40,096 nucleotides of DNA, taken from the NCBI GenBank assembly GCA_050122795.1, contig JASFIG010000003.1, positions 1 to 40,096 of the forward strand. Reading direction: 5' to 3'. Below are positions 1 to 40,096 of the stretch, one piece after another (within the stretch, counting starts at the first letter, position 1; every line of letters begins with the position of its first letter). Source of the stretch: Desulfobacterales bacterium. Its GTDB lineage: Bacteria; Desulfobacterota; Desulfobacteria; Desulfobacterales; JAHEIW01. A program made the position numbers and the translations under genes. The notes under the pieces were generated by a model that did not search any database, was not told the DNA's origin, and saw only the letters and a program-made list of their open reading frames with translations.

Positions 1-252
1 AACCCTGAGGCCATCGCTGAAATCAAGTCTCTGATCGAATCGGATTCGGACAACCGGGTGTCGGATTTACACGTTTGGCGGGTAGGCACCCATCATTTGG
101 CGGCCATTGTATCCATCGTGACCCATTATCCGAAGACACCTGATCACTACAAAAAGCTGCTGGCCGATTATGATGAACTTGCCCATGTCACTGTCGAGGT
201 CAATGCATGTGAAAGCCGTCCCTGTCTGGTTGGGCCTGGACCAACGTCGTAA
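1..252 (+). CDS. C-terminal part of a CDF-family cation efflux transporter (DmeF-like); 5' end lies outside the window
   Basis: Frame is open from base 1. VSDLHVWRVG...LAHVTVEV is the typical CDF C-terminal dimerisation-domain signature. Confidence 0.8.
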   Translation, partial: NPEAIAEIKSLIESDSDNRVSDLHVWRVGTHHLAAIVSIVTHYPKTPDHYKKLLADYDELAHVTVEVNACESRPCLVGPGPTS

Positions 253-587
253 TTTATTGATGGGCCGGGGAGTTTTTCTTAAATTGAGCGCGGAATGAAA
301 TATCAGCGACTTCATCGTGCAAAAGTGCACGATTTCGCTGCTGATAATTCATTCCGCTATTATCAGGGGTTGGATGAAAAAACTGCCCGGCCCCTCAATT
401 TATTGACTGGCAAACCGATATTGCCGGCTTACGACTCGGAGAAAAAATGGAGGCGGCATGTTTCCGCAACATGCCGCAGGCATTGCAAACGGGGTACATT
501 TTCTCAAACCAAACGGGCAGAAACCATCCGGCAAATGAACAAAAAAATTAAACATTAACCATAGAATCCAAATAGGAGGATTAGACT

Positions 588-1199
588 ATGAAAGTACTGG
601 TTGTTTTTTATTCGACTTACGGGCATGTCTATCAAATGGCCGAGGCGGTTGCTGAAGGCGTAAAACAAGTAGCCGGCGCTGAAGTCGACATCCGGCGGGT
701 GCCGGAGACCTTGCCGACGGAGGTACTGGAGAAAATGGGCGCCGTCGACGCCCAAAAAGCATTTGCGCACATACCTGAATGCACAGTGGACGAGCTGGCA
801 CAGGCGGATGCCGTTATCTTCGGCACCCCGACCCGCTTTGGCAATATGTGTGGCCAAATGCGCCAATTTTTAGATGCCACCGGACAGCTATGGGCAAACG
901 GGTCACTGGTGGGCAAGGTCGGCAGTGTTTTTACCTGCAGCGCCACCCAGCACGGCGGACAGGAATCGACCATTTTGACCTTTCATGTCACCCTGCTGCA
1001 CCACGGTTTCGTGGTGGTGGGCCTGCCGTATGCATTTAAGGGCCAGATGCGAGATGATGAGATTACCGGAGGTTCTCCATACGGCGCCTCGACGATTGCC
1101 GCTGGGGATGGCTCGCGCATGCCCAGTGAAAACGAATTGGAGGGCGCCCGCTTCCAGGGCAAACACGTAGCCGAAATTGCGACGAAGCTAGCAAATTAA
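588..1199 (+). CDS. wrbA: NAD(P)H:quinone oxidoreductase WrbA
   Basis: [21 protein letters not shown] and GGSPYGA motifs; AGGAGG RBS upstream. Confidence 0.95.
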
Positions 1200-1241
1200 G
1201 GGTTCCTAGTTTTATTGCAAACAAGCTTTTCTGAACACATC

Positions 1242-1317
1242 GTGGGAGCGGCTTCCAGCCGCGAATAAAGACCCAATACTCCCTTATCCGGAGATCGCGG
1301 CTTAAAGCCGCTCCCAC
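1242..1317. repeat. Inverted pair of REP-like palindromes (REPIN-like)
   Basis: GTGGGAGCGGCTTCCAGCCGCGA at 1242-1264 and its near reverse complement TCGCGGCTTAAAGCCGCTCCCAC at 1295-1317; same family recurs at 9774-9868. Confidence 0.8.
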
Positions 1318-1339
1318 CGTACAAATCGAGGTAAATCGC

Positions 1340-2203
1340 ATGAAGCATCAAGTGCGAAATGTGGCCCGGATCATCGAGCCTCGACCGGTGCTCGAAGGTG
1401 CCGGCGTGCGGCTCATCAGAAGCATTGCCACCGCCGAGCTGGATCATGTCGATCCATTTTTGCTGTTTGATCATTTTGGATCCAGCAACCCCGAAGATTA
1501 CATCAAGGGGTTTCCCATGCATCCACATCGCGGCATTGAAACCGTCACATACATGATACATGGTAAAGTAAAGCATAAAGACAGTATCGGTAATTCCGGA
1601 AGCATAACTGACGGCGATGTCCAGTGGATGACATCCGGCCGGGGGATTCTGCACGAAGAAATGCCCCAGCAAATTGAAGGTGAAATGAAGGGCTTTCAGC
1701 TGTGGGTCAACCTTCCGGCCAGACTCAAAATGACCGCTCCGCGCTACCAGAATATTACATCCGATCAAATACCGGAAGTTCAACAGGATGGTGGCGTCAT
1801 CATCCGGGTTATCGCCGGTGAAGTCGACGGTACCAGCGGTCCGGTAAAAGAGATTGTCGCCGATCCGATCTATCTGGATGTATCCGTTCCCCCAAACACC
1901 TATTATTCACAGGGGGTGGCCAGCAATCACGCCGCTATCGCCTATGTCTTCGAGGGTGGCGGCGATTTTGGCGCAAACGGCAGCTCACGGGAATCCGTGG
2001 TTGGACATCCACGCATGATTGTCTTTGGTGGCGGGGATCTGGTATCGGTCCGCGCAGAAGACCAAGGTGCGCGCTTTCTGCTAATCGCAGGTAAGCCCTT
2101 GAATGAACCCATCGCTCGCTATGGGCCGTTTGTGATGAATACCCAGGCGGAGATTGAGCAGACCCTGGACGATCTGAGAAAGGGAAATTTTATTCGGAAT
2201 TGA
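1340..2203 (+). CDS. Pirin family protein
   Basis: EGAGV, DPFLLFDHF, GFPMHPHRGIETVTY, WMTSGRGILHEE, FQLWVNLP and YGPFVMN motifs. Confidence 0.95.
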   Translation: MKHQVRNVARIIEPRPVLEGAGVRLIRSIATAELDHVDPFLLFDHFGSSNPEDYIKGFPMHPHRGIETVTYMIHGKVKHKDSIGNSGSITDGDVQWMTSGRGILHEEMPQQIEGEMKGFQLWVNLPARLKMTAPRYQNITSDQIPEVQQDGGVIIRVIAGEVDGTSGPVKEIVADPIYLDVSVPPNTYYSQGVASNHAAIAYVFEGGGDFGANGSSRESVVGHPRMIVFGGGDLVSVRAEDQGARFLLIAGKPLNEPIARYGPFVMNTQAEIEQTLDDLRKGNFIRN

Positions 2204-2313
2204 CTTCCATGTCATCATCTTTTACCGCTGTCTTGAAGCCAATTCCTATTAGAAGTCGTTTCAAAACCATTTATTATAATAAAATCCTTGGCAAATGCGT
2301 GGAGACCTGCTTA

Positions 2314-2808
2314 ATGATCTATCGCAAAACGATAAAAGAACTTATCATTCTGGTGGGTGTTTCGGTAATACTGGCGCTGGCGGTTAACCACCTGTCGCCC
2401 AGAGGTATTGCCCTGGTGGGACAGTGGGAAACGGCAAAAGGCGTTATGACAGCCGACGCCATGGATGATGATAAATATCGCATTGCAGAAATCGACCGGG
2501 TGACCGATGCCGCAAAAATATTTTACGATGATGATACCCTTTTTGTGGACGCACGCTCGACTGAGGATTATGAAAGCGGCCACATCCCGGGAGCCGTATC
2601 ATTGCCGGTGGGCCAATTTGATGAACGGATTGAAGTGTTCATGAAACAGGTCCCGCTGGATCAGCCCATCGTTACCTATTGCTCGGGCCGAACATGCGAA
2701 GACAGCCATCAACTGGCCCGGTTGCTCATGGAGGCCGGGTTCAGTGAGGTGCGGATTTTTATTGACGGTTTTCCAGGCTGGCAGGCGGAGGGATATCCGA
2801 TTGATTAA
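2314..2808 (+). CDS. Membrane-anchored rhodanese-like domain protein (CxxxxC loop)
   Basis: N-terminal hydrophobic helix, FVDAR, GHIPGA, IVTYCSGRTCEDS, GFPGW. Start moved to ATG 2314 because GGAG lies at 2301-2304. Confidence 0.85.
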   Translation: MIYRKTIKELIILVGVSVILALAVNHLSPRGIALVGQWETAKGVMTADAMDDDKYRIAEIDRVTDAAKIFYDDDTLFVDARSTEDYESGHIPGAVSLPVGQFDERIEVFMKQVPLDQPIVTYCSGRTCEDSHQLARLLMEAGFSEVRIFIDGFPGWQAEGYPID

Positions 2809-3295
2809 CTTGCGACAGGCCATTATCAATAATAGCTGGATCGAACTGGTGGCCCGCTGGATTCTTGGATTGACATTCATATACGCCAGCTTCCACAAAA
2901 TCCTGGCACCGGGGGAGTTTGCCAGAATTGTTTACGGTTATGACCTGTTCCCACATGTTTTCATCAATCTGATCGCCATCATTATTCCGTTTATGGAGCT
3001 GGTTGCCGGATTAGCCCTGATCATTGGGATTTATCCGCGCTCAGCGGCCATTATCATTAATATAATGCTGCTGGCCTTTGTGGCAGCCTTAACGATCAAC
3101 ATCATTCGCGGCCGCGAATTTGATTGCGGCTGTTTTTCTGTTGGTCAGAGCGGATATACCGGCTCATCCGAAGTGACCGTGTTGCGCGACATTCTCTATT
3201 TTCTGTGTGGGATGCTGGTGATATTGTTTGAAGGCAGTCGCAGAGGCTGCCTTGGCCGCCGCTGTTCTTCGAATTCGTCCAATCCTCTATTATAG
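2801..3295 (+). CDS. MauE/DoxX family redox-associated membrane protein
   Basis: About four hydrophobic segments, P..ELVAGLALIIG and DCGCF motifs. In-frame TTG at 2801 overlaps the upstream stop; start is uncertain. Confidence 0.8.
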   Translation: MINLRQAIINNSWIELVARWILGLTFIYASFHKILAPGEFARIVYGYDLFPHVFINLIAIIIPFMELVAGLALIIGIYPRSAAIIINIMLLAFVAALTINIIRGREFDCGCFSVGQSGYTGSSEVTVLRDILYFLCGMLVILFEGSRRGCLGRRCSSNSSNPLL

Positions 3296-3308
3296 TTGGG
3301 AAACATAG

Positions 3309-3515
3309 ATGGCAGACCTGATTTGTTACTGTTTTGAATACACCGCAGAAGACATCCGGCAGGATTGGCTTGAACACGGGCGCTCGACGATTGTTGAAAA
3401 AATCGCAGCGCAAAAGAAAATGGGAAACTGTGAGTGCACCACCAAAAATATCAGCAGCAGGTGATGCTTATCTGACGTCCGCCAGGTGGTGGATCAGATA
3501 AAAAATTCTTGCTAA
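3309..3515 (+). CDS. Small BFD-like (2Fe-2S)-binding selenoprotein, 68 aa, Sec at residue 52; missing from the ORF track
   Basis: Translation with TGA 3462-3464 read through: MADLICYCFEYTAEDIRQDWLEHGRSTIVEKIAAQKKMGNCECTTKNISSR-U-CLSDVRQVVDQIKNSC*. Pattern ICYCF...CxC..KN.S.R(C/U)C matches the CopZ-associated/BFD-like 2Fe-2S domain. Strong SECIS-like hairpin and a downstream terminator. Confidence 0.85.
3468..3501 (+). promoter_or_regulatory. Bacterial SECIS-like hairpin
   Basis: TTATCTGA-cg-TCCGCC-aggt-GGTGGA-TCAGATAA: 8-bp lower stem, 2-nt bulge, 6-bp upper stem, AGGU loop starting 19 nt after the UGA. Confidence 0.75.
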
Positions 3516-3541
3516 ATTCGACAGCTTCGAATTTCTCAGAT

Positions 3542-3583
3542 AGCAGGCAAGGGAAGTGCTTGATCTCCTTTGCCTGTTTTTTT
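3542..3583 (+). terminator. Rho-independent terminator after the small selenoprotein gene
   Basis: AGCAGGCAAGGGA pairs with TCCTTTGCCTGTT (two G-U pairs), followed by a T run. Confidence 0.7.
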
Positions 3584-3584
3584 G

Positions 3585-3631
3585 TTGACAAAAAATATAC
3601 AGTCCCTCATATTCAATAAATCAATTGAATA
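3585..3631 (+). promoter_or_regulatory. Sigma70-like promoter with overlapping ArsR-type operator palindrome
   Basis: TTGACA 3585-3590, 17 nt, CATATT 3608-3613; inverted repeat TATTCAAT-N6-ATTGAATA at 3610-3631 just upstream of the ArsR-rhodanese gene. Confidence 0.65.
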
Positions 3632-3647
3632 CTATAAAGGTGTCAAA

Positions 3648-4325
3648 ATGAAGAATCCAAATCGCGCATTTAAAGATTCCATCTATGAGCAATTTGCTCG
3701 CATCGGCAAGGCGGTTTCCAGCCCCAGGCGTTTGGAACTCCTTGACCTCCTTTGCCAGGGACCTCGAACAGTGGAAGTGTTGGCCAACGAGTCCGGTTTG
3801 ACCATCGCTAATGCCTCCCAGCATCTTCAGGTTTTGCGAGCTGCCCGGCTGGTGGAGGCCGACAAAGATGGCCTGTATGTCATTTATCGGCTTGCCGATC
3901 AGCAAGTTTGCGAGTTTTTCCGGTCTATGCGGTTGCTGGCTGAGAGCCGCCTGGCCGAAGTGGAACAAATCAAAAGTCGTTTCCTGGATGGCAGAGAAGG
4001 AATGATGCCGGTAGACCGTAAAAAGCTTCTAAAACTTGTGCGCGAAGATGCAGTGACCGTTTTGGATGTGCGCCCGTCGGTAGAATACAATGCCGGGCAT
4101 ATTGCCGGCGCTCTATCTATTCCGCTCAAAGAGTTGCAGCAGCGTTTGTCGGATTTACCGCGCCATCAGGAAATCGTGGCCTATTGCCGCGGACCGTATT
4201 GTGTTCTTTCGGTTATGGCAGTGGAAATTCTTCGTTCGCGTGGATTCAAGGCTGTTCGACTTGAAGAAAGTATTCAGGATTTCCGCGCCCTGGGGTTTCC
4301 GATCATTGGAAACGAAAAGGTCTAA
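3648..4325 (+). CDS. ArsR/SmtB-family regulator fused to a rhodanese domain
   Basis: KAVSSPRRLELLDLL, ANASQHLQVLR (winged HTH); VLDVRP, GHIAGA, VAYCRGPYC (rhodanese). Start set at ATG 3648, downstream of the promoter. Confidence 0.9.
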   Translation: MKNPNRAFKDSIYEQFARIGKAVSSPRRLELLDLLCQGPRTVEVLANESGLTIANASQHLQVLRAARLVEADKDGLYVIYRLADQQVCEFFRSMRLLAESRLAEVEQIKSRFLDGREGMMPVDRKKLLKLVREDAVTVLDVRPSVEYNAGHIAGALSIPLKELQQRLSDLPRHQEIVAYCRGPYCVLSVMAVEILRSRGFKAVRLEESIQDFRALGFPIIGNEKV

Positions 4326-4413
4326 GTTCATTTTGCATAGCGAACAAAACACAGCGGGTGAAAAAATAAACCTCTAAACAGATGATTCAATAGGGCAAAC
4401 GGAAAGCCGGGCG

Positions 4414-6150
4414 ATGAGCCGTTTGAAAAAAAATTTGTTGGTGCTGGCAGCTGTATTGCTGACCGTTGGTTATCTCTGGCAGGTCAATCGAGAGGTTGCT
4501 CCCCAAACAGCCACCTGGCAGGATGTGCTGGCGGAAGCCAGTCAAGGCGGTTATCAGTTGATAACCACCGATGATTTAGCCAGCAAGTATAAGGTAAAAC
4601 CGGATTCTATCCTTCTGGTCGATACGCGCCAGGAGTGGGAATACCGCACCGGCCATATAAAAAAAGCCGTAAATTTTCCGATGGAGCCGACCTGGCTGTC
4701 ACGCTGGCGCAACAAAGGTGCCCTCGAAAAATTACTGGGCTCGGACAAAAATCGTTTCATTGTATTTTACTGAGCAGGGCTGGCGTGAGCCCGTAGCGAC
4801 TCGGCGGCCCGGGTGGCCGTAAAGCTTGGTTATCAATATATCTTTCGTGACCCCATGGGCTATCCGGAATGGCATGCCCGGGGGTTGCCGGTTGACAGCT
4901 CCGCGGCCGGTCTTTCTGAAACATCGCTGACCCCCCAACAGTCAAAACCGTTACACGGCTGGGCAATGATCTGGACGCTTTTAGGAATCTTTGCCGGCGG
5001 AATCGCCCTGAACCTGACGCCCTGCATCTACCCATTAATTCCGATTACGGTTTCCTATTTCGGCAGCCAGCGCGCTGGAAGCCAGCGAACGCTCTTCATC
5101 CATGGCGCTTGCTATATCGGAGGGCTGGCAATCACCAACTCTGTGCTTGGCGTGGTAGCAGCGCTGACCGGCGGAATGTTTGGCAGTTTGCTGCAACATC
5201 CGATCGTGCTCGCTGCGGTGGCGGCAGTCCTGGTTATTTTTGCCACCAGTCTCTTTGGCCTCTGGGAAATCCGTCTTCCCTATGCGTTGTCGCAGGCGGC
5301 TTCAAAGACCTATACCGGTTATTTAGGCAGTCTTTTCATGGGACTGACATTGGGCGTGGTTGCTTCTGCGTGTATGGGTCCATTTATCTTAGGCCTGTTA
5401 ACCTGGGTGGCGACGATTGGAAACCTGTGGATCGCATTTTTAATCTTTTTTACGTTGAGCCTGGGTCTTGGCCTCCCCCTCTTTTTGCTGGCGCTGTTTT
5501 CCGGACAGCTGAGCAAACTTCCTCGTTCCGGTGAATGGATGCTGTGGGTTAAAAAGCTGCTCGGCTGGATTTTAGTGGGCATGGGCGTTTATTTTATTCA
5601 GCCGCTATTGCCTGAAACCGCGAGAACTTTCTTGCTGGCCAGCGTGGCTCTGGCAGCGGCATTGCACCTGGGGTGGATAAATCTCAGCCGCGCCGAGTTT
5701 CGTGGATTCGAGTGGATGCGAATCGCGGCTGCAACCGTGGGACTCATCATCGCTACGCTTCTAATCGGGTCATGGGTGCTTCGCGGTCCCGGTGTGGCCT
5801 GGCTATCCTACTCAGAAACATTGCTGGTGGAAGCCCGGCGATTAAAAAAACCGGTGGTGCTTGACTTTTATGCCGACTGGTGCGCCCCCTGCCGTGCACT
5901 GGATAGCGTCACTTTTCATGATCCTGAAATCGTCAAACAGGCAAAAAAAGATTTTGTCATGATCAAGATTGATCTCACCCGCAGAGGCAATCCACTGCAT
6001 GAAAACCTTTTACGCCAATACCGTGTGAAAGGGGTTCCCACCGTCGTATTCCTGGACCGTCAGGGAAAGGAACGAAATGATTTACGTCTGGTAGATTTTT
6101 TACCTGCCGATCAATTTCTTGCACGCATGGCGGCGATTAAAAGCAACTAG
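4414..6150 (+). CDS. Rhodanese / DsbD-transmembrane / thioredoxin fusion selenoprotein with two Sec (U120, U125), 578 aa
   Basis: ORFs 4414-4773 and 4813-6150 are in the same frame. Read-through gives IVFY-U-AGLA-U-ARSDSAARVAVKLGY, the rhodanese CxxxxC loop. DsbD-like TM domain (NLTPCIYP, ASACMGP) and C-terminal DFYADWCAPC thioredoxin. Confidence 0.85.
4804..4820 (+). promoter_or_regulatory. SECIS-like hairpin downstream of the two UGAs
   Basis: GCGGCC-cgggt-GGCCGT; loop starts 21 nt after the second UGA and 36 nt after the first. Confidence 0.5.
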
Positions 6151-6236
6151 CGGCTATTACCGCTGTATCAAAGTAACTGAGATTCCGGAAACGACGGACA
6201 ACGTACAACTGACGACAAACCCCAATGGAGGCAATT

Positions 6237-6509
6237 ATGTTGAAGGTTAGATTTTTTATGAACCTGCCCAACGGCAGGCCGCGAAAGCACTTTAAGAAAA
6301 TGATGCCCAGGTTGGGCGCAAAATTTGATATCGAGATAGAATCGATCGAAAAACCAAAAGACGAATATATGACCGACGAATATTTTGAGCTTGATCTACC
6401 GGTGGCTCCGGCAGTGATGGTGGGCGATGAAATAATCGTTGAAGGATCCGATATTCGTAGGGGAAAATTGGAACGAGCAATCAGCCGTCATCTGGAATCT
6501 TTGACATAG
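6237..6509 (+). CDS. Small thioredoxin/glutaredoxin-fold protein with no Cys or Sec (possible de-selenised homolog)
   Basis: GGAGG RBS before ATG 6237; cis-Pro-type PVAPAVMVGDEIIVEG motif; NLPNGRPR at the position of the redox motif. Confidence 0.7.
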   Translation: MLKVRFFMNLPNGRPRKHFKKMMPRLGAKFDIEIESIEKPKDEYMTDEYFELDLPVAPAVMVGDEIIVEGSDIRRGKLERAISRHLESLT

Positions 6510-7023
6510 GGAATGGTGGCTGAGCGCTTAACCCGGCCCGCATCATCTGACGGACCACCAGATGATGAAACGGGCGAATCAGGTTAAAGTACACCGGTCC
6601 GGTCCAGTGTTTGTAATGCACGATCGTGGCCACATGAAAACGCCGGCGGTTTTCTGCTAAGTGCTCTAGGACAACTCCAAAATAGGCCTTCAGGTGCTTA
6701 TCTTCGGGTGTTTCGCCGACCCAATAGTGTTCTTCTTTAGCAAGCCGCACGGTGAAAAAAGTCACTGCATCACCCGGCACAAAGGACACATCTTCAGCCC
6801 GCAAATTGGGCAAAACTTCTGGCGCCTCATGCTCGACCAGCCCCAGGATCTTAACCAGCACAGTCCGAAACCGATAGAGCCCCACAATCCACCAGGGATA
6901 ATATGACAACATTGCGGCGATAAACTGGCGCAGCGGTGTCGGGCCTTCCACGGCCTTGATATCAACATAATCGGATCGCTCAAACAGTGGGGCCATCTCC
7001 GGAATGTCATCAATCAAGTTCAT
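6481..7023 (-). CDS. DUF2867-like domain protein
   Basis: DYVD..., EDKHL, VHYKHWTGPVYFNLIRPFHHLVV; ATGA overlap with the upstream gene. Confidence 0.75.
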   Translation of the reverse strand: MNLIDDIPEMAPLFERSDYVDIKAVEGPTPLRQFIAAMLSYYPWWIVGLYRFRTVLVKILGLVEHEAPEVLPNLRAEDVSFVPGDAVTFFTVRLAKEEHYWVGETPEDKHLKAYFGVVLEHLAENRRRFHVATIVHYKHWTGPVYFNLIRPFHHLVVRQMMRAGLSAQPPFPMSKIPDDG

Positions 7024-7349
7024 TTGGGTGGCAGGGTTTTGACAAAATTCTTAGCCTGATTTAGCCAGGATTTGAGTTGGTCTTCGCTTTTAAAGGCGCC
7101 CTCTTCTATCATCACCCAGCCCTTCATAGGTTTGCCGGTGATATCAAACGGCCGGGTATGCGCTTTTTTCAGCGCTTCGCTGGATGCCTTTTCCCCTAAT
7201 CGTAAGATAAGATAATCTTTGTATACCCCGCAGACCATATTCCCGCTTAGCAAATGACAGACGCCGCCGAACATTTTTTTGGCATCCGTATTTTTCCAGC
7301 GGCTGACAATCTTTGCGATGCGGGCATCTATCTTTTCATTGTAGGGCAT
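7020..7349 (-). CDS. TfoX/Sxy N-terminal domain protein
   Basis: KKMFGG...GNMVCGV...RPFDITGKPMKGWV; start MPYNE with AAGGA upstream. Confidence 0.85.
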   Translation of the reverse strand: MPYNEKIDARIAKIVSRWKNTDAKKMFGGVCHLLSGNMVCGVYKDYLILRLGEKASSEALKKAHTRPFDITGKPMKGWVMIEEGAFKSEDQLKSWLNQAKNFVKTLPPK

Positions 7350-7365
7350 GGGTCTTTCCTTTCGT

Positions 7366-7791
7366 CTAATCCACGGTTGGTGCCATTTGCATGCCCGGTG
7401 CGTCTGTTGGGCGCTCCTGAAAACCAAATTTTTTATAAAAAGGACTTTTCCCTCGGGCGGCAAACAACCAGATAACCCGAATTCCCTTGGAGCGGCAATG
7501 CTCGATCAATTTAGCGAGCAGGGCGCTGCCGATGCCCTGGCCCTGGCAGTTGGGATTGACAATCAGATCACAGATCAGGGCATACAAAATGCCGTCGGAA
7601 ATGATGCGCCCAAAGCCGACCAGACGGTCATTCTCGTAAGCCGACATCACATACCAGCTGTCGGATATGGCCTGATAAAGTTCCCGCGGACTGGCTTGAT
7701 AGGATATGTTCCAGCCGGTGGTTTCAAACAGCTTGCCGTAATCGCTGGCCGGAGGCGATTGCGCATAATAGGCAATTGTAGACTTGCTCAT
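7366..7791 (-). CDS. GNAT family N-acetyltransferase
   Basis: LVGFGR, ICDLIVNPNCQGQGIGSAL (acetyl-CoA loop), FYKKFGF; start uncertain (7791 or 7839). Confidence 0.9.
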   Translation of the reverse strand: MSKSTIAYYAQSPPASDYGKLFETTGWNISYQASPRELYQAISDSWYVMSAYENDRLVGFGRIISDGILYALICDLIVNPNCQGQGIGSALLAKLIEHCRSKGIRVIWLFAARGKSPFYKKFGFQERPTDAPGMQMAPTVD

Positions 7792-8049
7792 GATGTTAGG
7801 CCTTTTTATAATTTCGTATCTCGGAACGTTTTTTGACAACCACGACTAACGGCATGTTGGCAGATACCATATTAGACAAATGAATCATTTTCAATAGCAT
7901 TGATATGGCCGGAATACATTCCGTGTCGCGGCAAACGCAAGGCAGGTAAAAAAATCAAATGATGTTCTTGGAAGAAGACAAACGTCCGTCACTCAAAATC
8001 TGGCAAAAAGGTTTTAATCCCTGGCAATAGGACCGGTCGAGCCAGATCT

Positions 8050-8577
8050 TTAGCTGTCTTCGCTTTTCGGTTTTTTGTCGAAAAGATATTCATCCAATTT
8101 TTGCAATTGGTCTTCTTCCGCATCGCTGAAGCTGGCGCCCACATGGATCTCATCTCCTGTATCCCGCATGTGTTTGGCATTGCAGTCGAAGTGGAGCGCA
8201 TCCGTCTCACCGGGGACCTGGATCTCAAGACCAAAATCCGGCAGCTTACCGACCGAAGAAAAGCGGACGTCTGAACTTTTCGGATATGTAATCAAGGCGC
8301 CCCCCAGCGATAGGTCCAAAACGACCCCCGGCACCGCCTTTTTGGTTTGGCCTTCAGTAAAAGTGGTTTCTGTCGGTACTGTAATTTTTTTACGTTCAAA
8401 CTGGCGCCGCTCGGCACCATAATCAACATCGCTGAGAAACCCTTCCCGGGTTAAAAAGTCCATGATGATTTTGTGAAGCAATGAGGCCACAGAGCGCTGC
8501 TCCTTGTTTGATGCCCGCTGCAGCGCATCGCGCACTTTGCTGTTCATTCGTAAGGAAAAAATCTTATCTTTTTTCAT
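8050..8577 (-). CDS. Ribbon-helix-helix + PilZ domain fusion protein (putative c-di-GMP-responsive regulator)
   Basis: N-terminal IFSLRMNSKVRDALQRASNKEQRSVASLLHKII (RHH pattern); ERRQFER (RxxxR) and DLSLGG (DxSxxG) PilZ motifs; GGAGG RBS before ATG 8577. Confidence 0.8.
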   Translation of the reverse strand: MKKDKIFSLRMNSKVRDALQRASNKEQRSVASLLHKIIMDFLTREGFLSDVDYGAERRQFERKKITVPTETTFTEGQTKKAVPGVVLDLSLGGALITYPKSSDVRFSSVGKLPDFGLEIQVPGETDALHFDCNAKHMRDTGDEIHVGASFSDAEEDQLQKLDEYLFDKKPKSEDS

Positions 8578-8618
8578 TGCGGGATACCTCCACACAAAAA
8601 TAGCCGAATCACCGAAAA

Positions 8619-8768
8619 TCTGGCAACCCGGCTTGCTAAACTGTGGCAATCGTTTATGGGTCGATTCATCAGAGGATCTATTCCTTTTTGACTCATCAAC
8701 GAATTAACGTTGAGCTTTAGACCCGTGGTTTTCGGCCCCCACCTTCCACAGGATTTGGCGTTCACAGA
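8619..8768 (-). ncRNA. Variant c-di-GMP-I (GEMM-I)-like riboswitch
   Basis: Minus strand reads UCUG...GCCAAAUCCUGU-GGAA-GGUGGGGGCCGAAAACCACGGGUCUAAAG...UUUAGCAAGCCGGGUUGCCAGA. It has a GNRA loop, a P3 base AACC.CGG/CCG.GGUU and the 3' GGGUUGCC; it lies in the 5' UTR of a PilZ gene. Confidence 0.6.
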
Positions 8769-8790
8769 AAAATATACTGACTTCGGCGCT

Positions 8791-8820
8791 AGCATAGCAT
8801 AAAAAGTAATACATTGTCAA
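8791..8820 (-). promoter_or_regulatory. Putative sigma70 promoter for the riboswitch/RHH-PilZ transcript
   Basis: TTGACA-N18-TATGCT on the minus strand, about 20 nt upstream of the riboswitch. Confidence 0.5.
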
Positions 8821-9029
8821 TACAACTTGTTCAATTTCAATTCCTGATGTCCAACTGAAAAATCAAAAATTCTTAGGTCGTTTCATATGAACGATGCCTA
8901 TTACGCTCCGAATTTTCATCGCAAAATAGGACTGGTTGACAATTCAAATAGGCAGCTTACATTATCCTCAACTTAGTTAATATTTTATGAAAGAGCGAAC
9001 AGCAAACGATCAGAAACGGAGAGTATGAA

Positions 9030-9707
9030 ATGGCGTTTGAAACCAAAGAGCAGGTTCTGGAAAGTATTTTGAGCCGCGAAAAACCCAGCTGCCCGCATTG
9101 CGGAGAGGAAATGAACCTCTGGGAAGTTCCGCCGGTGAACATGGGTGACGGCCTGGGCTGGGGAACCCCTTATCTGTATATCTGCTTTAATGATCATTGC
9201 AACTGCTATGCGCAAGGCTGGGATCACGTCAAAGAAAATTATGCGCATAATGCATCCTATCGATGCATGAACTATCCGGGGACCGAAACATATGAAATTA
9301 TGCCGGTCTTTAGCAGTATGGGCGGTCGGGGACAGGTTGTAGACGATCAGGTGCTGGCCGAACAGGAAGCCTTGAAGGAGGCCACCAAAAGGGGCTTTTC
9401 AGTTCTTGCCGACTGTTACGTCAGCAAAGACGGGCCCCAGATTCTCAAAATACTGCTAGACACCACAGAGCCGATGCGTGTTCGCATTAAAGCTGCGGAA
9501 ATGATAGGAGACACTGGTGAACTGGAGGCCATCGAGCCTATCCGCAACGTCAATTTTGGCAATAATATCCTGCAAGAAAAGGTTGATGTCGCCATTTCCA
9601 ATATACACAAACGATTTTATACACGGGAGTGCCCTTTTTGCGCTGAAATTATCAAAAAAAGGGCCAAGGTTTGTAAGCACTGTCAAAAGGAAGTCGCCGG
9701 CCTCTAA
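9030..9707 (+). CDS. Zinc-ribbon domain protein with a HEAT-like segment, function unknown
   Basis: N-terminal CPHC plus further Cys, RIKAAEMIGDTG helical repeat, C-terminal CPFCAE..KVCKHC; GGAG RBS. Confidence 0.75.
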   Translation: MAFETKEQVLESILSREKPSCPHCGEEMNLWEVPPVNMGDGLGWGTPYLYICFNDHCNCYAQGWDHVKENYAHNASYRCMNYPGTETYEIMPVFSSMGGRGQVVDDQVLAEQEALKEATKRGFSVLADCYVSKDGPQILKILLDTTEPMRVRIKAAEMIGDTGELEAIEPIRNVNFGNNILQEKVDVAISNIHKRFYTRECPFCAEIIKKRAKVCKHCQKEVAGL

Positions 9708-9747
9708 ATAGGCATAAAAAATCCATATTCTGCTCGATCGCTGGGTT

Positions 9748-9897
9748 GTAAAACAGTTCAAAATGCTCACCTATCGCGGCAGAATGCCGCTCCCACATGA
9801 TTTTATATAGATAGTAGATTTTATCTGATATGTGGCATTAAGCTGGTGGGAGTTGCTTCCAGCCACGATTTTACGCTCCGCGCTCGGCCTGTTTTAC
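9748..9897. repeat. Composite intergenic repeat: short terminal IRs enclosing a divergent REP pair
   Basis: GTAAAACAG 9748-9756 / CTGTTTTAC 9889-9897; REP copies at 9774-9796 and 9846-9868. Confidence 0.65.
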
Positions 9898-10119
9898 GCC
9901 TTTTGAATAGCTTAATGCTCATAGCAACAGATGTGAAGTCCCGTTTTAGCGGGGCTATCAAACAAAATCAAATATTTTAATCCCAGATCATATTATTCAT
10001 ATCATTACGAATATTCTTCAGGCAAATTCTGAGTTCACAGAGCCAACATAACGTGAACATAAAAAAAGAATTTTAGAAAAAAAATTTAAGGTTTTTGTTA
10101 GATTACCGATATTTATAGC

Positions 10120-10500
10120 ATGAAGAAACTTGACCGCCGAAAATTTCCCCGAATTAAAGTGTGCAACCCCGTTGCCTACGATAGTATGGACAAGGATGGT
10201 GTTCTGGTTGATCAGAATATGGGAATCGCCCTGGACATCAGCCAAAATGGCATCCTTTTGGAAACGGCCCAGATGATCCAGCAAAAAAATATCTATCTGG
10301 TATTTGTGGATATGGAAGAAAATATGACCAGAATCATCGGAAGGGTTGTGTTTTCCGTCAAGAACAAGGATGGAAATTTCAAAAGCGGTATCAACTTTCA
10401 GGGCGACTCCGATGAAAACATCGCGTTTGCGACCAAATTAATCGAAGCCTATCGTGAATTTGAATCAGAGCCCATTCTGATCAACGGCGCCAGGGCATAA
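10120..10500 (+). CDS. Stand-alone PilZ domain protein
   Basis: DRRKFPR (RxxxR) and DISQNG (DxSxxG) motifs. Confidence 0.85.
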   Translation: MKKLDRRKFPRIKVCNPVAYDSMDKDGVLVDQNMGIALDISQNGILLETAQMIQQKNIYLVFVDMEENMTRIIGRVVFSVKNKDGNFKSGINFQGDSDENIAFATKLIEAYREFESEPILINGARA

Positions 10501-10548
10501 ATCTGCAACGATTTTCATTCCTTTTTGTCACATCTTTCGCTTTGAACC

Positions 10549-11106
10549 CTATTTTATGTTTCGGCCCACATTGACATTCATGCTGTCGTAGGACCGGAAT
10601 ATCAAAGATTCTCGCTCCCGCTTTTCTTCGGGAAAGGGCAGCAGGACCCACTTGCTGAGCTTTTCAATGGCCTCCTCTTTTGACGGTATGGCATCCAGCC
10701 CCTCCCCCAGTTTGCGGCCGGAAACCGTATCCAGTACGATTGCCGTGCGGCCGTCAGATACGACACTCAGCGGGATTTGATTTTTTTCCAGCAGCCGGGC
10801 AGCTGCCAGTATTTCCCTCTCCCGTGACCCCAGGGAAGCCGCCGCACATTTAAAGGCCATGAGGCGGACGGCGCCGCCGTCGACACTAACGATTAGATCA
10901 ATTTGCGAGCGGTAAGGCTGGCCGGCAATGCTGATTTCAAGGTCCACATCAACTTCGATATCTTCTTTGGCATAGCCATTTTCGATGACCAAAAATTTCT
11001 CCACTATCTGCCGATTTTCCTCAGCCCCCACATTGGGAATTTCTTTACCGGTCACAAAATCGGTGATCATGGAATAGGGTTTTAGCGTTTCAGGCATCGT
11101 ACTCAC
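10549..11106 (-). CDS. Stand-alone type I restriction enzyme HsdR N-terminal-like domain protein
   Basis: EENRQ...GYAKEDIEVD...IDLIV...VVSDG pattern; no helicase domain. Confidence 0.65.
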   Translation of the reverse strand: MSTMPETLKPYSMITDFVTGKEIPNVGAEENRQIVEKFLVIENGYAKEDIEVDVDLEISIAGQPYRSQIDLIVSVDGGAVRLMAFKCAAASLGSREREILAAARLLEKNQIPLSVVSDGRTAIVLDTVSGRKLGEGLDAIPSKEEAIEKLSKWVLLPFPEEKRERESLIFRSYDSMNVNVGRNIK

Positions 11107-11149
11107 TTAAACGAGCGTTTCAAAGGCTCCCCGACATAAGCGTTCAGTC

Positions 11150-11527
11150 CTATTGTTTTGAGCTTTGCAACTTTTTCAGTGCCGGAGGTTCAATCCGTTT
11201 GGCATCCACCCAGAGGCCTTCAAGGTCAAAAAATTCACGGACCGGCGCGTAAAATATGTGGATGATCACGTCACCGTAATCCAGTAACACCCAGTGTCCC
11301 TCGTTGGTGCCTTCGACACTCAGCGGTTTGATTTTATGCTTTTTTAAATGGTCAATCGCAGCGTCTGCAATCGCATTAACCTGGCGGTTCGACTGCCCGC
11401 TACAGATAATAAATGCATCGGCAATGGATGTCAGGTTTCTGACATCTAAAACAACTAAATTTAGTGCTTTCTTTTTCGTTATTGCTTCTATGAACAGATC
11501 AAGCGCAGCAGCTGCGTCTTTGCTCAT
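11150..11527 (-). CDS. rsfS: Ribosome silencing factor RsfS
   Basis: KKALNLVVLDV, IICSGQSNRQV, WVLLDYGDVIIHIF, FFDLEGLW; ATG 11527 overlaps the nadD stop. Confidence 0.95.
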   Translation of the reverse strand: MSKDAAAALDLFIEAITKKKALNLVVLDVRNLTSIADAFIICSGQSNRQVNAIADAAIDHLKKHKIKPLSVEGTNEGHWVLLDYGDVIIHIFYAPVREFFDLEGLWVDAKRIEPPALKKLQSSKQ

Positions 11528-12189
11528 GTATATAGTCCTTTTTGGTGTATATATTCTGCCACCCGAGCCGGCACCCAATTTTCGATGGCTTGTTTTTGTT
11601 TAACTGCTTGCCGAATTTGGGTCGAAGAAATATCCAGCGCGTTGACGTCACAGAAATGGATGGGCTGCATGCCCGGGGATGTAAAACAGTCTTGAGCGTC
11701 TGAAAACTGATAATCTGCCGCTATGTTGGACTTAAGATAATGCCCGAGGTGTTTGCAACCCTGCTGCACACCTTGATGCCGATCATTGGGTCGGGCCATG
11801 ACGATCACAGAAATCTGTTCGAGCAAGTCGCGGTAAGATTTCCAGGTGTCGAACTCGAGAAAGGCATCCATACCCATAATAAGAAAGATCAGCGCATCAT
11901 CGGGCTGCGTGCTTTTAAAATGATAGATCGTATCAATTGTATACGACGGTCCCCTGCGCTGTAATTCGACATCCGAAACAATTATTCCGTCCATGTCGCT
12001 GATCGCCAGATGGATCATCGCAAGGCGGTCATCGGCACTTGTCACCGAGATCGGTGTTTTATGGGGCGGCAATGCGGCTGGAATTAAATAGATCGGATCC
12101 AGGTTAAAAATTTTTTTAACTTCTGACGCAGCCCACAAATGCCCCCGGTGAATGGGATCAAAGGTGCCGCCGAATAGTCCAATGCGCAT
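11524..12189 (-). CDS. nadD: Nicotinate-nucleotide adenylyltransferase
   Basis: GLFGGTFDPIHRGH, SYTIDT, ISSTQIR motifs. Confidence 0.95.
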   Translation of the reverse strand: MRIGLFGGTFDPIHRGHLWAASEVKKIFNLDPIYLIPAALPPHKTPISVTSADDRLAMIHLAISDMDGIIVSDVELQRRGPSYTIDTIYHFKSTQPDDALIFLIMGMDAFLEFDTWKSYRDLLEQISVIVMARPNDRHQGVQQGCKHLGHYLKSNIAADYQFSDAQDCFTSPGMQPIHFCDVNALDISSTQIRQAVKQKQAIENWVPARVAEYIHQKGLYT

Positions 12190-12244
12190 ATGAGTTCAAT
12201 ACCATATCCATCCAGTGCGAATCAAACACTTGCATGCCGGGCAT

Positions 12245-13276
12245 TCATTTGTCTGAATCGATTTGATCCTGTTGGCCACTCGCGGATTTATCGAGCAGTT
12301 CGATCGTTCGCGACAGCAAGCGCTTGATCCCCCGGTTTTCTTTTGCCGAAATTAAAAAGACCGGTTCCGGATCGAGCGCAGCCACAAAAGCCTCTGCCGC
12401 TTTGGCGGCGCTCGGCAAATCCATTTTGTTGAGCGCCACGATTTGAGGCTTCTCGGTCAACTGCGGATTGAAGGATTTTAATTCGCGGTTGACGGTTTTA
12501 AAGTGACGGCGGGGATGTCCCACATCTATGCCCCCGACATCGATCAGGTGTATCAAAATTCGGGTGCGCTCAATATGCCGTAAAAACCGGGTGCCGAGAC
12601 CCGCACCCTCATGGGCGCCTTCAATTAAACCGGGAATATCGGCAACCACAAACGGATCGCCCCAATCGGTTTCAACAACGCCAAGAGTCGGCGTCAGTGT
12701 GGTAAACGGATAGTTCGCAATTTTAGGGGCGGCGGATGAGATCACGCTGATCAGCGTGGATTTACCGGCATTGGGCAGGCCGATAATGCCCACATCGGCT
12801 AACAGCTTAAGTTCCAGTTTGAGTTCGCGGATTTGCCCGGCTTCGCCGGGCTGGGCATAACGGGGGGTTCGGTTGGTCGATGTTTTAAAGCGTGCATTCC
12901 CGAGGCCGCCCCGGCCGCCTTTTACGACCGTGAAAGATTCACCGTCGGTGGTAAAATCCTTTATCACTTCACCGGTAGCGGCATCTTTGACCAGGGTGCC
13001 GGGTGGAATTTCGATGATCAGATCCTGGCCGTTTCTGCCGGTTTTTTGTTTACCCTGGCCGTGGGCGCCTTTTTGGGCTTTAAACTGACGTTTGAATTGA
13101 AATGGATAAAGGGTGCGGCGGCGCAAAGAGCTCTTTAGAATGACATCTCCGCCTTTGCCGCCATCACCGCCATCCGGGCCGCCACGCGGTACATATTTTT
13201 CACGTCTTAAACTGACGCATCCCCGCCCGCCGTCACCGGACTGCACGGTGATCAGTGCTTCATCAATAAATTTCAC
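12245..13276 (-). CDS. obgE: GTPase ObgE
   Basis: Gly-rich Obg domain, [23 protein letters not shown]. Confidence 0.97.
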
Positions 13277-13527
13277 TCGGCATGTACGCTGACTTTTTTG
13301 CGTGAACGGCCGACTCTTTCATAGGCAACAATGCCATCGATCTTGGCAAAAAGGGTGTAATCCTTACCCATGCCGACGTTATCGCCCGGATGGATTCGGG
13401 TTCCCAGCTGACGTACGAGGATATTGCCGGCCTTTACCTTTTGACCGCCGTAACGTTTAACACCGCGCCGTTGCGCGTTGCTGTCGCGTCCGTTTTTGGA
13501 ACTTCCTGCTGCTTTTTTATGAGCCAT
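13273..13527 (-). CDS. rpmA: 50S ribosomal protein L27
   Basis: [16 protein letters not shown]... Confidence 0.98.
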
Positions 13528-13680
13528 TCTGATAACTCCCTGCTTAATTTCGCATATTTAGTCTTGAAAAATTCGAAGTCCGAAACACGAAATTCTAAAC
13601 AATACCAAAATTCTAAATTCAAAACTTATCATAGCGCATATCAACAGTATTTTAAACACACTGTTTTGAAAATGGGTATT

Positions 13681-14316
13681 TTATTTGGCTTTATCCGTGG
13701 TTTTTTTTGTAGCCGCTGGTTTCTTAGCAGCTGTTTTCTTGGGAGCTGCCTTTTTGGCGGCCGTTTTGGGGGCGGCTGTCTTTGTGGCTGCAGGTTTCTT
13801 TGCTGCACCCTTTCGGGGCGGCGCTTTTTTCGCGGGTGCTGCCTTGGTTTCAGGTTTCTTCGTTTCTTTTTGCTTTGCCGCCGCTTTTGGCACTTCTGCA
13901 ACTTTTGCTTCGGCCGCTGCTTTCTTTAGTGCGGGTTTCACTTTGTCAGCCGCAGGCTTTTGGGTTTCACTTTCAGGTTCGGCCTTCTGGCGGGTTTTGA
14001 CCCCTTTCGCTTTGATGCTGTCTATTTTGATGGCCGTGTATTGCTGGCGATGGCCTTGTTTGCGGCGATAGCGTTTGCGGCGTTTATATTTGAAAACAAT
14101 GATTTTTTTCGCCTTACCCTGTTCAACGATATGACCTTCAACGACCGCATCGGCCAACACGGGTTGGCCGATAGTGACATCGGTGCCGTCAGAAATCATC
14201 AACACCTGGTCAAACGTCACCGGGCTGCCAACCTTACCGGCAATCTTTTCAACCTGTAATGTTTCACCTTCTTCAACCTTATATTGTTTACCGCCTGAAG
14301 TCACTACCGCATACAT
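13681..14316 (-). CDS. rplU: 50S ribosomal protein L21 with a ~108-aa Lys/Ala/Pro-rich C-terminal extension
   Basis: MYAVVTSGGKQYKV...KQGHRQ core (about 103 aa), then KKAAPKK-like repeats; GGAGG RBS. Confidence 0.95.
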   Translation of the reverse strand: MYAVVTSGGKQYKVEEGETLQVEKIAGKVGSPVTFDQVLMISDGTDVTIGQPVLADAVVEGHIVEQGKAKKIIVFKYKRRKRYRRKQGHRQQYTAIKIDSIKAKGVKTRQKAEPESETQKPAADKVKPALKKAAAEAKVAEVPKAAAKQKETKKPETKAAPAKKAPPRKGAAKKPAATKTAAPKTAAKKAAPKKTAAKKPAATKKTTDKAK

Positions 14317-14545
14317 CGGATTCGCCTCCTTGTTTGATGAGCCGCTTTTTTAGCATTATAAAACTTAGAATAATTAACTTATCAGAACTATTTGTCAAGA
14401 AAAAATTGAGCTTTAAACCAGAACGATCGGTTTTCGCCAACAGACTCAGCGGATAATGGATGGGTAGGAGACTTTTTCATTGAAATCGTTGCGGAGAGCA
14501 GAATGAATGAGCGCTTACAAATACCGCGCAGTGTTCAAGTGCATT

Positions 14546-15730
14546 TTACTTGTTCGGTGAGTCCGAAGAACAGTCGCAGCTCGGGCAGCAATCAGACACC
14601 ACCGACAGCGACTCGGACAGCGTTTTGTCAGGCTCAGATGTGGCTTTTTCCTGCGCCCCTGCAGGTTTGAAGCGTGTCCTGATGGCATGCCAGACAGGCT
14701 TGATGGACATCGCCAGAATCGCAAGCGCACCGATCACCCCGGCCCAGCGCGGTATAATTTCAGATGCCTGACCCACCACCGCCTGGGCTGAGATGCCTAA
14801 AGATGCATACACCTGATCGACGATCAAGCCGAATAAAACGGCGCAAACCGCAATGGATGTCAGGTAAATGGCGGTGGCCCGCTTACCCAGCACACCGGTC
14901 AAGACCGTTAAAGAAGCGATATTGGTCGCCGGCCCGGCTAAAAGAAACACCAGGGCAGCACCCGGGCTGACCCCCTTGAGGATCAGGGCCGCCGCAATGG
15001 GAGTCGAGGCTGTTGCACAGATGTACAACGGAATGCCCACCGCCAGCATGATCAGCATGGCGGGCAGTCCGGCACCCAGGTACTCGCTGAACATATCCGG
15101 CGGGATCAGCACCGTAATCAACCCGGCCAGTATCATTCCGATCATAAACCAGCCGGCCAGGTCATCCCAGAGATCATTGACGGCAAAACGCATGCCGGCG
15201 GCAAGCTTTTCCCCGAAAGTGTGATGGTGCCGATGCTCTTCAGGCGAACAGTTTTCCCCGTCGCAACAACCATCCACCGGGCAGGTGAGATCCGGGGTGA
15301 TGCGCGTCGTTTGGTTGTTTGATCCAAAAAGGTTTTCGGTAATGCCGGCAACCGCCGCGGTGATAAAGGCCACCACCGGACGCGCCACGGTCATGATGGG
15401 ATCCAGCAAGGCATAGGTGATCGAAATGGAGTCCACACCGGATTCGGGAGTTGAGATCAAAAAAGCGGTGGTGGCACCATTGCTGGCGCCCTGTTTGCGC
15501 AGCGACACGGCTGCGGGCAGCACGCCGCACGATCACAACGGGATGGGGATGCCGAAAAATGCGGCTTTTAAAACGGATTTAAAGCGTCCCTGCCCCAGGT
15601 GCCGTGTAATCGAACTTGGATTTAAAAATACCCGTAACAATCCAGCCACCAGCAATCCGAACAAAATGTAAATCGATGCGTCAACCAACAAATCCCACGT
15701 CGCCAGCAATATTTCGATGATAAAGTTCAA
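14546..15730 (-). CDS. DUF318/ArsP (SO_0444-like) metal-efflux permease, selenoprotein with Sec at residue 66, 394 aa
   Basis: ORFs 15533-15730 and 14546-15523 are in frame. Read-through gives GIPIPL-U-SCGVLP versus the family motif PLCSCGV. Also TPESGVDSI, PLYICATASTP and LLAGPATN motifs. Confidence 0.85.
15498..15515 (-). promoter_or_regulatory. SECIS-like hairpin
   Basis: Minus strand CGCAGC-cgtgtc-GCTGCG; loop starts 23 nt after the UGA at 15535-15533. Confidence 0.5.
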
Positions 15731-15910
15731 TTCGTTTCCTCATTTGAAAGGTGTCAGTGTTCCCTCCTTCGCCTGATAGGCTTTGGAGGGCAAGCACATG
15801 CGAGCATTCAGAGACCAGAATTTAGAAGACATATGATAATTGCATGTGGATCAAAAATTCTGTTGGTCATCTGTCCTCTGTTTTCTGTCTTCTGTCTTCT
15901 GAAGAATTGG

Positions 15911-16285
15911 TCATTCCGAAACGTGCTCTAACCCTACATTCAACAACTCGGCCACATGCTCATCATCCAGCGAATAATAGATTACCTGGCCCTCGCGCCG
16001 GCTTTTGACCAGCGCCAGATCCCGAAACCGCCGCAGTTGATGCGACACGGCCGACTCGGTCAGCCCCAGAAACGCGGCCAGGTCACAAACGCACATTTCA
16101 ACGTTTTTGAGCGCCATGACGATCTTCAGGCGGCTGGGATCTCCCAGGATTTTATAAATCGACGACAGGCGTTCAATCTCTTTTTCCGAGACGGTTTCTC
16201 TGCGTGCCCGCTCGACCCGATCCAGGTGGATCACCCGAACCTGGCAATCGACTCCGTCTAAACATTTGGCCTTTGCTGAGCTCAT
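15911..16285 (-). CDS. Metal-sensing ArsR/SmtB repressor (SmtB/ZiaR/CadC-like)
   Basis: EMCVCDLA (alpha3) plus N-terminal Cys, SAVSHQLR, and alpha5 site DEH-x10-H-x2-E; start ATG 16285 after GGAG. Confidence 0.9.
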   Translation of the reverse strand: MSSAKAKCLDGVDCQVRVIHLDRVERARRETVSEKEIERLSSIYKILGDPSRLKIVMALKNVEMCVCDLAAFLGLTESAVSHQLRRFRDLALVKSRREGQVIYYSLDDEHVAELLNVGLEHVSE

Positions 16286-16300
16286 TTCCACTCCTTGAAT

Positions 16301-16344
16301 ATATGAACAGACATTCATATAATTACTTTACATCCAATTGTCAA
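16301..16344 (-). promoter_or_regulatory. SmtB/CzrA-type operator overlapping the promoter
   Basis: Inverted repeat ATATGAA-cagaca-TTCATAT at 16301-16320 (TGAA-N6-TTCA core); minus-strand TTGACA at 16344-16339. Confidence 0.8.
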
Positions 16345-16363
16345 GAGCTATATTAGTTGTCCG

Positions 16364-16464
16364 GTTGAGCCCGTTGAGCCCGTTAGGCCCGTTCAAAGAG
16401 GAAAACGATCTCATTTTACACCTTTTTCTCCGCTCATTCAGCTGAACTGGCTCAACGGGCTCAA
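16364..16464. repeat. Inverted arrays of 9-bp GTTGAGCCC-like tandem units
   Basis: GTTGAGCCC GTTGAGCCC GTTAGGCCC GTTCA at 16364-16395 and TGAACTGGCTCAACGGGCTCAA at 16443-16464. Confidence 0.65.
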
Positions 16465-16527
16465 TCCCGTTTCACGGGGACCTTCGGCCGGCTTAACCGG
16501 CCAACCAACGATAGAAGATGCACTTTT

Positions 16528-16576
16528 TTAACAGGTTCTTAACAGTTACGTAACTTTATGATAACAAAACTATAAT
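16528..16576 (+). promoter_or_regulatory. Putative Pho box array and -10 element upstream of phoB
   Basis: TTAACA 16528, TTAACA 16539, GTAACT 16550, ATAACA 16561 (exact 11-bp period), then TATAAT at 16571. Confidence 0.75.
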
Positions 16577-16654
16577 ATTTTCCTTAGCCGGAGACAAATA
16601 TTAGAATTACGTTAGCACTACCCATTAACCCCATACCAATTTTGGAGTTTAACA

Positions 16655-17347
16655 ATGGCAAAGGAAAAAATATTGGTCGTCGAAGATGAAGCGGATATCC
16701 TCGAGCTTGTGCGCTATAACCTGTCGCGCGAGGGGTATCACGTTACCGGAACCCTGTCGGGCGAAGACGCCCTTCGCAAAGTTCGATCAGATCCGTTTGA
16801 TTTGATTGTGCTGGATCTGATGCTGCCGGGTATGGATGGGCTGACGTTTACCAAAACGCTCAAAAATGATTCCAGGCTGCGCAGCATTCCGATTATCATG
16901 TTGACTGCCAAAGGCGAAGAGGCCGACATCGTCACCGGCCTTGAGCTGGGTGCCGATGACTATATGACCAAGCCCTTCAGCCCGAAAGTCATGGTCGCCC
17001 GGGTACGCGCTGCACTCCGTCGCCACAAGGAGGAGCCGCAGGATGAAATGGCGATTGTCAAAATTTACGATCTGGAAATCAATCCAGGCCGGCGCAGCGT
17101 AATGGCCAAAGGGGAGCCCGTTGATTTAACCTACACCGAATTTCAGGTTCTGCTGCTGCTGGCCAGACGTCCCGGCTGGGTGTTTACGCGCTCGCACATC
17201 GTGAACTCGATCCGGGGTAACGATTATCCGGTAACGGATCGCAGCGTTGATGTACAGATTGTCGGGCTGCGCAAAAAGCTCGGCGCCTATGGTCAGTATA
17301 TCGAAACCGTAAGGGGTGTCGGGTATCGGTTCAAGGAGACCCCATGA
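16655..17347 (+). CDS. phoB: OmpR-family response regulator PhoB/PhoP
   Basis: Receiver domain (VVEDE, LDLMLP, KPF) and winged helix (RSVDV, ETVRGVGY); located in a phosphate gene cluster. Confidence 0.85.
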   Translation: MAKEKILVVEDEADILELVRYNLSREGYHVTGTLSGEDALRKVRSDPFDLIVLDLMLPGMDGLTFTKTLKNDSRLRSIPIIMLTAKGEEADIVTGLELGADDYMTKPFSPKVMVARVRAALRRHKEEPQDEMAIVKIYDLEINPGRRSVMAKGEPVDLTYTEFQVLLLLARRPGWVFTRSHIVNSIRGNDYPVTDRSVDVQIVGLRKKLGAYGQYIETVRGVGYRFKETP

Positions 17348-19122
17348 AAAAGCGCAAACGCCTGCTGTGGCGGCTTTTTCCTTCCTATTTATTGATCACG
17401 CTGATCTCTTTGCTGGCTGTCAGCTGGTATGCCTCCGGTGCCATGCGCCAATTTTTTCTGGACCAGACCGCCACAGACCTGAAAGCCAGAGCAACCCTGC
17501 TTGAGAAACAGATATCAGGGCTGCTGTCACCATTGAATGCCGCTGCAATCGATTCCATCTGCAAAGAAGCCGGCCGGCTTTCGGCCACCCGCATTACAGT
17601 CATACTTCCGGATGGAACAGTCATTGGCGATTCGCGCGAAACCCCCCACCTGATGGATAATCATGCCAACCGCCCGGAAATTGCTGCGGCGCTGGACGGC
17701 CGGGCGGGCCAATCAATGCGTTTCAGCAACACCCTTATGCAACGTATGCTGTATGTCGCCGTACCGATCAAAGATCAGCAACGTGTTTTAGCCGTGCTGC
17801 GCACATCGTTGCCGGCAACCGCTGTGGAAACTGAAATCCGATCCATCCAGCTAAAAATTGCGCTCGGCGGATGCATTATCGCCCTGCTGGCGGCCGGCAT
17901 CAGCTGGGTGGTTTCCCGACGCATCAGTCAGCCGATCGAACAGATGAAAAAAAGTGCCGAACATTTCGCCAACGGCGATTTGAGCCATCGTCTGACACCG
18001 CCTCAAACAGAAGAGATGGGAGGTCTGGCGGATGCCATGAATCAGATGGCCGCCCAGCTGAAGGACCGCATTGAAACCATCGTCCGTCAGCGCAATCAGC
18101 TCCAAACGGTTCTGGCCAGTATGCTGGAAGGGGTGATTGCCATCGACACCGAAGAGCGGATTGTGAGCATTAACCAGACGGCTGCCCGGCTTTTTGAAAA
18201 CGAACCGGCTGGTTGCCAGGGAAAAAGCATTCAGGAGATCATCCGTTCCCCGGCATTGCAGCAGTTTATCCGTGCAGCGCTCAGCAACAAAAACCCGACT
18301 GAAGAAGACATCACGGTATTTCAAAAAGAAGAGCGCGTGATTGATGTCAAAGGCTCTCCTATTTTAGACGCAAATCGGCACCAAATCGGCACTCTGGTGG
18401 TATTTCACGATGTAACCCAGCTGCGGCGCCTGGAAAACATGCGACGTGATTTTGTAGCCAATGTCTCACATGAAATCAAAACGCCCCTGACCGCCATAAA
18501 AGGGTTTGTTGAAACTCTGCAACAGGGCAATGTTGAAAAACAACAGGAAAAAGAACGCTTCCTGGGTATCATTCAAAAACACGTGGATCGCCTGGATGCC
18601 ATTATCGAGGATTTGCTGGCACTTTCACGAATTGAGCAGGAAAACGAAAAGAAAGAAATTAAATTCGAGTCGGTAAAAATTGTGGATGTTTTTCAGGCTG
18701 CCATCCAATTGTGCATGCCAAAAGCCGAAAAACAAAGCATCCGTATCGATATTGACTGTGAAAAGGATATCACTGCCATTTTTGATCCCACCCTGATCGA
18801 GCAGGCGGTGGTTAATCTACTTGATAACGCTATTAAATTCAGTGAACCGCAAAGTACGATTCATGTCAAATTTCATCGCCATGAAGACGAGATGATTATC
18901 AGTGTTCAGGACCATGGTATCGGCATAGCCCAAAAGCATCTGCCGAGACTCTTTGAACGTTTCTATCGAGTCGACAAAGCGCGCAGCCGCAGCATGGGCG
19001 GAACCGGACTGGGGCTGGCTATCGTTAAACACATTGCCCAGGCCCACGGCGGACATGTTGCGGTTGAAAGCAAACTGGGAGAGGGCAGCCGCTTTAGCAT
19101 TCACCTGCCCCAAAAAAATTAG
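17344..19122 (+). CDS. phoR: Sensor histidine kinase PhoR (2 TM, HAMP, PAS, HisKA, HATPase)
   Basis: RRDFVANVSHEIKTPLT, NLLDNAIKF, FERFYRVDKARSR, GGTGLGLAIVKH; ATGA overlap with phoB. Confidence 0.88.
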   Translation: MKKRKRLLWRLFPSYLLITLISLLAVSWYASGAMRQFFLDQTATDLKARATLLEKQISGLLSPLNAAAIDSICKEAGRLSATRITVILPDGTVIGDSRETPHLMDNHANRPEIAAALDGRAGQSMRFSNTLMQRMLYVAVPIKDQQRVLAVLRTSLPATAVETEIRSIQLKIALGGCIIALLAAGISWVVSRRISQPIEQMKKSAEHFANGDLSHRLTPPQTEEMGGLADAMNQMAAQLKDRIETIVRQRNQLQTVLASMLEGVIAIDTEERIVSINQTAARLFENEPAGCQGKSIQEIIRSPALQQFIRAALSNKNPTEEDITVFQKEERVIDVKGSPILDANRHQIGTLVVFHDVTQLRRLENMRRDFVANVSHEIKTPLTAIKGFVETLQQGNVEKQQEKERFLGIIQKHVDRLDAIIEDLLALSRIEQENEKKEIKFESVKIVDVFQAAIQLCMPKAEKQSIRIDIDCEKDITAIFDPTLIEQAVVNLLDNAIKFSEPQSTIHVKFHRHEDEMIISVQDHGIGIAQKHLPRLFERFYRVDKARSRSMGGTGLGLAIVKHIAQAHGGHVAVESKLGEGSRFSIHLPQKN

Positions 19123-19398
19123 ACACATACCAGTTCATTTGGCCGGCGGAATCTTTTTTCCCCATTTCATCCCTCAACATAGCTCCCCGAAGGACAAAAG
19201 AACCTGTTTCAATTTAAACGAATGATTTTTGTCCAGTCCTCTATTTAACATTGATTTACTGTCCCCAACATGTTATTGGCTCGCCAACCATTCCGCCTTT
19301 CAGTTAGATTCCAGAAGCAGAACAGGGATCCTACCGACCCGCTGAGGTAAGCATACGACATTTCATATGATTATAATAACTCGCTAAAGAACAAATGC

Positions 19399-20625
19399 AT
19401 GGGATCTGAATACACCGTACTGATCATCGGCTATATCTTCGGATTCTATATGGCCTGGAATATCGGCGCCAATGATGTGGCCAATTCGATGGCATCGGCC
19501 GTCGGGGCCAAAGCCATTACCATCCGCCAGGCCATCTTCATCGCCGGTATTTTAAATATAGTCGGCGCTGTTTTTATCGGCTCGCACGTCACCCAAACCA
19601 TCCGCAAGGGGATCGTCTCAACGGACATCCTTACAGATCCCCATCTGGCCCTCATTGGCGCTCTATCCGCTCTGCTGGCGGCCGCCCTTTGGGTGTCGTT
19701 TGCCACCTGGAAATCACTGCCGGTATCCACAACCCATTCCATCGTAGGTGCGATGATCGGCTTTGGTATCATGGCCGGCGGATTTTCGGTGATCAACTGG
19801 GGCAAACTCGGCGCGGTCGTATTGAGCTGGGTGATTTCCCCGGTATTTGCCATGGTCATCGGTTTTTTGATGTTTAAAACCATCGTCAAATTCATTTTAT
19901 CCAGAGAAGACCCCTTCTCTCAGGCCCTCAAACTGGCCCCTTTTTTTATCAGCATCGCCCTTTTTGTGGTGATACTGTCCTTTCTTTTCAAAACGCCCCT
20001 GGGAAAAAGGCTGGCAATTGGCACGCCCCTGGCATTGCTGGTTGCAATCGTGCTTGCTCTCGCACTGGGCTTTGTGGCTGTCAAAATCTTGCGCAAATTC
20101 ATTAAAAAGACGAATCTAAGCGGGGAAGAAGAAGTCTTTCGTAAAATTCAGATCGGCACTTCCTGCTATGTGGCTTTGGCCCAGGGCGCCAACGACGTGG
20201 CCAATGCCATCGGGCCGCTGGCCGTGATCTACTTTCTGGTTAAAACCGGGAGCGTGGGAGCCAAGGTTCCGGTTCCTGTTTTTCTGCTTTTTTTCGGCGG
20301 CATCGGTATTGCGTGCGGCATCGGCATGGCCGGGCACCGCGTCATGGATACGATCGGCAGAAAAATCACCACCCTGACCAACACCCGCGGTTTTTCGGTG
20401 GATTTCGCGGCTGCCACAACGGTTATGGTGGCCTCCAAAATGGGGTTGCCGGTGTCAACCACCCACGCAGCTGTGGGCGGTGTCATGGGCGTTGGCCTGG
20501 CACGCGGTATTGATGCTGTTAATTTTAGAATTATTTTTGAGATTATCCTCTACTGGGTATTAACTGTGCCGGCTGCAGCCATTACCAGTATCGTTATTTT
20601 TAAAATTCTTCAGCTCTTTTTATAA
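19399..20625 (+). CDS. pit: PiT-family inorganic phosphate transporter
   Basis: Two GANDVAN signatures and two LPVSTTH motifs. Confidence 0.95.
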   Translation: MGSEYTVLIIGYIFGFYMAWNIGANDVANSMASAVGAKAITIRQAIFIAGILNIVGAVFIGSHVTQTIRKGIVSTDILTDPHLALIGALSALLAAALWVSFATWKSLPVSTTHSIVGAMIGFGIMAGGFSVINWGKLGAVVLSWVISPVFAMVIGFLMFKTIVKFILSREDPFSQALKLAPFFISIALFVVILSFLFKTPLGKRLAIGTPLALLVAIVLALALGFVAVKILRKFIKKTNLSGEEEVFRKIQIGTSCYVALAQGANDVANAIGPLAVIYFLVKTGSVGAKVPVPVFLLFFGGIGIACGIGMAGHRVMDTIGRKITTLTNTRGFSVDFAAATTVMVASKMGLPVSTTHAAVGGVMGVGLARGIDAVNFRIIFEIILYWVLTVPAAAITSIVIFKILQLFL

Positions 20626-20636
20626 AGGAGAACGTT

Positions 20637-21305
20637 ATGCGCATACCCTTTATTTCAATGTTCATCACCTCACCCTTCGATGGCCTGCAGGAGCATGCCG
20701 AAAAGGTCAAAGAATGCGCCTGGGTTTTTCAACGGGCCATTGAGTGTATCATCGAAGACCGATGTGAAGATTTCGAGCACTTCAGAAAAGACATTGATAA
20801 ACTCGAAAGCGAAGCCGATGCCATCAAGCGCCGCATTCGGGGCCATCTGCCCAAAGGGACTCTGTTGGCCGTGGACAAATTTGAGCTCTTCCGCTATCTG
20901 GGCGAGCAGGATAAGGTGCTGGATGTTGTCGAGGAAGGCCTTGACTGGCTGTCTTTCAGAGCCGCAGCCGGCATCCCCGAAGTGCTCGAAAAAGATTTCA
21001 TGCTTCTGGTGGCAGCGGTCATGGATCCAATTGAAGAGTTGAGCAAAATGGTGGCCGAAGCCCGTAAATATTTTTCAAATTTCTCTGAGGAGCAACGCAT
21101 TCGGGTTAAAGATATCATTCGCGATTTGCGTCACTACGAACACGAGGCCGACAAACTCGAAGATGCTGTCAAAGAGAAGATCTTTAATGCGATCGATGAT
21201 CCGGTGGCCGTATTTCATCTGATCCGCTTAACGGAAATCATCGGCTCCATCGCCGATCACGCCGAAAATGCCGGCGACATGATGCGAGCTATGGTTGCAA
21301 AATAA
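20637..21305 (+). CDS. DUF47 phosphate transport regulator (PhoU-like helical bundle)
   Basis: SPF..LQEH, ESEADAIKR, EHEAD, IADHAEN; directly follows pit. Confidence 0.9.
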   Translation: MRIPFISMFITSPFDGLQEHAEKVKECAWVFQRAIECIIEDRCEDFEHFRKDIDKLESEADAIKRRIRGHLPKGTLLAVDKFELFRYLGEQDKVLDVVEEGLDWLSFRAAAGIPEVLEKDFMLLVAAVMDPIEELSKMVAEARKYFSNFSEEQRIRVKDIIRDLRHYEHEADKLEDAVKEKIFNAIDDPVAVFHLIRLTEIIGSIADHAENAGDMMRAMVAK

Positions 21306-21506
21306 AGCCGGCTGAAAACAAACCGGCAATTGCTGCGGTCTTTTGCGCTTCAGCGAACAGTGCCTATTCTCAAACTGGCACGATATATCCGCCAACCGAT
21401 CACGTTTTTTTATTCTACGCTCATTTTCTTAAAAGCAATTTTGCGCCTAACTGAACCTTTCCACGCCTGTCTGAACCTTTCCATTGGTAATAAAATAAAT
21501 CCAATT

Positions 21507-21534
21507 TTAACCGTTCCTTAATAAAAAACTAATT
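21507..21534 (+). promoter_or_regulatory. Putative Pho box array upstream of the small ORF and phnH
   Basis: TTAACC 21507, TTAATA 21518, CTAATT 21529 (11-bp period). Confidence 0.5.
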
Positions 21535-21616
21535 TTTATCATTCATTTAAGTAGGGAAAATACGAATTTAGATGTGAAGAAATCACCACTTCTCGCTAAA
21601 GGTACACTGAGCAAAA

Positions 21617-21748
21617 ATGAATGCATTCCTTTTAATCTTGGGCGCGGCAATGCTTATTTCAGTTTTGATCATATGGCAATTTAAGACAATCAGAAAAAAG
21701 CATCCAAACGCGGAGATGCTGGTGCGCTTTTATCAAATGATCGTCTAA
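21617..21748 (+). CDS. Putative 43-aa single-pass membrane microprotein; missing from the ORF track
   Basis: MNAFLLILGAAMLISVLIIWQFKTIRKKHPNAEMLVRFYQMIV*: uninterrupted hydrophobic helix followed by a basic patch; RBS is weak. Confidence 0.5.
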   Translation: MNAFLLILGAAMLISVLIIWQFKTIRKKHPNAEMLVRFYQMIV

Positions 21749-21781
21749 AGCCGATTTCTCGCCATCGTCAGGGAGGGTGCC

Positions 21782-22432
21782 TTGATATCTGAAATGGAAA
21801 TACCGACAACGCTATTGCCGGGTTTTTTGAATCCGGCCTTAGGGCCGCAACAAACATTTCGAGCCATTATAGAAGCAATGGCTCACCCGGGACGGCTTAT
21901 TAAAATCAAGACTAAGGTAAACAATATTGAAATGCTGAATACGGCATCTGCTGCTGTTTGCCTGACATTACTTGACGGAGAAACCCCCCTGTGGACCGAT
22001 TTGAGCTGGAATTGTACTGCCGTCAGCTGGTTTCAAGTTAATTGTGGATGCAGCGTTGTTACCGAGCCCTGCTTGGCACATTTTGCCCTGATAACCCACC
22101 CGGCAGAAATGCCGCCTCTTGATGATTTTAAGATTGGCCATGAGGAGCATCCGGAATCTGCAGCGACATTGATCATTCAGGTCCAGGGATTCGACGACGC
22201 CACCAGTAAAATCCTTAGCGTGCCTGGAACAAAATCAACCACTCAATTCGCACCCAAAGGAATACCGGCCAATTTCTGGGAACAATGGCAACTTCAAGCG
22301 GCTTTGTTTCCGCTGGGGGTGGATATCTTTTTCACTTGTGGTGACCTCCTGGCTGCCTTGCCCAGAACAACTCAGCTCAGCGATTCGACATCCGAGTCAA
22401 AAAAGACTCCAAAAAAAGCGGTTCTCACTTGA
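21782..22432 (+). CDS. phnH: C-P lyase system protein PhnH homolog (orphan in this window)
   Basis: QQTFRAIIEAMAHPG, LTLLDGETPLW, PESAATLIIQV, FPLGVD, ALPRTT; GGAGG RBS before TTG. Confidence 0.88.
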   Translation: MISEMEIPTTLLPGFLNPALGPQQTFRAIIEAMAHPGRLIKIKTKVNNIEMLNTASAAVCLTLLDGETPLWTDLSWNCTAVSWFQVNCGCSVVTEPCLAHFALITHPAEMPPLDDFKIGHEEHPESAATLIIQVQGFDDATSKILSVPGTKSTTQFAPKGIPANFWEQWQLQAALFPLGVDIFFTCGDLLAALPRTTQLSDSTSESKKTPKKAVLT

Positions 22433-22519
22433 ATCGCCCTTAGAAAAAAAGAATTAGCGCGTTTACATGTTGCCTATCGATTAAATACCTACAAAGAATG
22501 CGGCTTTGTGGGTATGCTG

Positions 22520-22960
22520 TTATTGTAAAACTCTCTGAGCTAATGCCCGTCCGTAATCCTTGATGACCGACTGATATTCATCGTCAAATAACGGGCTCGA
22601 TATCAGATAATCAGCCGTGGATCGGTTGCAGGCCACGGCCATATTATATAATACGGACATGCGCAGCAGCGCCTTGACATCGACATCATGCGGATGAGAG
22701 GTCAATGGATCCCAGAAAAATATCAAAATATCAAGCCCGCCGTTGGCAATCATGGCGCCCAGCTGTTGGTCGCCGCCCAGCGGGCCGCTTTTTAGCCGGG
22801 TGATACTCAAATCACAGGCTTTAGATAAAATCTTGCCCGTTGTGCCGGTGGCGAATAATTCATGAGTGCATAGTTTGCGAGCGTTAAACTTCACCCACTC
22901 CAGCATATCTTCTTTTCTTTCATCATGGGCAACAAGTGCAATTTTCTTTTTAATCTTCAA
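22520..22960 (-). CDS. mgsA: Methylglyoxal synthase
   Basis: IALVAHD, ATGTTG, SGPLGGDQQ, PHDVDVKALLR. Confidence 0.97.
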   Translation of the reverse strand: MKIKKKIALVAHDERKEDMLEWVKFNARKLCTHELFATGTTGKILSKACDLSITRLKSGPLGGDQQLGAMIANGGLDILIFFWDPLTSHPHDVDVKALLRMSVLYNMAVACNRSTADYLISSPLFDDEYQSVIKDYGRALAQRVLQ

Positions 22961-23075
22961 TGGTTTCTCCTATGATTAAAGAAAAGCTGGTTGAGACGAT
23001 CGAAAACGGATTTGCTTAAACGAGCCTCTGTTGAGGGGGCAACCCCTTTTTGCGAACGGTCGATGACATAACGCC

Positions 23076-23507
23076 TCAGGTGGCATGTTGTTTTTTATCC
23101 ATGGGATGATCAATGGTCGAATCACCATGGATAATAAAATAAACCCCTTCGGCCACATTTTTGATATGATCGCCGATTCGTTCGCAGCAGCGGGCGGTGA
23201 AAATCAGGCTGGTATAGGTGTTGATATTGTCAGAATCAGCTTTCATGTATGACCGCAGCTGGATGAGCAAATCGGCATAAATCCGATTGATCGCATCATC
23301 CCGATGCCAGACCGCGATTGCCTTGGGGACATCTGATTCCAAATAGGCACTGATCACGTCTTTAAGCATCTGAGTCGCCAATTCAGCCATACGGATGATA
23401 AGCCGGACGGGTTTCTCCAGATAGACAGGGTCCAGATTCATTGCATTTTTAGCGATATTGGCGGACTTTTGAGCCTCAGATGGGATTTTGAAACCCTGTT
23501 TAGCCAA
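23076..23507 (-). pseudogene. N-terminally truncated phoU (about one PhoU repeat); pseudogene or half-size protein
   Basis: Has the C-terminal D..IN and CERIGDHIKNVAE motifs and only the tail (ANIAK) of the first repeat; 143 aa versus about 225 for the full copy at 37975. Confidence 0.6.
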
Positions 23508-24399
23508 AACGCCCGGTGATGTAATCCTCGGTTAGCTGGTGGCTCGGATTGGTAAAAATCTGTGCGGTGGGACCGACTTCAATGAGATCTCCGAGATGAA
23601 AATAAGCCGTGCGCTGAGACACGCGGGATGCCTGCTGCATGGAGTGGGTCACAATCACAATTGTATATTGTTCGCGCAGCTCGTCAATTAAATCTTCAAT
23701 AACGGCGGTGGCGATCGGATCCAGGGCCGAGCACGGTTCATCCATCAAAATGACCTCAGGGTTGACCGCAATCGTGCGTGCGATGCAAAGGCGCTGCTGC
23801 TGGCCACCGGACAGGCCCGTTCCGGGCTGGTCCAGCCAGTCTTTAACCTCGTCCCAGAGTCCGGCTTTGATCAACGACGTTTCAACGATTTCATCCAGTT
23901 CGGCTTTATTAGAGGACAGGCCATGAATTCTGGGCCCATAGGCAATATTTTCATAGATAGACTTTGGGAAGGGATTGGGTTTTTGAAAAACCATACCCAC
24001 CTGGGCCCGCAGCGGGACGACATCGATGTTTTTATCGTAGATGTTGATATCATCTAAGGTAATCTCGCCGATAATGCGGCAACCATCGATGGTGTCATTC
24101 ATTCGATTCAGGCAGCGAATAAAGGTTGATTTGCCACAGCCGGAAGGACCGATCATGGCAATGACCTCGTTGCGTCCGACATCCAGGGAAACATTTTTGA
24201 TGGCGTGTTTTTCGCCATACCAGACATTGACGTCTCGGCAGGTCATGCGCGGGTTGTCAACCGTTATTTCACCGACCGTATCGCGGTTCTCGCGGTCGAC
24301 CAATACCCGGCCTTCCGTGGCTTTGACCTTCTGTTCTGTGTTACCTTCTGGCATATTTCCTATGAAACCAGCCTCATCCATTGATTTGAGTGAAATCAT
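23500..24399 (-). CDS. pstB: Phosphate ABC transporter ATPase PstB
   Basis: [40 protein letters not shown]; start uncertain. Confidence 0.97.
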
Positions 24400-24492
24400 G
24401 ATATTAACAGATCTTGCGATAAGGAGTTTATATTACAGATTAACGCCCGGGTGTAAAGTATTTTAAGATAAACCCAGGCCCAATAATCAAAG

Positions 24493-24531
24493 CAAAAAGG
24501 TAGACCGGAAAAAATATTTTCCGGTCTACCT
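24493..24531 (-). terminator. Terminator-like hairpin between pstS and pstB
   Basis: Perfect 15-bp inverted repeat AGGTAGACCGGAAAA / TTTTCCGGTCTACCT, followed by a T run on the minus strand. Confidence 0.8.
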
Positions 24532-24543
24532 CGACAAACAAGT

Positions 24544-25599
24544 TTACTTCAATGAAGTTAAGGCCGTCAAAGATTTGGCATTGCTGCTGTATTTAGCGCG
24601 CTCTGCCTTCGGCATGGGGATCAAGCCCTTTTCACTTAGATACCCTTCTGCGCCCCAGGCTTTGTCGCTGGTAAACTCAGTTAGATATTCCTTAATCCCC
24701 GGAATCACACCCACGTGGGACTTTTTAACATAGAAAAACAGCGGGCGGGAAACCGGATATTTGCCATCGGCAATGGCTTCGAATTCGGGTTGGACGCCGT
24801 CGATATAGGATCCCTGGATTTTATCCATATTTTGATCCAGAAAGCTGAAGCCGAAAATACCCAGGGCATTCGGATTGGCCTCCAGTTTTTGAACGATCAG
24901 ATTGTCGTTCTCACCGGCTTCAACATAGGCCCCATCTTCCCGAACGGTATGACAGACGGCCTTGTAGGCTTTTTTGTCGCTCTTTTTCATGGCCGCAATC
25001 CAGTCAAACTTTTTGGCGCCGCCTTCCATGGCCAGTTCAACGAAAGCATCCCGGGTACCTGAGGTCGGTGGGGGACCCAGCACTTCGATCGCCTTGTCCG
25101 GCAGGGCCGGATTGACATCTTTCCAGGTTTTGTAGGGATTGGGGACCAGTTTTTCGCCACCGGCCGGGTCCGGAACGTCCTTGGCCAGGGCCATAAAGAT
25201 ATCCTTACGGGTCAGTTTCATCGGGGCTGCTTTTTTGGAATTGGCCATCACGATGCCGTCATAGCCAATTTTGACTTCGATAATTTCCTTGACTCCGTTT
25301 TGGGCGCATTGGTCAAATTCAGACTGTTTGATGCGGCGGGACGCATTGGTGATGTCCGGATGCTCGACACCGACACCAGCACAAAAAAGCTTCAGACCGC
25401 CGCCGGAACCGGTGGATTCAATCTTCGGTGTCTTAAAGGAAGTGGATTTGCCGAACTGCTCGGCGACAACCGTCGCAAAAGGATAAACGGTGGATGAGCC
25501 CACAATACTAACGTAATCCCTTCCGGAACCGGCCAGAACCGGCCCAAACAGTGCGGCCACAAAAAAAACAATGGCTGTTAACAAAACGAACTTTCTCAT
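24544..25599 (-). CDS. pstS: Phosphate-binding protein PstS
   Basis: Signal peptide, IVGSSTVYPF, ESTGSGGG, NASR, SGTRDAF, YPVSRPLF; AGGAGG 8 nt before ATG 25599. Confidence 0.95.
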   Translation of the reverse strand: MRKFVLLTAIVFFVAALFGPVLAGSGRDYVSIVGSSTVYPFATVVAEQFGKSTSFKTPKIESTGSGGGLKLFCAGVGVEHPDITNASRRIKQSEFDQCAQNGVKEIIEVKIGYDGIVMANSKKAAPMKLTRKDIFMALAKDVPDPAGGEKLVPNPYKTWKDVNPALPDKAIEVLGPPPTSGTRDAFVELAMEGGAKKFDWIAAMKKSDKKAYKAVCHTVREDGAYVEAGENDNLIVQKLEANPNALGIFGFSFLDQNMDKIQGSYIDGVQPEFEAIADGKYPVSRPLFFYVKKSHVGVIPGIKEYLTEFTSDKAWGAEGYLSEKGLIPMPKAERAKYSSNAKSLTALTSLK

Positions 25600-25681
25600 A
25601 GTCATTTCCTCCTTGAGTTTAAAAATTAGCACAAAAAAATTCAGTTGGTTAAAATTTTTTGGCTGCAACATACGCATTCCA

Positions 25682-25720
25682 AATTAGCACAATATTAGAG
25701 ATCTGTTTGGATTCCATTAA
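25682..25720 (-). promoter_or_regulatory. Putative Pho box array upstream of pstS
   Basis: Minus strand TTAATG, CAAACA, CTAATA, CTAATT at an exact 11-bp period. Confidence 0.6.
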
Positions 25721-25786
25721 ATCATGTGCTGCTCTTCAACGAACAGCCAGCCAGCGGCAAGTTGCCGGTAGCCCGAGCCGTTGTCA

Positions 25787-27088
25787 TTACCAGCGCCGCT
25801 CATAACGCTTTCTTAAGATAACTGCAGCTGCATTCATCGCGATCAAAAATGCCAGCAGGACAATAATCGCAGCCGACGTTCGCTCAACAAAGGCCCGCTC
25901 AGGGCTGTCGGCCCAGAGATAAATTTGAACCGGTAGTGCGGTTGAGGGGTCTGTGAAGCCACCTGGTATATCGACAATAAAGGCCACCATTCCGATCATC
26001 AGCAACGGGGCGGTTTCACCCAGCGCCCGCGCCATTCCGATAATGGTTCCGGTCAGCATACCGGGCAGTGCCAGCGGCAGCACGTGATGGGCAACCATCT
26101 GCATTTTGGAAGCCCCCACGCCCAGGGCTGCTTCCCGAATCGACGGCGGCACCGCTGTCAGGGCCGAACGGCTGGCGATGATAATGACCGGCAATGTCAT
26201 TAACGTCAGCACCAGGCCGCCGACAACCGGGGCCGATCGCGGTAGACCGAAAAAGTTTAAAAACACCGCCAGTCCCAGCAACCCGAAGACAATCGATGGA
26301 ACCGCCGCCAGATTGTTGATGTTGACCTCGATCAGATCGGTCCAGCGATTTTTCGGGGCAAATTCCTCAAGGTATACTGCCGCGGCCACGCCGATCGGAA
26401 ATGAAAGCAGCAGGGTTATGATCAGCGTAAAAAAGGATCCGGCTGCCGCTCCCAAGATCCCGGCCAATTCCGGTTCGCGCGAATCCCCGGCGGTAAACAA
26501 AGTGGTGTTAAATCTCTTTTCAATTTTACCGTCAGCAACCAGTTGATCGATCCAGGCCAGTTGCTTGTCTTTTAAGCGGCGTTCGCCTTCGCCGGCTTCG
26601 CGGTCAAAATGACCTTTCATCAGCATATCGACGTCATCATCGGCGGGCACCCAGACGGGTAACGTTTGACCGATAATATCCGGGTTGGTTAACACCATGT
26701 CTCTGAGTTGGAAAGACGCGCCTGAACTGACAATGCTGTAGAGCATCCGTTTGTCGCGTCTGCCGCTGACATCCGGGAACATGTTCCGCAACGATTGTTT
26801 GACCAGGCCCTGGTAATCGGCTGTTGCCAGAGACTGCTTGTCCAGAACTTCAGGATCAAAGGAAACGTCCAGCTCAAAAAAGGTCTGTTGAAAAGCCGTA
26901 TAGCCATTACCGACAATACTGATAAATAAAAGCGATAAAAAGACCATGCTGGCGATAATGGCCGACAATCCGTAAAAGCGGAATCGGCGCTCGGCGCGGT
27001 AGCGTTTACTCAGGCCCCGGTTGACAATGTCCAGGGTCCGTTCTTTTTTTGCCGCGCGGTCGGGTATATTTTGGGGTATGTTATTCAT
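25787..27088 (-). CDS. pstA: Phosphate ABC permease PstA
   Basis: AAVYLEEF, NLAAVPSIVFG, REAALGVGA, RALGETAPL. Confidence 0.95.
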   Translation of the reverse strand: MNNIPQNIPDRAAKKERTLDIVNRGLSKRYRAERRFRFYGLSAIIASMVFLSLLFISIVGNGYTAFQQTFFELDVSFDPEVLDKQSLATADYQGLVKQSLRNMFPDVSGRRDKRMLYSIVSSGASFQLRDMVLTNPDIIGQTLPVWVPADDDVDMLMKGHFDREAGEGERRLKDKQLAWIDQLVADGKIEKRFNTTLFTAGDSREPELAGILGAAAGSFFTLIITLLLSFPIGVAAAVYLEEFAPKNRWTDLIEVNINNLAAVPSIVFGLLGLAVFLNFFGLPRSAPVVGGLVLTLMTLPVIIIASRSALTAVPPSIREAALGVGASKMQMVAHHVLPLALPGMLTGTIIGMARALGETAPLLMIGMVAFIVDIPGGFTDPSTALPVQIYLWADSPERAFVERTSAAIIVLLAFLIAMNAAAVILRKRYERRW

Positions 27089-28469
27089 ATTGTTCTCGAT
27101 ATTTGCGAACCACGTGTAATGCGATGACGTTTAATAACAGCGTGACCACAAACAACAGCAACCCTAAAGCAAATGCCGCCAGGGTTTTGGGGCTGTCAAA
27201 TTCCTGGTCGCCAACCAACAAGGTGACGATCTGAACGGTAACCGTTGTGACCGTCTTTAAAGGGTTAAAGGTCAAATTGGCAGCCAACCCTGCCGCCATG
27301 ACAACGATCATGGTTTCACCGATGGCCCTGGAGACCGCCAGAAGAACACCGCCGACAATCCCCGGCAGCGCCGCCGGCAGGATCACCTGCTTGATGGTTT
27401 CGGACTGGGTGGCGCCCAGACTGTAGGCTCCGTCCCGCAGCGCCTGAGGTACGGCATTGATAAAATCATCGGACAAAGAAGAAACAAAAGGAATAATCAT
27501 GATTCCCATAACCAGGCCCGCAGCCAGAGCGCTTTCCGAGGACACTCCCAACCCAAGCATGCTGCCGGTATTGCGAATAAAGGGGGCAACCGTCAAAGCG
27601 GCAAAAAACCCGTAAACAACTGTGGGAATACCGGCCAGAATTTCGATCAGGGGTTTCGCCACAGCACGAAATTTCTTGTTGGCATATTCAGACAGGTAAA
27701 TGGCCGACATCAGCCCGATGGGAACTGCCACAAACATCGCGATGGCGGAAATCAACAAGGTGCCCACAAATACCGGAACGGCCCCGAATGCGCCGGACGA
27801 GCCCACCTGATCGCTGCGGATGGCCATCTGCGGGCTCCATTCCAGGCCAAAAAGAAACTCGGTGATCGGCACTGCCTGGAAGAAGCGGATGGATTCATAA
27901 AGCACGGAAAGGACGATGCCGATGGTGGTAAAAATGGCAATCGTCGAGCAAATAATGAGAATGTACTTTATGGCCTGCTCAACTACATTGCGCGCCCGTA
28001 AGGTCGGCGTTATTTTGGCCCGCACAATGACAAGCCCGACGATCGCCATGGAAATGGCAATGACTGCCAGAGCCGCTTTGCTGGTGACCTGCAGGCTACG
28101 GTAATGATCGGCTGCTGCCTGCATAACTGGATCGACGCTGCCGGAAACGATATTGCCGCTGACCAAATTTCGAATGTTGTTAACCATCAAGTTCAGATCA
28201 GCGGCCGGCAGGTTTCGCATCGCTTCCGGTAAATCCGCCACGACCAGATGTGTAATAATCGAGGACTCAAAAGCCAGCCAGAAACCGAATAATATTAATG
28301 TTGGAATGCCGCACCAAAGGGCTGTCAGCATTCCGTAATAGGTCGGGCGAGAGTGCAGGTTTCTGACGCCGGCTGAATTACCGGCAACAGCAAAGGCTTT
28401 TCTGCGGCCAATGTAATAGCCGAAAATAGAAAGTGCTAACAGTACAAAAAGTATCGTTGTGGGTGACAT
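27081..28469 (-). CDS. pstC: Phosphate ABC permease PstC
   Basis: AIYLSEY, LAGIPTVVYG, SRAIGETMIV. Confidence 0.95.
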   Translation of the reverse strand: MSPTTILFVLLALSIFGYYIGRRKAFAVAGNSAGVRNLHSRPTYYGMLTALWCGIPTLILFGFWLAFESSIITHLVVADLPEAMRNLPAADLNLMVNNIRNLVSGNIVSGSVDPVMQAAADHYRSLQVTSKAALAVIAISMAIVGLVIVRAKITPTLRARNVVEQAIKYILIICSTIAIFTTIGIVLSVLYESIRFFQAVPITEFLFGLEWSPQMAIRSDQVGSSGAFGAVPVFVGTLLISAIAMFVAVPIGLMSAIYLSEYANKKFRAVAKPLIEILAGIPTVVYGFFAALTVAPFIRNTGSMLGLGVSSESALAAGLVMGIMIIPFVSSLSDDFINAVPQALRDGAYSLGATQSETIKQVILPAALPGIVGGVLLAVSRAIGETMIVVMAAGLAANLTFNPLKTVTTVTVQIVTLLVGDQEFDSPKTLAAFALGLLLFVVTLLLNVIALHVVRKYREQYE

Positions 28470-28549
28470 CTTATTTTTTTTGTTAGATCCTTCCGCGACA
28501 ATTTTGGATTAGTGGTTAACCCTTTAAGCAGGTGAGTCTAGAAATGATA

Positions 28550-28588
28550 TGTTAGATATAAATGATGATTGTGTTAGGTTTTTGTTAA
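28550..28588 (-). promoter_or_regulatory. Putative Pho box array upstream of pstC
   Basis: Minus strand TTAACA (28588), CTAACA (28577), one degenerate unit, CTAACA (28555), all in 11-bp register. Confidence 0.65.
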
Positions 28589-28735
28589 TTTTCTAACAAT
28601 CGGATCATCGCTATTTCCGAAAAAAAAGCGCTTTGCATTCTTACCTATTCAAATCATTCAAATATCGTGAAGTTTGACCAAATCCGACAATTCTCACGAA
28701 ATTGTCTAAGCCCTTGCCGGCAGCACAAGGGAGCA

Positions 28736-28951
28736 TTAAAATCGCTTTGAGACGGCACCGAATATTTGCGCTCTGTTTGAATACGTCGGAAGTCGCGGTT
28801 TAACCGGTTTTGTTTCGGCATTCGTCATCGCAAAATTCAACTCTCTTTCAAGATGGCTCACATATTCCAGGCGCTGAATACAATGCGTGCACATTTTATT
28901 GTTTTTATCCTGGTCTTTAAATTGACAGCGCAGGCAGGGATTCGATTTCAT
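28736..28951 (-). CDS. Small protein with CxxC-x11-CxxC, function unknown
   Basis: AGGAG RBS; CLRC...CTHC; own TTAA-like array upstream. Confidence 0.65.
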   Translation of the reverse strand: MKSNPCLRCQFKDQDKNNKMCTHCIQRLEYVSHLERELNFAMTNAETKPVKPRLPTYSNRAQIFGAVSKRF

Positions 28952-29018
28952 TCTGTAGTCTCCTTTTGGTCAAAATACACGACAGGTTAGTCTGAATGAA
29001 AGCTGATTAAGGGATGGG

Positions 29019-29046
29019 TATTAGCGCCGAATTAGCAGATGATTAA
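29019..29046 (-). promoter_or_regulatory. Putative Pho box array for the small Cys protein
   Basis: Minus strand TTAATC, CTAATT, CTAATA at an 11-bp period. Confidence 0.45.
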
Positions 29047-29155
29047 AATTCAGTGAAACCTCGAGTGCCCATCTTGAATATGAAAGAATCGTTAATTTCC
29101 TTTTTTTCCCATACCAGCGGTAATAGGACGATGGCTGTGATCCGAGTAATCGTTT

Positions 29156-29194
29156 TTAACATAGACTTAATACGATCTTTACGATGTCCTAATA
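29156..29194 (+). promoter_or_regulatory. Putative Pho box array upstream of the dikinase-like gene
   Basis: TTAACA 29156, TTAATA 29167, TTTACG 29178, CTAATA 29189. Confidence 0.65.
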
Positions 29195-29266
29195 AAATGA
29201 GCATAAACTAATGGGTTTAAGGCAAATATCATTGGCCTTTTTGAATCCGAAGCGATAGGAACGCAC

Positions 29267-31708
29267 GTGAAGTATCTGGTGGGTTTCGAAAATGATCGGG
29301 CATTAGACCCAAAAGTAGTGGGGCAAAAATTTCTTAATCTTGCAAGGGCAGCGCGTGCCGGATTCGCGGTGCCACAGGCTGTTGCCATTAGCACCCATGC
29401 GCATCAATACTTTATCAATCACGGCGCTTGGCCCGATGGCCTTTTGGATGAAGTTTCCAGGGCAGCCCGTCAATTAGATTTGGAAAGGGGGCTTTCCATT
29501 CGTTCATCGGCAACGCTCGAAGATCTGGAAAAGCAGAGCTTTGCCGGGCAGTACCGCACTTTTTTGCAGGTGATCGATGAGGATGAACTCAAAAATAAAA
29601 TCGAAGAATGCTGGCAGGGTGCCCGCTCGCCCGCAGTCCTGAGCTATTTAAAGTCAAACCACGTTAGCGGGGTTGCCGGGCAAATACCACTGATGGGGGT
29701 TATTATCCAAAAAATGGTCAATGCAGTTGCCGCCGGCATCGCCTTTGGTCGCAATCCCATGAATCCGGCCCGCGATGAAATTGTCATCGAAGCGGTCAAA
29801 GGTCTGGCAGAAAAACTTGTCAGTGGAAACTTAACTCCCTACCGCGCAATCATTGATGGACAAGACAAGCTCCAGGTGACCCCCCCCTCACGTGATCTTT
29901 CCCGACTGACCGTCGGCGAAGAGACGCTGATGACCCTCTTGCCATGGCTTGATATCGCCGATCTGGTGCGTGCGCTGCAGTCAAATGGTAATGGTGTTCC
30001 CCTGGATATCGAGTGGGCTATCGATGAAAGCAAAAAAATCTGGCTGCTGCAATCACGGGCCATCACCACACTGGATCAACAAAAATGGCAGATCCCTGCG
30101 GGCGTCTGGACGCGTAAAATCGCCAATGACCTCTGGGCTGACCGCCTCACCCCATTTCTGGCAAATGAAATGGAGCAAAACGCGCCGCAGTTTGATCTCT
30201 CGCGCATTTTAAAAATTCTGGGCATTGAGGTTACCCGGCCGACGCTGACCGTCATCAATGGCTACCTGTATGTCAACTGTCGCTCTATCGCAGACGTGCT
30301 GGCCTATATACCGCCCAACCTTCAGCTGCCGGATTTGCAGTCTCTTTTTCCATCCGATTTTGCCTCGGACGCCAAATCACCACCTACTATTTTAAAGCAA
30401 ATTACAGTGGCCATTCGCAGCCTGGGCCTCATATTTCTGGAACCCGGGATTTTGCCTTTCTTTTGCTTTGCGATCAGCCGGCGTAAGCAAAACAAAATCA
30501 ACAAGCAACTCGATCACATACAGCAGCAGGGCGTTGGTTCGGCCAAAAAGGCATTTCAAGCGCTGCAGCTATCATTGTCAGCTTTGCGCCAGGTGCAAAT
30601 CAGCAATCAGTGGCCGTATTTTTTTGCAAATTATCTGATTTGGTTGCTGCGCTGGACGATGGTGGATGTCTTTGGATATTCGCATGCACATTTTCTCGAT
30701 GTTCTGAGCCAAAACGGTCAGAACACCACTATCGAAATTGAAAAACAGTTTCAACTGCTGGCCGATCAAATTATCGCCGACGAAGATATGTATGCTTATT
30801 TCTTAGCGCAATCCGCGCCAAAATTGTGGCCCGGATTATCAAAACAATTTCGTAACGACCTCCACACATTTTTAACCCGGTACGGCTGCCGATCCCGCCA
30901 TCGAACGCTATATGTCAAGCGCTGGGCAGAGGCGCCTGAAGAAGTTCTGGGGATTCTTCAAGCGCTGGTTCGTCGAAAAAACGTTCCCACAAAAGCCACA
31001 GAGCATCAGGCAACTCAAAAGCGAAACACAAAATTGCGACTTGCAGCCGATCAACACCTACAGCTGAACCACGGGCATTCATTTTTGCTGAGATGGCTGA
31101 TCAAAATGTCCCGCAAATTTTTAGACCTGCGCGAGGAACAGCGCTTTTTACTGGATAAAGTTCTGTTTCAGATCAGATTGTCTTTGCTGGCGCTGGGCCG
31201 TCATTGCGGGCTGAATGAAAAAATCCTTTTTTTAAAAAAATCTGAAATTCAACAGATTGCAGAGGCCACCCTGACCCCAAACGATATTAAAAAAGTGGCG
31301 GCTGAGCGGCATCACCGGTTTCTGGAACCTTTTGATGTCAGCACATTCTATGTCGATGGTCGGCCGCTAAATGAATTTCAAATGCAGGGGAAGGTCTTGC
31401 GGGGTATCGGCACCAGTCCGGGCGCTGCTTTCGGGCGCGCCCGGATTGTACAGGACCCCACCCGGGTCCACCTGAATTCGGACGAAATCCTGATTGCTGA
31501 AAATACAGATCCGGGGTGGACGCCCATCTTAAGCATGGTAAACGGAATGGTCATCGAGGAAGGCGGATTACTCAACCACTGCTCTATTGTAGCCCGCGAA
31601 CTGGGTATTCCGGCGGTTGTGGGTGTGCGCCAGGCAACTCAGATTATACCCGATGGGGCTAAGATATCCATCGATGGCGGGATGGGGTTGGTGCGCATTG
31701 AAGAGTAG
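29267..31708 (+). CDS. PEP-synthase-type ATP-grasp + central domain + C-terminal phospho-His swivel enzyme (small-molecule dikinase architecture), substrate unknown
   Basis: IRSSATLED..SFAGQY, IQKMV, DIEWA, LLQSRAIT; TDPGWTP and GGLLNHCSIVARELGIPAVVG. Confidence 0.85.
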   Translation: MKYLVGFENDRALDPKVVGQKFLNLARAARAGFAVPQAVAISTHAHQYFINHGAWPDGLLDEVSRAARQLDLERGLSIRSSATLEDLEKQSFAGQYRTFLQVIDEDELKNKIEECWQGARSPAVLSYLKSNHVSGVAGQIPLMGVIIQKMVNAVAAGIAFGRNPMNPARDEIVIEAVKGLAEKLVSGNLTPYRAIIDGQDKLQVTPPSRDLSRLTVGEETLMTLLPWLDIADLVRALQSNGNGVPLDIEWAIDESKKIWLLQSRAITTLDQQKWQIPAGVWTRKIANDLWADRLTPFLANEMEQNAPQFDLSRILKILGIEVTRPTLTVINGYLYVNCRSIADVLAYIPPNLQLPDLQSLFPSDFASDAKSPPTILKQITVAIRSLGLIFLEPGILPFFCFAISRRKQNKINKQLDHIQQQGVGSAKKAFQALQLSLSALRQVQISNQWPYFFANYLIWLLRWTMVDVFGYSHAHFLDVLSQNGQNTTIEIEKQFQLLADQIIADEDMYAYFLAQSAPKLWPGLSKQFRNDLHTFLTRYGCRSRHRTLYVKRWAEAPEEVLGILQALVRRKNVPTKATEHQATQKRNTKLRLAADQHLQLNHGHSFLLRWLIKMSRKFLDLREEQRFLLDKVLFQIRLSLLALGRHCGLNEKILFLKKSEIQQIAEATLTPNDIKKVAAERHHRFLEPFDVSTFYVDGRPLNEFQMQGKVLRGIGTSPGAAFGRARIVQDPTRVHLNSDEILIAENTDPGWTPILSMVNGMVIEEGGLLNHCSIVARELGIPAVVGVRQATQIIPDGAKISIDGGMGLVRIEE

Positions 31709-31855
31709 TAGAAGTGGCTTCAAAACGCCATCTAATGTCCTATAGCTGCGTTGTCCCGCGAATTAAAATACTCACGTACTTACATGTACGCTCCGTTTTC
31801 AATCCACGTGACGCCTTGCTCTCAAACATGATCTGCCGCTTTGAAGCCACTTCTA
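31709..31855. mobile_element. MITE-like element, 147 bp
   Basis: Perfect 16-bp terminal inverted repeats TAGAAGTGGCTTCAAA / TTTGAAGCCACTTCTA (TA at both ends); no transposase. Confidence 0.75.
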
Positions 31856-31941
31856 GTTATTGGTTATTTGTTATTCGTAAAAAGAAGAAGCAGGAATCAT
31901 ATCGTCTTTGACCAATAACCAATAACAATTAACAAATAACG
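31856..31941. repeat. Inverted arrays of 7-bp tandem units
   Basis: GTTATTG GTTATTT GTTATTC at 31856-31876 and ACCAATA ACCAATA ACAATTA ACAAATA at 31911-31938. Confidence 0.65.
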
Positions 31942-31953
31942 ATCTAAAATTTT

Positions 31954-32985
31954 TTACGAAAATTTTAGATTTGCCCACGCGGTGCGGGCGAGCCCTTCAA
32001 CATCTTCCCAATTGCCGCTTTCGATCCACTCGGCAACCATACGGGCCACATCGGGATAGCGTATCGATGTGACAGACGGTTTCTCCAAGAATTGTTCAAC
32101 CGCATTCTGATCCAATTTTTTCATCACCGTGCCCAGATTCAATTCTGAAATCACATGCGCGTTGGAAGCCTGCTCCATTTGTCCGCGTAATGGCTTAATC
32201 AGAATCTTTTTTCCCAGGAACAACGCCTCGCTGAGCAGCTCGAATCCTGCGTTGCTGATCACACCGTTGCAACTTCTCAAATCATCTAAAAAACCGTTGC
32301 GCGAAAATGGTCGCAAGTGCAGATTGTCGTCATCTTTTGCCGAAGACACGTTGCAGTAGACAACAAACCGGTAGGCTGCAATCGGTTTGAGCAAAGATTC
32401 GATATCCGAGAGGGTTTCAAAGGGCAGATAAACCAGTATCTTGTCCGGCTGTATTTGTGAATCGTTTTGCAGGTGCGCCGGAATGATCGGGGGCAGTATG
32501 GGCTTATTGAAATGATGCCAGTGCAGGCCGATTGCATAATCAGTGGGCGCAAAGTTTCTAACCACCCACATTGAAAATGGATCTGCCTTTTTGACCGGCA
32601 CACGATGCAGAAAGGCATACTGGTGACCGACACCGATGGAAGGAAGCTTGTTACGACTGGCAATCCGAGCAGCAACCGGTTCAAAATCGGTCACCACCAG
32701 ATCAAACCCTGAAGCATTGTAGCTATGAATATCGCGATAAAACTGAATTAAATTTAACTGCAGCGCTGTGCCGACGATCCGGACTTTTCCGCGCCGGCTG
32801 ATAAATGTGAGCCCCCGAAAGGTATCATAGGGCTCAAATGTCTGCATATCCCAAAGATGGAACGGATCGCGTCCGGTCAAAATGACCCGGACCTCATGAC
32901 CCAAGTCCTTGAGATGGTGAATGACTTCCCTGGAGCGACTGATGTGGCCGTTGCCCGTGGCCTGTACGCCGTATAAAATTTTCAT
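31954..32985 (-). CDS. MJ1255/VC2487-family glycosyltransferase
   Basis: MKILYGVQATGNGHISR, TDFEP, GHQY, LVYLPFE, NAGFEL.SEAL, GQMEQ.SNA. Confidence 0.88.
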   Translation of the reverse strand: MKILYGVQATGNGHISRSREVIHHLKDLGHEVRVILTGRDPFHLWDMQTFEPYDTFRGLTFISRRGKVRIVGTALQLNLIQFYRDIHSYNASGFDLVVTDFEPVAARIASRNKLPSIGVGHQYAFLHRVPVKKADPFSMWVVRNFAPTDYAIGLHWHHFNKPILPPIIPAHLQNDSQIQPDKILVYLPFETLSDIESLLKPIAAYRFVVYCNVSSAKDDDNLHLRPFSRNGFLDDLRSCNGVISNAGFELLSEALFLGKKILIKPLRGQMEQASNAHVISELNLGTVMKKLDQNAVEQFLEKPSVTSIRYPDVARMVAEWIESGNWEDVEGLARTAWANLKFS

Positions 32986-33006
32986 TGAATCGATCCTTCC
33001 AGGTAT

Positions 33007-33534
33007 TCAGCCCAAAATCATAATCCCTGCAAATGCGCACAAAATTCCGATCACCAGACCAGCTATAATATCGGTTGGATAGTGAACGCCAAGATAGATT
33101 CGAGAGACACCGACAAGCATCGCCCAGATGGATACCGGTACCGTTAAGATCGGAAAAAAGTGCGCGATTAAGGTGGCAATGACAAAGGCAGCGGCGGTAT
33201 GACCGGAAGGAAAACTGAACCGATCACTGGGGGATATCCGCTGATGCACGCCGGATAACACCTCACAGGGACGATGCCGTTTGATTTTTTGCTTTAAAAT
33301 TTTATACAGCGGAAGCTCAAGAGCAAAGGCCAGCAAGGCGCACAGAAAAAAAGCCCCGGCAATCCGAGGCTCGATAAAATAGAAGATCAGCGGTATGGCC
33401 GGGTAGTAATAGCCATTACCGCTATGGGAAATCCAGGGCATGACAGCCGAGATCAGTCTTTTGCCGTTCAGGCTAAAGATGGTGTTTAAAAAAACCCGAT
33501 CCCAGTGTGTGACACTATCGACGAAGGTTCTCAT
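33007..33534 (-). CDS. PAP2-family membrane phosphatase
   Basis: K....RHRP, SFPSGH and SRIYLGVHYPTD motifs. Confidence 0.93.
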   Translation of the reverse strand: MRTFVDSVTHWDRVFLNTIFSLNGKRLISAVMPWISHSGNGYYYPAIPLIFYFIEPRIAGAFFLCALLAFALELPLYKILKQKIKRHRPCEVLSGVHQRISPSDRFSFPSGHTAAAFVIATLIAHFFPILTVPVSIWAMLVGVSRIYLGVHYPTDIIAGLVIGILCAFAGIMILG

Positions 33535-33567
33535 AGCCTAATATTGCTAAACATACTAACGATGGGG

Positions 33568-33606
33568 GGTTAGGCTAATATTAGGCTTTAGTTTGTTTTC
33601 TGCTAA
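33568..33606 (-). promoter_or_regulatory. Putative Pho box array upstream of the PAP2-GT pair
   Basis: Minus strand TTAGCA, CAAACT, CTAATA, CTAACC at an 11-bp period. Confidence 0.5.
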
Positions 33607-33609
33607 AAA

Positions 33610-34803
33610 TTACAAACCACTGTTGATCACCAGATCGGTTATCGGTCCGCGAGACTTCTCGCCCTTTAAAACCAGATGAGAATAAATTTTGCTGCCCTTG
33701 AATTTTTTAACGACCCAGTTGAGGCCGTTGTTCTCCTGATTTAAATACGGGTTGTCCACCTGATGAATATCGCCCAGACAGATGCATTTGACACCGTCAC
33801 TCATTCTGGACAGTAGCGCGCGGCATTCGAACCTGGACATATTTTGCATCTCGTCGATAATGACCACCGTATTTTCAATGTTCATGCCCCGAATAAAGGC
33901 CAGGGGCAGGATCTCAAAATGCTTGGGATTGAACCGGGGCGGATAGAAATCAACATCACTGAATATCTTGTTGGCCGGGCGCAAGTGGTGCAACTTGATC
34001 ATCAAATCTGAAATATAGCGTGTATAGGGTTCCATTTTTTCTTCGACTTTTCCCGGCAGGTACCCCAGTTTCTGGCCGATTTCAATCATGGGTTTGATGA
34101 CGAAAATTTTTTCAAAGCGCTTTTGTTGCAGCACCAGATAAAGTGCTGCCGCCAGCGCTAAAAAGCTTTTTCCATAGCCGGCGTCACTTTGGATGGAGAG
34201 AATGTGGATATCGTGATTAATCATTAAGTCCAGCGCCAGATTCTGAAAAACCGTGCGTGGTGTGACATTCCAGATTTTGTGCTGATAGTCGATCAGCTTT
34301 TCACCCCGGGCACCCATGAAAACCGGTTTTCCCTGCTCGTTCCACCTGAATGCATTGGGTACGAGCCCGTCTGCAGAAGTGACAAAACCGGTAAAGTATT
34401 CAGCTTCGGATTTAAACGGCACCGATTCTTTGTAGATCTCGCTTTTAACGCCCTGCAATCCGGCCTGCAGCTGAAAGATTTTGTCATTGGTCACCAGAAT
34501 GGGCTTTTTCAATCCGCTGTTCAAAATCTCTTTTAAAATGAAATTATCCACCAGGCCGGCGAAAGCACCGGCAACACCGCTGGCATTTAAGATTTTATAA
34601 TGGTCGGGGTGGTCATTTAGATACTTCACAACCCGGGCAACAATATGTCCCCGTTTAGAGCTTTTTTTAAATTTATTGAGTTCGAGTAAAACATGATAGG
34701 GAATGTAAATTTGGTTTTCATTGCCGTTGCGCAGCTTCGAGAGCGCATCCGGATCTTCAAGCAATACATTCGTATCAATCACATAATGCTTTTGAATGGC
34801 CAT
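33610..34803 (-). CDS. PIN-PhoH family protein
   Basis: YVIDTNVLL and LVTND (PIN); AGYGKS, LGYLPG, IRGMNI, IIDEMQN, GDIHQVD (PhoH). Confidence 0.92.
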   Translation of the reverse strand: MAIQKHYVIDTNVLLEDPDALSKLRNGNENQIYIPYHVLLELNKFKKSSKRGHIVARVVKYLNDHPDHYKILNASGVAGAFAGLVDNFILKEILNSGLKKPILVTNDKIFQLQAGLQGVKSEIYKESVPFKSEAEYFTGFVTSADGLVPNAFRWNEQGKPVFMGARGEKLIDYQHKIWNVTPRTVFQNLALDLMINHDIHILSIQSDAGYGKSFLALAAALYLVLQQKRFEKIFVIKPMIEIGQKLGYLPGKVEEKMEPYTRYISDLMIKLHHLRPANKIFSDVDFYPPRFNPKHFEILPLAFIRGMNIENTVVIIDEMQNMSRFECRALLSRMSDGVKCICLGDIHQVDNPYLNQENNGLNWVVKKFKGSKIYSHLVLKGEKSRGPITDLVINSGL

Positions 34804-35083
34804 TTTTAAGCCTTTCTATATTAGAATATTTGAAAATAAAGCGGGAGCTGAAGATGAATTTGGGGCGTCTACACAACAACTGCATAAAACTGTTGTCAGT
34901 AGAAGCAGGTGAAACAAAGATGGGGACCATACGGATTTGACTTATAATGTTCACTGACCTCGAGTGCAACACATCCATAGGGTTCGCGTTTACCAAAATG
35001 ACGTATACCGGCTTCCGGATTATCAAGAGGGACTAAAAGTTACACCGCAAATCTTAGGTCTTACGATTTAACTAACTTTGTGA

Positions 35084-35122
35084 TGTTAGAAGATCATGAA
35101 TCTGGCGTTAGAATTAAGTAAT
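35084..35122 (-). promoter_or_regulatory. Putative Pho box array upstream of PIN-PhoH
   Basis: Minus strand ATTACT, CTAACG, TTCATG, CTAACA at an 11-bp period. Confidence 0.4.
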
Positions 35123-35195
35123 GATTGAGACGGGTGCAAGCGCGAAGGTTTTAAAAGGCGGATTTGTCATTAAACCGGCTGATCATGTTGTAAAA

Positions 35196-37649
35196 TCAAA
35201 TGGCTTTGGAAAGTGATCTTTCCAAATCATCAGAAGTGGTCGCATACATTTTCCAGGAATGGTGAAAGGCACCGTCAAAAAAGCGCTCTTCCATATATTG
35301 CCGTGCGGCCCGGCTCATCTCCCGGGCGGCGGTCGGATTGGCAATTAAAAAGTGCAAGGCATCCACAATGCTGTCGGCATCATCGCCTTTAATAGCGAGT
35401 CCTGTCTTGCCCGCAACTATATTCTCCTGTGGCCCCCCTCTATCTGTTACAATGACCGGTAAGCCGGAAGCCTGGGCTTCCAGTACCGCCCGTCCGAATG
35501 AGTCCGTAGTACTCGGGTAGATAAAGACATCACAGGAAGCGTAAACAGTGGGCAGATCATCTCCATTTAAATAGCCGGTGAAAAAGCAGGATGTACCCCT
35601 GAGCGCGGCTTGCATTTCAGCCAGATAAGGGCCGTCGCCGACAACAATTAGCTGCACATCTTTGCGTTGTTGATAAAGCATTTGATAGGCCCTGGACAGA
35701 ATGTGCAGGTTTTTCTCCTTGGAAACTCGACCCACGTAGAGCAATTTCAGACCCTCATCAACCGGAAAGCGCTTTTTTAAAAAGCCATTATTTTTGCTGG
35801 GATGAAATTTTTCAATGTCCACCCCGTGGGGCAAAAGATGTAGTTTTTCTGCAGCGATCCCGTTTCCCACCAACTCCTGATAGGCACTTTTCGAAGGCAC
35901 GTAGATCCGGCCCATTTGACTGTAAAACCATTTTGTGTATTTCCAGGCCAGCTCTTCCATCATAACATCACCGGTTAGAAATTGTGCATAGAGCGGCAAG
36001 GATGTCTGGTAGGTAGCGTTTATCGGAAGCTTTAACAACCGCGCAACGAGCAATGCCGCCAACCCAATCGGCCCCGGTGTAGCAGCATGTATCCGCGTAA
36101 AATTTTCCCTGTAGCAAAATTCAAGCATTTCCATCAATGGCGGATAAAACAATTTTGATTCCGGGTAGTCGGAAAAATCATATGCGCCGATAGGCGTAAA
36201 ATTCTGGATACCACTTCGGTCGGTACGATCTTCGCCATCGCAGGTCACTACGGTCAACCGCTGATTACATTTGATGGCTGATGCAACCTGTTGCTGCAGG
36301 GTGTCGGCCACATCATTGATACCGTAAAATGTATCTGTAAATACAGCAACATTTTCGCTAATGCCGACCTGGGCTTTCGGCATCCTTTGCCGCTGAAATC
36401 GTTTTTCAAGCCTGACTTGAAATTGCCGGTGCCTGTTATAATGGGCAAAAGCCACAAAATAGGGCGCCAGCAATGTGTAGAAACCGCCTGCGGATCCGAC
36501 CGTATGAAAGATGTTAAACAGGTTGGCACCTGAAAAATGATCGAAAAGATGATTGGCAAACTGCAACAGAACCCGATTGGATATTTCTTTAACAAACACA
36601 AACCATTGTTGTTCGATCTCCTGGCAATGGGCGCCGGCATTTACGGGGATCAAAAATAGTTGCGGATTTTCAGCATGAAGTTTGCTGGTTTCACGGCGCA
36701 AAAGTTCCATCATGGTATCCGGTGCACTGCCCGCAATTTTTTTCTGCCGCCGGTACTGGCGCAGGAAGTGCAGCTTCTTAAAAAAACCGGAATGCGCTTC
36801 TTGATCGCTTCGCAGGCAACGGTCAATAAATTTTAAGACACTGTCTGTAGGCGCATAATCTCCCAGACCGAGTTTATTACGATAAAATTGGTAGGCGATG
36901 CTGTATAAATTGCGCGCAAAGTTTAGGGGCGATGAGGGCTGACTGACAACGCTGGTTTGACCGTTGTCGATTCCTATCAAAAAAGTACCTATCGAGTCGG
37001 CCTGCGGGACTTCGGTAAAGGTCCGTGCGATATTGAGCGAGCTATGGTCATCTGAACCGCCGACCAGGTTTTTTTTCCAGGCCTCGGGCAGCGTTGGGAA
37101 AAGCCCATGCTTGTCTGCCAATCGGTATATTGCCTCTCGATTTAAATCAGATAAGGTCCGTTTAAGGCATTCATTGGATTCAGGATTGAAATCACCATTT
37201 AACTCAAAATTTTTAAACAGGAGCAGACATTTTTCAAAATGCTCAATCGTTAAGCGGTCATTGACCGCATACATTGGATGTGCCAGGGCGTGGCAGATGC
37301 GTTGTCGTTGAAGATAGTCAAGCAGCTCATATAGATTTTTGCGCAATTTTTGAATGTCTTCATGTTGACTTTCCGTAATCTGGTATACAAGCACATGCAA
37401 CTTGCATTGATCTTCGGGAAAATAAGATGTTACTTCTTCACTAAGAAATGTTCCCGGCAGATGCGCGATTTCCAAGACACCATCAATGCGATTATGATCG
37501 GTTATCGTAACCAGTGTCATTCCTCGATGGCGAGCGATGCGATAAAGATTTAGCGGTTCTGTGAAGCTTTCCGGACAACCGATTTTTTGCAAAAACCACT
37601 GCGACGGTCTCTGGGAGTACTTTGAATGGACATGCAAATCAGCGCGCAT
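35196..37649 (-). CDS. PHP-domain phosphoesterase fused to a GT4 glycosyltransferase
   Basis: DLHVHS, ITDHN, LAHP, GGSDDH (PHP); YVGRVSKEKN, VGDGP, DSFGRAVLEAQASGLPVI (GT4); AGGAG RBS. Confidence 0.88.
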   Translation of the reverse strand: MRADLHVHSKYSQRPSQWFLQKIGCPESFTEPLNLYRIARHRGMTLVTITDHNRIDGVLEIAHLPGTFLSEEVTSYFPEDQCKLHVLVYQITESQHEDIQKLRKNLYELLDYLQRQRICHALAHPMYAVNDRLTIEHFEKCLLLFKNFELNGDFNPESNECLKRTLSDLNREAIYRLADKHGLFPTLPEAWKKNLVGGSDDHSSLNIARTFTEVPQADSIGTFLIGIDNGQTSVVSQPSSPLNFARNLYSIAYQFYRNKLGLGDYAPTDSVLKFIDRCLRSDQEAHSGFFKKLHFLRQYRRQKKIAGSAPDTMMELLRRETSKLHAENPQLFLIPVNAGAHCQEIEQQWFVFVKEISNRVLLQFANHLFDHFSGANLFNIFHTVGSAGGFYTLLAPYFVAFAHYNRHRQFQVRLEKRFQRQRMPKAQVGISENVAVFTDTFYGINDVADTLQQQVASAIKCNQRLTVVTCDGEDRTDRSGIQNFTPIGAYDFSDYPESKLFYPPLMEMLEFCYRENFTRIHAATPGPIGLAALLVARLLKLPINATYQTSLPLYAQFLTGDVMMEELAWKYTKWFYSQMGRIYVPSKSAYQELVGNGIAAEKLHLLPHGVDIEKFHPSKNNGFLKKRFPVDEGLKLLYVGRVSKEKNLHILSRAYQMLYQQRKDVQLIVVGDGPYLAEMQAALRGTSCFFTGYLNGDDLPTVYASCDVFIYPSTTDSFGRAVLEAQASGLPVIVTDRGGPQENIVAGKTGLAIKGDDADSIVDALHFLIANPTAAREMSRAARQYMEERFFDGAFHHSWKMYATTSDDLERSLSKAI

Positions 37650-37704
37650 AGAGCTTTCTCCTCCTGTGATGGGGCTGAAATGTTTTTTAATGAAAACAAA
37701 ATGT

Positions 37705-37743
37705 TGTTAAGATAGTATTAAAATTGATTTAAAATTTGGTTAA
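37705..37743 (-). promoter_or_regulatory. Putative Pho box array upstream of PHP-GT4
   Basis: Minus strand TTAACC, TTAAAT, TTAATA, TTAACA at an exact 11-bp period. Confidence 0.7.
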
Positions 37744-37974
37744 TGCCTAACGCCCAACCTCGATTTTTGCGGTATTGCTGGTGGTAGTCATTATAAACTA
37801 ATGGAGGGTAGAGGTTTATCTGTGGTAGTTAATTCAGATATATGTACTGACATAAGTTGCGCATATCCGAACAAAAAAAATAAGATTACCAAAATGTCCT
37901 TGCCTATCATCAAAAAACTGGTTAGAATTTATTGTGGCCAAGGACTAGTGCAAATCAAAAAAAGGGATATCAAA

Positions 37975-38652
37975 ATGGAGAAGATGATCAGAAAGCAGTT
38001 TACAAAAGAGCTGGAAAATATCAAAAAGCGCATTCTGGCTCTGGGCGCCCTGGCGGAAGAGCGCGTCCAGATGGCCATCAAAGCAATTGATACTAATGAT
38101 TCCGATCTGGCGGAAAAAATAATTAAATCCGATTACGAAATTGATGAGATCGAAGTCGAAATCGAAGAGGAGTGCCTTAAGGTACTGGCGCTGCATCAAC
38201 CGGTGGCCATCGATTTGCGCTTTCTTGTTGCCGTCATTAAGATCAATGCCGAGCTGGAGCGCATCGGGGATCAAGCCGTCAATATTGCCGAACGCGTGGG
38301 GGTGACTGCTAAACGCGAACAGCTGGATTTTTACTTTGACTACGCCACTATGGGCGAAAAGGTCCAGGCCATGCTGAAAATGAGCCTGGATGCCCTTATC
38401 CGGCTCGATTATGACCTGGCCTTTAAGGTCGTGATGATGGATGATGAGGTCGACAAGATCAAAGAGGAGGCCTACGATAAGATAAAAAAAGAAATGGGTG
38501 CAAACCCCGACAAAATCGGATATCTGATTAATCTATTTTTGATATCCCGCCATCTCGAGCGCCTGGCGGACCATACCACCAACATCGCCGAGCAGGTCGT
38601 ATACCTGGTCGAAGGCGAAATCATCCGCCACGCACCCTATCCGCAAGACTGA
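37975..38652 (+). CDS. phoU: Phosphate signalling protein PhoU (full length)
   Basis: ALHQPVAIDLR, LERIGDQAVNIA, LERLADHTTNIAE; start moved to ATG 37975. Confidence 0.95.
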   Translation: MEKMIRKQFTKELENIKKRILALGALAEERVQMAIKAIDTNDSDLAEKIIKSDYEIDEIEVEIEEECLKVLALHQPVAIDLRFLVAVIKINAELERIGDQAVNIAERVGVTAKREQLDFYFDYATMGEKVQAMLKMSLDALIRLDYDLAFKVVMMDDEVDKIKEEAYDKIKKEMGANPDKIGYLINLFLISRHLERLADHTTNIAEQVVYLVEGEIIRHAPYPQD

Positions 38653-38718
38653 TTTCAACGCCAACACGCAATTACACCTAATGTGAATTCAAAATTTGCG
38701 TAATTGTTTGATTAAAAA

Positions 38719-39861
38719 TCATCTGATCGGTTTCAAGATATCGGCTATCCAATAAGGCATAAACCCATCCGTAAAGCAATAAGCCCCCTGCAGCGTTTTA
38801 TACAGAATCCCCTTTTTCAGAAGTGAATCGAGAGATGCTTTGATGGATGATGAGGGGCCGATGCCATGTGATAGCTGAAATTCCTTTGAAAACGGTTTGG
38901 CAGTCTGGTCCTTGCTTAAAGCAATCAGAAGAATCTTTTGGGATTGGGAGACCGAGCGCCAGAGCATTTCATAATGGGGTGAATCCTGCCGGGCAACCAT
39001 CAGCGGCAGTTTTTCAATCAATGCCGGCTCAATGACTTTTGTCTCCATGGCCGCATCCCACATGACATTGCACAGGCGCTGGATATTGTAAGGAACATCA
39101 TTTCCAATTTCAAAAATTGGCTCCAAATCGCTCTTATTGACAATGTAATCGCCCTTTTTCAGCCACTTCTGAATAAAACCGGCGTAGGTTTTTCGCGCAA
39201 TCGGCTCCAACTCCATGATGCGCCCCAATTTATAGAAGGCTCGCGCCCGGTCACGAGCCATTGCAAGCATGACCGACTGCTCGGAACCGGAGAAAATATA
39301 ACCGACATGGGTCTGTTTCTGTATTTCAGAACGTAATGCTTTTTCGATTGTGAGGCCATTGAATTTTTCAAGATCGGAAAATTCATCAATGATGATCACC
39401 AGCTTTTTCTTCTTTCTGGCAGCCAGCTTTCCAGCGTGACGCAGGCCTTCCAGTAAAGCTTCAAGTGCATCTTTCTCAGCAACCGCAAGTTCTAATCCCG
39501 CGGTTATATTTCCAGTTTGATCCAGGCTTACTTTGGGTCGCAGCATTTGAAATCCTGCGAACATCTTGAGAAGCTTGTCTTTGTTTGTTTCCAGGGCGTT
39601 GGCCGTAAAACCGGTCACGGCCGTCGCAAAGCTTTTAAGATCTGGAAATGCATTCAGATCGATGTAGACACTGGCCACGGCCTCCCGTTTAAGCATTTCG
39701 CTGAGATTGAGCAGCAAGCAGGTTTTTCCGAAGCGCCGGGGAGACACCAAAAAGACCTTGTTCAAGCTTAACATCTCGCGCTTGAGTTCTTTCATCTCGC
39801 TTCTGCGGTCCGCAAAGTAAGGACCGCGAACGACACCGCCATATTTAAAAGGGTTTTCCAC
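38719..39861 (-). CDS. Archaeal-ATPase-like P-loop ATP-binding protein with probable C-terminal winged helix
   Basis: NPFKYG, FADR..E, SPRRFGKT (Walker A), IIIDEF (Walker B), FSGS. Confidence 0.85.
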   Translation of the reverse strand: MENPFKYGGVVRGPYFADRRSEMKELKREMLSLNKVFLVSPRRFGKTCLLLNLSEMLKREAVASVYIDLNAFPDLKSFATAVTGFTANALETNKDKLLKMFAGFQMLRPKVSLDQTGNITAGLELAVAEKDALEALLEGLRHAGKLAARKKKKLVIIIDEFSDLEKFNGLTIEKALRSEIQKQTHVGYIFSGSEQSVMLAMARDRARAFYKLGRIMELEPIARKTYAGFIQKWLKKGDYIVNKSDLEPIFEIGNDVPYNIQRLCNVMWDAAMETKVIEPALIEKLPLMVARQDSPHYEMLWRSVSQSQKILLIALSKDQTAKPFSKEFQLSHGIGPSSSIKASLDSLLKKGILYKTLQGAYCFTDGFMPYWIADILKPIR

Positions 39862-40096
39862 GCACTCTCTCTATACGTTAATTACGGTTCGTTTATTACG
39901 ATTCGTAAAAAACATATCATCAACATTAATTTTGGTCAAGGATAGAATTAAAGGCGGGGTCAGATCTTTACGGATTGTTGCTTGAATCGCTTTTTTTGTG
40001 AGCATAATCTAAACTGGGTCTAATTGCCGCTCAAGCCGATGATCTCAGTAGAATGAGGGCAAAATTTTCTTCCACAGTGCGACAAAATCCAGCGAT

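Follow-up and report, generated by a model that had tools for sequence, protein, structure and literature searches.

Gene content and transcription units

The window, the whole stretch of 40,096 nucleotides analysed here, comes from a Desulfobacterales-like wetland bacterium whose assembly is a MAG (85% complete, 529 contigs). ORF and Pfam analysis of positions 2314-6509 identified six genes, all on the forward strand and with the domains that a sequence-only reading had assigned to them. The first gene (2314-2808) encodes a rhodanese (PF00581, 65 bits) that has a hydrophobic anchor at its N terminus, CSGRTC as its active-site loop and, judging from its N-terminal sequence only, may be exported. 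It lies downstream of a pirin gene on the same strand (1340-2203; Pfam Pirin and Pirin_C), an arrangement also found in seven related loci (L033-L039). The second gene (about 2801-3295, with TTG at either 2801 or 2810 as the start codon) encodes a MauE/DoxX-family membrane protein with the motif CGC (PF07291, 91 bits; PF07681, 35 bits) and adjoins the rhodanese gene in eight related loci. The third (3309-3515) encodes a Cys-rich protein of 68 residues, of BFD-like or CopZ-N-terminal type, in which an in-frame UGA directly precedes a Cys codon (U52-C53); its Fer2_BFD match of 20.2 bits does not reach the cut-off of 26.

The fourth gene (3648-4325, with the true ATG at 3648) encodes an ArsR/SmtB-type HTH domain fused to a rhodanese domain with the loop CRGPYC (Pfam HTH_5 and Rhodanese). 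The fifth, tsoB (4414-6150), encodes an N-terminal anchor, a rhodanese domain (U120-AGLA-U125), a DsbD transmembrane domain containing C204 and C320 (DsbD_TM, 138 bits in Pfam) and a thioredoxin domain (C490-APC493). The last gene, tsoC (6225-6509 or 6237-6509, 90-94 aa), has the motif N[LE]PxGxxU. No Pfam family matched its product, for which the structure model (pLDDT 86.7) gave thioredoxins as the best Foldseek matches (TM 0.55-0.70), as expected from the thioredoxin fold previously attributed to it. The region thus gathers three rhodanese domains, one of them fused to a regulator; in their alignment both positions of the (C/U)x4(C/U) loop are invariant, so that the shared two-chalcogen loop noticed earlier is confirmed.

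A terminator-like hairpin with a U-run (3542-3583, forward strand; fold z = -3.5) follows the third gene, and a comparable GC hairpin with a T-run is present in L035 and L036. Immediately downstream, at 3585-3630 on the forward strand, lies the top promoter-like site of the region, TTGACA-17-CATATT (10/12), overlapped by ATTCAAT-N6-ATTGAAT (3611-3630), which is the sole exact palindrome in the window and a candidate ArsR operator. Both elements are kept 5' of the ArsR-rhodanese gene in 12 of 13 loci; the fusion protein is a candidate autoregulator, and the self-regulation proposed before is plausible. The hairpin and the separate promoter divide what had been taken for a single six-gene system into two apparent transcription units, unit 1 (2314-3583) and unit 2 (3585-6509). 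Unit 1 is absent at TsoB loci outside the host's family, and the small selenoprotein occurs away from tsoB in many genomes. Because of these observations and the terminator-like hairpin, the link between the two units may be only positional. A partnership of TsoB and TsoC is supported by the adjacency of their genes in 10/14 related loci and 30/34 scanned loci. RNA libraries contain contigs that match 3300-3524 and 5665-5974 without a difference; they are weak evidence, since DNA can occur in such libraries.

In-frame UGA codons and selenocysteine

The in-frame UGAs in the gene of the small Cys-rich protein (3462-3464) and in tsoB (4771-4773 and 4786-4788, bracketing AGLA) very probably encode selenocysteine, as had been suggested, because Sec machinery is present, homologs carry Cys, the in-frame TGAs are conserved and the associated hairpins show covariation. 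The host genome has selA (618 bits), selB (366 bits) and selD (366 bits; with an in-frame TGA of its own). A tRNA-Sec was not found in the host assembly but was present at 75.2 bits in four of five relatives. This absence says little, because only 26 tRNAs were found by ARAGORN in this incomplete and fragmented MAG.

The Cys-equivalent nature of the three positions also held. Two full-length fusion homologs, P0062 and P0072, have Cys at the positions of both U120 and U125, and a third (P0116) has G and R. At the U52 column, 30 full-length homologs of the small protein, chosen among 150 matches listed of 820, have C (as a CC motif) in 20 cases, W in 8 and R in 2. The Sec52 TGA is kept in all 26 genomes with a full-length match. 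The TGA pair of tsoB is in frame in 14/14 related loci and, in a scan of genome contigs, in 34/34 rhodanese-DsbD fusion loci, with the five-codon spacer preserved across orthologs of 58-86% identity. One partial tsoB match (in G034) has three TGAs; all 17 other matches reaching the loop, from 16 genomes and with 58-86% identity, have two.

Both genes contain a SECIS-like hairpin with a 6 bp stem on the forward strand. In the small selenoprotein gene it lies at 3478-3493 (loop AGGU at 3484-3487), extends in the window to 3468-3501 (-17.8 kcal/mol, z = -2.84), and is paired in 94.4% of 144 cells in 24 sequences, three cells being compensatory. In tsoB it lies at 4804-4820, and its loop, CGGGU at 4810-4814, begins 21 nt past the second UGA and 36 nt past the first. 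Pairing is kept here in 99.3% of 282 cells, compensatory changes occur in six cells at synonymous sites, and the covariation score was reached by none of 500 shuffles. The window's own sequence, however, did not fold more stably there than shuffled sequences did (z = -0.35 and -0.25), and Rfam gave no family match at the UGAs. A longer alternative fold for the tsoB hairpin was worse than the 6 bp stem.

Standard gene calling fragments these genes, as had been observed: the call at tsoB begins past the second UGA, as it does in more than 100 close homologs (about 445 aa, 74-77% coverage), and five of six short calls among the homologs of the small protein stop exactly before the U52 position. 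These fragments are what would be produced if the UGAs were ordinary stops, leaving a rhodanese fragment of 119 aa, a DsbD protein of 445 aa and a peptide of 51 aa; alternatively, TGA could be read as Trp, in line with W at these positions in some public gene calls. The unfound tRNA-Sec would suit either possibility. We regard both as very improbable in view of the conserved TGAs and spacer, the Cys in the same columns, the Sec machinery and the covarying hairpins. Moreover, TGA acts as a stop elsewhere, since the neighbouring pirin gene and its homologs end at this codon, and the W in the public calls presumably reflects translation of TGA under another code.

The sixth gene differs in that its Sec/Cys-position codon is CGA (Arg; 6282-6284, forward strand) in the present assembly. 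The same codon is TGA in 10/10 relatives and in 33 of 34 copies. In other sequencing runs T was found at 6282, giving TGA, with read depths of 44.2/58.6 in X3, 6.74/6.74 in X4 and 2.2/2.2 in the RNA run X22. The Arg of the present assembly thus stands against Sec in the relatives and in the population's main allele. TsoC is normally a selenoprotein too and provides a fourth Sec site of the cluster, a new point that the sequence-only reading missed. A candidate SECIS, a short hairpin with a GGU loop at 6301-6320 (forward strand), is still intact and appears in the RNAalifold consensus of the 34 copies; its own fold is not significant (z = -0.23).

Relation to the Tso operon

The sequence-only reading described the cluster as cryptic. 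On profile evidence, however, its core genes represent described selenoprotein families, namely TsoB, TsoC and a CopZ-like Fe-S protein, and the cluster is therefore a variant of a known system. The fifth gene product scored 978 bits against the NCBIfam model NF045694 'selenoprotein TsoB' (cut-off 805), and the last one 137 bits against NF045708 'selenoprotein TsoC' (cut-off 45). The review PMC13188914 describes a Tso 'three selenoprotein operon' (TsoA, TsoB and TsoC, with the regulator TsoR), notes its UxxxxU motif and cites Haft & Tolstoy 2025, mSystems. The UxxxxU loop and the N.PxGxxU motif occur in the proteins of the window, and tsoB and tsoC adjoin each other as they do in distant loci.

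The locus departs from the Tso operon in several respects. TsoA (NF045695) was not found in the host genome (85% complete) or in any of 24 genomes of its family, whereas it is present in four of five distant TsoB genomes; in the distant locus L052 it is encoded directly 5' of tsoB, and a thioredoxin reductase gene lies just 5' of tsoA-tsoB-tsoC. The regulator, in which ArsR and rhodanese domains are fused, reaches only 43.9 against the TsoR model NF045707, under the cut-off of 115. In addition, the TsoC Sec codon is CGA in the present assembly, and a unit encoding a rhodanese, a MauE protein and an Fe-S selenoprotein lies 5' of the Tso genes. New points are the non-detection of TsoA in the host's family, the fusion regulator with its conserved promoter-like site and palindrome, and the split into two units by the hairpin.

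The nearest models of the small selenoprotein are those of CopZ N-terminal 2Fe-2S (seleno)proteins, NF047645 'CopZ_Nterm_CC' (48.6, cut-off 100) and NF045877 'Csac_0668 family' (26.3, cut-off 190). It shares with them the pattern C-x-C ... C-x-C ... (U/C)-C, but matches only the C-terminal 50-60 of about 140-160 model positions. Its relatives have G-x-U-C, whereas the protein in the window has S-R-U-C. A table in the review PMC13188914 lists 'GxUC' as form 1 of a small 2Fe-2S protein and credits it to Zhang & Gladyshev 2008, in the main text of which neither '2Fe-2S' nor 'CopZ' was found.

Proposed electron path and candidate substrates

In Escherichia coli DsbD, two Cys residues of the transmembrane domain are essential, the thioredoxin-like domain at the C terminus is periplasmic and contains CxxC, and the N-terminal extracytoplasmic domain is the final acceptor. 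TsoB has the two-Cys transmembrane domain and the C-terminal CxxC thioredoxin domain, while a two-Sec rhodanese domain takes the place of the N-terminal immunoglobulin-like domain. C204, C320, C490 and C493 are invariant in nine aligned sequences, which fits the DsbD-like electron path proposed earlier. TsoB could also be a housekeeping DsbD paralog for periplasmic protein repair or maturation (reduction of oxidised Cys or Sec, cytochrome maturation), with the rhodanese as a docking adaptor and unrelated neighbours. Residues 158-575 score 266 bits against the DsbD model NF001419, plain DsbD-like relatives without the rhodanese domain are common (46/80 retained loci match only from about residue 117 on), and the host genome contains a second DsbD-like gene with 29% identity. 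The score against the DsbD model is nevertheless below the cut-off of 330. Two Sec residues in every ortholog point to a demanding catalytic site rather than an adaptor, and the tight pairing with tsoC together with the dedicated regulator points to a specialised, inducible role, which makes the housekeeping explanation improbable.

In the DsbD-type path, a thioredoxin or thioredoxin reductase, possibly TsoC, would donate reducing equivalents on the cytoplasmic side, and TsoB would move them across the membrane. In the present assembly TsoC carries Arg instead of Sec or Cys, so this strain cannot depend on it for redox chemistry. Electrons would pass from the membrane pair C204/C320 to the periplasmic thioredoxin domain (CAPC), which would reduce the N-terminal rhodanese, and the reduced diselenol of the U-x4-U loop would be the working end.

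Several features speak for metals and not sulfur, namely a regulator of ArsR/SmtB type, a protein resembling CopZ, and the presence of ArsD in the list of fold matches. With the same proteins and electron path, the diselenol of the loop and the Sec of TsoC could bind or reduce soft metals or metalloids (Hg, As, Cu, Sb, Te). The ArsR-type protein would then sense metals, and the CopZ-like Fe-S selenoprotein would act as a metallochaperone. NCBIfam names the usual Tso regulator an 'ArsR/SmtB-type metalloregulator', and the protein in the window passes NF033788 'metalloregulator' (69 bits, cut-off 55). CopZ N-terminal families are nearest to the small selenoprotein, one of whose homologs, the longer P0313, has a hydrophobic C-terminal segment that contains a CC pair, and the TsoC model matches the arsenic chaperone ArsD (3kgk, 3mwh; TM about 0.6), although these matches rank below many plain thioredoxins. 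An ArsP-type permease gene is present at 14546-15523, but it is 8 kb away on the opposite strand, and ORF and Pfam analysis found no metal transporter or reductase gene within the two units. Furthermore, the common theme of the region is its three rhodanese domains, and the one in the regulator belongs to a fold known to transfer sulfur and selenium. We give a metal or metalloid substrate a minor chance.

The sulfur reading builds on the gathering of three rhodanese domains with one two-chalcogen loop. Among known systems, E. coli YgaV/YgaP combines a regulator of ArsR type and a membrane-bound rhodanese, and PspE and Wolinella Sud are periplasmic rhodaneses. The locus would share with these systems the linkage of an ArsR-family regulator to a rhodanese and the action of extracytoplasmic rhodaneses on sulfane sulfur; here, however, regulator and rhodanese domain form one polypeptide, and the putative exported rhodanese carries two Sec residues and has an electron conduit of its own in the same protein. 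Being fused to a rhodanese, the regulator could detect this sulfane-sulfur chemistry on the cytoplasmic side and thereupon leave the palindrome overlapping its own promoter. The earlier interpretation is supported in part, while the observation behind it is confirmed. We identify unit 2 as a TsoA-less form of the Tso operon, next to an extra unit, and lean towards a mechanism in which a DsbD-type conduit would reduce a periplasmic U-x4-U rhodanese, with sulfane sulfur (polysulfide, persulfide, elemental sulfur or selenium analogues) as the likeliest substrate.

Gene content and family membership of the cluster

All the domains that the sequence-only reading had named in the six plus-strand genes at positions 2314-6509 were present. 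According to the domain search, the first gene (2314-2808) encodes a rhodanese with a hydrophobic N-terminus and the loop CSGRTC. It is followed by a gene for a MauE/DoxX membrane protein with the motif CGC (about 2801-3295; PF07291, 91.3 bits, over the gathering cut-off of 27) and by a gene for a 68-aa BFD-like Cys-rich protein (3309-3515), in which a TGA (3462-3464) lies immediately 5′ of a Cys codon. The fourth gene (ATG at 3648, end at 4325) encodes an ArsR-HTH/rhodanese fusion with the loop CRGPYC, the fifth (tsoB, 4414-6150) a 578-aa rhodanese/DsbD_TM/thioredoxin fusion with the loop FY-U-AGLA-U-ARS and a CAPC motif in the thioredoxin part, and the sixth (tsoC, 6237-6509) a 90-aa protein without a Pfam match. 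Minus-strand ORFs across this region are short and overlap the six genes. The cluster is flanked on its 5′ side by an FMN-reductase-like gene and a pirin gene, the latter with TGA as its stop codon, and on its 3′ side by DUF2867, TfoX_N and GNAT genes on the opposite strand. Farther away, 8 kb from the cluster and on the other strand, lies an ArsP_1 'predicted permease' gene (14546-15523, minus strand). A c-di-GMP-I riboswitch-like match (8619-8769, minus strand; 33.3 bits, narrowly missing the gathering score of 35), one stem of which is enlarged by a 70-nt insertion, is located 5′ of a minus-strand ORF with Arc-like and PilZ domains (8050-8649); a second PilZ gene is found at 10120-10500.

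The selenoproteins encoded here belong to families that have already been described and for which curated models exist. TsoB matched NF045694 with 978.4 bits (cut-off 805), residues 6-575 aligning to profile positions 2-571 of 572, and its architecture of rhodanese, DsbD transmembrane and thioredoxin parts with a UxxxxU loop (U120, U125) was confirmed. The DsbD model NF001419 scored 266 bits, below its cut-off of 330, and covered residues 158-575 only, the N-terminus being a rhodanese. TsoC matched NF045708, 'NEPxGxxU motif selenoprotein TsoC', with 137.4 bits (cut-off 45). The ArsR-rhodanese regulator, which has an extra rhodanese domain, scored 43.9 bits against TsoR (NF045707), below the cut-off of 115. 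The small Cys-rich protein was below the cut-offs of NF047645 (48.6 vs 100), NF045877 (26.3 vs 190) and Fer2_BFD (20.2 vs 26); we therefore call it similar to the CopZ-N families, with which it shares the Cys pattern, and not a member of them. A PDB sequence search with this protein gave no meaningful match, and a word-index search for homologs returned only two matches, so that the aligned set was supplied by an exhaustive search.

The operon type is also in print. With reference to Haft & Tolstoy 2025, passages of a 2026 review (PMC13188914) describe the Tso 'three selenoprotein operon' and list TsoA, TsoB (UxxxxU, two Sec), TsoC, TsoX and TsoY. The table in these passages gives a GxUC form of a small 2Fe-2S protein, which the orthologs of the small protein match with G-x-U-C, whereas the protein from the window differs, with S-R-U-C. 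Genuine Sec recoding can be spotted from raw sequence, as this case shows, but it is no discovery of new selenoproteins, as NCBI already models the families of the cluster's genes. Judged against the description in the review passages, the TsoA-less arrangement, the ArsR-rhodanese gene with its candidate operator, the rhodanese-MauE unit and a Sec/Arg polymorphism may be new. No experiment on any Tso protein was found in the literature searched.

Probable selenocysteine at the in-frame UGAs

The genome containing the window is a metagenome-assembled genome of 529 contigs that is 84.8% complete. Its selA (618 bits), selB and selD (366 bits each) score above the respective cut-offs, and selD itself contains one in-frame TGA. 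The gene for tRNA-Sec was not found in it by Rfam and ARAGORN searches of the whole genome; two at-cut-off Rfam matches were rejected, as ARAGORN identified them as tRNA-Ser. Since only 26 tRNAs were assembled, we do not read the missing tRNA-Sec as absence, and a tRNA-Sec of 75.2 bits was found in four of five better-assembled relatives.

The gene call for tsoB in the window itself, like those of >100 close homologs, is about 445 aa long, starts 3′ of the second UGA (4786-4788, U125) and reaches 74-77% coverage, in line with the claim that standard gene calling fragments the fusion gene. Two of the three full-length fusion homologs carry Cys at both UGA positions (CTGQTC and CAGPDC), and the third, P0116, carries Gly and Arg. 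Searching 61 related genomes with the read-through translation yielded 17 further matches that reach the loop, in 16 genomes and with 58-86% identity, each with two in-frame TGAs and no more; in a partial match there were three. At the codon level, TGA was present at tsoB codons 120 and 125 in 14/14 fetched loci, and the 80 loci kept from a genome-contig scan included 34 rhodanese-DsbD fusion loci, every one of them with both TGAs. Two of the loci, Syntrophobacterales-like (L071 and L072), have U..U in tsoB and contain a second rhodanese paralog with the Cys loop YCGFVKCGRSHN 3′ of tsoB-tsoC (at ~5073 and ~8097, respectively). Another locus (L044, G034:C63, ~4917-5399, minus strand) holds an internally deleted tsoB-like gene, probably a decayed copy: almost nothing separates its rhodanese part (residues 1-133, with three in-frame TGAs) from a fragment of the C-terminal thioredoxin region.

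For the small protein, an in-frame TGA was present in 26/26 genomes with a full-length match, and five of six short gene calls end exactly before the U52 position. Among 30 aligned full-length homologs, taken from the 150 listed of 820 matches, the U52 column contains Cys in 20 (giving a CC motif), Trp in eight and Arg in two. The Trp calls would be TGA translated under another code. Trp precisely at Sec positions recurs in many public metagenome gene calls for TsoC and the small protein (P0126-P0155 and others; P0123, P0246-P0253), and full-length 'Trp' selenoproteins in protein collections probably arose by translation under a code in which TGA stands for Trp. Replacement of Sec by Arg or Gly is likewise recurrent, as in P0116 (TsoB, Gly and Arg), P0245 and P0257 (small protein, Arg) and the TsoC CGA codon of the window; the public cases were seen as protein, and Arg and Gly codons can be one base from TGA. 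Placement of the three UGAs at Cys-equivalent positions is thus upheld by the Cys residues in the aligned columns of homologs. None of the outcomes named beforehand as speaking against the sequence-only reading, i.e. a genome without Sec machinery, homologs that end at the UGAs or lack Cys, or a neighborhood without conservation, was observed.

A hairpin 3′ of the tsoB UGAs emerged when 47 tsoB sequences were aligned from the first UGA (4771-4773, U120) to +75. Its 6-bp stem (4804-4809/4815-4820) encloses the loop CGGGU (4810-4814) and is paired in 99.3% of 282 cells. Compensatory changes, G-C to A-U or C-G to U-A, were seen in six cells, always at a synonymous third position; the covariation score was reached by 0/500 shuffles, and with slid partners the paired fraction was 22-77% of cells. 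The start of the loop is 21 nt away from the second UGA and 36 nt away from the first. The bacterial SECIS model has a distance of 16-37 nt and a G early in the loop, so that one tsoB element could serve both UGAs. A longer hairpin proposed by RNAalifold from 14 tsoB sequences was dropped because it paired more poorly on the 47 sequences: 90.4% of cells were paired, and two of its base pairs were each broken in 15 cells. Single-sequence folding 3′ of the tsoB UGAs did not outperform shuffles, and an Rfam scan of the whole window with E up to 1 gave no match at the UGAs, only the c-di-GMP-I match below threshold and an miRNA match that we attribute to chance. The small-protein gene has a comparable hairpin (6-bp stem 3478-3483/3488-3493, loop AGGU), paired in 94.4% of 144 cells from 24 sequences, with three compensatory cells and a z of -2.84 for the window's own fold. 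The counts for both hairpins support a SECIS function, short of proof, because related sequences can exceed shuffles without structure; we regard them as candidate SECIS elements.

Transcription units, neighborhoods and the TsoC variant

The six genes are divided into two units, a point missed in the sequence-only reading, which had treated them as one system. Between the units, 3′ of the small selenoprotein gene, lies a strong terminator-like hairpin with a U-run (3542-3583, z = -3.5), followed by the best promoter-like site of the region, TTGACA-17-CATATT (3585-3613), which is overlapped by the palindrome ATTCAAT-N6-ATTGAAT (3611-3630). The same arrangement of promoter-like site and palindrome was found 5′ of the ArsR-rhodanese gene in 12/13 loci, including loci of other families. 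A palindrome search allowing three mismatches gave seven matches vs 5.1 expected; we counted only the exact palindrome as a candidate operator, because it is conserved across loci. This search detected no second operator 5′ of the first unit or of tsoB. RNA contigs cover parts of the region only; the covered parts may represent DNA carry-over, and the uncovered parts are no sign of silence.

Conservation of the neighborhood varied from part to part of the cluster. Gene tsoC is adjacent to tsoB in 10/14 related loci and 30/34 scanned loci, whereas the rhodanese-MauE pair is confined to the window's family (eight loci). The small selenoprotein gene accompanies this pair in four of the eight loci, and many genomes have it without tsoB nearby. 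The ArsR-rhodanese gene is located 5′ of tsoB in 9/14 related and 3/34 scanned loci. In one relative otherwise without the small selenoprotein (G007, L035), a remnant that reads CLPGVRPVVDEIK, its upstream part missing, lies between the mauE and arsR-rhodanese genes, which suggests a decayed small selenoprotein gene. One contig (L076) contains the tsoB-tsoC pair in two tandem copies (2653-4700 and 7035-9100) with identical loop regions.

The LULAxC selenoprotein TsoA (NF045695) had no match in the window's genome (84.8% complete) and was found in 0/24 genomes of the window's family and in 1/61 relatives (G043, near the tsoB of that genome). It was found in four of five distant genomes with TsoB, showing that the search works. 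The L-U-L-A-x-C motif gave five chance-like matches in six frames of the window's genome, none with TsoA context.

In the window, the TsoC motif reads N-L-P-N-G-R-P-R, with CGA at 6282-6284 as its last codon. This position is TGA in 10/10 related loci and in 33/34 copies overall, CGA occurring in the window alone, and the corresponding column of 35 aligned full-length public homologs contains 15 Cys, 20 Trp and no Arg. Contigs from two other wetland runs and an RNA run have T at 6282 (depth 44.2/58.6 in X3, 6.74/6.74 in X4 and 2.2/2.2 in the RNA run X22), and the X3 contigs break at this position. Therefore, TGA is the main allele, and CGA (Arg) is a variant at strain level or in a minority. 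The sequence-only reading had missed that TsoC is normally a selenoprotein; the existence of the Arg variant shows that TsoC is not indispensable. The candidate hairpin 3′ of the Sec position is still intact in the window. The spacer between tsoB and tsoC (6129-6237) is also variable: in X3 and X22 contigs it is replaced by 39 other letters, a strain variant. The label 'thioredoxin-fold' for this last gene proved right, as the best matches of the TsoC model (pLDDT 86.7) are thioredoxins; ArsD was also matched. TsoC has no signal sequence and carries its single Sec where thioredoxin has the second Cys. A prediction of the complex between TsoB residues 135-578 and TsoC gave a score of 0.00 with 'no answer', which speaks neither for nor against binding.

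A proposed reductive conduit and its meaning

In Escherichia coli DsbD, electrons pass from cytoplasmic thioredoxin to a membrane Cys pair, then to a C-terminal periplasmic thioredoxin-like domain and finally to an N-terminal periplasmic domain. TsoB resembles DsbD in its membrane Cys pair (C204, C320) and CxxC motif (C490, C493), invariant in nine sequences, but it has a rhodanese in place of the DsbD N-terminal domain, as well as an N-terminal hydrophobic anchor. Owing to these retained cysteines, the anchor and the position of the rhodanese, TsoB may act as a conduit through which a rhodanese loop, U-x4-U, is held in the reduced state in the periplasm. Like the loop of sulfurtransferase rhodaneses, this one is six residues long, with the second Sec in the final position. 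TsoC could act as a partner or carrier in the cytoplasm. In a single locus of a distant genome (L052), the gene order is thioredoxin reductase, small ORF, tsoA, tsoB and tsoC; the thioredoxin-disulfide reductase gene (2994-4064; TIGR01292, 357 bits), just 5′ of tsoA-tsoB-tsoC, hints at a cytoplasmic electron source. The ArsR-rhodanese regulator probably represses its own promoter and would be released upon modification of its CRGPYC loop.

Given that the three rhodanese loops match, we favor sulfane sulfur or selenium as the substrate. The main rival is a metal or metalloid, to which the ArsR/SmtB family of the regulator, the CopZ-like small protein and the ArsD-like fold matches of TsoC all point. 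With sulfane sulfur or selenium as the preferred substrate, a broader scheme can be drawn, which we consider unlikely: the Tso core in the window's Desulfobacterales family would have been rewired into a TsoA-independent module, in which the C-x4-C loop of a one-component regulator is a Cys copy of the effector's U-x4-U loop, the sensor on one side of the membrane and the effector on the other share one sulfane-sulfur or selenium species as reactant, and the TGA/CGA polymorphism marks TsoC as a partner being shed in natural populations.

Overall, the finding is real but largely explained, and its remaining value is that of a clean comparative case for a Tso system. It comprises a DsbD-type conduit ending in a two-selenocysteine rhodanese loop that is kept in every ortholog seen, a single short hairpin that could serve two UGAs 15 nt apart, a TsoA-less variant with a fused ArsR-rhodanese regulator and a defined candidate operator, and a natural Sec/Arg polymorphism in the partner protein TsoC. 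The candidate operator, the loop peptides and the domain boundaries provide handles for the biochemistry of Tso systems.

Follow-up and report, generated by a model that had tools for sequence, protein, structure and literature searches.

A UGA-containing gene of a Desulfobacterales bacterium encodes a 68-residue selenoprotein with a predicted CopZ-type [2Fe-2S] domain

A 68-codon gene with an in-frame UGA

Positions 3309-3515 of the window (the whole stretch of 40,096 nucleotides analysed here) very probably encode a selenocysteine-containing protein of 68 residues with a single CopZ-N-terminal/BFD-like [2Fe-2S] domain, in which the selenocysteine, Sec52, would be an accessory residue and which would serve the thiol and metal stress genes around it. 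Four independent lines of evidence, namely the conservation of codon and protein, an RNA element, homologues with Cys at the same site and the encoded machinery, establish that UGA 3462 is a selenocysteine codon. The gene and the elements associated with it are as follows.

3309-3515, plus strand: coding sequence of the 68-residue selenoprotein, with ATG at 3309, Sec codon at 3462-3464 and stop codon TAA at 3513-3515
3462-3464, plus strand: TGA as selenocysteine (U52), a TGA in 47/47 aligned genes and aligned with the first Cys of a CC pair
3468-3501, plus strand: SECIS-type hairpin (8 + 6 bp, bulge of 2 nt, AGGU loop at 3484-3487)
3542-3584, plus strand: intrinsic-terminator-like hairpin (13-bp stem, 3542-3578) with a U-run, 27 nt after the TAA

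Translation from ATG 3309 with table 11 gives a product of 51 residues that ends at TGA 3462-3464, the single in-frame TGA of the frame that runs on to TAA 3515. When this TGA was read as U, 16 further codons were added and a product of 68 residues was obtained, with the C-terminus ...KNISSR-U-CLSDVRQVVDQIKNSC and the Cys/Sec pattern C6-x-C8 ... C41-x-C43 ... U52-C53. Both the 51-residue frame and its read-through to 68 residues had been proposed in a preliminary description of this DNA, and translation reproduced both. A routine gene call would end the 68-codon gene at 51 codons or overlook it altogether, and its correct reading adds one selenoprotein to a stretch that also holds TsoB (two Sec), TsoC and an SO_0444-type transporter.

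Two further wetland-metagenome DNA runs contain contigs that are identical to 3309-3515, with 0 differences, and a 225-nt contig from a metatranscriptome library was likewise identical to 3300-3524 (0 differences), covering the whole ORF across the UGA. In the same metatranscriptome run, 3542-4681 was without cover. The neighbours of the gene lack cover in RNA run X20 and in most of X21, from which we draw no conclusion. Since contigs cannot show transcript ends and RNA libraries can contain DNA, the 225-nt contig is a hint only that the 68-codon gene is expressed. The terminator that had been placed after the TAA was borne out, as the region 3505-3585 folds at -27.9 kcal/mol (z -4.21); a simple terminator scan returned just an inner 6-bp version of the 3542-3578 stem. 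Between the selenoprotein gene and the terminator lies a perfect 8-5-8 inverted repeat (3514-3534, plus strand), which overlaps the TAA and may serve as an operator or just belong to the terminator region.

Conservation of the selenocysteine site

Relatives were sought by a six-frame search, reading through stops, of 61 genomes, 28 of which gave a match; an in-frame TGA was present at 32/32 of the places listed, and the closest relative was 73% identical to the window protein. The same kind of match was then sought in 401 genomes drawn evenly from the phylum. Of these, 49 matched, 43 with a TGA-containing match, making the family widespread, and 6 with a Cys-type match only, which was stop-free and lay in a longer frame. 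The Sec site read TGA-TGY in 48/48 related loci fetched and led into C-L-x-D-V-R-x-V-V, and all six Cys/Sec positions were invariant in a 48-sequence alignment. A lack of similarity downstream of the UGA had been named beforehand as the result that would speak against recoding; the opposite was found at every one of these loci.

A scan of 1.84 billion protein representatives yielded 820 proteins at E <= 0.001, and residue 52 was examined in the 161 stored proteins matched by the family profile. Cys was found in 74, among them the window's own entry with C written for U; 11 had Trp, 3 had Arg, and the remaining 73 ended at the TGA, where gene callers truncate. Trp at site 52 is TGA translated under another code: one of the stored proteins, P0005, equals locus L017 read through its three TGA codons, with W at all of them. 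The CC homologues, which comprise small stand-alone proteins as well as proteins of 140-220 residues with an N-terminal zinc-ribbon part, are colinear with the window protein across the Sec site, and U52 aligns with the first Cys of their pair. Homologues with CC at the UGA site, for which the preliminary description had suggested a search, therefore exist, and its placement of Sec at the first position of the pair agrees with these homologues and with Cys118 of the solved structure 2HU9 described below.

The three proteins with Arg at the Sec site (P0004, P0016 and P0068) keep the D-V-R-x-V-V signature of the Sec form, and the Arg codon CGA is one transition away from TGA. A further Sec form of the family, with TGA and with the stem in register, was seen in L064, a metagenome-assembled genome labelled Anaerolineae. 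Its occurrence in a genome labelled as another phylum reflects one of three things: a wider distribution, gene transfer or a binning error.

A SECIS-type hairpin downstream of the UGA

The hairpin at 3468-3501 folds at -25.1 kcal/mol (z -4.28), and 0/200 shuffled sequences fold as well. Its AGGU loop begins 19 nt past the UGA, and the 14-bp two-part hairpin with an AGGU loop that had been described at this distance was recovered as a fold of 8 + 6 bp. The description of this element as a very clean SECIS holds for the upper stem of 6-7 bp, which forms the conserved core (3477-3494), but not for the lower 8 bp (3468-3475 with 3494-3501), which are found in the window only and are without counterpart in relatives. 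The register of the upper stem was held in 47/47 scored genes with at least 5/7 pairs each (7/7 in 19 genes, 6/7 in 19 and 5/7 in 9), and the loops of these genes were AGGT in 21, GGGT in 17, GTGT in 7 and of other types in 2. Four Cys-form genes of the same sample kept 1-3 of the 7 pairs; these were the 4/6 fetched Cys loci in which the pattern was matched. Across 20 sequences, 92.9% of the cells of the upper stem were paired, versus 28.6-67.9% when the partners were slid.

Codon choice within the stem was strongly biased, with GTC for Val+5 in 40/46, CGC for Arg+6 in 37/38 and GTG for Val+9 in 35/37, compared with 1.5-2.3 bits at the four- and sixfold sites of codons for Ala, Pro, Gly, Thr, Leu and Arg that are conserved to the same degree outside the stem. 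Synonymous sites are thus frozen only inside the stem, which argues for selection on the RNA and not on the protein alone. Covariation in the stem was weak: C-G was exchanged for U-A at a single pair, in 2 sequences, and the observed scores were reached by 30-34 of 500 shuffles. On the sequence evidence, it is therefore the register and the synonymous-site constraint, and not covariation, that make the case for an RNA element. The hairpin has the general features of a bacterial SECIS element, being located just past the UGA, carrying a G in its apical loop and being kept in relatives; Rfam at gathering thresholds gave no match within the window.

Selenocysteine machinery and genetic code

The same genome encodes SelA (523.8 bits), SelB (a 640-codon frame whose wing domain scored 63.4 bits) and SelD (365.9 bits, cut-off 125; L074, G000:C14:4114-5037, minus strand). 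The SelD gene carries an in-frame TGA of its own. A tRNA-Sec was not found by Rfam or ARAGORN in the assembly, which is 84.8% complete and contains just 26 assembled tRNAs; the Rfam tRNA-Sec matches in the genome were rejected, as they correspond to tRNA-Ser, tRNA-Leu and tRNA-Arg. Within the window, TGA serves as the ordinary stop of 7/23 long ORFs and thus is not generally reassigned.

Fold and predicted cluster

A profile of 48 Sec and Cys members of the family was compared with the PDB and matched one solved structure, the N-terminal domain of CopZ from Archaeoglobus fulgidus (2hu9_A, E 4.6e-25). This match came only with the profile, and a phmmer search of the PDB with the single protein returned nothing meaningful. 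In the alignment, C6 and C8 correspond to Cys75 and Cys77, C43 to Cys109, U52 to Cys118 and C53 to Cys119, and Cys41 has no counterpart. The window protein would thus be the cluster-holding half of the CopZ domain alone, with Sec replacing the first of the two paired Cys, and by homology to 2HU9 a bound [2Fe-2S] cluster is predicted for it. The original assignment as a selenoprotein of the BFD-like/CopZ-N-terminal 2Fe-2S type is supported. [quoted passage not shown] An hhalign comparison with E. coli Bfd aligned the CxC part only, over 20 residues with a probability of 5.6%, and so the ligands could not be settled from Bfd.

Roles of the Cys and Sec residues

Substitutions were counted in the stored proteins long enough to include site 53, 88 in all. 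Neither C43 nor C53 was replaced in any of them, and C6 and C8 were never replaced where covered. Site 41, in contrast, was D, D and R in three proteins, and site 52 was Arg in 3/88 and Cys or Sec in 85/88, with W counted as TGA. One protein, P0068, which was seen on 5 contigs, has Arg at both 41 and 52 and retains exactly four Cys, namely C6, C8, C43 and C53. Cys41 is also missing in 2HU9 and in locus L033, which has Ser at this position. Since sites 41 and 52 are replaceable and C6, C8, C43 and C53 never are, Sec is more likely to be accessory than a cluster ligand. The simplest reading would be that C6, C8, C43 and C53 are the cluster ligands and that Cys41 and Sec52 form an accessory pair beside the cluster. 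The ligands of the cluster in 2HU9 are reportedly Cys75, Cys77, Cys109 and Cys119, that is Cys119 and not Cys118, with which this four-ligand assignment agrees. The earlier proposal that CYC...CxC...CC supplies the ligands throughout was consequently too strong, its four never-replaced Cys being retained and sites 41 and 52 not, and the suggestion that Sec ligates the cluster from within the CC pair stands as regards its first position and is weakened as regards ligation. The substitution pattern amounts to a concrete and testable ligand assignment, with four positions never replaced and two that can be; in this family, a selenol stands immediately next to a putative iron-sulfur ligand.

The way in which the protein is made and could work may be outlined as follows. 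UGA 3462 is recoded to Sec by SelB, acting on the hairpin with its core at 3477-3494, and translation continues for 16 codons to the TAA; the product would be a cytoplasmic selenoprotein with one CopZ-N-terminal/BFD-like [2Fe-2S] domain. Cys6, Cys8, Cys43 and Cys53 would hold the cluster, as judged from their never varying, and Sec52 and Cys41 would constitute an accessory selenol/thiol pair next to the ligand Cys53. The selenol may bind or reduce a thiophilic metal or chalcogen substrate; alternatively, Sec52 may cycle via a selenenylsulfide with Cys41. By either route, the neighbouring cluster would supply or remove one electron. We offer this chemistry tentatively and would put it at somewhat less than an even chance. 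The module is envisaged as serving the surrounding thiol and metal stress genes, which include the rhodanese, the MauE/DoxX protein, the ArsR-type regulator and the DsbD-like TsoB with TsoC.

Gene neighbourhood

The genes that surround the selenoprotein gene are listed below.

2200-2808, plus strand: rhodanese-domain gene, upstream of the selenoprotein gene
2744-3295, plus strand: ORF for a MauE/DoxX-family membrane protein, ending 13 nt before ATG 3309
3648-4325, plus strand: ArsR/SmtB-type regulator fused to a rhodanese domain, downstream of the terminator
4414-6150, plus strand: selenoprotein TsoB (NF045694, 978.4 bits, cut-off 805)
6237-6509, plus strand: TsoC (NF045708, 137.4 bits, cut-off 45)

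The neighbour scan covered 150 of the 194 ORFs that flank the gene at 42 loci. The immediate neighbour of the gene is MauE in 7 further loci, every one from the same taxonomic family. Upstream of the gene, 3 of these 7 (L011, L020 and L022) have a rhodanese gene as well, and downstream of it 5 have a rhodanese domain fused to an ArsR-type regulator. TsoB adjoins the selenoprotein gene in 5 genomes of the genus, the window's included, and two 97%-complete genomes have TsoB and lack the CopZ-type selenoprotein gene. Among the wider neighbours of the 42 loci were an ArsP_1 permease and an LMWPc arsenate-reductase-type protein (4 each), TauE, a pyridine-nucleotide disulfide oxidoreductase and thioredoxin (3 each), DsbD and Metal_resist (2 each), and MerR, FUR and a P-type ATPase (1 each). 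The common theme of these neighbours appears, from their domain content, to be thiol, metal and metalloid stress. Outside the taxonomic family the gene context varies, with no universal partner across the 42 loci, and for this reason the partner system is uncertain. TsoA, TsoX and TsoY had no NCBIfam match in the genome, a weak result in that none was obtained in any control genome either.

In TsoB, a fusion of rhodanese, DsbD and thioredoxin parts, the frame contains two TGA codons, at 4771-4773 and 4786-4788, in the loop F-Y-U-A-G-L-A-U-A-R-S; 11 matches in relatives also have two TGA. The RNA after its first TGA folds no better than shuffled sequences (z -0.07). On the minus strand of the window, 14549-15739 encodes a Cu/Zn efflux transporter of the SO_0444 family (NF033936, 428.8 bits, cut-off 300). 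Its frame contains a TGA at 15533-15535, within the motif P-L-U-S-C-G, and table 11 calls only the 325 codons that follow this TGA; an ArsR-family gene (15911-16318, minus strand) is located upstream of it.

In two relatives, the domain is joined to the end of an HMA domain that has GMTUxxU in place of GMTCxxC. These fusions, in the region of L015:1471-1950 (minus strand) and in L035 upstream of 1504, have three Sec codons per frame, including that of G-x-U-C, and the database calls for them begin past the second TGA, as in P0022, an entry that goes by the name 'copper chaperone CopZ' in one source. In two other loci (L010:913-1452, minus strand, and L014:1397-1927, plus strand), the BFD-like gene is immediately followed by a frame of 177-180 codons with an in-frame TGA in the motif C-P-L-U, which is absent from the window. 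Neither copy had a Pfam match (E <= 0.01), and the L010 copy had no NCBIfam match (E <= 0.001); this frame may encode an uncatalogued CxxU selenoprotein.

Deviations of the window's own copy

The residues before Sec in the window are N-I-S-S-R-U. Pro at -4 is found in 46/47 genes and Gly at -2 in 43/47, and with S-R-U-C the window copy has Ser at -2, so that the G of the 'GxUC' motif is missing. This is a deviation of this one copy, its orthology being otherwise clear. The adjacent TsoC also departs from its relatives, in that CGA (Arg, 6282-6284) occupies the Sec position of its N-x-P-x-G-x-x-U motif, a position that is TGA in 6/6 relatives. The contigs of both DNA runs break at 6282/6283 within TsoC, as may be expected of a variant site.

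Alternative readings

If the UGA were a true stop, the gene would encode a 51-residue peptide and the conservation downstream would be that of an attenuator, a terminator or another RNA element. Table 11 does give this shorter ORF, and the tRNA-Sec could not be located in the incomplete assembly. Against it, the frame remains open beyond the TGA for 12-28 codons to a TAA or TAG in 13/20 close loci, and Cys53 is invariant and Leu54 nearly so, even in the Cys homologues that lack the hairpin. The CC homologues run colinear through the UGA site, a 51-residue product would be without the never-replaced Cys53, and SelA, SelB and SelD are encoded in the genome. We therefore consider termination at this codon scarcely credible. 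A different possibility is that the UGA is read through but that the window copy is decaying or functionally shifted, its product impaired and the locus losing its dependence on selenium. The changes of Pro to Ile at -4 and of Gly to Ser at -2, which are unique or rare among the 47 genes, would fit, as would the CGA in the adjacent TsoC. However, there is no damage to the ORF, to any of the six Cys/Sec positions or to the SECIS core, the hairpin is longer than in relatives, the same sequence recurs unchanged in the two other DNA runs and in the RNA-library contig, and TsoB retains both of its TGA codons. Thus, while decay is possible, it is unlikely.

With UGA accepted as a Sec codon, the function of Sec52 could still differ from the accessory one preferred here. 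Were it among the four residues that ligate the [2Fe-2S] cluster, the protein would be a natural selenolate-ligated iron-sulfur protein. Sec52 does sit in the CC pair, of which the five-Cys domain of 2HU9 (C75, C77, C109, C118 and C119) needs at least one Cys, and the predominance of Cys or Sec at site 52 is in keeping with ligation. In contrast, three natural proteins have Arg there, P0068 keeps just the number of Cys that a cluster takes up, and C53 is never replaced, so that ligation by Sec52 seems rather unlikely. Since 2HU9 needs a Cys of the pair, and Sec is found first in one family ('UC') and second in another ('CU', form 2), selenium should be bound to iron in one or the other of them, and the sequences point to the CU family rather than the UC family. 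It is also conceivable that what the six Cys/Sec residues hold is no Fe-S cluster but a metal, for example Zn, Cu(I) or Hg(II), which would make the protein a selenolate metallochaperone. The fusions of relatives to HMA domains with UxxU, the NCBIfam name of the Cys family ('putative ... metallochaperone') and the metal-resistance genes near several relatives are in its favour. However, the homologous domain of 2HU9 is the part that is annotated as cluster-binding, and all five of its Cys are aligned in the profile match, which makes a purely metal-binding role quite unlikely. We thus retain the reading in which four Cys hold a cluster and Sec52 is accessory.

Comparison with known families

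Among the domain models, Pfam Fer2_BFD (PF04324) matches residues 4-62 and has in common with the window protein a small domain and an N-terminal CxC. Its score of 20.2 bits lies below the gathering threshold of 26 (E 7.5e-4), and the window protein has no CxxC pair, the pattern of its family being CxC ... UC. NCBIfam NF047645 (CopZ_Nterm_CC, putative iron-sulfur cluster-binding metallochaperone) matches residues 3-57 with E 8.9e-13, and long Cys homologues of its type are included in the family alignment. In contrast to its members, the window protein lacks the N-terminal 85 model positions, only positions 86-137 (the C-terminal 52) being matched at 48.6 bits versus a cut-off of 100, and it has Sec for the first Cys of the pair. 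NF045877 (CopZ_Nterm_CU, the Csac_0668 family of 2Fe-2S cluster-binding (seleno)proteins, 'form 2', CU) is a selenoprotein family with a related domain. It scored 26.3 bits versus a cut-off of 190, and its Sec, judged by name and motif, is the second residue of the pair where that of the window is the first. The matches to NF047645 and NF045877 are both limited to the C-terminal 50-60 model positions, and no member of NF045877 above its cut-off was found in the 401 phylum genomes.

The window protein aligns with 2HU9 at the CxC, at the single Cys that precedes N-P-S-G and at the CC pair. It differs in being without the extra N-terminal four-Cys zinc-ribbon part of 2HU9 (alignment residues 3-70) and the C-terminal HMA domain of full-length CopZ, in having Sec in place of Cys, and in possessing Cys41, for which 2HU9 has no equivalent.

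The closest known family is the (2Fe-2S)-binding protein (CopZ family) form 1, GxUC, which is given in the selenoprotein reviews PMC9312934 (2022) and PMC13188914 (2026), both of which cite Zhang & Gladyshev 2008 (the GOS paper) for it. The terms 2Fe-2S, CopZ, copper chaperone and BFD are absent from the main text of that paper, and 2Fe-2S, CopZ and copper chaperone are absent from the text of Peng 2016; the supplements of either may hold the family under another name. Its listing in the two reviews means that the family is known and not new. The call of a selenoprotein at this locus was thus correct and is not a discovery: the family is already catalogued, and biochemically uncharacterised, our literature search having found no bench study of any form 1 (GxUC) member. 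The window protein resembles form 1 in its domain type, in the order of Sec then Cys (a UGA at the site of the first Cys of the CC pair, with a Cys codon right behind it), in being a small stand-alone protein of Sec-rich anaerobes and, as regards its relatives, in the Gly at -2 mentioned above; identity with the example sequence of the reviews is judged from motif and domain alone. To the catalogued family, the present analysis usefully adds the synonymous-site evidence for a SECIS element, the four-plus-two division of the Cys/Sec residues and the placement of the gene beside TsoB and TsoC.

Follow-up and report, generated by a model that had tools for sequence, protein, structure and literature searches.

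Do two TGA codons that interrupt one reading frame in a Desulfobacterales genome mark a broken gene, or do they encode two selenocysteines (Sec) in a single loop of one protein? The question is raised by a locus in a 40,096-nucleotide stretch of DNA (contig JASFIG010000003.1 of assembly GCA_050122795.1; hereafter the window), in which translation table 11 gives a 119-amino acid ORF (4414-4773) followed by a 445-amino acid ORF from GTG 4813 to 6150. Our favored answer, to which we assign a probability of roughly 85%, is that the intact gene, tsoB, encodes an inner-membrane protein of 578 residues and has both of its UGA codons translated as Sec, with a DsbD-like relay leading to the two selenocysteines, U120 and U125, and with a hairpin at 4804-4820 acting as the SECIS. 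The annotation of this genome is affected, as the two frames split by table 11 would then be one selenoprotein. TsoB would be unusual among bacterial proteins in having two Sec residues within a single loop, and it could hold a natural diselenide on the outer side of the membrane.

One reading frame and a named protein family

The window has a plus-strand frame from ATG 4414 to TAG 6148-6150 with exactly two in-frame stops, TGA 4771-4773 and TGA 4786-4788 (Table 1). When these are read through, the frame has 578 codons and its loop reads FYUAGLAUARS. An earlier reading, made from the sequence only, had proposed that the two TGAs join the halves of a rhodanese domain fused to DsbD-like transmembrane and thioredoxin domains. 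Both proposals held in Pfam searches: the rhodanese match (residues 65-155) spans both TGAs, and it is followed by DsbD_TM (residues 186-398) and Thioredoxin_7 (residues 462-548). Cys versions of the UAGLAU loop were indeed found in two neighboring genes, where CSGRTC and CRGPYC align with it column for column.

The same DNA was present in contigs from three other metagenome runs, each including both TGAs. Contigs X2 (4492-4869) and X4 (4524-4824) showed 0 differences from the window and contig X3 (4524-4852) showed 1; among the matches listed for these runs, there were no variants at either TGA. One RNA run contained two 151-nt contigs identical to 5665-5815 and 5824-5974, which is too little to claim transcription.

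The protein belongs to a curated family. It scored 978.4 bits against NF045694 (TsoB; cut-off 805), matching profile positions 2-571 of 572, and a search of the genome with this profile gave 966.2 bits at tsoB. The name suggested in the sequence-only reading, TsoB or “rhodanese/DsbD fusion-like selenoprotein”, is thus correct, and its description of a double-Sec UxxxxU rhodanese in place of the DsbD alpha domain agrees with the curated family. The rhodanese domain, the DsbD membrane core and the thioredoxin-like domain that define the TsoB architecture all lie in one polypeptide, and the UxxxxU motif (U120 and U125) arises from two in-frame UGAs in the rhodanese loop. A passage of a 2026 review (PMC13188914, citing Haft & Tolstoy 2025, mSystems 10:e0141724) lists TsoB as “rhodanese-like form 5”, with UxxxxU and 2 Sec. 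Rhodanese, DsbD and Tso are not mentioned in BSepDB (PMC13326102). The family, its motif and its two Sec residues are therefore already named and published, and the gene call is correct and not new. What may be new is the comparative result on two RNA hairpins, as well as a Sec-to-Arg change in TsoC in a Desulfobacterales genome, both described below.

Table 1 Features of the tsoB locus. Positions are those of the window.
Feature	Position	Strand	Details
Membrane-anchored single-domain rhodanese, CSGRTC loop	2200-2808	+	PF00581, 64 bits
MauE/DoxX-family membrane protein	2744-3295	+	PF07291, 91 bits
ArsR-type HTH and rhodanese fusion, CRGPYC loop	3570-4325	+	Pfam HTH_5 and Rhodanese
tsoB CDS, two in-frame UGA (Sec)	4414-6150	+	578 codons and TAG; NF045694 match
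N-terminal hydrophobic segment (residues 7-23)	4432-4482	+	Signal anchor or signal peptide
Rhodanese-like domain with both Sec codons (residues 65-155)	4606-4878	+	PF00581, 47.8 bits
UGA1 (U120)	4771-4773	+	Catalytic-Cys position of rhodaneses; TGA in 105/105 distinct relatives
GGGCU/AGCCC hairpin	4777-4792	+	Present in window, not conserved
UGA2 (U125)	4786-4788	+	Five residues past U120; TGA in 105/105; Cys in P0002
HM, upstream conserved hairpin	4787-4802	+	5 bp, 4787-4791/4798-4802; loop 4792-4797; GAGYC / CGNAGY / GACUC
H2, SECIS-like hairpin	4804-4820	+	6-bp stem, 4804-4809/4815-4820; loop CGGGU, 4810-4814
DsbD-type membrane core (residues 186-398)	4969-5607	+	PF02683, 138 bits
Thioredoxin-like C-terminal domain (residues 462-548), WCAPC	5797-6057	+	PF13899, 56 bits
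tsoC homologue, probable start ATG 6237	6225-6509	+	NF045708, 137.4 bits (cut-off 45)

Conserved UGA codons and genes of the Sec machinery

We searched for relatives of tsoB in two sets of genomes. A profile search found TsoB above the cut-off in 26 of 401 genomes of the phylum, with two TGAs in 30 out of 30 places, and all 26 loci that were fetched encode FYUAGL[AT]U[VA]RSD. A scan of one genome per species yielded 227 relatives, of which 80 further loci were kept, mostly from MAGs of Desulfobacterales, Syntrophobacteraceae and Desulfobulbaceae; every one of these (80/80) carries both Sec sites in the form FYU..L.U.RSD. Together, both columns are TGA in all 105 distinct sequences (106 loci). 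The 26 full-length proteins, which are 54-65% identical to that of the window, share six invariant redox residues: U120, U125, C204, C320, C490 and C493. Directly after U125 the window encodes Ala rather than Val, a residue common to 4 of the other 104 distinct sequences.

As a check, the sequence-only reading had proposed an alignment for Cys/Sec interchange at both sites. Among the best 150 of 1.84 billion representatives in a whole-library search, there was no full-length homologue with Cys at both sites. Only P0002 (52% identity) in this set extends over the rhodanese part. Its residues are Gly at site 1 and Cys at site 2, and it forms an unnamed singleton cluster that scores 802.9 against the TsoB model, just below the cut-off of 805. 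Judged by its sequence, this Gly/Cys form does not fit a strict two-residue redox pair.

The genome encodes protein components of the Sec insertion machinery. Profile searches of the source assembly (84.8% complete, 529 contigs) found SelB (365.8 bits), SelA (618.1 bits) and SelD (365.9 bits) over their cut-offs, and the selD gene itself holds 1 TGA. A tRNA-Sec was not found with Aragorn or Rfam in this incomplete assembly, which has only 26 tRNA genes, such that its absence cannot be claimed; two Rfam tRNA-Sec matches at ~47 bits are tRNA-Ser. TGA is also used as a true stop in this group, with 9 of the 26 tsoB genes taken to end at a TGA at the end of the alignment and the pirin gene in the window terminating with TGA, which excludes a recoded genome. 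Nor are the two stops recent, strain-specific nonsense changes in a lineage without Sec, the contrary case raised in the sequence-only reading, since the TGAs are kept in all relatives examined and SelA, SelB and SelD are present.

Two conserved hairpins behind the UGA codons

How the two UGAs might be decoded was explored in an RNA alignment of 105 nt around both codons, which at first comprised 26 loci and was later extended to 106 (105 distinct sequences), with no gaps. The RNAalifold consensus consists of two adjacent hairpins, HM and H2. The latter is the SECIS-like hairpin noticed in the sequence-only reading, and it proved to be real and conserved: pairing reaches 99.4% over the 105 sequences, and two of its pairs show compensatory changes (alignment columns 45-57: GC 73, AU 26, CG 2, GU 2, other 2; columns 48-54: CG 96, UA 9). 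Its covariation score was reached by 0 of 500 shuffles, and slid registers were only 21-60% paired. In its loop, CG[G/U]GU, the third base is an Arg wobble position restricted to G or U; at the Arg wobble position of the HM loop, all four bases occur. The wobble positions within H2 are also constrained, with V134 having the second-lowest third-position entropy of the Val columns and A132 the lowest of the Ala columns. H2 thus has the features of a bacterial SECIS, namely a short distance 3' of the UGA, compensatory changes and a conserved G/U apical loop. These signals emerge from the comparison of loci, although in the window by itself H2 does not stand out from chance (-10.6 kcal/mol, z -1.10, equalled by 32 of 200 shuffles).

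The 5' arm of HM opens with the G and A of UGA2. This hairpin is 98.1% paired in the 105 sequences, through invariance and G·U pairs only, with no compensatory change. Among the 20 conserved Val and 8 conserved Asp columns, third-position entropy is lowest at V126 and D129, respectively, which are the wobble positions of HM; unpaired four-fold sites near the hairpins have 1.3-1.7 bits. In the window, HM carries a C4790·A4799 mismatch, which is also found in 4 other loci, the two closest relatives included, and both UGAs are kept there. The mismatch results from the Ala codon (GCC) that replaces Val (GUC) after U125, and the same change produces the window form of the hairpin at 4777-4792. The sequence-only reading had suggested that this latter hairpin buries UGA2. 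It does exist in the window DNA (-9.6 kcal/mol, z -1.33, equalled by 15 of 200 shuffles), but the matching helix is not conserved, being 81% paired without covariation in 26 relatives.

Other candidate structures were rejected. A long alternative hairpin (columns 14-30/37-50) was 87.6% paired with many broken cells, and its mis-registered version was 64.7% paired; a downstream hairpin (columns 51-58/66-73) was 82.7% paired with a signal not above that of shuffles. Folding of the window alone against shuffles gave no support (z -0.35 over 70 nt and 0.86 over 40 nt). An Rfam scan of 4600-5000 with E up to 10 found no SECIS family, and its sole match, to a flavivirus element in the opposite orientation (11.2 bits, E 9.6), was a chance hit.

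In E. coli, the minimal SECIS is separated from its UGA by 11 nt, and UGA-to-loop distances of 16-37 nt are permitted in the bSECISearch model. H2 begins 15 nt past UGA2, with its loop starting 21 nt past that codon, and 30 nt past UGA1. The earlier claim that H2 lies at a plausible distance from both codons therefore stands well for UGA2, while UGA1 is only at the limit. This leaves two readings, either a shared SECIS with a collapsible spacer or two elements, and one SECIS shared by two UGAs is one of the two, since HM precedes H2. We tentatively suggest that a conserved two-hairpin RNA device, possibly undescribed, decodes both UGAs, with HM being either a mini-SECIS for UGA1 or a collapsible spacer; we see this as a possibility rather than as the expected outcome. 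In the spacer version, folded HM would leave 14 unpaired nt between UGA1 and the SECIS, and its melting by the ribosome would leave 15 nt between UGA2 and the SECIS, such that a single SECIS would be presented at a near-equal effective distance to each UGA in turn. In our favored reading of the locus, H2 would be the SECIS for decoding and HM, directly upstream, would probably help.

Protein architecture and a proposed electron relay

The structure model of TsoB is confident over the rhodanese part, with a pLDDT of ~90 over residues 40-160. In the PDB, the fold of this domain matches 6mxv, 3nhv, 2hhg and 1qxn. Of the solved rhodaneses, 6mxv and 2hhg match best; U120 aligns with their catalytic Cys, and the U120/U125 loop is two residues longer than theirs, as seen from the gap in the alignment (“caglacars” in TsoB vs “cgg--frs” in the solved rhodaneses). 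A basic N-terminus (R3, K5, K6) precedes the first hydrophobic segment, which is part of a model helix at residues 3-25. The membrane core has two cysteines, C204 (5023-5025) and C320 (5371-5373), and two more helices are predicted past it, reaching residue 458. The WCAPC cysteines are C490 (5881-5883) and C493 (5890-5892), and the best Foldseek matches of the C-terminal domain are E. coli DsbD gamma structures (TM 0.78-0.86, target-normalised; 31-33% identity).

The segment from residue 183 to 458 is predicted to contain eight helices, with the basic loops all on one side. As this number is even, both soluble domains are predicted to be on the same side of the membrane, and the positive-inside rule would place them outside the cytoplasm, like those of DsbD. 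Confidence in the model is low for the membrane part (pLDDT 36-60 over residues 161-220 and 43-69 on to 380), and a contact between the rhodanese and thioredoxin-like domains is suggested by the likeness to DsbD.

From this architecture, we infer how TsoB lies in the membrane, which way its electrons flow, that a diselenide forms and what the substrate would be, as follows. Reducing equivalents would enter TsoB from cytoplasmic thioredoxin and pass to the membrane Cys pair C204/C320, from there to the outward-facing thioredoxin-like pair C490/C493, and finally to the outward-facing U120/U125. The two selenocysteines would cycle between a diselenide (or a Se-S or Se-X adduct) and a diselenol, and would reduce or transfer chalcogen or metalloid species outside the cytoplasm. 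The redox potential of a diselenide is very low, and a thiol-based relay might therefore reduce U120/U125 poorly.

Gene neighborhood

The genes upstream of tsoB bear on the possible substrate. The single-domain rhodanese gene is syntenic in 5 close relatives (57-85% identity) and the MauE/DoxX gene in 6. The ArsR-rhodanese gene is immediately 5' of tsoB in at least 13 related loci; its product scores 43.5 bits against the TsoR model, below the cut-off of 115, and is a probable regulator of the tsoB locus. The presence of an ArsR-type regulator, a MauE-family protein and two CxGxxC rhodaneses points to reactive sulfur or selenium species, or a metalloid, as the putative substrate. A scan of 2000-7200 for promoters and terminators gave counts near those of shuffles (8 vs 5.2; 10 vs 6.4) and did not define an operon.

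The usual context of tsoB in relatives comprises tsoA (LULAxC) upstream and tsoC (NEPNGKPU) downstream. The TsoA motif was present in 19 of 26 loci, and an adjacent TsoA motif was absent in the 16 loci closest to the window; TsoA had no match in our genome, of which the assembly covers 84.8%. The downstream partner is present in the window, but with CGA (Arg) at 6282-6284 where relatives carry TGA (Sec). Of 89 motif matches at the tsoC Sec site in 79 of the 106 loci, 87 have TGA, 1 has CGA (the window) and 1 has TAA. All three DNA runs have their contigs interrupted between positions 6266 and 6283, suggesting that there are variant paths at this point of tsoC. Taken together, the missing TsoA match, the TsoC without a Sec codon and the HM mismatch may mean that the local system is partly decayed.

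Alternative explanations

One alternative is that the TGAs are real stops and that the gene is broken or split into a rhodanese fragment and a DsbD-like protein starting at GTG 4813. Translation table 11 gives exactly these two ORFs, a search of the assembly found no tRNA-Sec, and the neighborhood has a tsoC without a Sec codon and no TsoA. However, the 119-amino acid product would stop just short of the catalytic residue, and conservation across 105 distinct sequences, drawn from many families, extends over the TGAs, the codons between them and the 8 codons from UGA2 to GTG 4813. Just 3' of the TGAs there is a covarying hairpin, SelA, SelB and a Sec-type SelD are encoded, and the same sequence recurs in contigs of three other runs. 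We therefore consider a split gene highly improbable. Accepting that the TGAs are decoded, each could have an element of its own, with HM serving UGA1 and H2 serving UGA2. The near-equal spacings (13 nt from UGA1 to HM and 15 nt from UGA2 to H2) would suit such an arrangement, as would the CG that opens both loops, the near-complete pairing of HM and the placement of its wobbles at the most constrained Val and Asp sites of tsoB. Against it, HM shows invariance and G·U pairs without compensatory change, its loop varies (CGNAGY) and lacks the conserved G-U of the H2 loop, and it is mismatched in the window and 4 other loci that keep both UGAs; moreover, a bacterial UxxU family reportedly uses one SECIS for two UGAs. 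Separate elements are, in our assessment, unlikely.

A different alternative accepts both Sec residues but not their redox role. The U-x4-U motif could be a soft-ligand site for a metal or metalloid (Hg, As, Cd, Cu, Te or Se) outside the cytoplasm, with the DsbD-like relay only keeping the selenols reduced. The complete and conserved DsbD-type relay is more than ligand reduction needs, the CxGxxC spacing in the catalytic rhodanese loop is kept by all three local paralogues, and the cluster in the window contains no metal transporter or resistance gene. Yet the usual regulator of the operon is curated as the “ArsR/SmtB-type metalloregulator TsoR” and the local one has an ArsR-type HTH, the Sec loop is two residues longer than in 6mxv and 2hhg, and the non-Sec homologue P0002 retains one of the two sites. 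A passage of the 2026 review (PMC13188914) further proposes that Sec in several new families may be a metal-binding ligand. A metal-ligand role for the two selenols is thus a serious alternative, if a rather less probable one than the redox role in our favored reading, in which U120 and U125 are the end point of the relay.

Comparison with known systems

The locus resembles other TsoB systems (NF045694) in its full-length match above the cut-off, its three-domain architecture, its UxxxxU motif and the tsoC directly downstream. It differs from the usual TsoB loci in that TsoA was not found in the genome, an ArsR-rhodanese fusion replaces TsoR upstream, the partner TsoC has Arg at its Sec site, and Ala instead of Val follows U125.

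Two Sec residues a few positions apart in one redox motif are also a trait of SelL and of Prx-like UxxU selenoproteins. SelL, reportedly described by Shchedrina and colleagues in PNAS in 2007, is said to form a diselenide and to have one SECIS serving two UGAs. Unlike TsoB, it has a thioredoxin fold and a spacing of two residues rather than four, and is soluble with no membrane relay. UxxU sequences in a Prx-like family have been noted in marine metagenomes, as stated in an earlier report (PMC2398784).

With respect to the rhodanese part, the closest parallels are Sud of Wolinella succinogenes and two other solved structures. Sud acts in the periplasm. It is a polysulfide-sulfur transferase (PDB 1qxn) and, like 6mxv and 2hhg, has the same fold as the rhodanese domain of TsoB, whose first Sec occupies the catalytic-Cys position. 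What sets these proteins apart from TsoB is a Cys in place of Sec, a loop of six residues that has no second nucleophile, and the lack of a membrane relay.

The remainder of the protein is most like E. coli DsbD, having a two-Cys membrane core and a CxxC thioredoxin-like C-terminal domain closest to DsbD gamma. The DsbD alpha domain is N-terminal and immunoglobulin-like; it is absent from TsoB, where a two-Sec rhodanese domain takes its place. The match to the DsbD model (NF001419) reaches 266.1 bits, less than its cut-off of 330, and is limited to residues 158-575, which means that TsoB has the membrane and gamma parts in common with DsbD, and not alpha. On these grounds of domain content, TsoB would work like DsbD yet is not a member of the DsbD family.

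Arginine codon at the selenocysteine site of tsoC

The window carries a homologue of tsoC, the small selenoprotein gene family found downstream of tsoB, with CGA (Arg) at positions 6282-6284, where the TsoC family has its Sec codon. Across 89 motif matches in 79 of the 106 comparison loci, this site is TGA in 87, TAA in one (locus L065) and CGA only in the window; CGA and TGA differ by a single base. The window's closest relatives (L043-L047) retain TGA. The CGA codon has three possible origins: Sec may truly have been lost here, the site may vary within the population, or the assembly may be wrong.

We found the surrounding region (6129-6283) to be variable among metagenome runs. Contigs from all three other runs stop at 6266 and restart at 6283, all three runs hold a G6278A variant, and in contigs of two of the three, 39 other letters stand in place of positions 6130-6236. 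Related strains therefore coexist, with polymorphism both in the spacer between tsoB and tsoC and at the beginning of tsoC.

Some relatives (L017, L020, L024, L034) have a tandem pair of TsoC-like small selenoprotein genes downstream of tsoB; the second type is marked by N[ED]PCGLTU(K)R, a motif that includes an additional Cys.

Features of the window and of two genomes
Feature	Coordinates	Strand	Details
WrbA-type NAD(P)H:quinone oxidoreductase and pirin genes	588-2203		WrbA, 336.6 bits
Membrane-anchored rhodanese	within 2200-4325		CSGRTC
MauE/DoxX-family membrane protein	within 2200-4325
ArsR-HTH/rhodanese fusion	within 2200-4325		CRGPYC
tsoC homologue	6225-6509	+	NF045708, 137.4 bits
SelD, window's genome	G000:C14:4114-5037	-	one in-frame TGA
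tsoB, relative's genome	G360:C14:444866-446519		model positions 4-291 and 278-554

TsoB homologues, selenophosphate synthetase and gene neighbourhood

Among the best 150 matches in a library of 1.84 billion representatives, the sole full-length TsoB homologue without Sec was a metagenome protein of 591 aa (P0002), a singleton cluster. Its loop, FYGADLSCDRSD, has Gly at site 1 and Cys at site 2, and its TsoB model score (802.9 bits) falls slightly below the 805-bit cut-off. One relative's tsoB looks like a frameshifted copy, since its model match falls into two overlapping pieces. The single in-frame TGA in SelD of the window's own genome identifies it as the Sec-containing form of selenophosphate synthetase.

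The WrbA and pirin genes lie immediately 5' of the rhodanese block, with the WrbA synteny kept in two close relatives (L043, L047). The block itself, which is clade-specific, precedes tsoB both here and in close relatives, in the place that tsoA occupies in other lineages.

Follow-up and report, generated by a model that had tools for sequence, protein, structure and literature searches.

Throughout the OmpR/PhoB family of response regulators, tandem repeats with an 11-bp period are a common type of binding site. The Escherichia coli Pho box has the core CTGTCAT and takes the place of the −35 element, some 10 bp ahead of the −10 element, while the core region bound by PhoP in Bacillus is placed at −60 to −20. 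E. coli PhoB is described as binding 11-bp direct-repeat units head-to-tail (PMC4415409), and Bacillus subtilis PhoP as binding four TT(A/T/C)ACA-like repeats with 11-bp periodicity (PMC11870197, PMC3036859, citing Eder et al. 1999). Cyanobacterial Pho boxes are reported to consist of 8-bp repeats with a 3-bp linker, thus also giving an 11-bp period (PMC1906773), and Synechocystis PhoB is reported to bind three TTAA-core repeats, with mutation of any TTAA reducing or abolishing binding in electrophoretic mobility shift assays (EMSA; PMC11126600). For Desulfovibrio vulgaris, DAP-chip and EMSA data place PhoB (DVU1083) on direct repeats in front of both phoB and pstSCA (PMC3333781, PMC6456213), the box being given as two (c/t)GT(n)AC repeats (PMC3333781).

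The phosphate gene cluster studied here lies in a 40,096-nt stretch of a Desulfobacterales metagenome-assembled genome (MAG), which was analyzed at full length and is referred to as the window. An earlier note on this DNA had described arrays of TTAACA-like hexamers with an 11-bp period in nine upstream regions. All nine could be read in an 11-nt register, with four [TC]TAA[CT]A-like hexamers per promoter at an exact 11-bp period and in the orientation of the downstream gene (Table 1). The arrays are real and eight of them are individually far past chance; the ninth, upstream of PIN-PhoH, is weak and not significant taken singly. The Cys71 array was present as described, but its best register runs from 29057, one unit upstream of the one given previously, and the four-box register of sORF43-phnH begins at 21496/21507. 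The window arrays are alike in their hexamers only, with unrelated spacers and flanks between promoters.

Table 1 Genes, box arrays and −10-like elements of the phosphate cluster. Boxes are separated by slashes; the last column gives dinucleotide shuffles of the region that reach the observed score.
Feature	Position	Strand	Sequence or basis	Shuffles
phoB array	16528..16566	+	TTAACA/TTAACA/GTAACT/ATAACA	0/5000
phoB promoter, 3′ of array	16571-16576; 16576-16581	+	TATAAT; TATTTT	
phoB-like OmpR-family response regulator	16655-17347	+	Pfam, NCBIfam	
PhoR/PnpS-type histidine kinase	17344-19122	+	Pfam, NCBIfam	
PHO4/Pit	19399-20625	+	downstream of kinase gene	
PhoU_div	20637-21305	+	downstream of PHO4/Pit	
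sORF43-phnH array	21496..21545	+	TAAATC/TTAACC/TTAATA/CTAATT/CATTCA	9/5000
sORF43, 43-aa membrane sORF	21617-21748	+		
Orphan phnH	21782-22432	+		
Operon pstC-pstA-pstS-pstB-phoU-mgsA	22520..28469	−	Pfam, NCBIfam; synteny in relatives	
pstS promoter, −10-like	25672-25667	−	TATGTT	
pstS internal array	25682..25720	−	TTAATG/CAAACA/CTAATA/CTAATT	0/5000
pstC promoter, −10-like	28540-28535	−	TAGACT	
pstC array	28550..28588	−	TTAACA/CTAACA/ATCATT/CTAACA	1/5000
Cys71, 71-aa miniprotein	28736..28951	−	four invariant cysteines, CxxC...CxxC	
Cys71 array	29019..29057	−	TTCACT/TTAATC/CTAATT/CTAATA	3/5000
Dikinase-like gene array	29156..29194	+	TTAACA/TTAATA/TTTACG/CTAATA	0/5000
Dikinase-like promoter, −10-like	29204-29209	+	TAAACT	
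Dikinase-like enzyme, 813 aa, PEP-utilising	29267..31708	+	Pfam	
MJ1255/VC2487-family glycosyltransferase	31954-32985	−	Pfam, NCBIfam	
PAP2 phosphatase	33007-33534	−	Pfam, NCBIfam	
PAP2-GT promoter, −10-like	33558-33553	−	TAGTAT	
PAP2-GT array	33568..33606	−	TTAGCA/CAAACT/CTAATA/CTAACC	4/5000
PIN-PhoH (PhoH2-like)	33610..34803	−	Pfam, NCBIfam	
PIN-PhoH weak array	35084..35122	−	ATTACT/CTAACG/TTCATG/CTAACA	163/5000
GT4 fusion, 817 aa	35196..37649	−	C-terminal GT4 glycosyltransferase (Pfam)	
GT4-fusion array	37705..37743	−	TTAACC/TTAAAT/TTAATA/TTAACA	0/5000
phoU2, full-length PhoU, two PhoU domains	37801..38652	+	divergent from GT4 fusion; Pfam, NCBIfam	

Several of the associated gene products fit established families loosely. 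Cys71, in which C6, C9, C21 and C24 are invariant across an alignment of eight orthologues, matched no family in family-model searches. In the dikinase-like enzyme, the Pfam search placed a PPDK_N ATP-binding domain at the N-terminus and a mobile His domain at the C-terminus and detected no PEP/pyruvate barrel, and the NCBIfam matches of this enzyme (PEP-synthase-like, PigC and rifamycin phosphotransferase) all fell under the cut-offs. The fusion protein has GT4 as its C-terminal part, and the resemblance to PHP over its N-terminal 450 aa is faint (PHP E = 0.22). As a lead only, PHP_C occurs in 14% of members of the Atlas clusters for this fusion. The pst operon ends with mgsA, encoding methylglyoxal synthase, and tblastn starts suggest that pstS probably begins at M23/M25 (25611/25605).

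To place the arrays against a genomic background, we scanned the 4.7-Mb genome (529 contigs, 85% complete) with a consensus four-box score (maximum 24, threshold ≥20), taking upstream regions from crude longest-ORF gene calls. Same-strand [TC]TAA[CT] pairs occurred 11, 8 and 7 times in the window at distances of 11, 22 and 33, compared with ~0.55 expected from the rest of the genome and 0–4 at other distances from 4 to 45. TTAA, TAAC and TAACA were top-ranked for excess at 11/22/33 in a prior-free screen of all 4-mers and 5-mers. Scores of at least 20 were reached at 18 of ~9.4 million genome positions, 11 of them on this contig, which makes up 0.85% of the genome; the dikinase-like gene array had the top score of all. 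Among 2853 upstream intergenic regions (GC 0.41), 12 reached this threshold, eight of which belong to the 29 regions of the window (8/29 versus 4/2824 non-window regions; Fisher p = 1.9e-14), the plus-strand reading before phoU2 being one of the eight. Within the genome, the motif is almost restricted to this phosphate cluster. Only period 11 yielded window matches, with 0/29 regions at periods 8–10 and 12–14. The note's caution that weaker arrays could be chance applies to PIN-PhoH alone, the score of which was equalled in 46/2824 non-window regions; for the other eight, 0–9 of 5000 shuffles per region reached the observed score.

A position weight matrix (PWM) gave a similar picture. When each site was left out of its own matrix, the number of non-window regions (of 2824) scoring at least as high was 1 for pstC and the dikinase-like gene, 2 for phoB, GT4 and pstS, 9 for sORF43/phnH and 40 for PAP2. 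Consensus and PWM were both derived from the window, a circularity that leave-one-out scoring, the k-mer screen and the use of other genomes ease but do not remove. Counts over 32 boxes gave T at position 2 (28/32), A at positions 3 (28/32) and 4 (29/32), C or T at position 5 (31/32) and A at position 6 (19/32). Hexamer positions 2–5 hold 1.15, 1.10, 1.22 and 0.88 bits, with spacers near zero.

The arrays also stand in a regular position. TAnnnT follows box 4 by 9–10 nt in eight of 12 arrays and is kept in orthologous promoters, while no clean TAnnnT was present at the expected spot in the sORF43, Cys71, PIN-PhoH and GT4 arrays. From box 1 to the start codon, the distance is 72–127 nt in eight of the nine window arrays, with pstS (109–115 nt) measured from the corrected start. 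If TAnnnT is the −10 element, the boxes would span about −60 to −22 and boxes 3–4 would fill the −35 position of promoters without a −35 element. One RNA run was found, kept as contigs; pst-gene contigs only were matched in it, with a small share of words. The GT4-fusion array region is common to the divergent phoU2, and its plus-strand reading scores 20 (1/5000 shuffles); as the TTAA core is palindromic, array orientation is ambiguous here.

A genome-wide scan, which the earlier note had proposed as a check, had its best matches outside the window before operons for phosphonate transporters, which lie divergently to alkaline phosphatase genes. With the full PWM, ranks 5–6 and 11–12 of the 2853 regions fell on contigs C391 and C269, neither of which was used in defining the motif. 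On both, the array precedes a 98-aa zinc-ribbon ORF and a phosphonate ABC ATPase gene, divergent from an Alk_phosphatase gene; C391 additionally encodes a Phosphonate-bd binding protein and a permease fragment. The two loci are clearly paralogous, and their arrays are nearly identical. The array facing the alkaline phosphatase gene is weaker (3-box PWM ~15) and ~300 nt upstream. A four-box IUPAC pattern with ≤3 mismatches matched the genome seven times (five in the window, one each on C259 and C391). In five same-genus genomes, it gave 22 matches compared to seven for a reversed-pattern control, clustering at the same neighborhood, with eight of nine matches in one genome lying within 63 kb on a single contig.

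Arrays were kept in seven related Desulfobacterales MAGs while spacers and flanks drifted. Mean pairwise identities over the window and 2–7 further MAGs per promoter, for boxes, spacers and upstream flank, were 0.86, 0.59 and 0.34 (dikinase), 0.95, 0.70 and 0.67 (pstC, eight genomes), 0.95, 0.67 and 0.42 (Cys71), 0.94, 0.74 and 0.41 (PAP2), 0.97, 0.70 and 0.42 (GT4) and 0.72, 0.62 and 0.33 (pstS); these relatives are kin and such conservation counts are not independent. Upstream arrays scoring at least 21/24 accompanied 19 of 30 phoB orthologues, including five of 14 outside the genus and some in other families. At four array-less phoB loci, the upstream sequence reads as a coding end, by eye the 3′ end of phoU. 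The PIN-PhoH gene is missing at the equivalent place in L039 and L044, and in genomes without PIN-PhoH, the counterpart of its array is a homologous stretch that extends the PAP2 array upstream.

In every respect visible in sequence, the arrays behave as Pho boxes, a reading supported by their placement at phoB and pst, their near-confinement to the cluster, the independent phosphonate loci, conservation and the fixed −10-like spacing. They precede core Pho genes, namely, the phoB-phoR operon and both pst promoters. The regulator had TIGR02154 PhoB as its best NCBIfam family at 236.4 bits, below the 296.2 cut-off, and is, therefore, termed PhoB-like rather than a certified PhoB equivalog; for its DNA-binding domain, the best PDB matches with a name include E. 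coli PhoB. A search of the genome for a closer paralogue found none, the next matches being 41–42% identical. The kinase, with Cache-like, HAMP and PAS domains, exceeded the cut-off of the NCBIfam PnpS equivalog NF046044 (428.3 bits; cut-off 400). We consider it very likely that the arrays are Pho boxes serving as tandem sites for the phosphorylated PhoB/PhoP-type regulator encoded in the cluster, and infer from sequence the binding protein, the activating effect and phosphate as the signal. In the proposed mechanism, phosphate scarcity would cause the PhoR/PnpS-type kinase to phosphorylate the regulator. The binding unit would be a hexamer [TC]TAA[CT]A with a 5-nt spacer, four such 11-bp units lying gene-oriented on a single DNA face. 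Two regulator dimers, arranged head-to-tail, would then fill all four boxes and bring in RNA polymerase, and the phoB-phoR operon would be autoregulated through its own array.

Four other explanations were weighed. That a different OmpR/PhoB-family regulator, responding to another signal, binds the arrays and controls the cluster appears improbable. Such regulators, 41–42% identical to this one, exist in the genome, 11-bp tandem repeats are a family-wide trait and the cluster regulator misses the PhoB equivalog cut-off; however, the strongest conserved array sits before this phoB-phoR operon itself, the targets are almost all phosphate-related (pst, phoU, phn and alkaline phosphatase-adjacent loci) and the partner kinase passes a Pho-type model. 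Phased A/T-rich DNA that needs no sequence-specific activator, its effect coming from curvature or from UP-like elements, would suit the AT richness of the regions (GC 0.34–0.41) and a phase near the helical repeat. The concentration of information in the hexamers, the nearly invariant pyrimidine at position 5, the gene-wise orientation, the rarity of the pattern in other AT-rich upstream regions of the genome and the conservation of boxes but not spacers make this account very improbable.

Recent duplication of one promoter cassette, rather than binding-site selection, would explain the paralogous C269 and C391 loci, yet it is hardly credible for the window, where arrays share hexamers only and each is conserved alongside its own gene across genomes. 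Chance matching in AT-rich intergenic DNA is equally hard to credit, being refuted for the set as a whole by the pair-distance peaks, the upstream-region and shuffle tests and the k-mer screen, and is a live possibility for the PIN-PhoH site alone. Only two boxes of this array are good, with 22 nt between them; it is 319 nt away from the start codon, is matched in quality by the shuffles and regions counted above and is not preserved in L041. Against chance, L040 retains these units and, in L039, they run in phase into the PAP2 array.

Under the Pho-box reading, the predicted regulon would comprise an autoregulated phoB-phoR-pit-phoU_div unit, pstC-A-S-B-phoU-mgsA with a second internal promoter ahead of pstS, sORF43-phnH, Cys71, the dikinase-like enzyme, PAP2 with the MJ1255-family glycosyltransferase, the GT4 fusion and perhaps the divergent phoU2. 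On other contigs, both zinc-ribbon-ORF/phosphonate-ABC loci would be included. With the genome 85% complete in 529 contigs, this list is incomplete. For this uncultured lineage of sulfate reducers, the arrays would link several genes of unclear role with phosphate scarcity, a reconstruction that is solid and ordinary in kind. A bolder joint reading, which we regard as tentative and rather doubtful, combines a regulon with members not known from other Pho regulons, replacement of phospholipids by glycolipids and new phosphorus-economy players. Its members would be an RPH/PigC-like three-domain phosphotransferase behind the genome's strongest box, conserved zinc-ribbon miniproteins, each behind a Pho promoter of its own (Cys71 and the 98-aa ORF that precedes phnCDE), an orphan PhnH unaccompanied by C-P lyase and a lipid-remodeling set of PAP2 phosphatase, MJ1255-family glycosyltransferase and a fusion of a faintly PHP-like phosphoesterase with a GT4 glycosyltransferase. 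We know of no Pho regulon containing the dikinase-like enzyme, zinc-ribbon miniproteins, an orphan PhnH or this lipid-remodeling set. If true, the lineage would swap phospholipids for glycolipids using enzymes unrelated to PlcP/Agt, and the dikinase-like enzyme and miniproteins would act in the phosphorus economy or its regulation.

Compared with described systems, the boxes differ from E. coli CTGTCAT, as the earlier note had stated; no TGTCA-N6-TGTCA pair was found in the 29 window upstream regions, although the predicted geometry, taken from the −10-like hexamer, agrees with the placement of the E. coli Pho box relative to −10. The system shares with D. vulgaris the phylum, a PhoB-type OmpR-family regulator and direct repeats before phoB and pst, while the D. 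vulgaris (c/t)GT(n)AC pair occurred in 0/29 window upstream regions. Tandem direct repeats, the 11-bp period and the TTAA core recur in the Synechocystis SphR/PhoB box, for which three repeats are described, four being the rule here; the bases flanking TTAA in the cyanobacterial consensus differ from those here. The B. subtilis PhoP box likewise has four hexamers with an 11-bp period, TTAACA falls inside TT(A/T/C)ACA and the kinase is of the Firmicute PnpS/PhoR type. Unlike the Bacillus box, position 1 is T or C and position 5 is C or T, with TTAATA and CTAATA frequent, and the host is a Desulfobacterales MAG. Of the earlier proposal of a lineage-specific Pho box, the sequence evidence thus supports the Pho box, but lineage-specific is an overstatement because TTAACA lies within the Bacillus PhoP consensus and the TTAA core is shared with Synechocystis.

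The hexamer arrays upstream of the phosphate genes in this window are putative Pho boxes of the PhoB-like regulator encoded alongside them. We consider this assignment, proposed by the earlier note, very probable, as it is supported in silico by chance controls, loci outside the window, conservation and promoter geometry. Four gene-oriented [TC]TAA[CT]A-type hexamers in an 11-nt register precede each of phoB, pstC, the dikinase-like gene and the GT4 fusion. Sites with three or four hexamers of this type in the same register lie before pstS, PAP2, the gene for the 71-aa cysteine miniprotein Cys71 and the pair formed by phnH and a 43-aa membrane sORF (sORF43). At the PIN-PhoH site, only two good boxes are present, 22 nt apart. 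The conserved Cys71 register lies one unit upstream of the coordinate originally assigned to it, and the alternative register from 29046 was rejected with a leave-one-out score of −2.6. The poorest box is usually an inner one (box 3 in phoB, pstC, dikinase and PIN-PhoH; box 2 in pstS and PAP2), and this degeneracy is itself kept in orthologues.

Chance occurrence was evaluated with several controls. The window holds 236 [TC]TAA[CT] sites; these form 11, 8 and 7 same-strand pairs at distances of 11, 22 and 33, whereas scaling the counts of the remaining genome predicts ~0.55 and other distances from 4 to 45 gave 0–4. A k-mer screen independent of this pattern scored every 4-mer and 5-mer for a surplus of self-pairs at 11, 22 and 33; TTAA and TAAC led the 4-mers, and TAACA led the 5-mers (6 pairs versus 0.09 expected). 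Four-box scores of at least 20 (maximum 24) occurred at 18 of ~9.4 million genome positions, 11 of them in the window contig C3. As an AT-matched background, we used 2,853 real upstream intergenic regions (GC 0.41) derived from crude longest-ORF calls; 12 scored at least 20, and eight of these were among the window’s 29 (Fisher p = 1.9e-14). The eight include the plus-strand reading before phoU2, a full-length phoU divergent from the GT4 fusion. The sORF43 region lies outside the set of 2,853 and scores 20. With periods of 8, 9, 10, 12, 13 or 14, no window region reached 20. Of 5,000 dinucleotide shuffles per region, none attained the observed score for phoB, pstS, dikinase and GT4, one did so for pstC, three for Cys71, four for PAP2, nine for sORF43/phnH and 163 for PIN-PhoH. 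With leave-one-out position weight matrices (PWMs), the non-window regions (n = 2,824) scoring at least as high as the site numbered one for pstC and dikinase, two for phoB, GT4 and pstS, nine for sORF43/phnH and 40 for PAP2. By these controls, the set is far beyond chance, and eight of the nine proposed arrays stand; the PIN-PhoH site does not stand on statistics alone.

The source assembly comprises 4.70 Mb in 529 contigs (GC 0.50, 85% complete), with C3 (40,096 bp) being one entire contig, and close relatives of its genes are found in MAGs titled Desulfobacterales or Desulfobacteraceae. Within the densely packed phosphate cluster, the regulator has PhoB as its top NCBIfam family (236 bits, under the 296-bit cut-off), and the named PDB entries that best match its DNA-binding domain include E. 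coli PhoB. The partner kinase scores above the equivalog cut-off (428 versus 400 bits) of PnpS, the pneumococcal Pho kinase. The next OmpR-family proteins of the source genome are just 41–42% identical to the regulator. Because of the autoregulation, the phosphate-gene targets and the binding of 11-bp tandem repeats by this family, the cluster’s own regulator is predicted to be by far the likeliest binder of the arrays. The mechanism would be textbook and not surprising; the regulon read-out in an uncultured lineage is useful annotation.

Positions, predicted promoter elements and footprint conservation of features in the window and at related loci. Identity is the mean pairwise identity of boxes / spacers / 22-nt upstream flank.
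Feature	Position	Strand	−10-like hexamer	Identity	Remarks
Phosphate cluster	16.6–38.7 kb				Pfam, NCBIfam
Direct repeats ×3	16361–16393				9-bp spacing; between arsR-like gene and phoB array
Inverted repeat partner	16445–16464				20 nt, 95% complementary to direct repeats
phoB array			TATTTT		perfect TATAAT 5 nt earlier
phoB-like response regulator, PhoR/PnpS-type kinase, PHO4/Pit transporter, PhoU_div		+			Pfam, NCBIfam
sORF43 (43 aa) and phnH	phnH 21782–22432	+			Pfam, NCBIfam
pstC-pstA-pstS-pstB-phoU, then methylglyoxal synthase	synthase 22520–22960	−			Pfam, NCBIfam
pstS start region	25605–25677	−			over-long ORF call
pstS array	−10: 25672–25667		TATGTT	0.72 / 0.62 / 0.33	
pstC array			TAGACT	0.95 / 0.70 / 0.67	
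Cys71 (71 aa) array	from 29057			0.95 / 0.67 / 0.42	conserved register; gene in cluster
Dikinase-like gene (813 aa) array			TAAACT	0.86 / 0.59 / 0.34	PEP-utilising; Pfam, NCBIfam
GT4 fusion (817 aa), PIN-PhoH, PAP2, MJ1255-family glycosyltransferase		−			Pfam, NCBIfam
PAP2 array			TAGTAT	0.94 / 0.74 / 0.41	
PIN-PhoH region	33535–35195				gene missing at L039:6620–6822 and L044:6950–7040
PIN-PhoH leader (~250 nt)	34804–35080	−			DNA-level conservation in L040, L041
GT4 array	within 37650–37800			0.97 / 0.70 / 0.42	also readable on plus strand
phoU2 (full-length phoU)					Pfam, NCBIfam
ATPase_2 (archaeal-type AAA) paralogues	38719–39861; L004:3123–4244	−; −			
Alkaline phosphatase upstream regions	L001:3715–4030; L002:896–1220	−; −			weaker array ~300 nt before each gene
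Divergent arrays on contig C259	L003:5400–5660				second array 83–94 nt before saccharopine-dehydrogenase-like gene

Several further features of the window were recorded. GC-rich ‘CAACCGG’-type strings related to the direct repeats also occur upstream of phoB in relatives. Methylglyoxal synthase, a phosphate-inhibited enzyme that liberates phosphate from DHAP, ends the pstCASB–phoU operon; with the window gene as query, tblastn gave no match at the expected place in loci L038 and L040, so its position behind the pst operon may not be conserved. On contig C161, an ATPase_2 copy has an AT-rich upstream region scoring 20/24, probably by chance. Rfam at its gathering threshold returned no matches for the window and three other contigs.

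In eight of 12 arrays, a TAnnnT hexamer starts 9 or 10 nt beyond the end of box 4; these arrays are the window promoters with a tabulated hexamer, both zinc-ribbon loci described below and the C259 sORF. Cys71 and PIN-PhoH have TAnnnA at this place, whereas a clean match is lacking for sORF43 and the GT4 fusion. Orthologous promoters keep the hexamer at the same distance. If TAnnnT is the −10 element, the boxes would lie at about −60 to −22, with boxes 3 and 4 in the −35 place, the classic Pho-promoter layout of E. coli and B. subtilis. Box 1 and the start codon are 72–127 nt apart in all of the window’s nine arrays but one, the exception being PIN-PhoH at 319 nt. This count uses a corrected pstS start: the array seemed too near the gene (43 nt), but the longest ORF begins 22–24 codons too early, as indicated by a signal peptide from M23/M25, tblastn matches in relatives beginning at residues 14–22 and a predicted −10 downstream of the ORF caller’s ATG. 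The correction places box 1 at 109–115 nt. The GT4 array is exactly 94 nt away from each of the two divergent start codons and reads both ways because the TTAA core is palindromic; a single array may serve both GT4 fusion and phoU2. In a wetland metatranscriptome (run X1), 0.07 of sampled words were present, with contig pieces 100% identical to the window inside pstS, pstA and pstC. As these contigs show no starts, strand or level and leave the promoters uncovered, they count neither for nor against array function.

For PIN-PhoH, the case is evenly balanced between a genuine site and a chance one. The units upstream of it (ATTACT/CTAACG/TTCATG/CTAACA) are retained in L040 but not in L041, and the gene is missing in two related MAGs. 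In one of these (L039), the first three units run in phase into the PAP2 array and meet it precisely at the edge of a box, which lends the site more credibility than its score would and hints that PIN-PhoH was gained or lost through recombination between box units. An 83-aa ORF with a TTG start overlaps the conserved leader, with translations 37–40% identical; neither ORF nor leader gave a family match.

A genome-wide scan with the full PWM led to further phosphorus-related loci. The best non-window regions (ranks 5, 6, 11 and 12 of 2,853) lie on the paralogous contigs C391 and C269, with one array 182 nt upstream of a 98-aa zinc-ribbon ORF and a second immediately before an ABC ATPase; on C391, genes for a Phosphonate-bd binding protein and part of a permease come next. 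Both loci diverge from an alkaline phosphatase gene, whose leader contains a strong GC hairpin and then a U run directly 5′ of the ribosome-binding site (fold z = −2.6); it had no match in Rfam and may be an attenuator. A score-22 array on C259, initially a candidate false positive lacking a co-oriented gene, precedes a 62-aa membrane sORF by 93 nt. The saccharopine-dehydrogenase-like gene on the same contig weakly matches carboxynorspermidine synthase.

Arrays also recur in relatives. When up to three mismatches were allowed, a four-box IUPAC pattern matched seven times in the source genome (five in the window plus C259 and C391) and 22 times in five same-genus genomes, versus seven in the latter for a reversed-pattern control, with the matches clustering at the same loci as in the window. 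In the same-genus genome G012, eight of nine matches lie within 10.5–73.6 kb of a single contig, at positions corresponding to the GT4, dikinase, pstC, pstS, phoB and zinc-ribbon/phn promoters. Four matches precede other genes and mark candidate additional members, which encode proteins of PHP-domain (330 nt downstream of the match), Porin_4 (386 nt), TPR (112 nt) and PEMT-like (53 nt) type. The entire cluster is syntenic in seven MAGs (dikinase orthologues 73–81% identical), which keep the arrays before dikinase, Cys71, pstC, PAP2, GT4 fusion and pstS. Among phoB orthologues in 41 genomes, 19 of 30 loci have an upstream array of at least 21/24 (14 of 16 in the genus and five of 14 outside) with differing spacers, although these genomes are kin and the counts not independent trials. 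In four loci without a phoB array (L028, L032, L034 and L035), the upstream DNA looks like the end of a coding sequence, judged by eye to be a possible phoU 3′ end; if this is right, no promoter is expected there.

For an uncultured genus of the Desulfobacterales, these data outline a probable phosphate-starvation regulon that can be read from sequence and, in line with the earlier proposal that the arrays assign genes without known role to phosphate starvation, offer phosphorus-sparing candidates for anoxic sediments: the dikinase-like enzyme, Cys71, PAP2 with glycosyltransferases, an orphan PhnH and the pst-operon mgsA. The dikinase-like protein combines N-terminal ATP-binding and C-terminal mobile-His domains, as in PEP-utilising enzymes. 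The families and PDB entries that match it best, below threshold, are PEP-synthase-like, PigC and rifamycin phosphotransferase-like, the top PDB entries presumably being rifampin phosphotransferases. Cys71 is a genuine gene, conserved in relatives and with four cysteines that never vary; it matched no Pfam or NCBIfam family, had no useful Atlas neighbor (best score 0.86, without family) and was not similar to the zinc-ribbon ORF (98 aa) on C269. The gene phnH exceeds its NCBIfam equivalog cut-off, and a search for PhnJ (PF06007) in the source genome and 15 others of the genus, including three that are 97% complete, found none; phnH is therefore an orphan under a putative Pho box, with sORF43 in front. 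PAP2 and two glycosyltransferases under putative Pho boxes suggest, by analogy with Agt-type glycosyltransferases, lipid remodelling in which dephosphorylation to diacylglycerol would be followed by glycosylation. Phosphorus-free lipids are of known importance in settings such as anoxic sediments; a D. alaskensis mutant in an Agt-type glycosyltransferase loses fitness under phosphate limitation (PMC5193443). The top NCBIfam matches of the GT4 fusion are lipid glycosyltransferases, under their cut-offs. The label ‘PHP’ for its N-terminal 460 aa is a lead only, with Pfam E = 0.22 and PHP_C in 14% of Atlas neighbors.

The box was compared to known Pho boxes as described in the cited sources. TTAACA falls inside the B. 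subtilis PhoP consensus TT(A/T/C)ACA (PMC11870197, PMC3036859). Synechocystis PhoB binds three tandem TTAA-core repeats, as shown by EMSA with mutants (PMC11126600), and Su et al. gave cyanobacterial repeats of 8 bp with a 3-bp linker (PMC1906773). In D. vulgaris, a member of this phylum, PhoB binds repeats of (c/t)GT(n)AC (PMC3333781, PMC6456213) and E. coli PhoB binds CTGTCAT units (PMC4415409); boxes of these two types were found in none of the window’s 29 upstream regions. A search of openly available literature found no earlier description of a TTAACA-type Pho box in Desulfobacterales. The term ‘lineage-specific’ holds only relative to Desulfovibrio and E. coli. With a putative box of the Bacillus/cyanobacterial TTAACA/TTAA type, unlike the GTnAC type of Desulfovibrio, Pho box type can differ within one phylum, which matters for the transfer of regulon models between sulfate reducers.
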